From Cyanophora paradoxa CCMP329 (taxonomy: Eukaryota > Plantae > Glaucophyta): DNA of 64,000 bases. Made by a program: the position numbers and the translations under genes. The notes beneath the pieces are model-generated. The model saw only the letters and a program-made list of their open reading frames with translations. It had not been told where the DNA came from and made no database searches. This document shows positions 1 through 64,000 of this stretch, one piece after another. Position 1 is the first letter of the stretch. Each line of letters opens with the position of its first letter. The stretch lies in NCBI GenBank assembly GCA_004431415.1, contig QPMI01000159.1, positions 84,327-148,326 of the forward strand, written 5' to 3'.

Positions 1-751
1 AGGTCCGTCCAGGATCGAATTTTCGGGGTCGGCTGGGTTCTCGCGGCCCGGCGCATCTGTAAAGCGTGCGGAATGCTTCCTCTACATCTTAAATGGTTAT
101 GCTATCATTCCGCGCATGCGCCGCGGCGTGGGCGCGCGGAAAGATGTCCGGGTCTGTCCAGGATCGAATTTTTGCTGTCCGGTACCTTCCTGCGCTGCTC
201 CGGGTTCGAAAAGCGGATTTCGGGGGTGTGCAGGCCCTGCTATGTCTCTGCGCGCCCGTACGCATCGATTGCGCGCGTCGCGGGACCGGCCGGAACCGGC
301 CGGATCAAATTTTCGGCCGACTCTTCGCACTGGAGCGTCGACGGCGCCCGAAATCGAGTTTGCGGCGATGCGCTCGCCCTCGCGCGTCATTCTGTATCGT
401 TCTGGGGCGTCCCTGGCGCGATTTCGTCGCGGGACCGGGCGGGACCGGGTCCCACCTTCGGACTCGGACTGCATTTGTCGGAGGTTAAGTACCGGAATTG
501 ATCCAGAGGGAAATTCGATTTTCGCGCGACGCCCACGGGAGAGCGGTCGTCTTAGGGGAGCCAGGACGCTAAAAATGGCTGTGTGGGAGTTCGGGCAGCT
601 GTGTAGTCTAGAGCAATCGCGTCGGTGTCGAGGCAGAATTAATAATTCGTCCTCGAGGGAGTGCGACACGGAAATTATTTAGCATGGGGGATCTCGAGTG
701 GAAAAAAAGGTTAAAAAAGGAATTTCGGTCGTCGGTTTTTGGTTTTGAGAC
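1..751. repeat. Copy 1 (5'-truncated by window edge) of a ~1 kb dispersed/tandem repeat
   Basis: 1-750 aligns almost base-for-base with ~1303-2061 (offset ~1302); shared end GGAAAAAAAGGTTAAAAAAGGAATT..TTTTGAGA. Confidence 0.9.
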
Positions 752-1011
752 AAGATCCGTGCTCCTGCGGAGCACTAAGTACGGCGAAGCCTCGCGGACG
801 CCCTCGCGGCTGTCACAGTAGGCCTATAGGGCACTGGCCAGCGGCCTGGCCGATCGCGAACAGCTTTCTGGCTAGAAGCTGGCTGGCTGACGGCCAGTCC
901 AGCTAGTGCTGGTCGGCTAGAGGAATATTAATGCCATGATGTACTGAGCGAGGAAATAATTAAAGGGTGGAGCAGATCGATCTAGATTGAGAGGAGATTA
1001 ATTATATAATA

Positions 1012-2061
1012 TTGTTGGGAAGGAGGCCCGGGAGGGGCGAGGTTCTCGCGGCCAGGCGCATGCACAGAGCTTGCGAATCGCTTAAAAAGAATCTCGAACG
1101 CATATAGCATCGATGTGCAGGTCTGCGGAGGCGAGGGCGCGCGGAAAGATGTGCAGGCGTGGCCAGGATCGAATTTTTGCGTCGGCTGGATTGCCGCGCC
1201 CTGTCGCGTCCGCAGAGCTCGCGCAAAGCTTTACAAAGAGCTCAAATGAATATTGTAGCGATGCGCATGCGCGAGGATGCGAGGGCGCGCGGAAAGATGT
1301 GCAGGTCTGTAGAGGATCGAATTTTCGGGGTGGGCTGGGTCCCCGCGGCCCCGCGCATCTGTAAAGCGTGCGGAAGGTTTCTTCTACATCTCAAATGCTT
1401 ATGTTATCGTTCCGCGCATGCGCCGCGGCGTGGGCGCGCGGAAAGATGTCCGGGCCCGTGCAGGATCGAATTTTTGCCATCGGGTACCTTCCTGCGCTGT
1501 TGCGGCTCCGAAAAGCGGATTTCGGGGGTGGGCAGGCCGTGCTATGTCTATGCGCGCCAGTACGCATGGATTGCGCGCGTCGCGGGACCGGCCGGAACCG
1601 GCCGGATCAAATTTTCGGCCGACTCTTCGCACTGGAGCGTCGACGGCGCCCGAAATCGAGTTTGCGGCGATGCGCTCGCCCTCGCGCGGCATTCTGTATC
1701 GTTCTGGGGCGTCCCTGGCGCGATTTCGTCGCGGGACCGGGCGCGACCGGGTCCCACCTTCTGACTCGGACTGCATTTGTCGGAGGTTAAGTACCGGAAT
1801 TGATCCAGAGGGAATTTCGATTTTCGCGCGACGCCCACGGGGGAGCGGTCGTCTTAGGGGAGTCAGGACGCTAAAAATGGATCTAGAGAGGTCTGTGGGG
1901 GTTAGGGTAGCTGAGTCATTAGCAACAATCGCGTCGGTGTCGAGGCAGAATTAATAATTCTGCCTCGAGGGAGTGCGACACGGAAATTATTTAGCAGGGG
2001 GGATCTCGAGTGGAAAAAAAGGTTAAAAAAGGAATTCCGCTCGTCGGTTTTTGGGTTTGAG
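1012..2061. repeat. Copy 2 of ~1 kb repeat with internal ~150-bp subrepeats (GCGCGCGGAAAGATGT..AGGATCGAATTTT)
   Basis: Subrepeat seen at ~1137, ~1285, ~1433 and at ~132 in copy 1; left boundary uncertain. Confidence 0.8.
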
Positions 2062-3022
2062 AAAGAGGCTTCGCCTGAAAGAGGCTTCGCCTGATATCGA
2101 ATCTTATCGATCATGATCATGAATTCGAAATTCGAATTCGAAGCTGAAGCTTAATTACTAAGCCTTGAAGTCAAGGAGCCTGGCCATGGGACCTGTGCGC
2201 GCAGGGCGCGCAGCCCAGTGGCGATCGCGAGCTCCAGGCCAAGCTCAGCGGCTATCATAGGCCCGGCGGCCCGCGGCTCCTGAGGAACCAAGCCCGGCTG
2301 CTTCAATATTAATTGCAATGCGCATGCAGCAATTAATTGCAAGCTGACTCACGACTCGCGCTAGCTATATAGCGCTCGCGCGCGCCCCGCTCGTCTTAGG
2401 ATGTGCAAGGTGGGGTCTAAATAATAGAGACAGCATCTAGATCTGCAGCTAACCCTCGATCTCGCAGCCGAGCGAAAAACCAAATTAAAATATATATAAA
2501 AGGCCGCGCAGAACAAATTCAAAAGCCCCGCGCGCGCGCTGCGCCCGCCCCCCCCCTCCCCCCCCTCCCCCCCCCCCCTTCCTCCTCCCTTCTCCCTTCC
2601 CGGAGCCCCTTCAAGGCTTCTCTGTAGCTAGTCCAGCGCCGGCGCGGCACTGCCGCCCCCCGGCGCCTTTGCGCGCCGGCCCCGGCCCCGGCCCCTTGCA
2701 ATTGGGAGCTCAGCGGCTCGAGCCTTGTGATCAGGGCCTCAGGGCCTGCGAGCCCGGGGCCCGGGCGACGAATACGTGTACGCAGGCCTAGGGCCCCGCG
2801 GCCGCGGCCCGGGGGCGCCCTAGCTACGCCTATGTACTACGGTACACGCGGGGCCGGGCCTTCCATTTCTTTCCGAAATTCATGAGCTCGAGGCGTTGAG
2901 CTCTCATGATCACCCAGGCTGCAGCTGGCAGCTGCGGATGCAGTGAATTCCGCAGCTCCGAAAGATCATGACTTCCGACACAAACGTGCACAGCGGCGCC
3001 GGGCGCGACGACTGCCCGGCCC

Positions 3023-6000
3023 CTAACTCTGCGCCGCGGCGAGCCGCAGCACGAGCTCCTGCGCGCAGGGCAGCGAGAGCCAAGTCAGAACAGCGGGCTA
3101 CCGCGGGGGCCCGGTGCGGAGCGGGGCGGGGCGGGGCGGGCCTGGCGGTGCGGCTGGGGGCTCTCGACAGCGATGCGGACCCGCACGCGCTCGAAGAGGC
3201 GCAGCGCCAGCCCCTCCGACACCAGCGCCTGCTCCTCGTCCCTGGCCACGGCCCCCGCTGCGTCAGCCCGCCGCTCCTTGGAGGGTGGGGTGGGGGGTAC
3301 GGGAATCGGAGCGCACAGGTAGGAGAAGAGGGGGCCCTCGGGAAGCCCCGGGCCGCCCTTCTTGGGGTCCGCCCCCTGCCTCCGCTTGGCACCCTTCACG
3401 TTCACGTTCACGATCCCCTCGAACCCGTACTAGGGAGGGAGGGGGGTATCGGAATGAAAAGAAACGAGAAAGGGACCCGCCGGGATTCGAGCGGGGGCTC
3501 CATCGGACCTTGGGCACGAGGACGACGACGCCGTTCGAGCGGACGCGGATGACCATCGCGTCGTCCTCCACCACCTGAGGCGATCGAGCTAGCGCTCAGG
3601 CGAACGAAGGGGCGTTCGCCCAGGCGAACGTTCGCCCGCCCGCTCGCTTGCCTTGCCCCGGAAGAAGATGAGTGTGTGGAGCTGCACAGAGGCTCGCCCC
3701 GCGCGCTGCGCCATCAGGTGCCGCCTGTTCATCACTGCGCCGGCGCCCGAGAACAAGTCAGCGAGCCGAGTCGGCGAGTCGCGTCTAAGGGTCTCGGGCC
3801 CCATCGCGGACCCTCGCAGGCCTTGCCGACGGTCTCCTTGTTCTGCAGGTGGTCCGCGAGGGACTCGAGCCCGATGCACGCCGCCAGCAGCCGGTGCACC
3901 AGCACGTCTGACGAAAGAGGCGCCGTGAGGGGCGGCGAAGGAAGGTGGGGAGGAGCGGGGCGCGCCGGCGTATCGCCGGATGGGCGACGTGAAGTGCGTG
4001 TAGAGGGGGCACGCCTGCGGCCGAGGAACCTCAGCCCACCGGATCGAATGTTTTCGGCGCAGGCGCCGGGCGCACGAGGCCGTAGTGGACGTAGTTCTCG
4101 CGCGCGACCTCGCCCGAAGAGAAGTACACCGCCTGGATTCGAGCCGGGGTTCGGAGGGATCGGGCGGGGCGCGCGGGAGGGGGGGGGGAGGGGGGAGGGG
4201 GGGGGGGGGGGCGATCGCGCCTGGTTCATGCAGCGCGTCGAGAGGATGCGGACGAGCTTGTTGAAGTACGGCTGGTCCTTAATCTGGGGGGGTACGGTGA
4301 GGTTGAGGGGGCGGGGGTACGCTGCGCTGTCGTCTCGGAGGGAGGGGAACGTGCGCGCACGATTGCGCGGTCCAGGGACTCGGCGAGCTCCTTGGAAGTC
4401 GAGACCTGGGTGGGGCGGGCGTTGGCGCGACCGGCACAGCAGAGGGCGGAGGCGCCGGCGCTCGCTGAGGAAAGGCGGGGCGCGGGGCGCGGGGCGGCGG
4501 AGCCTGCCTTGAGCTCGATGCCGCGGCGGCGGCAGGCGGCGACGAGCTGGTCGAAGGCGTGGGGGAAGGGCGGCGGGTGCCGCCTCAGCACCGAGCACTG
4601 CGGGAAGTGCTGCACGATCTGCCCGCACGCGAGAAGGTTAGCAGAGATGGCGGCGTCGTCGTAAGCTTAAGAGGACGTTATTACAAGGAATCACGAGGGC
4701 AGGCTGGTGGGCACGGTATCGAAAGAATCGCAGTCAAGCATTGAGGATCGTTATACGATCTAGAAGCTCTTATCTCTTGTCTTTGTGTGGGACATCACCT
4801 TCTCGGCGACGGAGCAGTTGGCGAGGAGCATGAACTCCTCCACCAGCGAGTTCGCCTCCTTCGTCTCGTACAGCGCTGAGGGCGGGGTTGGGGGGTACGT
4901 GAGCTTTCCGGAAGGGTGGGGGTGGGGGTGGATGGGTGGGGGGATGGGTTCAGGCGCGCCCATGTCGATCGGGTCCGAGGTCTCGAGGTCGATTTCGAAG
5001 CGGACCTGGGGAGGGGGGGGGGTAAAGGGAGGGGTACCCCGCTTCCGGGGACGGGAGGTACGAGGTTCACCTCCGGGGAGGCCAGGGTAAGGGCGCCCGC
5101 CTCAATGCGTTTCCTCTTCAGCTCCTGGGGTACGATCACGAAAAGAGGGGGGAGGGAATGAGGAGGGGCCGGGGTACCTTGGCGAGCCTGTTCAGGTTGC
5201 GTATGTCCTGCGTCAGGTCGCTCTTGTCCTTCCTGCACCCGGTCCGACCGTCAGCCGACTGAGAGCGGGGCCCGAGAAGGAAGGGAGGAGGCGGGGCGCG
5301 CGGGTCGTCCATGCGGTTCTGGGCCTCGCCATAGCTCAGCGCCGCCACCGATTTGATCACCGCCTGCCGCCCCGCCTCAGAAGAGGGGAGGGGGGGGGGC
5401 GGGGGGGTGCGCCCGCCTTGAAGAACTCGACGCGGACGATGTCGGCCTTGGGCGTGAGCTCCTGCGGGGGGGAAGGAAGAAGGGGTACGCTCGGCGGGGC
5501 TGCAGGAAAGGAGGGGAGGCGGCGGCGGGGTGGCGCGCCCAGACGACGGAGAAGGTGAGGCGGTCCCTCTGCCCCACCAGCGAACAGATGTCTGCGGGCG
5601 GGGGCGAGCGGGCGGGCGATCGTTAGGCCCCACGCGTCTCGCCTAGACCTGACGCGTAGCGCGCGAGCGAGCTAGGGGCGGGTGCCGTGCGGTCCAAGTC
5701 TAGGTCTAGGTTCGCTTCTTCTTCTTCTCGACCTAGATCTGGACCGCTTCATCTTCGCGCGCACCGGTGGTGAGCTGCTCGGGGAGCATGTCGATGCGGC
5801 GCCCGACGAGGTACACCGACGTCGAGCGCGCCGCCCCCTCCACGTCCAGCGCCGTCCCCGCCTGCCCGAGCGAGGCGCGTAGGCTTAGGGGCTTAGGCTT
5901 AGGGGCCGCCTGGGCGCGCGGGCGGGCGCGCCTTGACGAAGTGGGAGACGTCGGCGATGTCTTGGGGGGGCGGGTACACCGGTCGAGGGGCGCAGCGCGG

Positions 6001-8485
6001 GCGGGAGGGAGAGACAGGGGGGCGGGGGAGGGCAGCGCTGCGCCGCGGCGCGCGCACGCGGGGCGACAAGGATACGGACACCGACCTGAGGGGGGAAAAG
6101 GAAACGAAGGGCGTCAGCGAGGAAAGCGCGGTGAAACGAGCGGACGGTCGGGCGGGCGGACCTCGAAGTTGCCGTTGGGGAGGGCGCGGCAGTGCAGCGC
6201 GTCGTCGATGTCCTTGCAGCCTTCGGAGGGCAGCCGTCGACGTCGGTTGGAGAGGGGGCGCGGGGCGCGGGGCGCGGGCCGGACGCACCGGGCGGGTCGA
6301 TGGAGCAGACGCGGAGGCCCCGCAGGTCCTGTACCCCCCACCCTCCTATCAGCTCTGGCTCGGAACGGGAGGAGGGCGGGCGGGCGGGCAGGCGCCTTCC
6401 GGGCGGAGAGGTCCTCGTTCTCGATGCGCCAGGGCGCCTTCGGGAGGCACGCCATGCAATCCTCGCTGCGCGCGCGCGCGAGGTTACGAAGGGAGGAAGA
6501 GATGGGGGGTACGGGGCGATGCGGGGCGGGGGGACCTGAAGGGGTGTACGGGGATGTCGTTCTCGTGCAGGAGAACCTCCGTCTCGGCGGCCTGAGGAGG
6601 GGGTACGGCGTCAGAGAAGGTGTGTACGGGGTACCCGCTACGGGAAAAAGGGGCGGGAGGGAGCGCACCTTGTCTCCGATGGGTCCGATGATGCGCACGT
6701 AGTGGCCGGAGGGGTACCTGCAACGCGACCGCCCGCTCGGATTCGGGGAGGAGGGGTACATTAACAACTGCGCGCCTGGAGTGGCGGTCCCAGCCGTCGA
6801 TGGATACGACAATGCGCTTGCCCGCCAGCAGCGACGACTGCCGCGTGTGGATCCGGATCTGCGAGGGCGTACACATAATGAGGACCCGGTCGCGGGAAGG
6901 GGGCGAGCGGGGGGTACGTGGCGCGCCTTCGGGATCTTGCGGTCGACGGCCACGAAGAGGACCTGCGCGCGCGGGGATTCGAACCAGCGACGCTCGCGCG
7001 GGCGGGGTACGGGCTCCGCGCCTTCTCGCCCCGCGGGGGGTTCCCGTCCGCGTCCGTCTCGATGGAGCCGCAGTACCTGCCGGGCGACGGACCGTGGGCC
7101 GGGGGGGGGGTACGTCCACGCAGAGGGGGGGTACGCCGCGTCGCGCCGCGCACGGGCGCCAGTTGCGCTTGATGACGCCCAGGACGCGCCCCGTGGGCTG
7201 CTTCTCGCCCGAGGGCGCGATCCCGACGCCTTCGATCGGCTCCGCCTGCTCGTCCTTCTTGCCCTTCGCCGCCCCCGCCGCAGCCTTCGGCTTGGCCGCC
7301 CCTTTCTCCTTCCCCCCCGCCTTCTCCTTCTCGCCCCCGGCCTCCCCCGCCGCCTCGTCCTCCTCCTCATCCTCGTCGTTGTCTGCCGCGCTCTCGTTCA
7401 GGGGGTACGGCATCGTCTGGAGGGTGGGGGGGTAGCGCGCGCACCCACGGCGAGGCGGTCCGAGGGGGCCCTCCACTGCGACTCGGGCAGCAGCTGCGGG
7501 TGCGGGTCGGGTCGCCGGGGGGTACGCGGGCGGGGCTCGGGGGATGGGGGGTACGTGCGCACCTGGACCGCGACGACGTCCCCGTCGATCGCGCGGTTCA
7601 GATCCTCGCGGCCCCGAATCAGGATGTCCTTGTCCAGATCTGGATGTACCCGACCCCGCTCGAGGGGGTACGGCTCGCAGAGCGGGCTGGGGGTACGCGA
7701 ATCGCGCACCCTGGGCGAAAAGGTACCCCTCGAAGCAGTTGTAGGGGTTCATACGAAGTGATCCCTGGTAAACGTTGCCCGCCTTGACGCGCTCCGCGAT
7801 CTCGGAGGGGCTGAGGTGCTGCGGGGCGCACCCTCAGGCCAGGCGCCGGCGCAGCGGGGTACGCGATGCGGGCGCGGGTCCTCCCACCTCGGGGTACAGG
7901 CACTTGCGCTTTCCAGGCCGCGTATCCCCCTCCTGCTCTTCCACCGCCTGCACTGGGGCCTCAACGGGGTGCGGAGAGTAAGGGAGGGGATGGCGGGGGG
8001 TACGGGGCCCGCCTCGCCGTCGCCGTCGCCGCCGGCGCGGGCCACAAGGTCGAGGAGCGCCGGGTGGTCCGTCAACGATTTCACGTACTCCAGCACTGGT
8101 GGGGCGCGTCGGCTTCAAGTTTGGCCGCGGCTCCCAGGCCCTGCGCAGCGTACCCGTCTGGCACTGGAGCCCCGCCTCGATCGCCTTCCGCTTGTTCCCG
8201 GCGTCGTTCGTGATCAAAACGACCTGCGCGCGAATCGGGTCGGTTAGCGAGGGTCCGCAGCGGAGCGCGCCGGGCGGCTCGCCTGGGGCGCGGGGTCCCT
8301 CCTCGACAAATGCTTCCCGTACCACTCCGTCGCCACGCGGATCGCTGCGCCGCCGTCGGCGCGCGCTCGAGCCGCGCTACCGCTGGGCAAGCGAGCGCGC
8401 TCGCGCACCGCGGTCGTTCCTGTCGTTCGCGCTCTCGCTCGGCTGCTGCTCCACGTACGTCTCCCTGCGCTCGCCCCGGGCGGCT

Positions 8486-8520
<35 letters not shown>

Positions 8521-9097
8521 CAGCGGCGGAGCGCGGGCGTCCGCACCGGTGGTGCTCGTTGGAGAAGAGGTGGAAGTGCTTCGCGGCGTCCCCGAGGGCC
8601 GTGCGCAGGCGGTTGTACGTGCTCATGTTGAGGTTCTTCGTCTCCTGCAGCACCGTCTGCAGCACGATCACGTTCGTCCCCGCCGGCAGGTTCTCCACGA
8701 CGTCCATCTGCGACGCGGGCGCTGCCTCAGCCGCGCCTGGCCCAGGGGCTGGCAGCGGCGGCGCGATCGGCTCCGGGGACAGCCCGAGCGGAGCCCGGGG
8801 GTCGAGTGCAGCGCAGCCGTAGCATCGCTCATGCGTAGCTAAGCGCCGCAGGCCCGGCGGCAGCGCCGGGGCACCGCGAGTGTGCCTGCGCAGCGCGGAG
8901 CGAACCTGGTGGATGATCACATTCGTGTCGAGGAGCACGTAGGCGTTGGCCGTCGCATTGAGCTTCGGGGTCTCGTTCTTGCAGTCGCTGCAGCCCTGCA
9001 CGCCGCAGTAGATGTCGTCGCGCAGGTAGTGCTCTCGCACGACCTTGACGACGTTCCCCTTGCGCGTGCGCTTTGCGAACGCCTTGTTGATCTGCAT
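3023..9097 (-). CDS. DIS3: Exosome exoribonuclease DIS3/RRP44 (multi-exon)
   Basis: N-term KRTRKGNVVKVVREHYLRDDI+CR3 cysteines; PIN motifs LLDTNV, FSNEHH, LITND; RNB motifs [42 protein letters not shown]; last exon ELVLRLAAAQS*. Confidence 0.95.
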
Positions 9098-9469
9098 CGA
9101 TCCCCGCGCTCCCCTTTGCGAGCTGCGAAGCTGGTTCTAGGCTTCGCTGCCTGCCGGGTACACTGAAATTGGACAGCTGCAGCAGCGCGGCCGCTTCCGA
9201 GCGTACGGCGTGCTGGCAGTGTGCTTGCCTTGAAGCGAGGTGCTCGCCCTTCGCCGCCGACCCACCTCGAGCGCCCGCTCCACGCGTCTCACACGCCTCG
9301 CAGAGCGCGGCCAGCTCCGAACTTCGAAAAAGCGGCGGCTTAGCTTGCAGAGGAGACAGCGGGACCGCTAGCCGAGCTGCACAGAGGTGAGGCGCTACAG
9401 CCCGAGCACGGGGCGCGGCGCGGCGAGAGCCGATCGCGCCGGCGCCGCAGGGTTAGCGCCCGGCGCGGG

Positions 9470-10478
9470 ATGCGCGCCAACGCGAAACTGGTGCTCGAGG
9501 GCGCGAGCGTCCTGCTCGTGCCCTACGAGAAGGAGCACGTCGTCCAGTACAGTGCGCCCCGTTTTCGCACCGGACGGGCCGGTGCCAGCGCTAGCCAGAT
9601 CGATTCCGGGCTCCACGCGCGCTTGCGGACTGACCGGATGCGCGCTCGCGTCCGCGCCCGCCGCGCAGACCGGTGGATGCAGGACGCGACGCTGCAGGAG
9701 CTGACGGGGAGCGAGCCGCTGACGCTGGAGGAAGAGTACGAGATGCAGCGGAGCTGGCGCGAGGACGAGAAGAAGCTCACGTTCATCCTGCTCGACCCGA
9801 CGCTGCCAGACACGGAGGGCACGGGCCAGCACGGCGGCGGTGCGCGGGAATTGAAGCCTTCACAGCCCCTGCGCGGCCCCTCTCCGGTCCGCTGATTCCG
9901 CGGCCGGTACCAGGCATGGCCGGGGACGTAAACGTCTACTTCCACGACTACCTGGACCCCGGCACCGGCGAGATCGAGGTCATGGTGCCCTCCCCTCCCA
10001 TCCGTACCCCCCTCCCCGGCTGCCCGGTACCCCCGCGTCCCGCCCCGACGCGGCGGATCCGGACAGGTCGCGGAGCCGCAATGCAGGCGGAAAGGCATCG
10101 CCTCCGAGGCGCTCGGCATCATGATGGTACCCCCCGCCGGCCTCAACCTGTACCCCCCAAAAAAGATCGCCCCGGCAGCACTACGGGGCGGAGGACCTGG
10201 GCGTGCAGCGCTACGAGGCGAAGATCAAGGAGCACAACGCCGCCTCGATCGCCATGTTTGAGAAGGTGGGACCCCGCGCCGTGCCCGCCGCTTCAAATTC
10301 GAATCGCATCGCTCTCGAACTCACACACGTTCCGGGTCTTTGACAGTTGGGGTACAGCTTCGTGAGCCGGTCGGAGGCGTTCGGGGAGGTGACGTACGAG
10401 TACGTGGTAACCCCCGAGGCGCGGGCCGCCCTGGCCGCCCGCTGCGCCGGCGTCAAGCGCAGGCCCTACGCCGGCTAG
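9470..10478 (+). CDS. NAT9: N-acetyltransferase 9-like GNAT (multi-exon)
   Basis: [82 protein letters not shown] across GT-AG introns. Confidence 0.92.
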
Positions 10479-10848
10479 CCCCCGGCCCCGGGCCCGGGCC
10501 CCCGGGCCCTGGGCCCCCGACCCCGTCCTCCGTCTGCCGCCTGGCCCCGCCTCTCGAGCATTCATTTTGCAGCACAGTGCAGCCGCCCACGGGCGTTTAG
10601 CCCTCCAGGGCCGCTGCTCAGGCCGTGGCCAAGCCGCCGCCGCGCAGCCGCTGAGTCATCGCAGCAGCTGAGAATCTTGAAATCGACCTGAAATAACACT
10701 CACTCACGCACAAGAGGGGCGAGAGGAGCAGTATAATACACGGGGCCGCGGACTGCAGCGCTAGATCGAGGGGAAAAGGTGTCGGAAAAAAAGTCCTAGC
10801 TATAGCCTAGTAGGGGTACCTACACTAACGCTACGAGGGAGCTGGGGG

Positions 10849-12325
10849 CTACGCGAGCCCGAAGCGACGGGTACGGCCTTGGAACCACAGGAGCGCGTCC
10901 CCGAACTCCCGGGTACCGAAATCCGGCCAGAACGTGTTCGCAACGTACAGCTCGGCGTACGCCGCCTGAGGGGGGGGGAGAAGTGAGCAGGGATACGGCG
11001 ATTGGGCACACTAGAGGAGGGGGGGAGGGGTGGGGCGAGCGGACCTGCCAGAGGAGGAAGTTGGACAGCCGGTGCTCGCCCCCGGAGCGGATGACGAGGT
11101 CGGGGTCCGGGGTACGCGATTCGCCGGGGCCGGCGCTGGTGAAGAGGTACCCGGCGACGGTCTCCTCGGTGATGGACTCGGGGTCCAGGAGCCCGTCGCG
11201 CGCCCGCCGGGCGATCTCGCGCGCCGCGTGCGCGATCTCGTCCCGCCCTCCGTAGTTCAGGGCGATGCGGAGCTGCAGCTTGCCGTTGCCCCGCGTCCGC
11301 CGCTCCGCCGCCGCCGCCTCCCGCTGGAGCGCCGCGGGCAGCGCGCCGAGGTCCCCGGCGAACCGCACGCGGACGCCGTTCTTGTCCAGCGCATCCATTT
11401 CGCGCGCGAGGGCCCGCGAGAAGAGCCCCATCAGGAACTCGACCTCTGCGCGCGCGCGCGCACGCGAGCCGCGTCCGGTTGGCGGGAGAGCGGCGGCGGC
11501 GGCGGCGCGGGCGGGAGCGCGGCGGAGCCGGGGTCGCACCGGCGGGTTTTCTGCTGCGGTTCTCGGTTGAGAAGGCGTAGACCGTGAGGTGCTCGACGCC
11601 CCAGGAGAGGCACGCGCGGACGATGTTGCGCAGCGCCTCCACGCCGCGCTCGTGGCCCGCGATCCGCGGCATGCCGCGCTGCCTTGCCCACCGCCCGTTG
11701 CCGTCCATGATGATCGCCACGTGCCTCGGAACGAGCTCCGGCCTGCGCCGCGCCGCTCGGGCGGTCAAGCGATGCGGATTGAATCCTGCGAGCGCATCGC
11801 AGCGGCCCACCGCAGTTCTGGGGGCATCGGGATCCGCTCTTCATCGCCGTTCGGTGCATCCGCAACCGCCGCGCTGCTGCTGGGAACCGCGGGCGGATGC
11901 GGTTCTTGTTCCCGCCGCGAAGGATGCTCGACCGGCGTCCAGACCGACGGCACGTAGTCGGTCGCGCTGACGACGACGTCGTCCAGGAAGGGAACATCGA
12001 GGATGCGGCCTCCGAACGCGTCGTCTGGTGCAAAGTCGTTTGGCGCCTCGCAACGTGGTGCAGACGCCACGCGCGATCCCGTCCCGCGCGGCGTCGCCGG
12101 CGGGGCGGCGCGGAGAGGCGCCCTGCTGCCGACTACTGCGCTGTGCCGCAATCCTCGGTGGAAGGTCCGCGGCGGACGGGCGGGAGCAGCGATACAGGCC
12201 GCTGCCCGACGCTCTGCAGGCCGGACCGCATCGCAGCTCATCGCATCAGATCTGTCAAGCCACGATTCGGCCGCCCGCGCGGCCGCCGGTAACGCCGGGC
12301 AGCTGACGAAGCCCGCGAGATGCAT
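10849..12325 (-). CDS. cis-prenyltransferase (undecaprenyl-diphosphate-synthase family), probably plastid-targeted
   Basis: [62 protein letters not shown]-terminal RRFG; long Ala/Arg-rich N-terminal extension starting MHLAGFVS. Confidence 0.9.
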
Positions 12326-12788
12326 TTCGCCCGCTCGCCGCCGCTGGTGGTTGTTCGAGCACGCGCCCGTGGAATGCACGACCTCGGTGCGCAGTGCGCA
12401 GGCTCCTTGTCGCGTGCGGCTGCTCGGCCTTTTCCCGCTCCGATTTTCGCTCCGCGTACCCCAAGCTGCGAGAGTTGGTGTACTCCCCCGCAGAGGAAGC
12501 GGCTTTGCGGCAGGACGCCGCTGAAAGGCGCATTGGGAGCGCATCGGAAGCGCATCGGGAGCACAGCTAGTTAGGTTCGTAACGGTGCCCGGCGGCGCGC
12601 TCCACAGATCGCAACTCGCTGCGCATTCGAACCGCAGTGCGCGGCGCAAGGAATCATCGCGGGACTGACGCGCGCCCGCAGCGCAGCGCGCTGCGCGAGG
12701 CGGGCGTGGTTCGTCCCGCCGTCGTTCAAAGCAGCATCGGCGAGCACCAGCGCGGGTCGCAGCGCATGCGCGGCGCGGGCCATTCGAG

Positions 12789-14722
12789 ATGCAGCGCTTC
12801 TTGAAGTCCCGGCCAGTCCGAACGGTCTGGAGGCGCGCGGCGGCCCTCGTCCGGTTCACTCGCGGCGGCAAGCTCCTCGCCGGCTGTCTCGCCCTCGCGG
12901 CGATCGCGGCGGTGGCGTGGCTGGGCCTGTGGCTCCTCCGCCCCGAGCACCGGCACGGCGCGCAGGAGGCGTCCGCCGGCGCCCCGTCCGAGTTCGAACG
13001 GGCCGGCGAAGCCGACGGGCTGCCCCCGTCCCTCAACGCGACCGACGCGGCCGCCGCGAACGAGACGGAGCCTGTTGCGCTGCCTCCCGAGGAGCTCCCG
13101 CCCGACCCCTTTGAGGGTGCGCCGCGGCGCGGCGATGCGATGGCCCCGGCTCACGGGACGCAGCGTACCGGCCGGACCCGCCCTGGCCGCGGAGCAACGT
13201 GCAGCCGGCGGAGCTGCAGGCGGCGGGCGCGGCGCGCATCGTCGTCGGCGAGCGGGGCGCGGAGGGCGACCCGCTGCCGGCGCTCCTGCGGCGCGCCAAC
13301 ACCGCCGGCCTCCCCTGCCTCGCCGTCTCCGGTCCGCCGCGCCCCGCCGGGGAAGGGAAGCGCCGCTCACCCCCTCCCAGTGCCGACGACGAGCCGGGCG
13401 ACATCGTACCCGTCCGCGGAGGGTACGCCGCTCTTCACGGCGCTGCTGCCGAGCCTTCTGGAGACGGCGTTCGGGGGGGACCCCGCCCACCGCACCTTCC
13501 TCCTCCTCCTCCTCGGATTCGACGCCGGCGCGCCCGCCCCCGGCCCCGCCCCCTTCCATCCCTTGACCGGCCCGCAGGCGACCCGCTCTTCGACTCGGCG
13601 GCGGCGGTCTCGCGCATGGCTTCGGCGGCGCGGGACGCGATCGGGTCGCGGCCAGCGGCGGTGCAGGTGTACCGCCTGGAGGGCCTACCCCCCGGGCACG
13701 TCGCCGCCGCCCACAACGCCCTCCTCGCGCGGGGGTACGCCGCCGGCTGCCCCCTCCTCGCCCCCCTCGAGGACGACCTCCGCTTCCTCTCCCCGGGTAC
13801 GTTCTTCTCCCCGAGCATCCCGTACCCCCTGCGCCCCGTCCGACGGCTGTACCCCGGGCGCAGGCTGGCTCCCGGCGGCGGCGGCGGCCCTGCGGGAGAA
13901 CCCGATGCAGGGGGGGTACGGCGCCGTCGGGCTGAACGAGAGCCACACGGACGAGGTCGGCGAGGGCCGCTTCCACGTCGCCCTCGTACCCCGCTCGCAC
14001 TTCGAGGCGCTGGGGTACGCGTTCGACGCGAGCCTGCCGAACGCGGCGCACCGCGCGTTCCTCTCGCGCCTCTACGAGGCCTCGGCCTCCTCCTTCTTCC
14101 TCCCCGACGCCCCCGTCGAGGACCTCTCGCGGGGGCCGGCGCCGCCCCACCCCCGGCGCTACGCCCCCGTACCCGGCCTCGAGTGGGTAGAGGACGACGT
14201 CGTCGACTTTGCGGCCCGCCGGCTCGCCGCCTGGCTCGAGGAGCGCGGCGTACCCCCCTACGACATCGCCCCCGCCCAGGGCGACACCTGGCTCGACCGG
14301 GTGCGCCTCGGGCGCCTCGGTCGCCGCGCCGCCTGGGCCGGCGGCTCGGCTCACCGCCTCCCGCCCCGCAGCACGCGAGTCCGGAGCGGAGGCGGCGGCT
14401 GGAGGCGCAGCGGCGGGCGGAGGAGGAGAAGCGGCGGGGGGAGGAGGACAGGAGGAGGGCGGAGGAGGAGCGGCGGCGGCAGGAGGAGGAGGCGCGGGAG
14501 CACAAGAAGCTGGCGGACAGGGCGCGCGAGGAGGCCGCCGCCAAGCTCCTTGCCCGCGACGCCGAGGCCAAGGCCGAGGCCCAGCAGGAGCAGGAGAAGG
14601 CGGCCCACGACGGGGAGGCCGGGGCGCCCAAGCAGGAGGGCGCGGCTGCCCACGAGGCCGCCGCCTCCAAGGAGCAGCACCCCAGGAAGCACCGGCGCGC
14701 ACACCCGCCGCCCGGCTCCTAG
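12789..14722 (+). CDS. Type II membrane GT-A-fold glycosyltransferase-like protein with charged C-terminal tail (multi-exon)
   Basis: N-terminal TM (LLAGCLALAAIAAVAWLGLWLL); spliced core LLPSL..LGFDAGD..HNALLARGYAAGC..LEDDLRFLSPGW..YGAVG..HFEALG with EDD metal-binding-like motif. Confidence 0.6.
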
Positions 14723-14787
14723 CTTAGCCCGCTGCTCTCTAGGCCCGAGTTTCGTTCTTTGAAGCTCTCAATATTAATAGTAGGCAC

Positions 14788-17393
14788 TTAGTGATATTTA
14801 GTTAAGCGGTGCACACGACGAACATGCGGCGGCTGAGGGACTCCGGCGCGTCTGGCCGCTTCGTCACCAGGATCAGCTGCCGGCCAAAGCAAGCTCAGCA
14901 GGAGGAGACGGAAGAGGTACCCCCCCTTCGGCCGCCCGAATAGCGTACCCGGAATTCGGCGAGGTTTCGCTCGCTGTACTTTTCGAAGGCGTACTCGGCC
15001 CGGTCCAGGGGCGGGGGTACCGTCCCGTCCGCCGCTAGGGTACACGTATGAGACGTGGGGGGGGGGGGGGGGCGGGCAGGGGCGGGGGGCTACCGGGCGG
15101 GTCGGGGGGCGCGTCGAGGACGTGCCGCAGGAAGGCCTGCAGGTCGTCCAGGAGGGCTACCGAGAGGTCCAGGACCTGGGGGGTACACGTTCTCTTTCGG
15201 TGCGGGCGGAAAAAGGAGAGGGGCGGACCTTCTCAAGCAGTCCGGGGTACACGGCGTCGAATTTTGCGCGCAGGAATTCGACGTCGATCTGTTCGGTTGC
15301 CGAGTCGGGGGTGGGAGGAGAGGGGCGCGGGGGTACGGCGTGCTCGGACCGGGGCGTCGGCGGCGTCGATCACGACGGGCTTCCCGTACCGGAGACCTCC
15401 AAGCAGCGCGAGCCGCAGGGAGGGTACCTCAAGGTCCCTCGCCGAAGCCCACTGCGCGGGGGTACTTCAATCTCTCGGAGGGTACATGAAAGGAAGTAAT
15501 TCAAGGTGAGGGGGGTACGGCGCGCCCGCAGGTAGTTCGTGTCGCGGTACGAGAGGTAGCTCGCGCCCAGCCTGCAACGCGGTCGGAGAAAAGGGGGGGA
15601 GAGAGAGAACGGGGGGTACCCTGTGGGGTCGACGAGGAGGACGCAGCGCCCCGTGAAGCCGGCCTTGTCCAGCACGTCGGGGAGCCCCTTCATCCCCACC
15701 TGGAGGGGGGGAAATTAGGGGGGGGGAGAGGGGGGGGGTAGAGGTAGACCTCGACGACGAAGCGGTGCCGGCCGGGGGCGGAGGGCGCCTTCTCCTCCTC
15801 TTCGGTGTCGTACAGCAGCTCCTGGGTACACCGTTTTCGCAAGGTGGGAGAGCGCGATGCGGGGGGGGTACGTGCGGACCTGCAGGGCAGTGCGCCCGGC
15901 CTCGCCGGGGCCGCCCCCGCCCGCCTGCATCCTAAGGGGCGGCCCGCTGAGAGAACCGCGTACCCCTGCTCAAGAGCGCTTCGCGTACCCCTTCGCGGCG
16001 AGGGCGGCCTCCCGGGCGGCCCTCGCCCTCTGCACGTCCTCGGGCTGCGAAGGAAGGCAGGCGGGGGCGGGGGTGGGCGGGCGCCGGGCCAGGCGGGGCC
16101 CCTGGAAAGATGGCGCCGGCGGCGGGCGGGCGGGCGCGCCTTCCAGGCCTCCAGCGCCTCCTTTATCTCCTGCGTCGCCGCCACCTGCGCCGGTCCCTGC
16201 CGCGCGCCCGTGGGATGTCACTACTGCTGTACCCCCTGAACGAGTCATCCCCCCCGGACCTCGAGGGAGTCTGAGGAGGTAGAGGGGTCGGCGCCGGCGT
16301 CGAGGAGGAGCCGGACCGTCCCCGCCTTGCCCCCGAAGGCCGCCCGGAACAGCGGCGTCCGCCCCTGCCGCAGGAGGAGCGAAGTCGCGACGGACGGGCG
16401 GAAAGCGCCGCCGGGGGGTACGCGTGCTGCGCGCCTTCGAGTTCCTAGCGTCCACCTCCGCTGCGGTCTCCTCGAGGAGGTACCGGACGACCTCGTCCGC
16501 CCCCGCGCTGGGGGTACGGCGTTGCGGACGGGGGGGGGGGGGGGGGGTACGGCGCCGGCGGACCAGGCGGCCTCGGAGAGGGGCGAGTTCCCCTCGTGGT
16601 CCCGACACTCCACGCGTACCCCCCGCTCGATGCCGGCGCGCACCTGGCGGGGGCTCATTAAGGGGGGGGAGGAAGCTAGAGGGGTAGCGGGCCTTCTCGA
16701 GCTCGTCGTCGAAGCAGGCGGCGAGGAGCGTCTTCTCGGCGCGGCTCCGGTCCTCCCGCCGCTTCTTTTTCCTCTCCACCTGCTCCTCGCTCGCGCCGGC
16801 GGCCGGCGGCGGGCGCGCGCGGGCGCGGGCGCGCGCCTTCTCTCGGATGCGGGCCTCCTCGGCCTGGATGCGCGCCGCCAGCTCCGCCCGCTCCGCCTCC
16901 AGCTGCGGCCGCACGCGCCCGCGCGTGAGCGGCCGCACGACGGCGTCTGTCCGCGCGGCGCTGGACCGGAGCCGGGTCGGACCCGCTGCTCCTCCTCTGC
17001 CTCCAGGCGCTGCCGCTCTTCTTCCGACATCAGAAGCGACGCGGTGGGCACTCCCGCGAGCGCCACGGCTCCCCCAGGCGCTGCCGCCTTCCCTTTCGCG
17101 GCGCCCTTGCCATGCTTTGCGCCCTTCGCCGGCGCCGACGCCGCTGGCTTGGTCGGGGACGCCGCGGCCGGCCTGCATACGCGCGAAGCGATCGGTCATC
17201 GATCAAGCACGTACAAGTGCGCTGCTTACTTTTTAGCTGCAGCACTGGACCCGGAGCTCGCTGCTGCGGGTTTCGAGGCTGGCTTCGCGGCGGGGGGCGC
17301 GGCAGGTCTCGCTGCTGCGGGCTTAGCGACTGCAGCAGCTGGCTTAGCCGCTGCGGGCTTCGGCGCAGCAGCGGGCGCTGCCTTCGGCGGCAT
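14788..17393 (-). CDS. Ankyrin-repeat coiled-coil protein, IQANK1-like (multi-exon)
   Basis: MPPK + PA/K-rich N-term, coiled coil, ankyrin repeats (GNSPLSEAA, GRTPLFRAAFGG..LLLDAGADP), C-terminal LLVDPTG..SYLSYRDTNYL. Confidence 0.7.
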
Positions 17394-17447
17394 TGCACAG
17401 TGAAGTGTAGTGTACCCCTTTGCAGAAGGGGGGCTTAGGCGGCGGCC

Positions 17448-18699
17448 ATGCCCAGCGCTCTCGTTCGGGCCGCGGCCGCCGCGAAGAGGGCGCCCCGAGT
17501 GCTTCAGAATGCCGTAGCGGCGTCGGACGTGCGACACGCCGCCGCGTTCGCACCCTCGAGGCCCGCACGCGCCCAGGACCCGGTCGCGGCCGCCTACTCC
17601 GAGAAGGAGCTCAACGAGCGTGCGCCTCTTGCGTGCTGCCCGCGCGCCGCTTGGCCGTGACGTTGCCGCGGCCCGTGTGCAGGCATTCTTGCGGACGATG
17701 GCTCGACGGCAGGGCGCGCTCCGAGCGGTGCAGTCGGCGATGGCGCTTCGGGCGGCGCGGCCGGATCGTCGTCGCATGGCGCGGCGCAGGAAGGCCCGGA
17801 GCGGCCGTCGCACCGGTGGGCGCCGCTCTTCAACCGCACGCCGGAGCGCGAGATGCTGGAGCGCATGATCCGCATCGACCACGCCGGCGAGTACGGGGCC
17901 GTGAGGATCTACGAGGGCCAGCTCGCCGTCCTGGGGAAGAGCAGCGCGGGCGACCTCATCAGGGCGCGCGCGCCGGTCGGCCGCGGCCGCGCGCGCCGGG
18001 CTGACGCGGGCGCAGGAGATGCAGGAGCACGAGAAGCGGCACCTGGAGGCCTTCAACGAGACGATCCGCGAGTACCGCGTCCGCCCGACGGCGCTCCTCC
18101 CCGTCTGGCACGTCGCCGGCTACGCCCTCGGTCCGCCCCGCCTGCCCCTCCCGGCCCCCGCCCTTCCCCCTGGAACGGCGCGCAGGCATGGGCACGGCGC
18201 TGCTGGGCAAGGAGGCCGCGATGGCCTGCACGGTCGCCGTGGAGGAGGTCATCTCCGAGCACTACAACGACCAGGTCTCGAATCCCGGCGGGCCCCATTT
18301 CCCGTCCGGGTTCAAGAGTACCCCCGGCAGGTCCGGACCCTCACGACGAACTCGGCCTTCAGGGAGGACGAGGCCCTCAAGACGGTCCGCGTTTCCCGTA
18401 CCCCCAGCCCCCTCCCCTAGCTTAGTGCTAGCTATAGCTACCACGCGCATCCCTGACCTCCAATCTCCGTACCCCCAGATGTTCCGCGAGTTTCGGGACG
18501 ACGAGGAGATGCACAGAGAGATCGGGGTACGGGAGGACGCCGAGCGGGCCCCCCTGTATGGCCCCCTCACGCAGGTTCGAGTCCGGCCCGCCCCCTTTCA
18601 GATTCGCCCCCTGCCCATGGCCAGCGAGGTCCTGATCACGGCCAGCAGGTGATCAAGGCGGGCTGTCGGGCGGCGATTTGGATCTCCTCCCGCGTATAG
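17448..18699 (+). CDS. COQ7: 5-demethoxyubiquinone hydroxylase (multi-exon)
   Basis: RIDHAGEYGAVRIYEGQ, EHEKRH, RPTALLPVW, AMACTVAVEEVISEHYNDQ, FRDDEEMH, IKAGCRAAIWIS; mitochondrial-like presequence. Confidence 0.95.
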
Positions 18700-19892
18700 A
18701 GCACGGGATCCTGCTATCAGCTGCCAGGCTGGTGCATCTTTCCAAGTCTCAGCTTTACATGTACAGATCGAAAAAGCTTCATGCCACGCGCACGATATCG
18801 GTGATTGTGATCAACATCAGATCCAGACGTGTATATATGCATATGCATCGTCATGGCTGATACCGATCGAAGTTTGCATAGATATGCATTTGTGCGCGCT
18901 ACGTATACTATAGCTTGGCTAGAATTAGCGGTCGAGCCCTGGGAACGTCTAAATCTGCTCGCTATATATAGCTCGAGCTCTAGCTATAGCTTTAGCCTAG
19001 TAGGGGCCTATCTAACGCCCTGGGGGTCTATATCTATATAGCTATATATATATATATAGCTATAGCTAGAGTCTAAATCTGCTCGAAGCCAGAGCGAACG
19101 TACGCGTCGATCTCACTGCATGCAGCACTAGTACTGTTGGCCATGATGAGGCAGCCGCTGCAGCTGAGCCCGATCTCACCCTGCTGATCTCACGCGGCCC
19201 GTTGGGCCAGCATTGCCGGCGAATTTGCAGCAGCAGCGCCCCTAAACCTGCATGCAAGGGCAGCAGGGCCCAATGCGCGGCCCATATGCATTGAGGCAGC
19301 CTTGCGCATGCGCATGCCGCAGCTATGCGATGGCTTGAACAGTGAAAGCGCTATATAGGCTAAGATGATATAGCTAGCCCGTGCACCGAGTCAGCTTGCC
19401 AAGTTAAACGTTACCGTACGTCACACACTAGTACGTTAACGTTGGACACTAGTACTGTGACAGTTACTTGGATTAGTACGTATATAATAGTACCGTAGTA
19501 CGTACTACGTATATACGTTGTACGTACTAGTACGGTACTACTGGCAGACTGTGGCAGTGTACTGCGGCAAGTCGCCGACTCGCCGGCGCCGGCAACTTGA
19601 GCCGCAAGTTCCCGCCACTTGAGCGCTCATGTGCATATGCATGCTACCACGTACCCGGATATCGATCGGATCGGAGATTCGGAGATTCCTATCAAGCTCG
19701 AAAGTCCGATCCGAGTCGACATCCGATGATAATCCGATCCGATGATTCCGACTCGGCGATCTAGATCTAGATTCTACTACTATCATTCTAGACTCCGATC
19801 GGCGATCGCGATTCGCGAGTCGAATGCATGCATATGAGCTCTTACGCGTGTGGCGAATTACTGCCGATCGAATCATGATCACCATGGCACAC

Positions 19893-20098
19893 TAGTACTA
19901 CCGCATAACAGAATATTGGTACCGGTGCGCATAATATTAATGCGCCCCCAATTTAATGCGTTTTCTGCCGTCAAAACGCATTAATTTGGGGGCGCATTAA
20001 TATTGAAGCGCTAAGAAACTGCGGTCTGTACCCCCCACATGCAGCCAAAAACGCATTAATATTGAGCGCATAAATATTGTGTTATGCGGTAGTACTAC
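19893..20098. mobile_element. MITE-like element with perfect 18-bp terminal inverted repeat and internal 32-bp hairpin
   Basis: TAGTACTACCGCATAACA ... TGTTATGCGGTAGTACTA; internal inverted repeat 19933-20004 (1 mismatch); absent from the duplicated segment at ~30.8 kb. Confidence 0.7.
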
Positions 20099-20215
20099 CT
20101 GGCAGCAGGCTGACACAGTGCATCGATACTACTACTATTCTACTAGTATTAGTTGATATAGTTGTAGCTAGTAGCTACTAGCTACTAGATATAGGGTAGT
20201 ATAGGCTAGTACTAG

Positions 20216-20449
20216 TACTGTAGAACTGGTTAATTTAGTACAGGAAAATAATTAGTACTTCGCCAAAACTGCCACTTTAGCGGCTGGTAAAACTTTAGTA
20301 GGTCAGTCTTCGCAGGGCGTTTGTATGGCGGAGGCGGGGCTACCCCTACAAATTCTCGGCTTTAGCAGGCGAGAAATATTTAGTAGATCGCCCAAAAACT
20401 TTTAGTACTATAAATATGCAGCCCACTAAATATTTCTAGCTCTCCAGTA
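20216..20449. mobile_element. Possible second MITE with imperfect TIRs
   Basis: TACTGTAGAACTGG..TTTAGT vs reverse complement of the end TACTGGAGAGCTAG..TTTAGT; repeated TTTAGTA; AT-rich; absent from paralogous segment. Confidence 0.4.
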
Positions 20450-20984
20450 GTAGCTATTTAGCCTTGCTAGGCTTGATCGCCGATCGCGCGATCATCGGAT
20501 CGGGCCTGCCAGGAGCCCATGCGTGCAGCGTCAAACGTTAGCGCGGGGGGTACATCACCGTACGTGCCGTGCATGCCGTAGCTTAGGCTGGTACCTCACC
20601 GTACGGTCCGTATACGTACCTCGCCTTCGAGAATCGCCGCAGCGCCCTAGGCCTGCATGCGAGCGTGGTAGCTAGCCGCACACAAGAAGCTCAAGGACAC
20701 AAGCACGAACGGTGCGTCGTCCTATATAGCTACGGTCGATTTCGCGTCCTGAAGGCTTGAATTTAGCCATATATGTACGCGTATGCTTGTGCGCATGCAC
20801 GGTTCCGAACGCAACTAAGCGGCGCGCGTCCGACGGTCGGCCGTACGCGTCGAAGTTCGGACCGAGCTAGCTAGCCATAGAGCGCGCGCTGGGGTCGAGC
20901 TCGAGCTCGCCGAGCTCGAGTGTACGAGGCGCGGTCCACTCAAGCTCCCTCGCTGCGGCGCAGGCTCAATCCTGACCAGGAGCA

Positions 20985-23900
20985 ATGGCGACGACGATCT
21001 ACAGCCCTTCTGGCTTCCACCGATGGAACACGTCTCTGATCAGCGGTGCCGGCGGATGGGAGCTTCGGCCGAAGTCCGAGCTCCCTCCTCTACCCGTTTC
21101 GCCGGGGACGCTTTACGGCGAATCGAACAACGGATGGATGTGGAACGGGGCCATGTGGACTGTGCCGTACCCGCCGCCTACGTCGCCCACCGCCGACGAG
21201 CTCCAGGTCCGATTTGACTTGCTCAGGATTATTTTGAATTCATGATTTCTGCTATTAATATATATTGCCGATCATTTCTAGATCTAAGTAAAACTTCAGA
21301 TCTAGAAGCTTCATGCTAAATGACTTCTTTTAATACGAATACATTCTTACTTTAGCACGCTCGCACGTGCAGCGGTGGCTGAGTCCGACTACAACGAACT
21401 TCACGAAGTTGATTTCGACGGACTCCACGATTACGACGGACGCTAACACAGCTTCGAATTCCGATCTGACGAACACCACGACGTCGACGACGACTCAGGA
21501 TCCGGATCCGACGGACACCACTGTCACGCAGCCCTGCGATGAACTCAACGCGTCGCCCGGCATCAAGATCGAGGCCGTGCGTCGCGCGTACGCGTATCGC
21601 CCTAAAGAATACATATGATAGCTATAGTGTATAGACATATTGATGAGCTTCACCAAGCCTCAGAGTTAACGTTCCGCCGGCGCTGCGCGCGTTTGACGTC
21701 GACGTCTCATGCATATGATCAACGCCGGTGCCGCAGGGAGCATACGAGCTCCCTTTCACGGAGGTGGGCTCTATCCGCGTCGACTCCGCGGTCTACAACG
21801 GCACCGGCCCGTACACGGCGCCCGGGACCAAGACCCAGCAATACACGTGAGCCCAATACAATCATGATCATGATCGCAATTATAAAGATCATAAATCCAA
21901 ACGCCACGAAATCGAAATAATATTCAATGCTCGTGGCCAGCTATACCGATCCGTACAAGCAGACGAAGACTTTCGATGCTACAGACAGCTACACCGAAAC
22001 TGGTTCGAATGTTTATTATTGCATCGAATTATACATATCGTGGCTAGCGCTCAATTTGAATTCGGACTTGCACCTTACGTGTGCTGTTTTTCAACAGGCA
22101 AATACGTGATCCGCCAGCACGTTACGCCCACTGACATCTTCTATGGCAAGGAGGTCCCGATCAGGTGCGCTTCGTATTGCTGCGCATGCAGCAGCTCGAG
22201 CTCGCCGCGAGCTCGAGCATCCTGACCGGAGCTTTGAATTTAATTCGGATGTGCGCAGCTCCAGCGCGCACACGCCCACCCCGGCGGAGGACAAGATCAC
22301 GTGGACCCGCGACGAGAAGACCGAGTCCTTCAGCGGCACCTCCTCGAGCCAGACCCCGAAAGCCCCCTCGTCCCCCGAGCGGCTCCCCGCCCCGGGCGCC
22401 CCCGGCGAGTGGACCCAGGAGGGTCTCTCGATCACGACCACGAAGAACGAGGTCATTACGTATGCGACTGCGCAGCAGGCCTGCTCCGGCACCGGCCCTT
22501 GGTGCATGCTTTCGCTGATGATCACGATGAGAACTCGGAAATAATTATAAAATCACGATGAACGCATTTCCTATTCTAGATCCCCCGTTACCTTGCAAAT
22601 GCATTCTCGCAAGACGCTCACTCTACAACCTGTTTGCAGCTTCCAGGCGAATCTGTACTCGCTCTCGGTCGAGCAGGCGAAGCCGCTGACCGACCTCTCG
22701 ACCTTCACCGACGAAACGGTCAAGGCCACATTGGAGTCGATGCTCCTCAGCGCCCACGGCCTCAACGAGGTGCGTGAGGCGGGACAAAGTTTAGATCAAT
22801 TTAGAGCTGATGGGCGCCAACCTGTCATTTGCTGAGGTGGGGGCTCCGGCGATATCAATGCCCTTGCGTGCAGATTTCCGATCCCGAGGCAGTCACGAAA
22901 GTTGTCCTGTCGGGCACGCCGCTTGCGAAGGTGCGCTACAATTCGCAACTTCCAAAGTGAAGATGGCCATGGGTCGAGCGTGCGCTCACACTGTGTCGCC
23001 GTCGCCTGCAATTGCTCAGGACGTGCAAACGATCCCCTACACGCTCACCTACGACGTGAACACGCACAAGGACTTCCAGCGCACGGTCGAGGAGAAGGGC
23101 ACTTTCACTAAGACCGAGGTGCGGCAATACGTTATGCATAGCGAACGCTGGACGCGCGTTCGCTGCCGCCGCTACCCGTGTGCGGAATTCACCCTGCGCG
23201 GGGGCAGACGGGCACGATCAGCGGCGTCGGTCCCTACACGTTCCTCGACGGCGGCTTCGACATCGGCGATTACGCCAAACCCGGTGCGTGCCCTGAAGCG
23301 AATTGCATTTATAGTTATATTATATTTATTAGCATCCTTGTCTTATTTTCAACGTCGGATAATGTCGATTGACCTTTCCTCGTGCAGGGCTCGAGGTGAA
23401 TCTGGCGCCGGCTCTGACGCTCTCATAAATACCTGTACCAGTTACTCGAGAAACCTGTAATGCGCTTACAGCTGCCTATTTGCGCAGGTCGGTCGGTACG
23501 AGGTGCACGCGCGCGAGGACCGAGAGAGCACCACCAAGACCGCGCACTCCGAGGTGGAGAACATCAATCCCAACCAGGTCAGCTAGCGCGTGATTTCATA
23601 CCCGGTCCGGGCTCTTCTTTCGACCTGATGCTATTTCGAATTCGCGCGCCGCGTGCACAGACGCTTCTGCCTGGCGGGACCGAGCTTCCTAGCGGCTCCG
23701 CCAGCCTGACGCCCACTGCCAAAATCAGCGGCACGCGGGTGCGCATGCATATGTGCGCGGCCCCTCGAGCCTCGCGCATCTTAGATTCATGTCTACTTTC
23801 GCTCGCATCGTCTCGCGCATCGTAGACGCGTGCCAACTTTGCCTCGTATATGCATCGTCTGAACGCTCCTTTTCAACCGCAGGATCCGGCTTCGGAGACG

Positions 23901-26900
23901 CGGACCGACAAGGCTCAAATCTTTGTGCCCGAGAAGTTCATTCCGGGGTCCGCGGCCGCGCTCATTTGTGCTCGCGTCCTGTCCGTCCAATTTCTAATTA
24001 TGCGTCCACATTTATCCCAGGACAATCAACGCGACCCCCGACTTCACGGCCTCGGCTCCCGGCCCCAAGTCCTGCATCACTGTGCGTTCTGGAATATCAG
24101 CGATTGATCATAACAAACTAAATTGAAGCGGCTGTGTAACTAGCTGCGTTAACTTTTGGGCGCCGCACCGCCTCAACTCGCGCTTGCTCACTTCGAATTC
24201 ACTGCAGGGCGACTGCTTGGCGCTGAAGGGTCCCAGCGTGAACTACTCCGCGCAGATGTCAAGCATGTGCCGGTGCGTGTTAGCTGTTCTCTCTCACACA
24301 GCGTCCGGATCGCTGATCACGATAATATGATTTCGCTACGGATATACGTAGCGGCGATGGGAAGTGCGAGGTCCCGACGGACATGAAGTGCCCACATCCG
24401 CTGGACACGTCATCGGCCGCATCCAACACCAGCACCACCGCCACCGACACCAGCGGCCCGGAGACAACGATATTCGACGCCGAAGTGATTTTGGGCCCCT
24501 TCGGTGCATGCTTGACCGCGGCCGGCGGCGACAGCGGGACGCAAGCGACATTCCAAGATTGCGAAACCAAGGAGGTTACCGTGAACGGCACGTCCGTCCA
24601 AGGTGCCCGGTCCCGACTTAAAAGCTGTGAATCGAACTGCGCATCCGTTTGATCGCTTTTTGGGAACTCCGTGGCGCAGTTTACTCCAATCCCAACCAGG
24701 TCCGATCATATATATAATCACTTTGTCGAACTTATCCTGCAATATTAACAATTGACGAATTCGAATCTGCTCTCTTTGCGTATGCGCAGCTCTGGGTGAC
24801 TAAAACGACATCCGAGCTCGCTGACGCGCACGGAACAAACGCCCAAGTAATTTACAACTACGGTGCGCTCCTTGCAGCGAGCTTATGTGCATATGCATGC
24901 TCTGCGGGCATCTTGACTTCGATCACGAAGCCTCACTGCTGTTTCCTTTGCAACATGTACAGCGAACGGGGCTGTGCTATCTACATCCACAACAGGTGCG
25001 CATATGCATGTCCTGTTTTTTGCGCACCGGTACCTATAAATCACTGGTTTTGTTGCGGACGCACACTCGAGCTTTATCCAATCGCCTTAACGTGCCACAC
25101 AGGCATCTTCGAGACTCCTGCGGGCCAGACGGACAAGGGCGACTTCGCGGTGACTGCGGAGTTCGCCTCTGCGAATGGGGCGCCCAGCTATCATGTCATC
25201 AACAAAACGTTTATCGACGACGTAGTGCGCCCTCTAGATCTGCCTTGCCGCCGGCGCCGCGCCGCTCGCATGCATCCTGCAAATTGATCGATGTCGTTTC
25301 GTGCTGATTTCTGAGCGCGATCAGCTGCAGTACCGGCTTTCGTTCGCCGATAATCCGGACCTGTGCATGACAATGGGCGAAGGAGGCACGGCTGCCATGT
25401 GCGTCAGCATAACTCTTAGCATACATAATCAAGCCAGTAGAGATGTCGACAATTTCGCGCAGGTTTCCGTGCAAGGATCCGGATACCGGGAACCAGGTAC
25501 GCCCTCTATTAATAATTCAGGCATGAGCATGCGCAGTTCGCATAACCTTATCTTCAACAGCGTAATAGCTCGACCATGCGATTAAACTTTTATATGTTTA
25601 ATTGAGTAAATCTGCGCCGGCGACCACATTTACCGATTGATACCGCAGATGGGCTCCCCGATCTTGTTCAAGGCCGTGCAGACGGATGTCGGGCCGGCAT
25701 CCAAGTCCCTTTGGCTTGATCCCTACCCCCTGGAGAGCCCTACGACGCCGTCCACATCGGGCCCGTACAAGGGCAGTGTGCTGCTCCGCAACGCCAACCT
25801 CTGCCTCACCGCAATGGACAGTGGCGAAGTGACTTTTGCTTATTGCACACACGGAGGAAGTGTTGATGGCGACACTTTTATGCCCAGTGCGTCGATTTGA
25901 CACGCGAAGCCCCGCGCGTGAGCGCTGGAACGTTCACTGATATCGATGCTGCTCGCAATCGCTCCTGCGGTGCATGTGTGCAGTCGTCGCCGACCCAAGC
26001 CAGGTCCGGATCCGTCTGCGCGCCCTCCAGCTAACAGAGATATTAATGTCATGGGTTATTGGCAGCTCTGGACGCCAGTTGCGCACGGAAATTCATACGT
26101 GCTCTACAATCACAAGACGGGGAACGTTCTAGAGGCTTCTGGAAGTGCGCGTCTAGGGGCGTTTTCGAAACTCGCGGGCGTGTTGTTCATTTGTGCTCGT
26201 GGTAGATGAAGAAAACCAGACCGACGTGCTGGACTCGCTGACCAGCACGACTTCGGCGCCCCCCGATCAGCTGGGCGGCCACCAGACGGTCGCGTTCAAC
26301 TGGGACGTCTCGCAGTGGGAGCTCGCAGGCGGCTCGGCGAACAACATGTGGATCGAGTCGCCGATCTCGCGGATGGTGCGCTAGCGCTCGAGCTTGCCAC
26401 TACCTGTTACGTGCATGGCGACCTTGCGCATTCTAAGCTCTCGATGTTCCTCGCAGACTATGGTGTCGCTCGGCGATAACCCGGGGCAATGTGTCTACCG
26501 AGGCACCACCGAGAAGGACTACAGGTTCGATGAGGAATCCGGACTCGAAAGCTGGGCTGCAGTCACGTGCGCATGCAATTGCAATTGTTCGATGAATCAA
26601 CACGTTCGACTGCAACTGAAATCATTGCCTTGCCCTTTCGCAGACTCCCGTGCGATGTCCAGACCGCTATGAATGTACCCGGCGCGGTGCCTGCCGTTTC
26701 CCCCCTGCAGCTGATTTCGATTTCGTCCGAAAATTAAATGTAATTCCAACGCCTCACGTGCGCTCTGATCGCAGGGACCAGACGGGGTACGCCGTGACGC
26801 GGCCTGGGCCGCGCACATTGCAATAATATATAAGTCTCTGACAGACCACTATGCCGTTAACGTTTCCAATGCAGGAGGCCGGTTTCCTTCAAGTCACTCC

Positions 26901-28589
26901 GGCGTTGGCGCTCGTCCCCATGAGCGCGAGCATCCCCAAGGACTCCGTCGCGGAGACGTTCCCTGCCCCGCCCACGATGCCGGCCTCGGCGGTCTATACG
27001 GGCGGAGTCCTCATCAAGGGCCCGAAGAGCAGCTACGGCGAAGCAGAGACGTGCCTGACGAACTTTGATGCCGACGGGGACTCCAACCTTCAATTCACCC
27101 CCTGCCAAACCCAGTACATGAATCTCATTGGCGAAGGGACCACTGGAATGGCCCGAGGTGCGCGGCGATCTTACAAATTTCGTTCGATGCTCAGGCCTGC
27201 ATGCTTATCGAGCCGCGAATTTTGCTTCAGTTGGAATCAACCCGAACCAGGTTTGCACCTACAGGGCGTCGAGGCGCGCGCGCGCGGTTTCCCACAGCGC
27301 ACATCTGTTGCGCAGATTTGGCATTTGCGCGAGCCTACGAACGCCGTCAGCCTCTCTTCGAACCAGCAGAAGTACACTATCTTCAATCATGCCAGTGCGC
27401 CACATTTATCGAACGCAATCGCAAATATACAACCGCCGACACATTTAATACTTACCGCGCAGCCGGCAATGTTGTTGAGGCGTTGGGTGCGAATCACGAG
27501 CTCTGATTGTTTTTTCTGACAATTAGGTTCCGTATCGCGAGTCAATTTGGCATGTGCCGATCGTGCCGTGCACGCACGTGCAGGTGGGACCGATAGTTCG
27601 CGCACGGACATTGGAGACATTCTATTCGCGAGAACAAGCACGTCAACGCCAGGCAATAACCAGGTCGTGATTGCGACCACGGTCGCTGGAATTGACCCAT
27701 CGCAAGTGCGTGCCTGCTTGCGATTGCACGAGCTTATTTGCGATCTTGGCTGCCATCATTAGCAGAGATATCGTTGCAGACTGCTAGATGATCATGAGCC
27801 GCGTATTTTCCGCAGCCGAATCTCCAGCTCTCGTTCGCGGACGATCCGTCACTTTGCTTCCAAGGCGGGCGGATGTGCGTGCCCAGCGCTAGCACCGTGC
27901 TGGCTTACTCATTTAAATCAAATATCTCGCTTGCGCATCGACATCCATTTATTGAGGCCTCACTCCTGCGCGCCAATCTGCCCGCAGGCAAACGTGTGAC
28001 GCCTCCGTAAGTAGCTTGGGCTTGTCGTCGCTTGCAATACTTCTTTGCGCTGCCGCTGACGCTGCGCTTCGGCCCGTGCGCGCGTGCGTGTGCTCAGGTG
28101 GAGGCGCAGCTCTCTGCTATCGAGCCAGTCGTCGCGCTCCAAGCCCCGAGCTCGACAATCCCGCCCACGCTCTTCACGCAGCCGTCCAAGACTTTTCAGC
28201 AGCTGGAGGACGAAGGTGCGCGGGGTCCGGGGGGGCCCGGGGGTGCCGGGGGCGGGGGGGTGCGGGGGGGGGGAAGGGGAGGGGGGAGGGGAGAGGGGGG
28301 GAAGGGGGGGGAAATGGGGGAAGGGGAAGGGGGGAGTGGGGGGATTTCTAGATTTAGACGGATCTGGGCTGGGTACCGCGCGTACGCCTGCATCCTACAC
28401 TATATAGCTACTGTGCCCGCAATCACGCACGCGCACGTGAAGGGACAGCGCGGCATAGCTACGAGCTCAAGTGCACGCCTGAGCCGGAGCTCGCCGCTGA
28501 CCTCCGCCCGTGCTCCGATGCGCGTTCGCAGTGGCGTCTGTTTCGGACGACGAAAGCGCCCACGACCTCGACCTGTCGGAGGAGCTTGA
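20985..28589 (+). CDS. Large multi-exon protein, copy A: Thr/Ser-rich beta-type N-terminal region plus three ricin-B (beta-trefoil)-like repeats; 3' end approximate
   Basis: Chain of in-frame exons with GT-AG borders; three repeats of CLT..F..C..PxQ(L/I)W..YN..G.V at ~24.5, 25.8 and 27.0 kb; exons conserved in paralog B. Confidence 0.6.
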
Positions 28590-31500
28590 GTTCGAGGTGC
28601 GATACATATGGATGCGCCTCCGATAGTTCCTGCTCTTGAGAGCCGATGATAGTTCCGGTTGTTGAGAGCTTGATTGTGATATATCGTGATCGCGACTCGT
28701 CATCTTGAGTGAGCCGATTTTGACGGCCTCTTTGAATTAATCGCAGGGCGATGCGGGACCGGCGGCGCACGGCTCGGAGGCTGCGCTCGCGACCGGCCAC
28801 AGCGAGGCGGGCGACTTCGTTGGCTAGACGTCGACTTGAGCTTCGACTTCGACAGCCCGGCCCCCGCTCATCGGAGCTAGCTATAGAGCGGACATCGCTT
28901 CTTCGAAGCAGCGCGCAGATCTACCTATAGACGGATGTAATTGATAACAAGTCGACGTCTAATATTCTATTCAACAAGCGCAATATATATAGACAACGGT
29001 TGGCGGCTATCTTGGCTGAATAATTAAATGAAAGGAGGATCACGACAGGGGCACGATCGCGAGAGCCCTCAAAGCGCAGAAGATAGGCCTAAGAAGAAAC
29101 CGAGAATGAGTTGAGATGACAGAACAAGAAATGACACTCACAATTGAACTAGAAGATCACACTTGAAAAAGCATGCGCACTATGAGACGACAAGACAGAA
29201 AGAGAACGTTAACTGCAGAGACGACGAATCGACGCCAGGTACAGAATGCAAATTTCAAGCAGGCTTCCAGGAGGGGTGAGGCCTCTCGGCCCCACCGTTC
29301 TTTATTGGTAGGTCACGGGCCTCCCCACCGCTCGAAGGATGGTCGGGGGCCCCGGCCTGATGGGGTCTGGCGCTACGCGCCGACAAAAAGCTACGTATAT
29401 ATATACCGGGGAGACTATGTGCCGAGGCAATAGGGGGAGCTGGGGTCCAGGGGAGGAGGCGGGGGCGGTTGAGCTGCTACTGGGGAGCGTTGACGTCGAC
29501 GTTGGGGCGGGGTGGGCCGACGATCGCGAGGAAGGCGAGACCGCGCAGGACCGCAGCCTTCAGGCCCTCCTGGTCGGGCGCCTGCTGCGGCGCCGGACAC
29601 TGGGGCTTAAGAAAGTCTGTTTCCCGGGGGAAACACTCGCATGTTACCCTATAGGTTGGAATGAAGGCTCGATGCTCCGGAGCCGCGCCGGTGGGGATGA
29701 AGCCCTGCAGCTTGGAGGAGCCCCAGGAGGGCGGCCGCCATCGGGGCGGGTTGGCCATGGGTCAGGTCCGGGCCCCGCCCCGCGGCCGCCGATGAGGCCG
29801 CATGCGCCGCGGCGGGCGGCGCGGTACCGGTGTCGTCGGCCGCGCCGGCGCCGCGGGGGCGGCGCGCGGGGGCGGAGGGGCTTTGGACCTCAGGGCCTCA
29901 TGATCATGATCATCGAAAACAATATAGCTATAGCATTATATATATATAGCTAGCTATCTTGAAGAAAGAGAAAGAGAAGGCTACGAGCCTGAAGAAAAAA
30001 ACAGAAATCGAAATCGAATGAGATGTCTCAAATATTAATGTTTTGCAATGATCATGAGCGCGTGGGCTGGTCCCATTCCAAGGCCTCGTACCCCCCGTGC
30101 GGCGGGGGTGGCCTCTAAGGCGGGGGTGCGGGCGGGCGGGCGCCGGCGCCGGCGGCGGGCCAGGCGGGGGCTGCTGGGCCTTGGCCCAGTGGGCCGCCGG
30201 GCCGGGGCCCGGGGCACCTGGAAAGACGGCGCCGATCGCGAGCGGGCGCCTAATTTATAACTGGCAGTAGGGGTGGGGCTAGCCCGCCAAAATTTTGGCT
30301 TAAGCAAAGTCCAAGTCTGAGCTATCGATCGGGCTCAAGCCCAAGCCAAGCCAGCAGCCGGCGGACTCAAGCCCGTTTAAGGCTTGCCGGCACCGGGGCG
30401 ATATCGATCGCGAGGTGATTAATTGTGGTTTTATTTATGATTAATTGACTTAATACTCGGTTTACGTTCATATTATAAATTACCCATGCATAAATGCTTG
30501 TTTAATTAGTAAATATGTTAATGCTCGGTTAAATGTTACCCGTTCATCCCGATCGCGAGGACCTGCAGCTGACGTCGACGAGTACTTCAGTCTTCAGACC
30601 ATGGCCAGAGGTTGGCACAACTTGGCAGGTTGCACAGCAACTTGCACTGCCCCCGGGGCAGGACTGTTTATTCAATGATTGATCCAATGATTAATATAAT
30701 TCCTATCAAGCTCGAAAGTCCGGGGGATCCGATCGGAGTCATTCGAATCGATGAGGCGAATCATTTTCATGCGATCAAAATATCCGACATCGATCGGATT
30801 ATTTTCGGATATCGATCTAGACTCCGACTCATGCATCAGCCTATGACTTGCATAAGATTCTGATGATAAGAAGCGCCTACTACTAGGCTACTAGTAGCCT
30901 TCAAGGCTTGCAAGGCTCGATCGCCGATCGCGCGATCATGGCTGCGCATGCAACTGGCTCCGAGTGGCTCGGGCCTGCCACTGGCCCACTGGCTGCCAGG
31001 AGCTCATCATCTGGCATATGCATGGCATTGCATGCACGGTGATGCACCGTCAATTCGCCGTCAAACGTGAGCGCGCGGGGTACATCACCGTACGCACGCG
31101 CCGTGCATGCCGCACGCGTTTTCGTAAACGTACACGCAGCTATAGGCCTATAGGCTGCTTCCTCACCTGCCCTCGTCATTCTTCCTCGCCCGGCTCGCCG
31201 AGTCCGACGGTCGTTCGAAGTCTCACGAGGCGCATCGCGATCGGCTGTAAAGGCTTAACTTGACTCGGTGAGCCGCATGCGCAGCGCCCTGCATGCGAGC
31301 GTGGTAGCTATAGCTAAAGGAAACAAGCACGAACGGTGCATCGTCCGACGGTCGATTTCGCGCCCTAGGCCTGATCGATATACCATGATTATGAAGGCTT
31401 GAATTTAATTTGACCGTATATATGCGTGTGTATACGAACACGTACATGTACATGTACATGTTCCGAACGCACCGCACAAAGCGGCGTCGGCCGTCGAAGT

Positions 31501-31645
31501 TCGGGCCAAGCTTAAGCAACAGCGCGCGATATAGCCAGCGCGTGCTGGGGTCGAGCTCGAGCTCGCCGAGCCTCGAAGTGTAGAAGGCGCATGCGCAGCC
31601 CACTAAAGCTCCCTCGCCGCGGCGCAGGATCAATCCTGATCTACA

Positions 31646-34600
31646 ATGGCGACGACGATCTACAGCCCTTCTGGCTTCCACCGGTGGAACACGTCTCTGA
31701 TCAGCGGCGCGGGCGGATGGGAGCTTCGGCCGCAGTCCGAGCTCCCTCCTAAGCCCGTTTCGCCGGGGACGGTTTTCGGCGAAGTAGCATTTAACGGATG
31801 GACGTGGAACGGGGCCATGTGGACTCCGCCGTACCCACCGCGTACGTCGCCCACCGCCGACGAGCTCCAGGTGCGATTTGCAATTGACCCGCGTTGAACG
31901 ATTCGACGAGCTCAAGAATTCTCGCATGATCATGAGCTCGCGCATGCAGGCGTGGTTTAATTCGAGCGGAGGTACTAGTACTGTTGTAGCTATTTCGACG
32001 GACAAGACGACGTTGACTTTGACGTCGACGGACTCCACGGCGCCGAATTCGACGGACAGTACTTCGACCGACTCCACGAGCTCGAGTCCGACGAACACCA
32101 CGACCGCGACTCTTGATCAGGATCCGACGGACATCACAGTCCTGCAGCTGCAGCCCTGCGACGAACTCAACGCGTCGCCCGGTGTCAAGATCGAGGCCGT
32201 GCGTCTAGATCTCCCCTTGAATTATATATATCAGTGTATAGTGCATAGATAAACGGCGAGCTTCGTCAAGCGGCCGCGGTTGACGCCTCATGACCAACGC
32301 CGGTGCCGCAGGGAGCGTACGAGCTTCCTTTTACGGAGGTCGGCTCTATCCGCGTCGACTCGGCGGTCTACAATGGCACCGGCCCGTACACGGCGCCTGG
32401 CACCAAGACCCAGCAATACACGTGAGCTCTTCATCATTCATAATCATGGCACGACCATACTAGTACAAATGAGAACCTGAACGTGCGCGTGGCTAGGTAA
32501 AAAAAAGGAGATAGTGTGGGTTCCAGCCCACCCACCTCTTTCTCACCCCCACCCCTCCAATCCCACCAAAACCACCCACTCCAACGCCTTCCCAACCACC
32601 ACTTCCAGACACACTCTCACAACGTCTACCACCCCCACCTCTCCAAGCCAACCAAACAGCATCCGCTAGGTAGTATCTAACGTCTAGTCCGATCGATCTT
32701 GCAAAAGATATAGCAGTGCTTTTAGACGGGAGCGTCAGCCAGAAGGCTTCCTGCTCTTCGAGCCCCAAAGCGTCGGTCTCAGAATCATCTTCAACATCAT
32801 TTAGACGTTAATTGTGTGTACTTTGAATCTAAAAAACAAAGAGGTTTCAAGGTTTAAGCTACACGTAATTACTATATCATCGAAAGCTAATTACATACTC
32901 GAGTTCAGGTTCTAGCTAGACGCTAATTATTCCCAACGATGACGTAGTCCAAGTTTAGTGAAACCACTTAACAATGGTTTGTATTCGATCGACGGCCCGA
33001 CAGGATCAGCGCTGCTAGAGGCGATGCGCAAGATCGATGTGTTTGCTACAGGTAATTCGCTAGCATTCTCATCCACCTCGGGGATTGCGACGATCGTCTT
33101 AGCAGGAACAGCAGATGATGGAGGAGAAAGCTTTTTTTCAATTTTGGTTTTAACAATCGGTTCGTTTAAAATCTTGTTTTCCATTTTAGTCTCAACCGCT
33201 ATACCAGCAATAAGATCACCAGCACGCTTCTTTGAAATTGTTTTCAACCCAGTCACTGTTTTTATGAAATATCTGCTACGATTACCAGTCTCTGATACAT
33301 ACAGCGGACCATCGTCAGTATCCTTCAGTTTACTAGTTTTGCTTTTCTTTGTCCGCGAATTTGGGATCTTATCTAGAATAGCGTTTTCGTCAGCAGTAAG
33401 AGCAAAATCGATAGATGCTCCCTCACCACCAGCTGTCCGACGAACTAAAGGATAAGATTCAGTATCACCGCTCAAAAATTCAATATTATTCTTTTTATTG
33501 GGTGAGTTTGTAAGTTTTCTAGAAGCCGCGCCTAAGAAGCCACTTGTGCTCCGCACCATTTGTTTTAAATAAGGAACAGAAAAAAGTCGACAGACAAGCC
33601 AAGCGCATTCGCGAAGTGAAATTAAGCAAAACTGCGATCAAACGGATGAAACTCACTATCTGTGTTTCTGATTGACGAGCGAAGTGATGCCTTTGTGTAT
33701 GAAGAATCTTCAATTTCGAACTCGATAACGAATGAGAATTCAGTGTTAATAGCTGCAGTAAATCCATTAAAATAACGTATTGACACATCAAGTTGCTCTA
33801 ACTCAGAATTATGATCGACGGAAACAGGAACACGTTCATCAGATGTATATTTGATTAGCTCTCCAAATTTTGCATCGATATGAATCTTTGCCAACGATGT
33901 GTTTGACCAGTTATTTATGGTGTGAATCGAACCACGAATCTGATCGATATGTAAGAAGAGATAAGTATGGTAAAGAAGATCAACAGGTATATCGCCAACG
34001 ATAGCAAACGCATAATCAACAGCATCAACTGTGATTGGAGTATCCAGCTGTTCTGCGGAATCTGTAACAGCCTTTGTGAATCCGAGCAGATTTGCGAGTT
34101 CAAGAGTGGAAAACGTTAGAGTAAACTCCGATTCACACAAGATGGTGATTTTCATTGACACATCATCAAAAACTGTTAAGAACTTTCGCTGGTAAGTACT
34201 CCCCAAATAACTGTATTGTTGCGTTTTCAAAAGAACATTCATGTAATTCGTAAGAGATGTTGGTGTGTATGATCCAGCTCGAAATAGGTTCGATCTGGTT
34301 TTAATGACGTTGCTAGGATCGAGCGTAATGGTTGTTATTGAAGCATCAGCAGCAAGATTATACATATTATGAAAAAGTTCTAGCGATTCAATTCTAGCCG
34401 ACTTCACGTTTGCTAACGCCCGAGGTAGATTAATTTTGAAATTCGAGGACATGCCTTCGAACCGATCTCTAGAATCAACATTTACGCGGAGTTTCATCTT
34501 TACAATATACGTGAAAATATTCTGTAATATAATATCAAATGGCGCAAGCAGGAACTACTCTGAAAGAGCTCCTAACAACCAAAGGATCGAACGAGCTATA

Positions 34601-37600
34601 TCTATCACCAGGTCTAACTGTCGGTGTTAGTCCAAAGTTTAAGCCTTTCCTTGAGACGATCCGTCCGCGAGGTAACTCATACGGATTCGCACAAACTGCC
34701 GCTTTCGATCTTCCGCGCAAGCAACTTCTAAACGGTGTTTCCCTATATTTTAAGGTCACAGTCGCTGGTGGAGCTGCCGCCTCGGTACTACCAAATGGAG
34801 CTGGTGCATTTATCGAAAACGTACGCTTTGTTCATGGTTCATTCAAGATGGTGATACCCGGAGACTGGCTTACTGTGAACGCGCTAATTGATAATAGCGT
34901 TGCATCCGCCCAAGCTTTTGCTAGCAGCTACGGCTTTGGAAAGGACGCTGCTCTTGAGATTCTCGATGCCAGCCGTGAGTACGTGTTAAAGATCCCATCA
35001 CAGCTTTGGGACAATTCATATTTCCCTCTGCTAGCACTTGCGGATATGCCAACCGTCGAGATTGACTTCCGTTCGGCTGGTGTGATTGGAACTGTTGCTG
35101 ATGCTATTGCGACTCTAACGGATTGTGCCCTGGTTTGTCAGTTCGTGAATATTCCGTCCGAAGAGGCAGAGTCTATGCTAAAATCTGCGAACGAGTCTGG
35201 CGGTATTAGAATTCCCTTTACTGAAATCATTTCAAAGCGTTCGAGGCAACTTAAGACCGACGACGCAGGAAACGCGGTTGAAATCTCGCTTGCTAATGTC
35301 AGCGGTCTTGTGCACGCAATTTTGATGACCGTGCGAAATGCGAATCACCTGGGCACACGGAACCACAATTCATTTGCTGGCAATGGTAACGCTTTGAAGA
35401 TTGATTCGTTTGAGATCATGCACAATAATCGTACTCTAGACATCAGCAATAAGCCAATCTCTGGGTTTGTTTCTAGCTGCTATCACATTCCAACTCAATA
35501 CCGCGGCGCAACCACTGGCAATTCAGCCCTTGGCTTCGAGGACGGAAATGTCTATGGGATTGTGCTTTCGAAATCTGGCAAAGACTCACTGCATAACGCT
35601 GTCCTCGGCTACACAGACTTCTTTAATTCCAGCAGCAGCTACTGCTCGCTAACTGTGACCGGCTGCACAAACGCAGCGCCAGCAGTTGTTGACTTCCACG
35701 TCCTGCGTCACAATGTTCTCGTAATTAACTCGTATCAAATGTCAACTCTAAAGGTAAGTAACTTCTAGATGGATATCAAACTGTTTGATCCTACAGAAAT
35801 AAAACTGCCTAAACGGTTCTTGTTTGTCGGCCCCACCAACTCGGGCAAAAGCACCTACGTAAAACACGTATTAAATGCAGTATCAAATCAACTAGACGAT
35901 ATTTACGTCTTTAGTACAACAGCATTTACTGGACAGTGGGATGATACGACTCGCAAGAGCAATATTTACGAAGAATGGGATCCGGTTTCGGTTGAGAGTC
36001 TTCTAGAGCGTCAAAAAGAAAGACGACGCAAGAAAGATGATCGCAAGATTGCAATTGTTTTAGACGATTTACTTGACAATGACCTAGTAAATGTCCACAG
36101 TGACAGACTCATGCAAAAGCTATTTACTTCTGGCCGTCATTATAACACCACCCTTTTCATATCGACTCAACGTCTTTGTGGCATCAGTCCGACGATTCGG
36201 CGAAATTGCGAATATGTATGCTTTTCGTCAATTCTATCGAATATTAAAGAGTTCGATTGCGTCTTTGCCGAATACAACGCCGGAGCGAGTCGAGCAGTTT
36301 TAATGCGTCTTTTCCTTGAATGGGGTCATTCGTATCAGGTTTTGATATTTGAAGCCGCGACCGTGGACCGCGTCTACTCTGTTGATAAATCTTCTGGAGA
36401 TTTTTCGGCTCTATTGCGCTTTGTACACGCAAGAAAGCGGCCCGGTCAAAAGCCGGTAACCAATCCTGTCTAAGCAACCAAGCTGTATATTCTGGACGTG
36501 CTGAGGCAATCCACAAATATGAGGATCCTTTGTAAATGCCAAAGCTGATGCAGTGGCAAGGTGAAAGTTGTGATCTACCCGGCCAACATATTTCTAAATC
36601 TTCTTCAATATCCATCAAAAAGATAAAGGGTGTTATTCCTTCAATTAAACCGTGATTTCGATGTTTGATCTTTATAAGCATCTTCGAATGAATCATAATA
36701 ACCGATTATCTTCCTGCAACCATTGATTTTGGTTTCTGCTTTCCATTTATCGGTTCGTTTGTCAAGGGAAACACGGACATAGTGGTTGGTGGGTCGGTGG
36801 ATTCTCCTCCGGCAATGTTTCAGTAGAAGATACTCAATGTGTTGCTGGATTGCAAAGGCAACGTATATCGGAAGGTTGATATCGGTCATCTCTGACTTTT
36901 TCGTTACATCTACAGATTGCAATATATTTATGGCATATTCACGCGCTTCTACCTTGAATTCTCTTTGCGTAATATCCAGCGGGTTTGGCGCCTGCTCTGA
37001 GCAATGGTTCAGCAGCAATTTCGAGTTTTTTTAGCTCACGATCCTTCAGGTTTTGACCCGCATACGTTTTCGTTTCAACGAGACCCTCTCTCCGAAGCTG
37101 ACGATCTTGCTTCGATCTAGCAGTCGCTCTTTCAATCTTAGACTGGTCAGGTAGTTCTTGTGGCGCACGAATCTCGGATGGTTTCACACGTCTAGAAATT
37201 TCCACACCTTGCTTTGTAATTAACCTAACACGGTTCTTATCAACGCCAGCAACAACGTAGGTCTCTTTGCTTGGTTTCGCCAGACCCTTTGCGAACACGC
37301 TTGGCTTAGGTTCAAGGATCTGCACCTCCGTACCAGGTTTAGGCATATTTGTGTTCTCTCGTTCAATATCATTCTGTCGCTGACGAACTTGATGTAGCTG
37401 TTCGGCTACCTGTGTATTTTCACGCATCCACGTTGGTGATCGCTCTTCACCAAATGCACTGTGTGCTGTTTCATTGTACGCCTTCAAAATCGCAGGCAAG
37501 CGGGAGAGGAAATGCGGGGAGCCGCGTGCCTCTGTGTCGGCCTGGATCAATGCTCGCAATGTCCTAGCGAACCTGTCGATAATTCCAAGTTTGTTACCTT

Positions 37601-40600
37601 TAGAAATGTGGTCATCTTTGGCAACATCAGTATGCATTTTCAACGAGTTATCCTCGGCCATTGCCCGAATTGCTGCTGTGTTAAAACCGTTGTCACCTGA
37701 AAATCCCCATATTCCAGGTAGCTGCTCGATCATTTTTGGAAGCTGCTTAAAAGTCTCGAGCTTACGGACCACAGCAAAGCGGGTTGCAATTTCGACCGCT
37801 GCAAACAGGCGATACCTCCCAATAAACAATACATCAATTTGCCAAGCTCCAGGTGGTGCTGTTATCGTGTACATTCTTCTAATTGTCACACACATAAAAG
37901 TTTTTTGGTGGATATCGCGTGAATATGCCTTAAAAAGATTGTGATTGTGATTAATAATAAAGTGATATTGTAATGGAGATTGAAAACTGTTTGGCGCGCA
38001 AGCGTGGTCGTCCTCCAAAGTCTAAGTCTCCGGAAGTAATAGAAGAGATGAAGAAGAAACGATCAGCAGCGGTAAAAGCTCGTTATCATTCAGATGAGGA
38101 ATTTCGTAAGCGCAAGCTCCAAGCGACGTATGAGTATCAGGAAAGAAATATTGACCGCAAACGGGAGCAGTGCCGTAACTATCGACGTCGGCAAAGACAG
38201 TTGCTTCTAACTTTATTGGAAAAGTTTGGTGCTCAATCGGTTGAGGTAGTTTCAGCAGCCTAATGTTTGGAGGTTCGCTGCAAACTTCTTTTTTCAAATA
38301 CGTGTGCGCCAGTGACCCAGAGCCAAAGTTTCAACGCCATCATCACATAGCCAACGTTTTGTGTCTAGCGGATGAAGTGCCTGTTTTGAAGTTTCTTGCA
38401 CGTAAACCCGATGTTTCTTTGAGCGCATCCCTCGAATTCCATTCACTTCGCATGATAAGTATTTTTTCTGTCCATCTACATCTTTACCAAGTACACAATC
38501 AATATATCTTTCACGTGTAAGCTGGTCGGCAAAACTTTTAGAAATTCCCTTGCAACGTCTTTCTTGCTTACCACTGTCGATCTGATACCAGTAACTCTTT
38601 GGTCGGTTTGCGATGAATTCTACCATTTGCTTGCCATTGCACTCATCTTTGAAATTGCCAAGGGCTGTCGATTTTTTCTTCATGGTAGCGATTTCTTCCT
38701 CCGACATTCCAGCAAAAAACCTGTGTGTATCTGGGTATTTGCTAACGTCTAGAATATGACTTATTTTTTTCAGATCAGCGTACAAATCATCTGTCTCAAT
38801 TCTAAGGATCAGTGAATCCGTATCAGTTGCGAGCAGTTTTACCCGCTGGCCCCAGAGCGGTTTTAATTGCTCGTAGTACATTTTAAACATGTGCAGTTTT
38901 GACATTTCCAAAACGCTGAATCCGCTGTATATCGGTTTGTTTAACTTAACTTGCGATTTACGTTTAGAGATGAATACTAGATCCTCATCATATTTGACAA
39001 TTTGCTTCAACAAATTTGGCTGTGCGGCGATTTTTGACAGACGATCCCCATCAGTCACAAGCTCAGCGTCACAATGCTTTCTAACGTTTTCCATATTTTT
39101 TCCATATAATGCATTAGTCTTCAGCTTGAATAGATCTCGCACATGATCAAACGTTGCAGCTTGACGCATTTCGGCATTTTTTTCCACATACGGTTTCATC
39201 CAAGCACACTGCTTGTACATAATAATCCGATGGATTTTGCTCACGACAAGTCCATGGGCACGGTAAAACTTGAGTAATCTTCCGTCCACAACGTATTTCT
39301 TCAATGGAAGCAGGCATGGAATAAGCTTTCGCGTCTTCATTTGAACACAATCCTTATTAATCATATCCTGTTGTAATGTCGACAACATCAATGGCTCGAC
39401 ACTCATTGCTACTGGGGCGATGGGGTAATCACTAAATTTCTCGTGAAGCTCATCTGGAATGTAAGCATCAATTTCAAGCGTTGCTCCTATATCACCATCA
39501 TAATCGAAACCATCAAGGTCAAAGGTTTCTGGATCAACCCATTTAAAATCTCCAATCGGATGTTTTTCCAACATTGCATATCCATACAGTGAGTTTGCAT
39601 CTATATAGAACAGATATACTGATGGTTTGGATGGATCATAATCAACCATGTCCTTATTGTTCGCTTTTGCATATCGATTTGACACCATTGAAATGCCACC
39701 ACGAATACCAGTCTCGAAGAATCTGAACATATCCTCTTGACCCTCATGCAACAGCTGTAATTGTCCACCTGTATATTTTAGAGCAGCATCCCAACTGAAA
39801 CCTGGCAGACTCATGTAATATGCAGGATCTATGCCATCTGTAGCGCGAGATGTTTCCCGATATGCTTGAAACACGTCTGCTAGTAACGTTATATCCAGCT
39901 TCATATAAGCAATCGTATATTCTAGCAGCGTCTTACATTTTAGTTTTTTCCAAACCTTTTGTGCGTGCTCGTAATCTTCAGGTTTACACTTTTCGTTTTT
40001 CAAGTCATTGTTAAACGACTCTATTGAAGGTAGTTTCCGATCTGCGAGTCGTTTCCACGAATTTACGTAGCTGTACGGATAGATGCCTTTGCGCGTCATC
40101 AGATTAAATGTTTCCAAATCGGGACATAACTCGCGAGTTTGCTTTTTCAGATGATCTGGAAGCGATGCCGCTAGCTTTTCGAGCGTTGCTGATAGATGTT
40201 GCATGCTGTCGCGGAATACGTAAATGCCGTATTCAATTTGACTCATTTTCTCGGAGTTTTGAAACATCACTTCGAAACGATTTGAAAGCGGTGTCTCAGA
40301 TTTCTCGATCTTGATTTTTTCTTTAACAAGCTGGTTCTTGATAAATCCTGGAACTCGCTTCTCATACTCCTCAGCAGTTATGCTCAGTTTGTTCATCGTC
40401 CATTCCCTCACGCTTTGAGTTTGATATGTCTTCTCAAGACGTGCTCGGGTTGCTTCAAGTTTTTCATTCAACTTTTTCTTAAATTCAATATGTGCGGCTT
40501 GTCTTTTTACACTTCCCTTTGCAATTGCGCGGATCAGCAAATGCGAATCGAAACCCCGAGCATTGTGTGCTAGCAAGAAAACGCGTTTTGATTTACATCT

Positions 40601-43600
40601 CCTTCGGTTGCAACCACAGCAAGCAGCACCTTTGAAATCACCATTATCGTGATCGTGGTCCCAGACCTTTTTGATCTTCTCGCTGAATTCAACGTTACAG
40701 ATATAGCAACTAGTAGCTGAATCAAACGTTTGTTTTGCATCATCTGTTTTTATCGCTGGTACCGATGCATTTAGCCCTTTCTTTAAAGTTGGTTCCATTG
40801 AATCTAGCCATTCAATGAACCTCTCCTCGCATCTTCGACCGCTATTTACATGCCAGTATTTTGTATCATCATTGCCTGTGATCAAGCAACCGACGACAGC
40901 AGGTATTTGACACGCAATTTCATCTGTCTTTCCATTTTTCACAGAGTTCGTAGACATTGCAAGTGTTTCAAAATCATAGGCTCCAACATATCGTGCCGTT
41001 ATCGTATTCGCATGGTTCAGGAATTTCAATGTTGAACGGTCGGGTTTTGGAAGCACATCACGGCCATGTTCGTCTCGTTCGAGGCATCTGTCTTCTTCGA
41101 TGTGTTTCTGAAGAGCATCATCACCGCGAAATCCTTTTTGACAAGCGAGACAATAGCTGCGTGCGTTCTTGTCAATTCCAGGACGTGCAAACATTCGGCT
41201 CACGTTCTTGATCCAAACGAAATGGCCATAGCTACCTTCACCAGTCACGTATAGCAGAGGAATAGCTTCGCGGGCCGCTGAGATATAATATGGAGTGATG
41301 TCTTGCTTTTCATTATCAGCCACATACACACATAAATTCAGATTGTTTGCCTCTTCAAACCGACGGAATATCTTTGAATCAAGCGGGACAGGATAACTGA
41401 GCATTGATGTGTCGATCGTACTTAGGTGCTGTCTGTACTTGGCAGCACGTTGAGCATGCCGATCGATTGGGAACTTTGCGGATAAAACTGAATACGTAAA
41501 ACACATATTATCTGGTGCCTCCACGTTTATGACTGCGTTCTTCTTGCTAATCCATGTTGGAAGTTCAAATGATGCTCCACCAACGGCGCGGACATGTTCT
41601 AGACTTTGTATGTAAAAATACGTCCACGTTTCTAATTCCCAGCTGTCATTCTCCTGTTCTGCTCTTCCATCGATCTCAACACATCTGTCACGCAGCTCAA
41701 CTTCAATGTTTGCACCGGGGAGGATACGGTAGAATTGATCTTCACTGATTTCATCTGTTTTGAAGCGGTTAGTAAAACCTTCTGTGCCATTCTGCCTATG
41801 CTTAAAAATTCCTTTTGCATATACCTTGATTGACAGCCCCATTCGAGATTCATTCGCTGAATTCAAACGTTCGGCTATGAATCGCTCGAATTTTGCCTTG
41901 AATTCTGGTGTGTTCGTCAGGTACGACGCGAGCGATGTAACTCGTAGACCGTTCGGCCTGATGATCGCAGCGCTTTCGAGTGCGTATATTCCATCTAGTG
42001 CCGTCTCGCGTGAACCATCTCCAGCAAGTTCCTCATATGGCAGGTCGGGAAGTTCGTTGAAAAGTGTTACCAATTCCGCTTGGTTCTCAGCGATAATTAT
42101 CTGAACTGTTCTTTCTGAAGCACGTCTTGTTTGACCAACAACAGCAGCTAGCAATGAAAGTAAATCAGCAGTTCGTTGCAGTGTCGCAAATCTTGTTCGT
42201 GACCCTGGTGATGAGATTCTAAGTAATTTGTTTCGATATAGTCCATGAATACGTCTACGATCATACAAATTTTGTGCTAGACCTACAATCTGTTGTTTCA
42301 GTAACGATATTTGACGGCGACGATCAATTTGATTCATTGTGAAAGTGTCGCTAGAAATAAATTTCGGTTGATCAACGCGATCTTATATCACTTTATATTG
42401 ATGCTAAAACCTTTAAGACACAGATATAACCTGAACCTAAACTTGGACTACGTCATCGGTGGGAATAATTACGTGTAGCATAACCCTTGAAACCTCTTTG
42501 TTTTTTAGATTCGAAATACACACAATTAACGTCTAGATGATGTTGAAGATGATTCTGAGACCGGCGCTTGGGGGGCTCGAAGAGCAGGAAGCCTTCTGGC
42601 TGACGCTCCCGCCTCAAATCATTGCTATATCTTTTGCAAGATCGATCGGACTAGACGTTAGATACTACCTAGCGGTTGCTGTTTGGTTGGTTTGGATAGG
42701 TTGTGGGGTAGACGTAACGAAGGATTGGAAGAGAATGAGTGATGGAAGGCGTTGGAGTGGGTGGTTTTGGTGGGATTGGATGGGTGGGGGTGGTGAAGAG
42801 GGGGGTGGGCTGGAACCCCCACTATCTCCTTTTTTTCAGGTACACTGACCCGTACAAGCAGACAAAGACTTTCGATGCTACGGACAGCTACACCGAAACT
42901 GGTTCGAGCGTTTCATAATTGCATCGAATAGCAAACCGGTTGCAGCGGCCGCGCCCGTGGCCAGCTGCGGCGCGCTGTTGGAACCCGAATTTGCAGCTCA
43001 CTCTTTTTCTCAGGCAAATACGTGATTCGCCAGCACGTTACGCCCACTGACACCTTCTATGGCAAGGAGGTCCCAATCAGGTGCGCTTCGTAAGGCTGCA
43101 GCTGCTCGCCGCGAGCTCGAGCATCCTGATCGGAGCCTTGAATTTAATTCGGATGTGTGCAGCGCCAGCACGCACACGCCCACCCCGGCGGAGGACAAGA
43201 TCACGTGGACCCGCGACGAGAAGACAGAGTCTTTCAACGGCACCTCCTCGAGCCAGACCTCGAAAATCCCTTCGGCCCCGGAGCGCCTCCCCGCCCCGGG
43301 CGCCCCCGGCGAGTGGACCCAGGAGGGTCTGACGATCACGAGCACGAAGAACGAGGTCATCACGTACGCGGCTGCGCAGCAGGCCTGCTCCGGCACCGGC
43401 CCCTGGTGCGCATGTGCCTTAAGGTTTCGCTGATGATCACGACGCATATGAGAACTCGGAAATAATTAATTACTATATGAACACGTAGCCTGTTCTAGCT
43501 CTAGATCTCCCCCGCGCTGTCGGCCGCAAGCCGCTGAGTCTACGTATTTTTGCAGCTTCCAGGCGAATCTGTACTCGCTCTCGGTTGAGCAGGCGAAGCC

Positions 43601-46345
43601 GCTGACCGACCTCTCGACCTTCACCGACGAAACGGTCAAAGCCACATTGGAGTCGATGCTTCTCAGCGCCCGCGGCCTCAACGAGGTGCGTGACGTGGAG
43701 CAACGTTTAGAACAATTATATAATTAAGAACTGATGGCGATGTCGACGTCCTTGCGTGCAGATTTCCGATCCCGAGGCATTCACGAAAGTTGTACTGCCC
43801 GGCGTGCCGCTTACGAAGGTGCGCTACAATTTGCAACCTCAAAGCTGAAGCTTAAGATGGGTCGAGCGCGCTCACACTGCGTCGCCGTCGCTTGCGATGG
43901 CACAGGACGTGCAAACGATTCCCTACACGCTCACCTACGACGTGAACACGCACAAGGACTTCCAGCGCACGGTCGAGGAGAAGGGCACTTTCTCCAAGAC
44001 AGAGGTGCGGCAATATTATATGCATAGCGAACGCTGGACGCGCGTTCGCTGCCGCCGTTGCACGTGTGTCGAATTCACCCTGTGCGGGGGCAGACGGGCA
44101 CAATCAGCGGCGTCGGTCCCTACACGTTCCTCGACGGCGGCTTTGACATCGGCGATTACGCCAAACCCGGTGCGTACCCTGAAGCGAATTGCATTTATAG
44201 TTTTATATATGCATCCTTATCTTATTTCCAACGTCGGATAATGTCGATTGACCTTTCCTCGCGCAGGGCTCGAGGTGAATCTGGCGCCGGCTCTGACGCT
44301 CTCATAAATACTTGTACCAGTTACTCGAGAAACCTGTAATGAGCTTACGGCTGCCAATTTGCGCAGGTCGGGCGGTACGAGGTGCACGCACGCGAGGACC
44401 GCGAGAGCACCACCAAGACCGCGCACACCGAGGTGGAGAACATCAATCCCAACCAGGTAAGCTAGCGCGTGATTTCATACCCGGTCCGGGCTCTTCTTTC
44501 GACCTGATGCTATTTCGAATTCGCGCGCCGCGTGCAGACGCTTCTGCCTGGCGGGACCGAGCTTCCTAGCGGCTCCGCCAGCCTGACGCCCACTTCCAAA
44601 ATCAGCGGCACGCGGGTGCGCCCGGCCGCGGCCCCGACCCGGCCCTTGCGCATCTTTAGACTCGTGACTACTTTCGCTCGCATCTTCTGAACGCTCCCTT
44701 TCAACCGCAGGATCCGGTTTCGGAGACGCGGACCGACAAGGCCCAAATCTTTGTGCCCGAGAAGTTTATTCCGGGGTTCGTGCTTGCGTGTGCTCGCGTC
44801 CTGTCCATCCTATTTCTAATTATGCGTCCACATTCATCCCAGGGCAATCAACACGACCCCCGACTTTACGGCCTCGGCTCCCGGCCCCAAGTCCTGCATC
44901 ACGGTGCGTGCTGCAAGATCAGCCGCGATCGATCCCAACAAATCAGATCATCGGATTGAAGCTCCGCGCCGCCTCTACTCACGCTTGCTCATTGTTTGCA
45001 GGGCGATTGCTTGGCGCTGAAGGGTCCCAGCGTCAACTACTCCGCGCAGATATCAAGCATGTGCCGGTGCGTGTTAGCTGTTCTCTCTCATACAGCGTCC
45101 AGATCGCTGATCACGATGATCTGATGTCGCTACGTATATACGAATATGCGTAGCGACGATGGGAAGTGCGAGGTCCCGACGGACATGAAGTGCCCCCTTC
45201 CGCTGGACACGTCATCGGCCACTTCCAACACCAGCACCACCGCCACCGACACCAGCGGCACCACCAGCACCACCACCGACACCAGCGGCACCACCACCAC
45301 CACCGACACCAGCTCCACCACCACCGACAACAGCGGCACCACCAGTACCACCACCGACACCAGCGGCACCACCACCACCACCGACACCAGCACCACCACC
45401 ACCGACACCAGCGGCACCACCACCACCACCGACACCAGCACCACTACCACCGACACCAGCGGCACCACCGATACCACCAGCGGAGGAACGACATTGTATT
45501 ACGGAGGCTTCCCCTTGGTGTCATCCGAGAACGACTCCCGCTGCCTCACGCACGACGTTGAAAAGGGTATTCTTTCTTTCGACGAATGTGGCTACAAACA
45601 GTTTTATGACAATGTCAACGACAATGACCACATGGGTGCGCGCGCGTACAATCCATATATATTATATATGCATGGCACTATACCTCTGTTCTCTCCGTGC
45701 ATATATGGCTAGCTATATACGACTAAGCGCATGCATATGCGCATGCGCAGCTCTGGATCCTTATCAGCTCTGGGTGCAAGTACCAAACGTGAACACGGGG
45801 AAAACGGTCATGATGAACTGGGGCAGCGGAGCTGTCCTTCAAACGACAGGAGGTCCGTGAAAGTCCGACATGCTAGAGCTCGCTGCGCGTACACCTGGCT
45901 TCAGCATGCGCAGTAATAGTGTAAAACTGATTACTACACATCATCCCCTGCACTTGATAACGTGTAACCCAACGTTAACGAAATAATGCAGGGATCTCCG
46001 AGACGCACGAGGCGGGTGATCAGGTGGTGGCTTCGGCCAACATCGGGTGGGAGGGCGTGGCAGGGGTCGAAGGGACATCCTTCCACGACGCGGGCACTGC
46101 GGCCGCCCTTCTAAAGATCACCCCGCCCGGCATGACACTGCGTTTCGGAGATGCGGACTCGCTCTGCGTCAAAGATGGAGGAGTCAACACCCTTCCCACG
46201 CTGTGCGTCGCATTTTCATTCGCGCTTTGAAATCGATAATGCATGTACTACGGTAGCATGCGTATGCACCTTCGGCTCTGATAATGAGCTTTTCGGATCG
46301 ACTCGGCAGGGCCGCTTGCACGGCCGATGCGTCGGTACGTCGTGA
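31646..46345 (+). CDS. Paralog copy B of the ricin-B-like repeat gene; split by element 1 and cut off or interrupted by element 2
   Basis: Same MATTIYSPSGFHRWNTSL start; exon ending TKTQQY at 32421 resumes with YTDPYKQTKTFD from 42840. Confidence 0.65.
32500..32958 (+). repeat. Left terminal inverted repeat of element 1
   Basis: Starts AAAAAAAGGAGATAGTG; reverse complement of 42439-42836 with substitutions and a ~55-bp extra segment at ~32872-32925. Confidence 0.9.
32927..33559 (-). CDS. Element 1 hypothetical basic protein (210 aa)
   Basis: ATG-initiated intronless ORF, Lys-rich; no family recognised. Confidence 0.6.
   Translation of the reverse strand: MVRSTSGFLGAASRKLTNSPNKKNNIEFLSGDTESYPLVRRTAGGEGASIDFALTADENAILDKIPNSRTKKSKTSKLKDTDDGPLYVSETGNRSRYFIKTVTGLKTISKKRAGDLIAGIAVETKMENKILNEPIVKTKIEKKLSPPSSAVPAKTIVAIPEVDENASELPVANTSILRIASSSADPVGPSIEYKPLLSGFTKLGLRHRWE
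33622..34497 (-). CDS. Minor capsid (penton) protein
   Basis: N-terminal VDSRDR..SSNFKINLP..NVKSARIESLEL..YNL; LLGF; YLFLHIDQI; C-terminal LDVSIRYFNG..EFSFVIEF typical of PLV/Polinton single-jelly-roll pentons. Confidence 0.8.
   Translation of the reverse strand: MKLRVNVDSRDRFEGMSSNFKINLPRALANVKSARIESLELFHNMYNLAADASITTITLDPSNVIKTRSNLFRAGSYTPTSLTNYMNVLLKTQQYSYLGSTYQRKFLTVFDDVSMKITILCESEFTLTFSTLELANLLGFTKAVTDSAEQLDTPITVDAVDYAFAIVGDIPVDLLYHTYLFLHIDQIRGSIHTINNWSNTSLAKIHIDAKFGELIKYTSDERVPVSVDHNSELEQLDVSIRYFNGFTAAINTEFSFVIEFEIEDSSYTKASLRSSIRNTDSEFHPFDRSFA
34539..35768 (+). CDS. Major capsid protein (double jelly-roll, inferred)
   Basis: 409 aa beta-rich; FDLP, FPLLAL..VEIDF, terminal HNVLVI; lies between penton and packaging ATPase. 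Confidence 0.8.
   Translation: MAQAGTTLKELLTTKGSNELYLSPGLTVGVSPKFKPFLETIRPRGNSYGFAQTAAFDLPRKQLLNGVSLYFKVTVAGGAAASVLPNGAGAFIENVRFVHGSFKMVIPGDWLTVNALIDNSVASAQAFASSYGFGKDAALEILDASREYVLKIPSQLWDNSYFPLLALADMPTVEIDFRSAGVIGTVADAIATLTDCALVCQFVNIPSEEAESMLKSANESGGIRIPFTEIISKRSRQLKTDDAGNAVEISLANVSGLVHAILMTVRNANHLGTRNHNSFAGNGNALKIDSFEIMHNNRTLDISNKPISGFVSSCYHIPTQYRGATTGNSALGFEDGNVYGIVLSKSGKDSLHNAVLGYTDFFNSSSSYCSLTVTGCTNAAPAVVDFHVLRHNVLVINSYQMSTLKVSNF
35769..36473 (+). CDS. A32/FtsK-like genome packaging ATPase
   Basis: Walker A GPTNSGKS, Walker B IVLDD, GRHYN..ISTQ, IRRNC. Confidence 0.92.
   Translation: MDIKLFDPTEIKLPKRFLFVGPTNSGKSTYVKHVLNAVSNQLDDIYVFSTTAFTGQWDDTTRKSNIYEEWDPVSVESLLERQKERRRKKDDRKIAIVLDDLLDNDLVNVHSDRLMQKLFTSGRHYNTTLFISTQRLCGISPTIRRNCEYVCFSSILSNIKEFDCVFAEYNAGASRAVLMRLFLEWGHSYQVLIFEAATVDRVYSVDKSSGDFSALLRFVHARKRPGQKPVTNPV
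36641..36889 (-). CDS. Small AP2-like DNA-binding domain protein (possibly frameshifted, continuing to ~36.45 kb)
   Basis: YVRVSLDKRTDKWKAETKINGCRKIIGYYDSFEDA matches the AP2 pattern V....KW.A.I...G....G.F...E.A. Confidence 0.55.
   Translation of the reverse strand: MTDINLPIYVAFAIQQHIEYLLLKHCRRRIHRPTNHYVRVSLDKRTDKWKAETKINGCRKIIGYYDSFEDAYKDQTSKSRFN
36939..37871 (-). CDS. Retroviral-like (rve) integrase; start approximate
   Basis: WQIDVLF, VEIATRFA, SGDNGF, LGIIDRFARTLR, YNETAHS..SP. Confidence 0.85.
   Translation of the reverse strand, partial: YTITAPPGAWQIDVLFIGRYRLFAAVEIATRFAVVRKLETFKQLPKMIEQLPGIWGFSGDNGFNTAAIRAMAEDNSLKMHTDVAKDDHISKGNKLGIIDRFARTLRALIQADTEARGSPHFLSRLPAILKAYNETAHSAFGEERSPTWMRENTQVAEQLHQVRQRQNDIERENTNMPKPGTEVQILEPKPSVFAKGLAKPSKETYVVAGVDKNRVRLITKQGVEISRRVKPSEIRAPQELPDQSKIERATARSKQDRQLRREGLVETKTYAGQNLKDRELKKLEIAAEPLLRAGAKPAGYYAKRIQGRSA
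37973..38263 (+). CDS. Small basic protein with AT-hook-like motif and coiled coil
   Basis: RKRGRPPK; ARYHSDEEFRKRK. Confidence 0.6.
   Translation: MEIENCLARKRGRPPKSKSPEVIEEMKKKRSAAVKARYHSDEEFRKRKLQATYEYQERNIDRKREQCRNYRRRQRQLLLTLLEKFGAQSVEVVSAA
38294..42337 (-). CDS. Protein-primed family B DNA polymerase (Polinton type, with EndoVII-like Zn insert)
   Basis: Exo YDFET, HNARGFDSH, FRDS; KGIYPY; polymerase YIDANSLYG, KLKTNALYGK, TDTDS; CYIC..DHDH..G..CCGCN insert; intact 1347 aa. Confidence 0.96.
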   Translation of the reverse strand: MNQIDRRRQISLLKQQIVGLAQNLYDRRRIHGLYRNKLLRISSPGSRTRFATLQRTADLLSLLAAVVGQTRRASERTVQIIIAENQAELVTLFNELPDLPYEELAGDGSRETALDGIYALESAAIIRPNGLRVTSLASYLTNTPEFKAKFERFIAERLNSANESRMGLSIKVYAKGIFKHRQNGTEGFTNRFKTDEISEDQFYRILPGANIEVELRDRCVEIDGRAEQENDSWELETWTYFYIQSLEHVRAVGGASFELPTWISKKNAVINVEAPDNMCFTYSVLSAKFPIDRHAQRAAKYRQHLSTIDTSMLSYPVPLDSKIFRRFEEANNLNLCVYVADNEKQDITPYYISAAREAIPLLYVTGEGSYGHFVWIKNVSRMFARPGIDKNARSYCLACQKGFRGDDALQKHIEEDRCLERDEHGRDVLPKPDRSTLKFLNHANTITARYVGAYDFETLAMSTNSVKNGKTDEIACQIPAVVGCLITGNDDTKYWHVNSGRRCEERFIEWLDSMEPTLKKGLNASVPAIKTDDAKQTFDSATSCYICNVEFSEKIKKVWDHDHDNGDFKGAACCGCNRRRCKSKRVFLLAHNARGFDSHLLIRAIAKGSVKRQAAHIEFKKKLNEKLEATRARLEKTYQTQSVREWTMNKLSITAEEYEKRVPGFIKNQLVKEKIKIEKSETPLSNRFEVMFQNSEKMSQIEYGIYVFRDSMQHLSATLEKLAASLPDHLKKQTRELCPDLETFNLMTRKGIYPYSYVNSWKRLADRKLPSIESFNNDLKNEKCKPEDYEHAQKVWKKLKCKTLLEYTIAYMKLDITLLADVFQAYRETSRATDGIDPAYYMSLPGFSWDAALKYTGGQLQLLHEGQEDMFRFFETGIRGGISMVSNRYAKANNKDMVDYDPSKPSVYLFYIDANSLYGYAMLEKHPIGDFKWVDPETFDLDGFDYDGDIGATLEIDAYIPDELHEKFSDYPIAPVAMSVEPLMLSTLQQDMINKDCVQMKTRKLIPCLLPLKKYVVDGRLLKFYRAHGLVVSKIHRIIMYKQCAWMKPYVEKNAEMRQAATFDHVRDLFKLKTNALYGKNMENVRKHCDAELVTDGDRLSKIAAQPNLLKQIVKYDEDLVFISKRKSQVKLNKPIYSGFSVLEMSKLHMFKMYYEQLKPLWGQRVKLLATDTDSLILRIETDDLYADLKKISHILDVSKYPDTHRFFAGMSEEEIATMKKKSTALGNFKDECNGKQMVEFIANRPKSYWYQIDSGKQERRCKGISKSFADQLTRERYIDCVLGKDVDGQKKYLSCEVNGIRGMRSKKHRVYVQETSKQALHPLDTKRWLCDDGVETLALGHWRTRI
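42439..42836 (-). repeat. Right terminal inverted repeat of element 1
   Basis: Ends CACTATCTCCTTTTTTT, followed by CAGGTA. Confidence 0.9.
45228..45483 (+). repeat. Coding minisatellite (ACC-rich; TTTDTSG repeats) specific to copy B
   Basis: About ten imperfect ACCACCACCGACACCAGC(GGC) units; copy A has one unit at ~24430. Confidence 0.9.
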
Positions 46346-46892
46346 TCACAGTCTAGATCTAGATCAACGCGAGCTTTATTTGAGAATATTAATATGTGTG
46401 TCTCGTTAATCTTATCTTGCATACGTGTCGACGTCGCAGGGAATCCATTTCGCCGATTTTAATGCTTACCCGCTTCCGCCGAAATTCTACTGCTCGCTGG
46501 GTGGTCACCCCCACCAATTGCGCGACCTTCCCGCGACCATTTTCAATAAGCACATTTTCAGCATCACGAATCTCAGTCACAAAATCACAAATTCGCACTG
46601 AGCCACATTGTATTTTTCAAACATCTAACTCCTCCTTACTGAAACCAATCACAAAAACCTACATATAATCTTCTCTCTAATCCCTTACCATTTTCAGTAA
46701 GCCTTTATTCCGCCTTCCGATCTCTCAGTAAGGACAGTAAGACCCTATTTTTTGCGTAATGTTCCTGATCCTTGTCGAACTGTTTTCAGTAGTCCAATTT
46801 GAAAAATCAAGGTGAGCCCCACCGATAGGTTAAATTAACTTATATAGTGCGTATATCCCCACTTAAAGATTTCCCACTATACAAGTATAAAG

Positions 46893-47216
46893 ATGCCGGG
46901 TAATCAGCTCCCCTTACCTAAAAGTAAACTGTGCAATGTGTGCAAAGAGGTCAAGCCTGCATCGTGGTTCCCTTTGCGCAAGTGCAAGTCGGGAAATATA
47001 ACATTATATTGGAGATGCATAGAGTGCCACCGTGACTATCAAAATGATCACTATCACAATGTCTTAAAAACGCGTCCGAAAATCGAAGTACAATCGAAGA
47101 TATGCCCGGATTGCAAGATTGAGAAGCCTGCAAGCGAGTATAATAAAAAGCAAAGTACGAAGGATGGTCTCTACTATAAATGCCGACAGTGTTATAGTGA
47201 GACTCGGACGAGCTAA
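46893..47216 (+). CDS. Tandem C4 zinc-ribbon protein
   Basis: CNVCKEVKP..F..CIEC and CPDCKIEKP..Y..KDGL..CRQC. Confidence 0.75.
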   Translation: MPGNQLPLPKSKLCNVCKEVKPASWFPLRKCKSGNITLYWRCIECHRDYQNDHYHNVLKTRPKIEVQSKICPDCKIEKPASEYNKKQSTKDGLYYKCRQCYSETRTS

Positions 47217-47251
47217 TTTATGATTTTAAAATGAGATTTATATTTTTTAAA

Positions 47252-47304
47252 GCAAGTTTGTGCATGAGCAAGCATGCCGAAAATGCCCACCTGCACAAAC
47301 TTGC
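47252..47304 (+). terminator. Hairpin 3' of the zinc-ribbon ORF (possible 3'-end signal)
   Basis: Perfect 13-bp stem GCAAGTTTGTGCA/TGCACAAACTTGC; function inferred. Confidence 0.35.
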
Positions 47305-47457
47305 GAGATCAAGGTAAGCCCCACCGACAAAGTACGACGATAGACCACGTTAAAATACACTCGCGCCCCGCCCACTATGCAAGATACATGCGAACAACAT
47401 GCATGATCTATGAAAAATGATAAAATGAACAGGGTAAAAATATCGACTTAAATAATA

Positions 47458-47850
47458 ATGGATTCCCGATACCGCGGCTACCACGTTATGCTCGACTATA
47501 TAACCGAGCCGTTTACTGAGTCCCCGGAGGCATGCGCCGAGTGGATCACAGCGAACCTATCGCAATATATCACAGATCGCAATATGCGCATCGTGCACCA
47601 GCACACATGCATTTTCGATGGCTGTAATTCCCCTCCCGGTTTCGCGATTGGCTTTCTATTAGATGAGTCGCATGCCACAGCTCACTCTTATAGCGACCAG
47701 GGGCTATTAGCGATCGATATCTTTACATGCGGCTCAAATGCCGAAGCGAAGACAATGGGTATAGCACAGGACATTAACGATCTCATACAGGAAAGGCTGA
47801 AAGTGCGAAAGTGGGACTTACAGGTCGAGCAAAGGTTCCCAATTTCATAA
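47458..47850 (+). CDS. speD: Prokaryote-type (class 1b) S-adenosylmethionine decarboxylase proenzyme
   Basis: GYHVMLD, F..PPG..LLDESHATAHSY..G..AIDIFTCG with the E-S autocleavage site; 130 aa. Confidence 0.88.
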   Translation: MDSRYRGYHVMLDYITEPFTESPEACAEWITANLSQYITDRNMRIVHQHTCIFDGCNSPPGFAIGFLLDESHATAHSYSDQGLLAIDIFTCGSNAEAKTMGIAQDINDLIQERLKVRKWDLQVEQRFPIS

Positions 47851-47875
47851 AAAATGAAAAAAACGACAGATATAT

Positions 47876-48190
47876 TTAATGCTCCTTGATCGGAAACTTG
47901 CCCATTAGCGGGTGATCGAGACCCATGACATACCAGGATTTCATAACGGGATCCCAGCGGGCTTTCTCAGCCTTCGCTTGATCCTTAAATTCATAAGGAA
48001 TATCGAGGTAAACCTTCACGTTTCTTTGATACACTTGCTCATAGCTTAGAGTTTTGAACTGAGAGCATAGAGAGTGATCTTTCTTCGTGACATACCAGCA
48101 TGAATTCTCACGATCCCACTTTCCACCGAGGGATTTCGCAACGTCTTTTTTATCATACGGAATGTCCACGAAATGCTTTTCACCCTCCAT
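47876..48190 (-). CDS. Tandem DUF5710-like protein
   Basis: Two copies of (F/Y).DIPY..KD.AK....WD....WYV. Confidence 0.75.
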   Translation of the reverse strand: MEGEKHFVDIPYDKKDVAKSLGGKWDRENSCWYVTKKDHSLCSQFKTLSYEQVYQRNVKVYLDIPYEFKDQAKAEKARWDPVMKSWYVMGLDHPLMGKFPIKEH

Positions 48191-48203
48191 CTCTTTTATA
48201 TTT

Positions 48204-48220
48204 ACCGGAGAAAATAATTT
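48204..48220 (-). promoter_or_regulatory. Element 2 conserved upstream motif AAATTATTTTCTCCGGT
   Basis: 13 nt before ATG 48190; identical copy at 53552-53568. Confidence 0.65.
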
Positions 48221-48229
48221 CGGGGTTTG

Positions 48230-49612
48230 TTATGAACGAGATGACCGAAGAATGCGCGTAGTAGGGGCTGTATAGCTTGCGCTCTGATTCTTGAACGATT
48301 TATACCACCTCTGACTGTTTACCTCTGAGAGCTTCTCAGTGCCGGCAATCGTGAGTTTCGCGAGCTCTCTTAGCGCCCTCTTTGTCTTTTCTGCGCGATC
48401 TTCCAATAATGCGCCTTTTGGAACACTTGCGGCGACATCTATGCCTTCTTTTTGAACCTGCCGGATCGAAGCTGCCTCTACATCAGCCGCTAAAATAGCG
48501 TTGCCTGATGGCTCGACCACAGCTTCGACCTCTGTAATGATCTGCAATTCGTGCGGCTTAAAAAGCTTCGGCATTACGTTCCCCGCTGCATCTTGCACCT
48601 CTATCGCGTTTCCTCTCCTTCCCGCAATTTTGTAGACCTCTCGGCTATACCTTTGGGTCGCTCCTTTATCAAACTTTGATCTCGGCAATAATACACGGAC
48701 GTGGAGACCCGGCTTAAAGTCGCTGAATATATCCTTTACGATTGTGTTCTTCTTTGAAATAATAGCCGCTCGGATCCGCTCCATATCAGAAAGCTTAACA
48801 TCTGCGGGTTTCATTCCTATGGTTCTGTGAATGGTGTTATTATAATTGAAAACGAAGTCGTCCAATTTGTCCATGAATCGAACTGTATTATAAGCGACAC
48901 AGTAATTGTTTATCATCGTTTTTAAGGTCAAATGAAAGCGATTCATTATTCCCAGAGAAGTGTGATCTCCGACCTGTTTAAAGCGGTGTTCTATTCCATT
49001 ATTTTTAACGACCTCCTGAAACTCCTTCGCGATGAATTCCGAACCGTTATCTGTCTCCAATCGAATCATCGGAGCCGGGAGCTCTGTGAGCATCTCCGCA
49101 AAAGCGGCGGCAACACTTGCGCCCTCCTTATTCTTTAACTTCTTGGCATATGCTTTTCGGCTCGTCATCTCAATGAGAGTAAGGACTGCAATGTAGCCGG
49201 AATTATAGCTGCCATATGAGAGATAAAAGATGAGATCCGCTTGATAGCACCACGGCGGGGCTGTGATGGGAATAAAAGCGGTTTGGGTCGGTGCGGGGGG
49301 CTTCTTGTTGATCTGCATAAATTCTTGTTTCGCTGCGACATCTTGCACTTCTTTCAATGTGAGGGTCTTGTCCTCTTTTCTCAGTTCTTCGTATATTGCG
49401 GATGGGTTCTTAAAACCTGTCTTCGGGTCATACATGCGTCGCACGATCTTAGAGGACGGGTTCGCAATGCTAAAAGGAACATCTCCTAATAAATTTGATT
49501 TTGCTTGGCGTTTTGTAATTTTTTGGGGGACTTGCTCAGTCTCAGGAACCGCGATAGGTAGTATGGTAGTCTCCGTCTCCTCGCCCGCTACCCTTCTGAC
49601 GATCCGTGACAT
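48230..49612 (-). CDS. Retroviral-like (rve) integrase
   Basis: YQADLIF, IEMTSRKAYA..LKNK, LETDNGSEF, LGIMNRFHLTLK, YNNTIHRTIGMKP, F..G..VR, YSREVYKI. Confidence 0.9.
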   Translation of the reverse strand: MSRIVRRVAGEETETTILPIAVPETEQVPQKITKRQAKSNLLGDVPFSIANPSSKIVRRMYDPKTGFKNPSAIYEELRKEDKTLTLKEVQDVAAKQEFMQINKKPPAPTQTAFIPITAPPWCYQADLIFYLSYGSYNSGYIAVLTLIEMTSRKAYAKKLKNKEGASVAAAFAEMLTELPAPMIRLETDNGSEFIAKEFQEVVKNNGIEHRFKQVGDHTSLGIMNRFHLTLKTMINNYCVAYNTVRFMDKLDDFVFNYNNTIHRTIGMKPADVKLSDMERIRAAIISKKNTIVKDIFSDFKPGLHVRVLLPRSKFDKGATQRYSREVYKIAGRRGNAIEVQDAAGNVMPKLFKPHELQIITEVEAVVEPSGNAILAADVEAASIRQVQKEGIDVAASVPKGALLEDRAEKTKRALRELAKLTIAGTEKLSEVNSQRWYKSFKNQSASYTAPTTRILRSSRS

Positions 49613-49631
49613 TTCTTCTAATTAAACCTGT

Positions 49632-52600
49632 TTATTTTTTGCTGCAATTGCACCCGTGATGCGCGAGTTGACAATTGTCTTTAAGATGTGGGCGCCTGTT
49701 GTTTATGCGATCCACGACGAGCCTGTAATTCGGATCTTGCGGCTCAATCGGAATCGGAAGGGAACAGATCGCACATGCGCCCTTCTGTTGCTTCTTGCGC
49801 TCTAATATCCACTCCGGCGTAATATAATCCGCCTCGTCGAAATCGCGCCCGGCGCGCTGATCCTGGCATTTATAACCGCGGATCTTCGTTTTCAGATATT
49901 CGATGTAGTCGCTCTTTCCTTGGAACTTGTGAATCGGTGTATAAATCAGCACAGTGGACAGATCGCGGTTACGAGTGAGAGCGGTATAGAACCATTCGCG
50001 AGTGGTATAGCGGAACGTAGCCTCACAAATGACAATGCCCGAATCAAGTGTGAGACCTTGCGTTGAATGACCTGTTCCTGCATAAGGGAGAGAAAAATGT
50101 TCTAACATCGCGCACGGAACCTCGAACGTGACGCCATCGAAAACGTCAGTTAATGTGACCATTTGCTTGGTGATTTTGGTGATTCGATAGGTGTAATTTG
50201 TGTATGCATTAATAGACTCACCCTCAGACCGCGAAATGCGTAGATACCTGCGACAAACGACTTCCAGACCCTTGTAGAATTTGATTCCGTTGACCTCTAC
50301 GGTTGCAATATTTACTTTTCGTCTATCGTGCATCAGTTTGTTATAGGCTAAGGTCATTTCGTTTCTGTAAGCGATGCCAAAGTAGCCGTCGGAATAGCGT
50401 TAAGATCATTAATTGTCGGTAAGCCGTATTTCGAGATAATCTGTGCGGCTTCGAGTCGTTTTCGAAGAGATCCTCTTAATCGCCCGAATTAATTCACGGT
50501 CTGTCTCCTTCTTGTGCCGCTTGTTAATGCGTAGACTCAGGACGTTAGGGAACATGCTCTGCACAGCGCGCTTATAGTAGCCCTTGCGATCAGAAACCGA
50601 TAGCTCATCATTAATCGTTCGTTCTGATAGGTATCGCCATTAGCCAAATATTTGATATCCGGATAGCGATCGATAAACGACTTGATCTTAGCGAGATCTT
50701 TTACAGAATACGCGAATATCTCGTCGAACATAATGTGGCTGAACTCGGAGACAAACGCCCTCTGGTCTTTTTCGCTCATAGCCTCTTCGTAGGTCTGATC
50801 ATTTGAGACACGGATCCCGAGAACATTATACAAAGTGCGAACGGTAATATTCTCGATTCCGCGGACTTTGAGAGAGTCCCTCAGCTCTGCGCACTGTTTG
50901 TTATAGGGCAAATGACTAAGCAATTTGACTTTTGAGAGGCAAAGCAATTAATACCGAGGGTCGACTTTCCACTTCCGGGCATGTCAGCAAGGACAAGCAT
51001 ACGATTATGGAGCTCCGCAACCCAATTAAAGCACTCCGGATTAAATTCGTCCCTCAGCGAGAACCGGTTAATGAGTGTCTCGGGATCCTGAAATTCGAGA
51101 GTTACACCCCGTGGTGGGCGGAGTGCATTCTCAGGGCATCTTTTCCCGGGAATATAGCTGAATTTGCCCATGTTCTCAAACGCATTTCGGTCGAACTCTT
51201 TCTTACTTGTCCATGAACCTTCGATATATAGACAGTCCGTTCTGATCCCGGCAACCTTGTGCCCGCGCGCTGTCAGGCGCTTGTATTGCGCAAACATATT
51301 AGCACGGTTGCGATCGTAAATATGAAAGTGGATAGGAAGGAATCCGTTAACGAGCTCGCGGTGGGAGCTGATCTTAACGAAATAGATGTGACCTTCGAAT
51401 TCGCTAAGAGTTTTGACACGTTTCGAATTCTTAGGATTGAAAGTAAACACCTCTACTGTTCCTCCGCATTCTTGGGCGAACCTCTCAGCCTCGGCACGGT
51501 TGTAGAACATTTTCGTGGATGTTTGCGAGTCTTGGAATTTGCCGAGCATTCCGATCTCTTTCACTAAAATGTGCTTCTTATCTGTGGTTTGAATGTCGCT
51601 TGACAGCACTTTTTGCATCTCAGCGATCGACGTATTGGGCACCAAATGCGAAGGCTCCGCGACCGCGATAATCTCTATCTTGTCCTTTACGTCCGCCCAA
51701 TGCATGGAGAGAGTGTAGCCTGTCATGAAATTATAACAGCGACCACTCACGGAAAATGCGCGATCCAGTATAATTTCGATTCCATCAATCTTGCGAGACA
51801 TGGCGGCATCATAATCAATATCCTCGTCGTCTGCGAAAGTTGCTTGCTCTCTCTCAAACGCAACGACACGCACGTAGTAGATCGCGTATTCGAGAATATC
51901 GCTTCCCGCTTTAAAGGGAACGAAGTCATCGAATACATTGTATTTCGGAAGATATTGCATGCCTTTCAGTATCGAAGGGTAGCACTTCGCCATATCGACA
52001 GCTGTGTAGGTGGCTTTCGGGTTCGGCTTATAGAAAAAGCCACTTAGTGCGGATCGCTTGTAGTGCGTGAGAATTTCGCGCATGTTCGGGCTGTAATGTG
52101 AGATATTCGTCGCATTTAGAAGCGACTCCCGGAATCCCTTCCCGATTTCACAGACCTTATTATAATACTCCTCTGTTTCGAAATCTTGCTCAATAAAGTG
52201 GTCTGTTGTGCGTGGATCTTTGATAGAGAACATCGAGCCATTGGCTTTGAATGTGATGCTGTCGATCTGTTTCGATGGTGTTAGCTTCACAGCGGGCTCA
52301 TATCGCATTTTCAGGAACGTGAATAGAAGACCTTCCAGACCTTCGCGCCCAGTATAAAGAATGCGGATGAAACTGCGCTCGTCGGGCGATAGTTTTAGTT
52401 GCGTGATCTTTAACAAATCCTTGGATGTGTGCGCGAAGATATCGTGAGTAAGACACGTCGGAATTTTATAGAGTGCTAACGAAGAGGTCGACTTAGGAAC
52501 ATGATTATCGAGCTCTTCGACCTCCATCTTTGCCATGCGCATTTCGAGCGACTTGATGTTATCGTTGAATATATAGATGTGCTTGTTGTGAATCATAAAG

Positions 52601-53529
52601 TGAATATTGCGGGGAAAGATGTTTTTGTTAATTGATTCCGCCGCGAATTTGTGTATTAACTTTCCGTCGACATCAAAGACGCGGAAGCCTGTCTGAATTC
52701 TCTTACAGAATTTCTCGATATGGCGGAGCGTGAGAGCCAGAGAGTCGCCAGGTGTGCGTTCGCGACCGTGAAAGAATTTATAGAGACCGTCGTAGGACAT
52801 AGTTAAGTCAGTATATCGCGGTTTTGGCGCCTCCTGACACTTCTTAATGGACGCTCCCCATGTGGAGATGATCATATCGTAGCCGCAAGCGTTAGATGTC
52901 GATGATTTGGGAAGCTCAATAATATCTTCGAACTCAGACGCGTTTGGATTTAATGTGTAGTCTGTGAATTTGCTCATAATCGCGGTGCATCGCATGCTGT
53001 CCATTAGCTCCTCATCCAGAAACGCATAGCGATTGCCAGGGATAGCACCGGCTCCGTCATCTTCGACACCTTCGTCCCCATCGATCACGACCTCATGAAC
53101 AGTTATGGTGTCGAAGATGACGGAGAGAATAGTGCGTTTAATCGCATCCTCTACCGCTTTTAGTTTACCTCTCTGCTGCTTCGCTTCGAGTTTCGCTTCT
53201 TTCGCCCGTTTCTGTTCTCGTTTGCGATCGAAGCGCTGTAAACGCTTCGCCTCTTGTTCTTTTTGCTTTTGCTTTTCTATATTAACTTGGGTGCGAGCGG
53301 CACGCTTTTCTTTCCGCTCTGCCCTGCGGAAAACGCGGGGATTAATGATGCCATTCAGAGTATCCCGAATGTCGATCAGCGTTTGGAGCTTGGGCTTCCG
53401 ATTCATTGTGTTGTGCATCGCCCAATGCGCCTGTTCTTCGGTTAGCAAATCCTGACTCAATCCCTGCATAATGTATCCGATAATTTCATCCCGAACATTG
53501 TTAGCGATTCTGTTGGTTGCGCGCGGCAT
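49632..53529 (-). CDS. Frameshifted fusion: divergent PolB core + superfamily 1 helicase + C-terminal HNH/Zn domain
   Basis: AVDMAKCYPSIL, K...V..IGMLGK, GIRTDCLY; PGSGKS, FDEI, NGDTYQ, TGHSTQGLT, FYTALTR; CAIC..VDRINNRRPH..DNC..GCN; spread over three frames. Confidence 0.78.
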
Positions 53530-53551
53530 CTCTATTAGTTCTTTTAAAATA

Positions 53552-53568
53552 ACCGGAGAAAATAATTT
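53552..53568 (-). promoter_or_regulatory. Element 2 conserved upstream motif
   Basis: ACCGGAGAAAATAATTT on +, 22 nt before ATG 53529. Confidence 0.65.
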
Positions 53569-53697
53569 CGGCGCAATCTACCAAATTCTCCTTTCATACC
53601 CTTGTCGCCAAATCTTTAAGTGCTTTTTTGACCGATACGGGGAATAAAAATGGAGGTAAAAAATTAATCATTTTTTGCATCGTGTGGATACTTTCCG

Positions 53698-54111
53698 CTA
53701 CGAATTTTTCGCGTTCTCGACCACATGCTTTCGGGGTCTTCCAGCGGGCTTTTGCGGCTGAGGTTTAGCGGGCGGATTCAGCTTGCGTTCCGCTCTTTTC
53801 CTTCGTTGGTATTCACGTGCCTTCTCTCGGATTTTCTCCCGATACTCTTCATCGTCTTGGTATCGCTGCTGTTTACGAATTGCGATCTTTTGTAGCTGTT
53901 CCGGTGTGAATATAGTAGCCTCTCCGGCGGCTAATCGCTCTTGCTTTTGTCTCTGATGCTTGTTTCGCTGCCGCTCTGCATCTTTCTCGCGTTTTAGTCT
54001 TAATCTCTCCGCTTTCTCCTCTTCTGTGATCACCTTCTTCGGTCGCCCTGGTCTGCGCTTTTCTTGCTGTGCCGCCATTGCCTCTTGGTTTGAAATCTTG
54101 GGTTTCGCCAT
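53698..54111 (-). CDS. Basic protein with AT-hook-like motifs
   Basis: RRPGRPKK, GRPRK, RYQDDEEYREKIRE; resembles 37973-38263. Confidence 0.7.
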   Translation of the reverse strand: MAKPKISNQEAMAAQQEKRRPGRPKKVITEEEKAERLRLKREKDAERQRNKHQRQKQERLAAGEATIFTPEQLQKIAIRKQQRYQDDEEYREKIREKAREYQRRKRAERKLNPPAKPQPQKPAGRPRKHVVENAKNS

Positions 54112-54119
54112 TTACTATA

Positions 54120-54136
54120 ACCGGAGAAAATAGTTT
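54120..54136 (-). promoter_or_regulatory. Element 2 conserved upstream motif (1 mismatch)
   Basis: ACCGGAGAAAATAGTTT on +, 8 nt before ATG 54111. Confidence 0.6.
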
Positions 54137-54312
54137 TTTGTCACTCTGTATTATTTCCCTTGCCCTTATATACCTTTTACCGAAACCTTCAATTTTTGCC
54201 CTTGGCTCGATACAAGCGCCACCGAAATTCACCGCTCAATAACCGTTCCAGACGGTTCTTTCTTGTTGCTGAGGATATACATAAGGTTGCTGAGGATAAA
54301 CATAAGGGTTCG

Positions 54313-54669
54313 TTACATTTCATCGTCGCCTAATGGCATTTGATCCAATCTATACATCGGATAAGGGGAGTCAGCGCGCAAATGACCTTCTACAAATTCA
54401 GGACATGAGCGCCTTCTAATATGCTCTACATGCACGTCCTCTATCTGAGCGGTTTCGATATTAGAACTCATAGCCGCGGGCACAGGCGAGGGCGATCGAG
54501 ATCGTGGGTGGTTGTGATTGTCGCTGTGGTTAGAATATACAGAAAGGCGCCTACCTCCATTCTCGTCGTCAGAAATATTAACCTCTACGGTTGTGTCACA
54601 GCAAGGACTGTGGCAATTAGACACGACATGAAGCTGAAACATTTCAATGCATTGTGTGATGAAATTCAT
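54313..54669 (-). CDS. Hypothetical protein
   Basis: ATG ORF preceded by partial motif CGGAGAAAATA at 54701. Confidence 0.5.
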   Translation of the reverse strand: MNFITQCIEMFQLHVVSNCHSPCCDTTVEVNISDDENGGRRLSVYSNHSDNHNHPRSRSPSPVPAAMSSNIETAQIEDVHVEHIRRRSCPEFVEGHLRADSPYPMYRLDQMPLGDDEM

Positions 54670-54914
54670 CGATCCTACAAGGACGCAACGTATTAAATAT
54701 CGGAGAAAATAAAAGGGAATGAGGGCTTTACTTGCTCGTGTGTTCCCCTACGAATTGGTCGAACTTATAATGCTGTTTATGGAGCCGACCTGTCCCTATT
54801 GCAAGGGAGTCCACATAAAGACCCGCTCTAAATACGGGCGGGTTCAGCTTTGCCTTGCGGATATTCACAGTCATTAGCGGATATGGCGTTTACCACCGAG
54901 CATTGCGGCATAAT

Positions 54915-55160
54915 TCACGGTGCGGTCGGCACAATATGTGCATATTGCGGGGCAACCGATTGCTGTCGAGTTACGGCTTGCGCATCTGTCTTTTCCTCCT
55001 TTTTAATCTCCTCTACGTCGACTTTTTGCTTTAATCCGAGTTTGGAGATCTCTTTCTTCACGAGCCCCTTTAATTTCTTGCGTTCGTTATAATCTTGCAT
55101 CCATTTCTCGTAGTTAGAGACTTTCATTTCAAGGTCTCGCACTTTCTCTTCGAAGCTCAT
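54915..55160 (-). CDS. Hypothetical small coiled-coil protein
   Basis: 81-aa charged ORF co-oriented with neighbours. Confidence 0.5.
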   Translation of the reverse strand: MSFEEKVRDLEMKVSNYEKWMQDYNERKKLKGLVKKEISKLGLKQKVDVEEIKKEEKTDAQAVTRQQSVAPQYAHIVPTAP

Positions 55161-55554
55161 GACAACGTCGACAGGAACCGTGTGTTTTTGATAGGATCCG
55201 CGCTTTTTGAGCTCAGTTTCGGCGGCTTTCGGGACGTCTTGCGTTTTGTGCTGGCTTGCGACAACTTGCGCTTTAATTACTTTGTCGGTTGCTTCATCAA
55301 CAGAGCCGCTCCAATCTGTGGTTTTACAGTAGCTAAATCGTCCATTTGGCGTTTACCGCTATCTTGGTTTCCTTGTCCGCGGTGGCACTCGCAATAATCG
55401 CCTCTTGCTTGGCGACCTCTTCTGGCGAAGTGTCTATAAGATATTCGGGCATTTCGAGACCGCCACCCGACGTTAACCCAGACTCTTCAAGTCCGCGATT
55501 AGGATTACCAGAAGCGACAGTTTGAATGGTTTGAGGCTTCTTTCGGTAGACCAT
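55157..55554 (-). CDS. Hypothetical protein, probably frameshifted
   Basis: ATG abuts the ATPase stop; ORF ends at 55333 but coding-like sequence continues. Confidence 0.4.
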
Positions 55555-55556
55555 GA

Positions 55557-56423
55557 TTATCTTCTCTTACATTTGATTAACATTTTCTTTTTCTTAGGCG
55601 AAATTTGCGAAAGTTTGGGGATACCTTCAAGCTCACGCTCAAATTTGGATAAAGTTCGACAGACAGTTGTCGAATCTTTGACAGGCGGCGGTTTTGTCGC
55701 TTGCTCCTCTTGTTGTTTGCGCTTCTTTTCTTCAAAAGCCGCCCGCTTGTGGAATTTAGTAAACGGATGGTCATCGATCATATCGGCTTTTTCGACCCAC
55801 CATCGCACAGAATACCCGGTATTATCGTGAATGATCGCTTGGTAGCTATGACAAAACTCTTGGAACATACGTTTGAAACTCTCCTTATCCATGTTGCCGA
55901 ATTCCTCGTGATATGCTTCGAACTCTCGCATGTTTGACCAGCTGAGGAATATGATATACTCCGCATTACTGCGAATGATAGTTGACAGCTTTGTTAATTT
56001 CTGCGATATTAAAGCGACGCTACAAAACGTATGACGACCTTGCGCCATCAATTTATTTAGCAAATGATCGCGCGAAAGATCGATAGTTCCGGACTCCAAA
56101 CAATCGTCGAGCACGATAAGAATATTCTTTGGTTTCTTACCCGCAATGATAGCCTTTTTGCGGGCTTCTATGATCGACTCTACGTATTCCGGTTTCCAGG
56201 TATCATGCACTTCATCTGTAATTTGTCCCCAGAAACCGTTGAAACTCGTAGGACAAAAAACCAGAACATACGAGATCTGGTCTTCGAGTTCTTTGATCAG
56301 CCACTTTAAGAATACCGATTTACCACAATTGGTTTTCGCCAATAGGAGAAATCGTGCGGGAAGTTTCACCCTCTGTTTCGGGTTCCATTCTTCGAGATCT
56401 ATGGGCGTCGTCCCTTTTTGCAT
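55557..56423 (-). CDS. A32/FtsK-like packaging ATPase
   Basis: AKTNCGKS, LIVLDDC, QGRH..LISQ, IRSNA. Confidence 0.9.
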   Translation of the reverse strand: MQKGTTPIDLEEWNPKQRVKLPARFLLLAKTNCGKSVFLKWLIKELEDQISYVLVFCPTSFNGFWGQITDEVHDTWKPEYVESIIEARKKAIIAGKKPKNILIVLDDCLESGTIDLSRDHLLNKLMAQGRHTFCSVALISQKLTKLSTIIRSNAEYIIFLSWSNMREFEAYHEEFGNMDKESFKRMFQEFCHSYQAIIHDNTGYSVRWWVEKADMIDDHPFTKFHKRAAFEEKKRKQQEEQATKPPPVKDSTTVCRTLSKFERELEGIPKLSQISPKKKKMLIKCKRR

Positions 56424-56481
56424 TCTTTCACTATAAAAACAATAGAAAAATAAGACTGAATGTGGTAATCGCACGAATTCC

Positions 56482-57790
56482 TCATGCTGATACTCTGCGA
56501 ATACCATCAGCTCCGATTATCATGATATTATGAGCGAGGGCAATGCACTGAATTTGCATCTTCTGATAAGCGGCACTCGCATACCACTCCTCATTACCGA
56601 CTCCTCCGGCTGTGACACCGTTGAATTCGAAGACCAGATCGAACGCCGATGTGCCTGTGGCATCGATGTAGCCCGTGTTCTCTTGGTTGAGAAGCGACGC
56701 CTTTCCGTTTCCAGCACCGAAGTAAATGCCAGAGAGAGCCGGGTAGCTTGTGCTCTCGGTGAAAATCGCCGCATCATATTTATCTTGAAGTTCGGTCGCG
56801 GCAATCATGAGAGGAAGCGAAGTATTGGAGTAAAGGCGGTTATTGTTGAGTTCCACATAGAAGCTTACGGCGTTGGTTCTGAGTGCACGAGGAGCCAGAA
56901 CCGAGAGAGTTCCGTTGTTAACCTTCGTCTTCGCGTTTTGGCGCACAGAGAATACGAGAGTGTGGATGAGACCCGCACCTGTGAGTTGCGAGAGATTGAC
57001 TCGCGAACCGGAGGCGGTCGGCTGGAAATCTGTGTGGAGGAAACCGATTTCGTTGTAGGGATCGCGATACCAGTCGATTTAACACGGGCAATGGTCTCAG
57101 ATACAACCGCCTCATCGGCATTTACGACCTTGCAGATAATGCGGGGTTTCAGCACTTGAAGGAAGCACCACTGTTTACGACCGAAATATTGCCAACATTG
57201 TTTACATCCTCAATGATACCATCACCAATCGCCTTGAATTCGATTTCGACCACGATCTCAGAGTTCAGAGCGCAAAGTGGGAACATCGCCTTCTCGAAAG
57301 GAGAGGGTAAATCGATTTCGTAGGTTCCACCGACAGTGTTACCAGCGGTTCCGACAAGACCACCCACATAGCGAAGTTTCTTATCGAGTTCGCCCTGTTC
57401 GGTCATCAGTAGAAAATACTGGGTGACGAAATCCTCTGGGACAACATAGCGGAATGAAGCGTGAGAGATTTCAATGCGCTTAATTAGCGATCCAATAACG
57501 CGAAGGTAGCCAGTAGTTCCAGCGACACCATTCGTGAGATCAGTGAGGGTGATCGGTTAAGATCGAGTTGCAGCGCGAGACCATTCAGGAAATGGTAGCG
57601 GGGATTTGAAGACAACTCGGTTGCCGAGAGCGCTGGGTGGCTCAGTGTCGGGGGCGACCAGAACTCGAAGTGGCTTAGTGCCAGAGGACGTTCCAATGAC
57701 CAGCGACTTGTTTAGGAAATAATCCTTGTAGTCATCGGTGGTGAGCATAGATTTCAGCGTTGGGCGCTGGAATTGGCTGTTAGTCTCCAT
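56482..57790 (-). CDS. Major capsid protein, frameshifted
   Basis: TLKSMLTT..SLVIGTS..KP aligns with element 1 MCP TLKELLTT..GLTVGVS..KP; FLNGLAL; FPLCAL..VEIEF; terminal HNIMII. Confidence 0.78.
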
Positions 57791-57829
57791 GAGCGTTTCT
57801 TCTCTTATCTTTGGGATCAGAAAATAATT

Positions 57830-58757
57830 TACAGGGCTCAATAGAAATTCATTTCGGCGGTGCGTCGTAGGTTTCGATTTCAAAAGTGAAATAATGCGCC
57901 CAAACCCCGAAATCTAAGAGAGCGCCATCATGGTCGATGAGTTTAATCGTGAGGCGGTCGAAGATTTTAATTCGCGGAATTCACGAATGAGAGGCACCGT
58001 AGTGGACGTGTCGAAGTGGTAGATATCACCATGTTCGAGTTCCTGTGGGATTGGAATGCGCATGAAATAACCATCGACGTGCTTGTTGACTGAGCGAATA
58101 AACGGCGCAAATTCATCAATATATAGCCAGATCATCGCCGCCGGGTCTCATCTCCACGAGTATAGCCGCGAATGCGTCGATTGAGTGTCACAGTTCCCGT
58201 CCCAGGATTAAACACAAGGAATGTATCGCTTGCAAAAGGGGTAAATGTCTCGTAAACATATAGCTGAATATCTTTGAAACCGAATATTGCGAGTTCTTAG
58301 CGATTGCTTTGCGATTACTGATTTTCTGAGTGTTTCAGGGGAAGCTTTGGAGAACTTGAACCAAAGTTACTATCACTGAAAAACTCATAGATCTTTGAAG
58401 TAGTATTATAGCGGCATTTAATATATTTTCCACCGAAATCTGAAAGGCGAGCTGCTTCGAGTCTTTCTGTGACTTTTGCGGCAAGGTCGTCTTTGGTGTA
58501 AAATCCTTTGGGATTGTGATGGTCACGAATCCGGAATCCGAAGCTGTGACCGAAAAATAGAGTTCCATGCGCTCGATGGTTGCACCAGTCGCGTCTATAT
58601 CGTTTGTCACGGTCGAAAGAACATTGGGAACCGTTGCCTGCACCAGGCGCACAGATTTTACGTTGTCATAGCGACGGGGTAATGTCACTACATACTGGTT
58701 TGGCTGAGTAAACTCCTCATCGCGATCATCGCTCGAAAAGCTCAGGTATTCTTTCAT
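57830..58757 (-). CDS. Minor capsid (penton) protein 1, frameshifted; 3' end approximate
   Basis: FSSDDRD..NQYVVTLP..NVKSVRLVQATVPN; IWLYIDEF..RIPI. Confidence 0.7.
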
Positions 58758-58773
58758 CTTACTATAATAGATT

Positions 58774-59616
58774 ATGAAAAGAATAACAATAAATTGCGAC
58801 AGTAGAGACCTTGAAAATGGCGTGCTGCACTTGAAAACGCGCCTTAATAATGTGCGACGATTTCGTGTGCTATCCGCTGAGATTCCAATAGCTCTTATGT
58901 TGTTCCGCCCGATCAGACAATAACTATAACGCTTCTAAACGAAGAGCCCACAGTAATCCCCGCATCCAAAATGATAGCACCGATTCCCAGCGTAAACGAT
59001 TATTATTACGTCGATGCTGATAACGAACGATATCCAAAAGAGAGAGCTCTAAACAGTGATGCTTTACTCGGATTTGCGGCGGTTCTTTTAATCCTCTCGG
59101 TCTCTTCCCCGTTTCCTATTCTCTCGCTCTGTCTACCAACCGGTTCGTGTTCTCTTCTCCGAATAGCCCGTTTACATTAGAGTCCTCAGACCAGGAGTTC
59201 TGTGATTGTCTCGGCATAGAACCCGGAGTGGTTTACACCAGCACACCAGAACCAGTGCCGGTTCCACTCAGAGATTACCCCAGTCGCTACGCGATTATAT
59301 GCCCGAAAATGGTCGACTTTAATGCAATTCCATATATTTACCTTGATATCGAAGAGCTCCGCCCTTTTACCAAATTCGCAGCGGTTACAGGTAGACAGAA
59401 CAATGTCGACGACTCCTATCTATTGCGAATTCAGATGAATTCGGACTTTGGTAGATATTCCTTTTACCACGAACCGAGCGCAAGCATCCCTTTCGTAAAT
59501 GTCACATCGCAACTCCATTTAGATCGTCTCACAATTTCGCTTCGAAAATGGCGGGCTCTGTTGCGGATATAAACGGTCTCTCATACTCGTTTCAGCTCGA
59601 AGTGATCACGGATTAA
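58774..59616 (+). CDS. Minor capsid (penton) protein 2, frameshifted
   Basis: MKRITINCDSRD..L...LNNVRRFRVLSAEIP; YIYLDIEEL; LDRLTISLR; DINGLSYSFQLEV. Confidence 0.7.
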
Positions 59617-60390
59617 ACGTAGTAGCCCTCGAAATCTATTCGGCATGCCGAAGCTACGTTCGTCGTGAGCACCCAGATTACGAGGGTTCTCACAGATCTC
59701 GGGTTCGCTAAGAAATGTTCGTCGGGCTCCGCACTTCCGGCTATTTGATTTGCATTGGTAAACACTCTCGTCGCGCCGGCTTCTGTGTATGTAACAAGCG
59801 CAGAAACTCCGGAAGTGAGCTGGTAATCGATCTCAAACGTTTTAATATAGTTGCCATTCGCAGCCGGCTTCATTTTTATTGAGGAAAGCATGAACAGACG
59901 CGGAAAATCGATGCGTAAATAATTGCCTCCCGACCTACTACCTTGCGGCGGGTTGGTAAATCCCACCCACCCCGTAGCATTCGACCAGCGGCATTGGAGG
60001 CTGTCCCGAATTCCGCAATAAAAGCGCTATTATCGAGCGGCACCCAGTGGACTCCGGGGGTGCGCTTACATCTGTGCACCCGGACAGATTAATTATGGGA
60101 ACGTCGCCCTCTGATAAATTCATTGTCAGCACTGAATACATCGCATTAAAATACGTTTGCTGTGCGGAAACAAAGGCGAGCGCTTCCGTTTCCAAATATT
60201 GCAGGTGCGTCGTTGTGATTGTATCGAGGGTCATTTTATCTTTCGGTAAAGGAACGCTCAGCTTATAGTAGCGATCGTAATTCTGATCATCGTTTCTGGG
60301 TAAAAGTTCCAGTAGCTTTACGTGGCGTTTAGATCGCTCGACTCTAAGAACATGCTGAGAATTGGCGATCCTGTGGCGCTTAGCATCCAT
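59613..60390 (-). CDS. Protein with C-terminal discoidin (F5/8 type C)-like domain, frameshifted
   Basis: YLRIDF..LSSIKMK..YIKTFEIDY..VFT.N..FLANP..VRTLVIW..CRIDFEG. Confidence 0.6.
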
Positions 60391-61093
60391 TGCACGATCC
60401 CCAATTTTTCATGGTGTCATACGAATATCCCGCGGTTGCTTTATCGGCGTCTTGGACGTGACCCGCCGTAATCGAGACCACGATAAGCTCCTCCTCGCAA
60501 GAGTTTCCGAATAAAGTGCGGGCAAATGTGTAGCCGCAAACCCCGGGCGAATTATTTCCACTCATGCAACCATCAATTAAACAGTATGTTCTTCCGGCGA
60601 CTGTGACTTGTTTCGCTCGAAATAGTCGGAGCAGCCGAGGTAGCCCTTGCAGCATCGCGCACAAGCATCCCATTAATGTCTTCATCGTTGCTTGAAATAA
60701 AAACGGGGACATTTGAACCGTGTCGAACGCAGTCACGATGGTGGTTTGTAGAGATCCGCCATGGTCGCTGAGCCGCAGAGTTCCAGAGCCACAGCTCTAA
60801 GTTAGTTGCTTCATACTGGGGCGTTGCACAATCGATGTAAGCACTCGTGGATTCGCGAAAATCAGCGGTAGTTTCGCTTTGTAGAGCGCCAGAATATCAG
60901 TAGCAGTATATTTAGGGCGCCATCGTTCCCTTGATATTCAAAAGGAGCGCGATTAATCCACCTGTGGATGTTCCCGCAAAGCAGTCGAATAGCTTTGGAT
61001 TCGTTTACCGGTTTGGGCTTCAATCTGTGCCAGTATAGCAGCCTCGATTATTCCACGCGACCCTCCACCACTCAGACATAAAACGGTCTTCAT
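60380..61093 (-). CDS. Patatin-like phospholipase, frameshifted
   Basis: LCLSGGGSRGII (glycine loop), DCFAGTSTGGLIA (GxSxG), SAAPTIF, LIDGC..NN. Confidence 0.82.
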
Positions 61094-61136
61094 TATCTTA
61101 TATACTTCTTATATATCTTCTTTGTTTATAAAGAGG

Positions 61137-64000
61137 ATGTCGTTCCTGAATCCGCGACCAGACGCACGAGTTATTAATTCGACCACTCAGATAGAGGACA
61201 CTGATCAGGTAAACACTGAAATTCGCGGTCTCTGAGAATAAATTACAATGCAGACCGCGAAGATCCAGTCAGTGGACACCGAGCAGACCCGCAGCTTTGC
61301 AGTTAATGAACGTCGAGAAAGGGGATCATAACTTGGAATCGACTTTTTACTTGATGATAACGAACGAACAGAGTCGCCAGCATTCAGGCAACCCGCCAGC
61401 TACCGAAAACGGTGCGATATAATCGCAGGAACATCCAAAAGCATTCGATAGAGGTCGCTTAAACTTCTTCATTCAAGATGAGAGCGGTTTCCAAAATGCA
61501 GCTATGAGAATCGTGGATAATAGCACACTTATAGCGGAGTATCCACACGGAAAACAAAGGTAGAGGTCGTCCATGATCTCTCAGCAGGTAATCTTACGAC
61601 GAGTAACATTACAGCAAGTAACATCACTACGGATACCCTAAATGTAAACTCGCTCAACTCCGAGTCGTTTTTCGCCACCAATGTCGCAACCTGTAACCTA
61701 AACATCGAATCCTTTGTGATTCAGAAGAGCGAATCGTTCCCCAGATAACAGAGGGTGTTTTCACATTAGACCCCGCGAAACCGACCTTAGAAATTGTCGA
61801 AAATGGGACGTTGTCGATATAATTGGCGCCAATGCTCCGAATGTGAGATCCTTAGCACTTGATAAAACGACTATATCATTTGCAGAAGAAATTCGGCTTT
61901 ACCACAGAGAAACAGCACTGAAACAACCATGTTCACATAACCAGAGACAATATAAACGATCTTTAGGCAAGGACATCGTAAAGGCGTTTTTGGAGTTTGA
62001 AAGGAGCAAGAACACCAAAGATTCCAGCCAGGATGGAACCCTCACGACCCACACAACCGAAATCGCGGCTTTGCAATCAGAAATTAATGCTCTGTTTGCA
62101 GCAGATGGAGCGCTTGCAATTACCTTAGCCCATATTCTGTCGAAAAGGAACATATACCCCGCGACTGACAACACATACCGAGTTGGTTTATCGAATCTGA
62201 GATGGTCAGAGTGCATGGAGTTTCCATGTTGCCTCCAATTTAATCTTCCATTAAATCACTCACTCCGACCTAATCAGATTCTTACCAATGGTAATGCACT
62301 GATCAGCTACACCGACTATAATAGTAACCTTTCCCGCTCGGTTTCGCAAACTGAGACCTACACTGTCGAGGATACCCTCAGCAGCTCGCAATGGGTCTAT
62401 GTCTCTTATGTAGGCAAACCTACATATACATTCACTTGGGATCAGTTGGGTGTCACAGGTTCGAGACGACTATACCCACTGTTTCATTGGTGGATCACAC
62501 TACTTATTATAATCCTATCTATAACAATAATGAATCGAATAAAGCATTTATCCAAAATGTCACCTCCACAGGGTTTCAGGTTTCGTTTGTCATTAACGAG
62601 ACATACAATTACTTATCATCCGAAACAACTCATTGAGTTCCGAAGCTACTATTAGTTTCACTCTTAACATCAATTACATTAGCCCTGTATTCGATAGCAA
62701 ACCCAGAGTAAAGGTTACCGAGATTTACAAGGTAGCAATATCGTGCCCTTCTCACAGAATTTCGATCTTGGGCGAATCTTTAAGGTGGAACACAGTTTAC
62801 TCTTTGAGTGCAAACACCTGTAATATTGTGGTCGCAGGATCATCGGCTACTATTGGAGAACTGACCGCCCTTTTAGAAAGGAGTTTCTCAGAGAACTGTA
62901 TATAACAAAGTCTGATTTACCAGATGCTATTTCGTTGGTGCTCTCCCCAACTCCCAGCATCTCATACCACAATGTGAAAGACACAAGTAATGTAGTGCAG
63001 GAGTGGAAGCAAAGTATTCCAGGCATCCGAGATCAGCAACAACATATAGATATCTTGCAGGGGTTCCAGCGAATTTTAATTTCACATTTGAGACACCATT
63101 TGTTTCCCCTCCTACTATTGAAATAACAGACACGAATTTGTATGTGGTCAATGATGGGTCACTACATCACTTCAAAATGCACCAGCCGGCTACTCCCATT
63201 TGTTGCAACTAACATAACAACCACCGGCTTCACACTTGTCGGAAATGCAACAGTGACATATGCTCTGACATATCCTGTTGGGTTGTATTTTGCGAAATTT
63301 AATCTCTCTGTCCCAGCAGTGTCCCTTTCTCCTCCCTTTACTATCAGTTGGAAGGCAACAGGAACTATTCCGCGATTTGACCCGAAGATCGATTAAAAAT
63401 AAGGTATCCTCTCGATGTTACCGACATTCACACTACGAGGATCAATGGGCAGAATTTCGTGTTTAATGGAACCAATGCGACTCTGATCGAATAGAGTCAC
63501 AAATAATTACTTTTTCGATTCTCGATATATTAATACTTGCAACATTGTCATACAGAAAACGTTTGAGATCGCAGTAAGACCTTAACAGTCACCTTGCCCA
63601 CTCACTCGAATGTCTCAGATGGATTTCACTATTATCTTTTCAATCGTAATTACACCTCTATATTCCATATCCTTCTGAGACTGTCAACATGAGCTATCCC
63701 AGAGTCACCCTAACATCGACCAATGCTGACTTCTTTGGATCCACGGACTTTATGACCTTCTTTGCTTTCACATCCTCTACTGATGGTCTCTTAGTTTATT
63801 ACACTTTCAAGGTATGATGCTGTTTGGACTCAGCTTGACAGCCACCCAAATACAGATGTAATCGAGTGGGCGTAAGAAATATATAAAAACCGCTTCCCCA
63901 TGGTGTGCACTGTCCGGCTCGACTGTCCGGCTCGATGACAGATACCACTCCTAACCTAAATAACATTGGATTGCACTCGACATGCAATATTTATGTGCAA
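61137..64000 (+). pseudogene. Fragmented fibre/spike-like structural gene(s)
   Basis: NLTTSNITASNIT repeats, coiled coil, NIYPATDNTYRVG..RW, FTFETPF..PP and NITTTGF motifs; many frameshifts. Confidence 0.45.

Follow-up and report, generated by a model that had tools for sequence, protein, structure and literature searches.

A Polinton-type virus on a 3' splice site of a Cyanophora paradoxa gene, probably placed there by chance

A DNA virus lying exactly on a host splice site raises the question of whether such elements seek out splice sites and persist as introns, or whether one of them simply fell there. In the window, a stretch of 64,000 nucleotides in which a host exon matches a Cyanophora paradoxa gene model, a Polinton-type virus of 10,337 bp (32500-42836) lies on the splice acceptor of intron 3 in gene B, which forms a tandem pair of host paralogs with gene A. 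A first-pass annotation had described a Polinton-like virus of 10.3 kb, a description borne out by the genes recovered here, and had proposed that AGGT-type targeting and A7/T7 termini could let it hide as a spliceosomal intron. The evidence assembled here points instead to a chance landing on an acceptor, which probably disrupts gene B.

Found in a glaucophyte alga, the virus is a compact Polinton-type element whose capsid is divergent. It combines a protein-primed family B polymerase (pPolB), a retroviral-type integrase, a packaging ATPase, a predicted double jelly-roll capsid and terminal inverted repeats (TIRs) with a target-site duplication (TSD). The pPolB gene (38294-42337, minus strand) was recognised by its motifs and by sequence matches, E ≤ 0.001 being reached by 2388 of 6824 candidates, among which PF03175 is frequent; its nearest matches, most of them unnamed, are 32-42% identical, and a comparison with PDB sequences gave no match. 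The major capsid protein (409 aa, 34539-35768, plus strand) owes its predicted fold to Foldseek, which aligned the model (pLDDT 60) with the PBCV-1 capsid at E 9e-16, while folding from the single sequence reached a pLDDT of 30 only. Its divergence is evident from a scan of 1.84 billion representatives, which gave just three matches at E ≤ 0.001, one of them from the same species, and a word-search with it returned no matches. The A32-type packaging ATPase (234 aa, 35769-36473, plus strand) carries a Walker A motif and matches PF04665 at E 5e-9. The rve-like integrase (318 aa, 36939-37895, minus strand) matches Pfam rve weakly (E 0.09) and the clear rve protein of a neighbouring element at E 1e-20; the third catalytic residue of the canonical rve triad is E, and here it looks like D.

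The remaining reading frames are a 291-aa candidate minor capsid protein (33622-34497, minus strand), judged by position and by resemblance to unnamed viral clusters only; a 210-aa frame for which no family was found (32927-33559, minus strand); an 82-aa frame with a weak AP2-domain match below the cut-off (E 0.015; 36641-36889, minus strand); and a basic 96-aa frame (37973-38263, plus strand). No Pfam match to a Ulp1-type cysteine protease was found in the frames scanned, the 96-aa frame not being among them, so the terms Polinton-type and Polinton-like are used rather than classical Polinton. Related-locus searches that started from the capsid, the capsid alignment, pPolB or the ATPase recovered no relatives, TIR patterns had no matches in viral or metagenome contigs, and six viral proteins were absent from an exact-sequence collection. 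As far as the accessible text of PMC11071308 and PMC12220804 goes, Polintons/Mavericks and the rve-integrase Polinton-like viruses (PLVs) of protists share with this element pPolB, an rve-like integrase, a packaging ATPase, a double jelly-roll capsid, TIRs of several hundred bp, a 5-6-bp TSD and a multi-copy state. The Cyanophora virus differs in its A-run ends, its divergent capsid, the Ulp1-type protease that was not found and its size, 10.3 kb against the 14-40 kb quoted for PLVs in the same excerpts.

Several features argue that the locus is real and the virus well preserved. The junctions could be suspected of being an assembly artefact, given a mismatch in the TSD and TIRs of only about 89% identity, but this is scarcely credible: the left-junction contig is identical in all four DNA runs (0 differences), the right-junction contig in two of four among the pieces listed (978 more fell outside the listing), and the host exons keep the order of paralog A across the element. 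Unbroken reading frames cover 91% of the viral interior, and among the 40 differences from other copies of the family that were listed (637 more fell outside the listing), 27 could be classified, the other 13 lying in TIRs, intergenic sequence or indel clusters; 22 of the 27 are synonymous, so the B copy shows little decay. The same figures were the reason for rejecting age as an explanation of the mismatches in the TIRs and the TSD. The insertion is covered to roughly single-copy depth, and none of the 14 joints listed represents an empty site, observations that count against a chance landing that disrupts the gene. Summed contig depth, a rough measure, puts the family at 2.6-8.5 times single copy over pPolB, at 11-26 times over the capsid and ATPase genes, and at about 14-15 ends for the outer TIR.

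The left TIR core (32500-32871) starts with A7, another short stretch of similarity lies at about 32915-32958, and the right core (42466-42836) ends in CTCC-T7; the cores align with 337 identities, 28 mismatches and 13 gap positions. They are bracketed by TAGGTA (32494-32499) and CAGGTA (42837-42842), and these motifs, the A7/T7 ends, the GTs at 32422 and 32497 and the AG at 42838-42839 all lie where the first-pass annotation placed them. Its claim that the TSD contains the host acceptor AG is confirmed, with a single mismatch at the acceptor -3 base. TSD length is ambiguous at 4, 5 or 6 bp, since the junctions equally allow an exact 5-bp AGGTA with one base added or a 4-bp AGGT with A8/T7C ends. 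In the part of PMC12220804 available, cryptophyte PLV TSDs are 4-6-mers of varied sequence, a 5-bp case among them being shifted by a single base. On the ancestral -3 base the indications diverge, paralog A pointing to CAG and the A at 32499 in two other family ends to T at 42837. The mismatch favours the distal site, as an estimated one in four random single changes would, and this too counts against a disruptive chance landing. As an A-run stands at both viral ends, a T-run precedes the duplicated AG in either orientation; at the level of DNA, the TSD supplies the splice-site AG and the TIR end the T-tract.

Gene B, on the plus strand, encodes a Ser/Thr-rich protein. Its modelled exons 1-3 (31646-31870, 31950-32198 and 32312-32421), which resemble those of A, are followed by the original 75-nt intron 3 (32422-32496), with a GTGAGC donor and a proximal TAG acceptor. 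The downstream modelled exons occupy 42840-46491; the exon at 42840-42901 and the start of the next were skipped by the automatic gene model and placed by alignment to A, the uninterrupted paralog (20985-28880, plus strand), whose orthologous intron (21847-21940) ends in CAG. Downstream exons shared with A contain no stops and give a pN/pS of about 0.19 (18 non-synonymous and 30 synonymous differences over 303 codons), which is again counted against a disruptive chance landing. A second, different Polinton-like element (46492-64000), partly decayed, with an rve integrase, a helicase piece and an A32 ATPase, begins in or beside the last modelled exon of gene B; its apparent left edge falls about 50 nt into that exon, not at an acceptor, and the contig ends at 46521 in three of four DNA runs. 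This element may have truncated gene B, which we only infer because the 3' part of the gene (45400-46470) does not align to A.

Splice sites were scored with a small matrix built from the modelled host sites (29 introns). The first-pass suggestion that the viral T7 end acts as a polypyrimidine tract agrees with a distal acceptor score of 11.3, within a host range of 2.0-11.9; only three of 29 host acceptors score higher, and none of the 538 AGs inside the virus reaches it. The proximal TAG acceptor is weak, at 4.2, and the contrast of a very strong distal site with a weak proximal one is a further point counted against a disruptive chance landing. Inside the virus, median host strength is reached by nine of 538 AGs and three of 601 GTs. 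Joining 32421 to 42840 reads TQQYT-YTDPYKQ, in frame as in paralog A across its intron, which restores the QQYT-YTDPYKQ first reported; duplication of the AG makes this match inevitable, and it was rejected as independent evidence. Use of the proximal acceptor, or retention of intron 3, gives a stop in the codon after TQQYT. No branch-point-like motif was found before 42839 with the pattern used, as is also the case for several host introns, and RNA folding around the distal acceptor is not unusual (z -1.4). Three runs presumed to be RNA gave no contigs over 31600-32550, and no RNA run was listed for 41500-46400, a blank that speaks neither for nor against expression.

It is possible, but judged unlikely, that the virus landed by chance and its B copy is nevertheless at least partly spliced out, as an intron of 10.4 kb that runs from the host donor at 32422 to the distal AG. 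In such a case gene B would be functional and the insertion tolerated, and a later change at acceptor -3 may have helped. The distal AG is the strongest acceptor in the 10-kb interval and the proximal one is weak, the join is in frame, the -3 mismatch lies in the favourable direction, the downstream exons are open and under purifying selection, and transposon insertion into AGGT is, by the account available from PMC3443670, a recognised route to spliceable insertions. The proximal acceptor, however, is intact, the branch-point pattern was not found, and capsid and ATPase genes lie on the sense strand inside. Open exons would also fit a recent insertion, in line with the little decay of the viral copy in gene B. 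The intron removed would measure 10,418 nt against 67-166 nt in the 29 modelled introns of an intron-dense genome, or about 120 times the mean of 86 nt given for the species in the available portion of PMC6704402.

That the family targets acceptors (AG/G or AGGT), with A7/T7 ends selected to rebuild them in the manner of introners, is very improbable. The one insertion in gene B fits this idea, and introners that co-opt TSD splice sites do exist, as the available part of PMC9860276 describes. However, the two other family ends listed, of roughly 12, align only from 32499 and so have no T at 32498, a base without which neither an AGGT nor a YAGGTA target is possible; strict AGGT targeting is contradicted. 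The merged flank of these two ends finishes in CAG (agreement 0.68, a merged consensus only), which leaves room for a looser acceptor bias but is weak evidence, since AG is present on one strand in 41-48% of 5-6-mers drawn at random from the host. Recursive splicing occurs at AG/GT sites, and the acceptor followed directly by a GT reported at the left junction is indeed there (32495-32498), but GTAAAA is not a host-like donor. The GT at 32497, put forward as a recursive donor, scores -0.7 after the first splice and 2.3 in genomic context, whereas the 29 modelled host donors all score higher (3.9-11.2). No new intron position was made, because the site was already an acceptor, as the same intron in A attests. 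It is just as doubtful that whole DNA viruses with intact coding capacity are spliced out as spliceosomal introns of 10 kb where, by the same part of PMC6704402, host introns average 86 nt; introner family medians are 30-654 nt in the excerpt of PMC9860276, and the A-run has an explanation in replication. With other ends lacking AGGT, a poor donor and no new intron position, the introner-like strategy of the first-pass annotation is not supported.

Its fallback, a single insertion by chance, fits the numbers best, at about 1% per insertion. A random insertion would duplicate an acceptor in 0.7-1.2% of cases genome-wide, by gene and intron counts from the accessible part of PMC6704402, and in 1.5-2.5% if it fell within the part of gene B that was modelled; among 7-20 copies, such an event is expected by chance in 5-21%. 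Under chance landing, a multi-copy Polinton-type virus would have inserted at an existing 3' splice site through its rve-like integrase, and a staggered cut would account for the duplication, itself observed, of 4-6 bp including the acceptor AG. The A-run ends would most simply be products of protein-primed replication; in the available text of PMC3480470, replication of phi29 and Nf starts on terminal T-runs by a sliding-back mechanism. In a host with such short introns, splicing of the 75-nt intron would be expected to use the proximal AG, which survives, unless the intron were retained; either outcome meets a stop within one codon, and the transcript would then enter sense-strand viral genes and many cryptic sites. 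The splice-ready right junction would be a by-product.

Known routes of intron gain show what is shared and what is not. In AGGT intron gain by a transposon, as set out in the passages available from PMC3443670, the TSD likewise duplicates AG/GT, GT and AG flank the element and coding sequence is unchanged; here the acceptor already existed, the new GT donor is poor and the element is a coding virus. Introners, in the accessible parts of PMC9860276, PMC12130899, PMC11282704 and PMC12166617, also co-opt a splice site from a TSD beside a TIR, but they are short, recur across many genic sites and are spliced, whereas the Cyanophora virus is described here at the level of DNA; in the same excerpts, viruses figure as carriers of introners and not as introns themselves. 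No case of an acceptor-targeting endogenous virus linked to introners was found in searches of open-licence papers.

The gene B locus offers a clean natural test of whether a genome of short introns can splice out 10 kb of inserted DNA that brings a perfect distal acceptor. If the insertion is spliced, a DNA virus could reside in a coding gene and do it little harm, and such viruses would be fitted in advance for intron-like residence by their T-run ends; if the family targets acceptors, it would connect introners with endogenous viruses.

The virus, a Polinton-type element spanning 32500-42836 with A7 at its start and T7 at its end, sits at the acceptor that ends intron 3 (32422-32496) in host gene B, an intron that is uninterrupted in the tandem paralog, gene A (21847-21940). 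The flanks, TAGGTA on the left and CAGGTA on the right, uphold the first-pass annotation in placing the insertion exactly on a 3' splice site and the host acceptor AG within the target-site duplication (TSD), which can be parsed as 6 bp with one mismatch, as 5 bp perfect plus one extra base, or as 4 bp with A8/T7C ends. Joining 32421 to 42840 translates in frame as TQQYT-YTDPYKQ, restoring the reading of paralog A as had been claimed; this is automatic because the acceptor AG is duplicated. Difference-free contigs cover the left junction in four of four public DNA runs and the right in two of four, among the pieces listed, and none of the 14 joints listed from these runs skips the virus; both junctions are therefore real. 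The insertion anatomy is real and neat.

The virus is a compact Polinton-type member of a multi-copy family, its interior 91% covered by ORFs. It encodes a pPolB of 1347 aa with motifs present, an rve-like integrase, an A32 ATPase, a capsid protein whose predicted model matches the PBCV-1 double jelly-roll, and a 291-aa ORF that may be a minor capsid; no protease was found among the viral ORFs scanned. Its gene content and TSD agree with Polintons and rve-encoding Polinton-like viruses (PLVs) as described in the available portions of PMC11071308 and PMC12220804. This copy looks little decayed, since 22 of 27 classified differences from other family copies are synonymous (classified from 40 rows shown, with 637 further rows beyond them). 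Summed contig depth, a rough measure, gives roughly 3-9 copies of the pPolB region, roughly 11-26 of the capsid and ATPase region, and about 14-15 outer ends of the terminal inverted repeat (TIR). The TIR cores are ~89% alike, and differences between the left (32500-32871) and right (42466-42836) TIRs are clustered, with ORFs intact, a pattern that recombination among subfamilies might explain; additional TIR variants occur in other copies. The 8-mer GCTAGGTA at 32662-32669 within the TIR equals the target site at 32492-32499, probably by chance. Another capsid homolog (27% identity) among the gene models of Cyanophora paradoxa makes a further divergent virus family likely in this species.

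Genes A (20985-28880) and B (31646-46491) are intron-rich and encode a Ser/Thr-rich protein whose QLW-type repeats, we presume, recall ricin-B-type lectin folds. Gene B has an expanded Thr-rich array (45225-45469); its 3' part does not align to A, and further paralog-like contigs match its downstream exons. A 32-nt near-perfect hairpin (19933-20004) lies upstream of gene A, the exon at 11051-11446 matches a C. paradoxa gene-model protein at 100% identity, and window positions 1-2100 hold a direct repeat (1302-bp spacing, ~92% identity, internal 148-bp units). GC drops sharply from about 70% (3000-18500) to about 55% (19000-46400); the two viruses are located within the lower-GC part or next to it. 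The host, likely haploid, has 99.94 Mb, 25,831 genes, 9.2 introns per gene and a mean intron of 86 bp, according to the accessible text of PMC6704402.

Splice sites were scored with a matrix built from the 29 modelled introns of A and B (67-166 nt; CAG end in 27, G at donor +5 in 26), which are predicted models whose scoring favoured such sites and whose paralogous introns are not independent. The T7 end indeed supplies a strong distal acceptor (AG at 42838-42839, past the virus), better than the first-pass annotation could have known: its score of 11.3 is exceeded by three of 29 host acceptors, reached by none of 538 viral AGs, and set against 4.2 for the proximal TAG. Such a T-tract arises in either orientation, as both virus ends carry an A-run. 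The sole TSD mismatch, at acceptor -3, also favours the distal site, though by our own estimate roughly one random single change in four would do the same. The downstream exons of gene B are free of stops, with pN/pS about 0.19 against A, a pattern consistent with gene B still functioning or with the insertion being recent. These points favour the proposal that the virus family targets acceptors and rebuilds itself as an intron; others oppose it. The recursive donor proposed at GT 32497 is not supported: all 29 host donors outscore its 2.3 in place and its -0.7 once an initial splice has occurred. The original acceptor remains intact, and whether it is used or the intron is retained, a stop follows right after TQQYT. 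At 10,418 nt the putative intron would reach 121 times the mean for the species, enclosing sense-strand capsid and ATPase genes as well as 9 AGs and 3 GTs that attain the host median in strength. That this one copy is nevertheless spliced out is a less likely reading.

Known systems offer partial parallels, as far as the accessible parts of the sources extend. Insertion into AGGT has been proposed as a way for introns to arise (PMC3443670), introners may draw splice sites from the TSD but have family medians of 30-654 nt (PMC9860276), and viruses are regarded as carriers of introners (PMC12130899, PMC12166617). Among supplement rows, cryptophyte PLV TSDs are diverse, one 5-bp case being offset by one base, and occur alongside TIRs of 77-100% identity (PMC12220804). 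The terminal T-runs of the template at which phi29 and Nf start protein-primed replication (PMC3480470) suggest, by analogy, that the virus might start replication likewise. A virus spliced as an intron is not described in the available portions of PMC10120064, PMC11282704 and the Halocafeteria preprint, nor was one found in the literature searched, mostly outside subscription journals.

An AGGT or YAGGTA target gives T at 32498 in either orientation. The two other virus ends visible, of roughly 12, both lack this T because their alignment begins only at 32499, so AGGT-type targeting is not borne out. Their merged flank finishes in CAG (agreement 0.68), a point in favour of the broader first-pass idea. 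The second, different Polinton-like element (46492-64000; far end outside the window) is lower in GC and partly frameshifted, and carries an rve integrase, a helicase piece, an A32 ATPase and an S-adenosylmethionine decarboxylase gene (47458-47850; Pfam E 1e-11). It also counts against acceptor targeting, since it appears to start not at an acceptor but near 46492, about 50 nt into the last modelled exon of gene B, an edge placed from contig ends. Genome-wide, 0.7-1.2% of random insertions with a 4-6-bp duplication would copy a true acceptor AG, so that at least one such event is expected by chance with 5-21% probability for 7-20 copies, and with 51-70% probability if there are 100 insertions. 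Chance, the fallback of the first-pass annotation, is accordingly favoured. An introner-like, acceptor-targeting strategy of the whole family is very unlikely; the insertion is probably a chance landing, which probably disables a dispensable paralog.

Follow-up and report, generated by a model that had tools for sequence, protein, structure and literature searches.

Two polinton-like viruses with different replicases and likely related capsid genes in the genome of Cyanophora paradoxa

Introduction

Integrated viruses that resemble each other in their capsid genes and differ in their replicases raise the question of whether one viral lineage has exchanged its replication genes. This question is posed by a window of 64,000 nucleotides from the glaucophyte Cyanophora paradoxa CCMP329 (contig QPMI01000159.1, positions 84,327 to 148,326; all coordinates below are those of the window), in which a first-pass annotation had placed a single virus clade with a swapped replicase at 33622..59616. 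Our analysis points to two independently integrated polinton-like viruses (PLVs). In our judgement there is a good chance that their capsid and packaging genes represent one old lineage and that their replication genes differ, most likely through the uptake of a different replicase by one lineage long ago.

Replicase switching on related capsids is a known and reportedly common pattern among PLVs, and both capsid types described here had already been catalogued. In the portions of the literature available to us, such switching is reported for cryptophyte PLVs, Powellomyces MELD viruses and nematode Polintons, as well as in two 2026 preprints (10.64898/2026.10.13.758929 and 10.64898/2026.06.19.733378), one of which describes nucleotide-identical capsid modules with different replicases. 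The present case is much older and weaker than these published switches.

Results

The first 18 kb of the window have a GC content of 71% and contain intron-split eukaryotic genes (prenyltransferase, COQ7 and ankyrin), while two islands of low GC content (43% and 46%) lie downstream of this part. No tRNA was found in the window. The two viral elements are separated by 3.7 kb. Element 1 extends from 32,500 to 42,836 (10,337 bp), so that its left end lies outside the span of the first-pass annotation, and element 2 runs from about 46,490 to beyond the window edge, past the right limit of that span.

Element 1 contains eight intact genes between terminal inverted repeats (TIRs) of ∼370 bp and is flanked by a 6-bp target duplication. 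The left TIR (32500..32871) begins with seven A and the right TIR (42466..42836) ends with seven T. The two copies of the target duplication on the forward strand (TAGGTA at 32494..32499 and CAGGTA at 42837..42842) match at 5/6 positions, and an extra inverted block of 44 bp is present inside the element at 32,915-32,958. A paralogous host repeat that lacks the insertion (∼21,870-21,940) is uninterrupted and collinear with both flanks of element 1. Furthermore, contigs assembled from short reads (runs X1, X4 and X13) span the left junction with zero differences.

The eight ORFs of element 1 span 8,985 bp. The leftmost is a 210-aa ORF of unknown function (32927..33559, reverse strand) that gave zero matches in Pfam, NCBIfam and PHROG. 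It is followed by a likely penton or minor capsid protein of 291 aa (33622..34497, reverse), which has two homologues in element 2, both next to the major capsid protein (MCP) gene; profile searches and a PDB sequence search with the penton-like protein gave zero matches. We take it to be a putative penton on the basis of its position and an N-terminal DSRDR motif. The 409-aa MCP (34539..35768, forward), with a predicted double jelly-roll fold, is directly followed by an A32-like packaging ATPase of 234 aa (35769..36473, forward; Pfam Pox_A32, E 5e-9). Next to these lie a small AP2-like DNA-binding protein of 82 aa (36641..36889, reverse; Pfam AP2, E 0.015), which also aligns with a portion of the PHROGs for HNH endonucleases (E 7e-7), and a 318-aa rve-type integrase (36939..37895, reverse). 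On its own, this integrase gave zero family matches in Pfam and NCBIfam, and its N-terminus is ∼105 residues shorter than that of the element 2 integrase. A basic AT-hook-like protein of 96 aa (37973..38263, forward) is weakly similar to its element 2 counterpart.

The remaining gene of element 1 encodes a protein-primed PolB (pPolB) of 1347 aa (38294..42337, reverse). A motif scan revealed Exo I-III and Pol A-C, as well as Cys/His motifs at residues 276 and 371 that are likely of vOTU type. The polymerase had been annotated as canonical, which is in agreement with its Exo and Pol motifs, but it is not plainly so: an endonuclease VII insert (residues 541-580; Pfam and PHROG matches) sits between Exo I and Exo II. 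A PDB sequence search with this polymerase gave zero matches. As had been suggested, no adenain-type maturation protease is present in element 1, since a motif scan of the complete element was negative and the widest gap between ORFs, 167 bp, leaves no coding room. Element 1 therefore lacks the Ulp1/adenain cysteine protease gene that is typical of Polintons/Mavericks, while the combination of pPolB, rve integrase, TIRs and target duplication that is likewise typical of that group was found in element 1 only.

An alignment of the left and right TIRs of element 1 comprised 340 matches, 33 mismatches (33/373 = 9%) and 14 gap columns, which amounts to ∼89% identity. If this divergence reflected decay after insertion, ∼14.6 premature stops would be expected over the 8,736 coding bases of the element. 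The observed number was 0, and a stop-free outcome was obtained in 0/1,000 simulations of such decay. Since the TIRs are 9% apart and the genes unbroken, the two ends probably already differed at the time of insertion, for example in a recombinant of two subfamilies, the alternative being that this copy was kept under selection. This hints that element 1 is a recent chimeric insertion.

In run X13, contig depth was 18-20 over the unique flanks, 148-310 over element 1 and 603-658 over element 2; depth is no copy number, and these values are consistent with both elements being members of multi-copy families. Contigs over the capsid genes of element 1 had approximately twice the depth of those over pPolB in all three DNA-like runs, a contrast that is a lead only because depth cannot rank genes. 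In runs X21 and X23, guessed to be RNA, most of both elements had no cover, which says nothing on expression. Coding differences relative to family contigs were synonymous at 22/28 places for element 1 (among the best-supported 40 of 1,352 listed) and at 18/27 for element 2 (among the best-supported 40 of 624 listed). Not counted here are non-coding places, places in pieces to which no reading frame was assigned, and a run of four neighbouring changes (40,505-40,508).

The left end of element 2 (46491..46890) was placed at approximately 46,491: contigs of unique-depth flank end at 46,521 in runs X1, X4 and X13, a loose end is found at 46,492 in X21, and there is no inverted partner of this left end within the window. 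The leftmost genes of element 2 encode a double zinc-ribbon protein that resembles endonuclease VII N-termini (46893..47216, forward), an S-adenosylmethionine decarboxylase (AdoMetDC; 47458..47850, forward; Pfam E 1e-11, TIGR03330), a DUF5710 protein (47876..48190, reverse; Pfam E 6e-24) and a 460-aa rve integrase (48230..49612, reverse; Pfam rve, E 2.5e-13). The replicase (49632..53529, reverse) is followed by an AT-hook protein (53698..54111, reverse; Pfam AT_hook, E 0.003), an A32-like packaging ATPase (55557..56423, reverse; Pfam Pox_A32, E 2e-10) and the MCP, which is spread over several reading-frame pieces (56482..57790, reverse). Two likely penton genes, both in pieces, lie next to the MCP: penton B (57850..58757, reverse) and penton A (58771..59572, forward), the latter pointing away from the MCP block, an arrangement also seen in element 1. 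Beyond these are a patatin-like phospholipase in pieces (60380..61108, reverse), two of which match Pfam Patatin (E 0.002 and 0.02), and a long Thr/Ser-rich coding region, also in pieces (61200..63800, forward), which is possibly a fibre and had zero family matches in profile searches.

As assembled, most long genes of element 2, the replicase included, are frameshifted. Twelve of 123 indel places were listed for this element, each a single letter missing from the window, and 10/12 of these lie next to the same letter, against 5.0 expected. The frameshifts are therefore probably assembly errors, although the collapsed family contigs are no proof for this particular copy. Decay as the main cause was rejected, the listed losses being of the kind expected from long-read consensus error. 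Bellas et al. (2023; PMC10120064) report this artefact for high-copy elements.

The first-pass annotation had described the element 2 replicase as a fusion of a PolB core and a helicase. Its first ORF of 882 aa carries vOTU-like motifs at 213 and 315, a palm-like motif A at 512, a degenerate motif B at 652, a motif C without its first Asp at 763, and a Walker A motif at 852. Because palm motifs and Walker A occur in one ORF, the fusion does not depend on frameshift correction. The downstream pieces match RecD2, Dda-like and UvrD_C_2 profiles of SF1B helicases as well as endonuclease VII/HNH profiles, so that the SF1B helicase and C-terminal homing endonuclease of a Tlr1-like pPolB-S1H are present in element 2; Atlas leads (at 0.76) pointed to helicase and DNA_pol_B_2 clusters. 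The helicase part of the earlier description is thus borne out by profile matches, and its PolB core is a motif call: the order and spacing of motifs A and C fit a palm, the motif scan detected no Exo I/II motif, and a single-sequence fold (pLDDT 36) gave the palm no support. Judging from its motifs and profiles, the protein is likely a palm-SF1B helicase-HNH fusion, i.e. the known Tlr1-like pPolB-S1H.

As far as the accessible text goes, a PolB-SF1 helicase fusion with a C-terminal HNH was described in PMC5499653, palms of this type are predicted to be active despite the missing Asp (PMC11161782, from which the vOTU label for the Cys/His motifs in both replicases was taken), and the fusion in PMC12721341 has the opposite order. 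No relatives of either replicase were found in the searches made, and tblastn of both against a phage collection gave zero matches.

We compared the proteins of the two elements pairwise, with 30 shuffles per protein as a control. The ATPases were 33% identical over 210 columns (121 bits, shuffle maximum 26.3), the integrases 26% over 317 (78 bits against 24.7; E 1e-20), the MCPs 24% over 182 (41 bits against 27.5) and the penton-like proteins 25% over 127 (37.6 bits against 25.5; E 6e-8 for penton A). Homology in MCP, ATPase and integrase, as claimed in the first-pass annotation, is therefore upheld. The same holds for its observation that the MCP gene is directly followed by the ATPase gene in both elements, which also share the divergently oriented penton-like gene and an N-terminal MCP motif. 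The homology claimed for the AT-hook proteins is less secure: a 22-residue stretch is common to both (pairwise E 8e-4), but its score is below the shuffle maximum. The polymerases did not score above shuffles. BLASTP and hhalign of the element 2 palm against the element 1 pPolB were at chance, with 25/40 shuffles scoring as high in hhalign, and the vOTU regions of the two replicases were likewise at shuffle level in hhalign.

A phmmer search of 1.84 billion proteins with the element 1 MCP returned only three matches. The top two (E 2e-17 and 4e-16) are MCPs of the element 2 type and closer to the element 2 MCP; they comprise P0001, which is 55-57% identical to the element 2 MCP pieces and has an intact frame, and P0002, a C. 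paradoxa protein. The third, P0003, is weak, and there was no MCP of the Maverick-Polinton cluster among the three. Since the best matches of the element 1 MCP are MCPs of the element 2 type, these sequence comparisons suggest that the two elements are likely sisters with a deep split. In line with this, an unrooted ATPase tree of 8 sequences, with no rows left out, placed element 1, element 2 and P0004 on one side of a 100/99 branch, the other five sequences being distant matches. Word-indexed searches retrieved only P0001 with the MCP alignment, nothing with the MCP alone, and six matches at E<=1e-10 with the ATPase alignment.

Modelling of the element 1 MCP from a 4-sequence alignment (mean pLDDT 60, pTM 0.68) gave a predicted double jelly-roll that matched PBCV-1 and iridovirus MCPs at E ∼1e-15 with a TM of about 0.6, as the first-pass annotation had anticipated. 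In BFVD the model matched MCPs of the NCLDV type, with the first virophage MCP at rank 28 behind them, and the virophage combination of a virophage-type MCP and a cysteine protease was not found in element 1. For the element 2 MCP, homology and published HHpred matches likewise indicate a double jelly-roll. Together with these MCPs, the Pox_A32 matches of both packaging ATPases are in keeping with PLVs in the broad sense.

Discussion

Both MCP types had been recorded before. In Table S2 of Bellas et al. 2023 (PMC10120064), gene_58741 differs from the element 1 MCP at 4 of ∼370 shown residues (∼99% identity, by eye), while gene_37737 and gene_3321 are near-identical, by eye, to pieces of the element 2 MCP, and the C. 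paradoxa MCPs listed there all have HHpred MCP matches. Table S4 of that study gives 366 MCP hits for C. paradoxa, divided over two 'new', unnamed clusters at 25% identity (272 and 94), and we infer that each cluster corresponds to one element. In line with the source of the DNA, the near-identity of both MCPs to these entries marks C. paradoxa as the likely host. The suggestion of a possibly undescribed MCP group is therefore unsupported. 'Cyanophora' is absent from the main text, and its accessible parts do not deal with gene content or replicase types, but Dataset S1 contains maps of five C. paradoxa loci, so the elements may already be annotated. In connection with Polintons and protist MELD viruses (PMC10748475, PMC8502044), Starrett et al. 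had already pointed to related proteins on contigs of C. paradoxa. Our literature search of accessible texts found no paper describing the gene content of the two elements.

Among known systems, and on the accessible parts of the respective papers, element 1 resembles Polintons with an HNH-bearing pPolB2 (PMC10748475) and protist MELD viruses (PMC8502044): it has a pPolB with a nuclease insert, an rve integrase, an MCP, a likely minor capsid protein and an ATPase, and it is bounded by TIRs and a 6-bp duplication. Unlike these, it has no Ulp1/adenain protease, its ends are A7/T7 and its size is 10.3 kb. Element 2 resembles Tlr1 and other pPolB-S1H PLVs (PMC5499653, PMC11161782) in its MCP, likely minor capsid protein, ATPase and rve integrase, in that no protease was seen in the part present, and in a likely vOTU-palm-S1H-homing endonuclease replicase with a motif C that misses its first Asp. 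Tlr1 differs in its MCP lineage and in having a C-terminal GIY-YIG instead of HNH, and element 2 additionally bears AdoMetDC, patatin and two penton-like genes. Most PLVs do not have the protease, whose absence from Tlr1 and PLVs is described in PMC5499653.

How the two elements came to differ can be explained in several ways. Uptake of a foreign replicase by one lineage is our favoured reading; it is also possible, though improbable in our view, that no swap occurred and that the element 2 fusion arose within the lineage from an element-1-like pPolB by loss of the exonuclease and gain of a helicase. Such an origin would be in line with the placement of Tlr1-like palm domains as sisters to group 2 polinton pPolBs (PMC5499653), with the vOTU-like Cys/His motifs at similar spacing in both replicases, and with the fact that all other core genes are common to both elements. 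However, the replicases share no detectable similarity, unlike those other core genes, and the palm-S1H-HNH layout also occurs in other PLVs, e.g. in Bigelowiella (PMC5499653), which makes uptake the simpler explanation.

We regard it as slightly less probable still that the elements belong to two divergent PLV lineages that happen to be the closest relatives sampled so far, in a host group with sparse sampling. Protein identities of only 24-33%, with the MCPs at the lower end, unrelated ends, and the two C. paradoxa MCP clusters of Bellas et al. speak against a common lineage, and no free-living close relatives were found in scans of IMG/VR and of JGI viral contigs and metagenomes. These scans gave two loci, L001 and L002, that match by ATPase only; L002 has three MCP-like genes, which are unrelated. 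The first-pass annotation had itself held that MCPs from unrelated known clusters would speak against one clade. The clusters are indeed separate and unnamed, yet the elements favour each other over the next best match (MCP, 97 versus 50 bits; ATPase, 124-135 versus at most 59 bits), group together in the ATPase tree, and share the MCP motif and gene order. Taken together, the claim of one clade with a swapped replicase is supported as regards a common capsid lineage and different replicases; the swap itself is plausible, and follows a known general pattern.

The annotation had also raised helper/satellite use of shared capsids. Element 1, with its eight genes and without a fibre- or lipase-like gene, might borrow fibre, lipase and capsid from element 2 with its patatin-like gene, two penton-like genes and possible fibre, or one element might package the genome of the other, and the elements do lie close together. 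We consider such a pair very improbable. Each element encodes an MCP, a penton-like protein, an ATPase and an rve integrase of its own, the identity of the MCPs is 24%, and the best match of the element 1 TIR to the first 920 bp of element 2, at 11 nt (E 0.18), is not significant. Both families being multi-copy, the adjacency is unremarkable.

Under the favoured reading of replicase uptake, the integrase of element 1 would insert its linear genome; on reactivation, pPolB would start synthesis at the A-run ends with a terminal protein as primer and would proofread. The ATPase would load the DNA into a double jelly-roll capsid, and no separate maturation protease would take part. Element 2 would pass through the same cycle, but its replicase would be a Tlr1-like pPolB-S1H fusion that no longer has the exonuclease and relies on a helicase of its own for unwinding. 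Neither element would need the other, and if a helper were involved at all, a giant virus would be the likelier candidate.

More tentatively, and with considerable doubt, element 1 may be a near-minimal, eight-gene glaucophyte virus that is still mobile and whose copies recombine within the host genome, the intact genes of this copy being framed by TIRs from two distinct subfamilies. The capsid module of element 1 may be combined with more than one integrase-replicase block, in which case module exchange would possibly be in progress in a culturable alga.

As a pattern, the two elements add little to what is known, and their value is that of a worked example, since in one genome a capsid lineage restricted to its host occurs with a full pPolB and, probably, with the derived pPolB-S1H. 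Because both replicase types are present there, a replicase phylogeny in this genome could test whether the fusion originated by descent or by import. Being intact and compact, below the 14-40 kb given for protist PLVs, element 1 is moreover well suited, in practical terms, to a demonstration that virions are produced in a glaucophyte.

Intact element 1 genes between diverged termini

The terminal inverted repeats (TIRs) that bound element 1, the integrated polinton-like virus (PLV), at 32,500-32,871 and 42,466-42,836 differ from each other by 9%, with several indels. Despite this divergence of the termini, every gene of element 1 was found to be intact; under neutral decay, ~15 stop codons are predicted in these genes.

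In the short-read contigs assembled from three DNA-like runs (X1, X4 and X13), the depth across element 1 (33,000-42,300) was about 2 fold higher for the capsid genes than for the integrase and pPolB, contig depth being a weak measure. Some of the copies that bear the element 1 capsid may carry another, or a more divergent, replication block.

Host DNA surrounding the elements

Element 1 splits one of the two copies of a 4-kb host repeat (31,060-32,450 plus 42,837-45,260) and the other copy lies at 20,500-24,460, the two sharing 74-87% identity. The split copy contains a Thr/Asp-rich tandem array (45,225-45,469), and parts of the 4-kb repeat are covered by one contig from X23, a run tentatively classed as RNA. 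A further direct duplication with a spacing of 1.3 kb was present at 1-2,062 (92% over 760 bp), with sub-repeats of 148 bp. The short motif GGGGGTAC occurred 43 times, against 1.1 expected, its copies lying between positions 3,293 and 30,095; all 43 were in host DNA and none in element 1 or element 2. On the opposite strand this motif often reads GTACCCCCAG, which is likely the host 3' splice-site consensus.

Integrases, a decarboxylase gene and relatives

At the position where the third acidic residue of the integrases, a Glu, would be expected, the integrase of element 1 (36,939-37,895) has an Asp (IIDRF) and that of element 2, the second integrated PLV, an Asn (IMNRF; integrase at 48,230-49,612). 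Element 2 also contains an S-adenosylmethionine decarboxylase of the bacterial/phage type (47,458-47,850). No mention of 'AdoMet' or 'adenosylmethionine' was found in the text of the one PLV survey that was searched.

The IMG/VR contig L002 is related to the window solely by its ATPase and is otherwise unrelated. Its genes (L002:1587-12232) include an A32-like ATPase, a primase-helicase-like gene and three MCP-like genes in tandem, a layout like that of Trimcap PLV.

Over 56,470-62,948, partial matches in three runs revealed a more divergent relative of element 2 with lower depth. A third family of this kind may be the source of both P0001, an MCP like that of element 2, and P0004, an ATPase relative of both elements.
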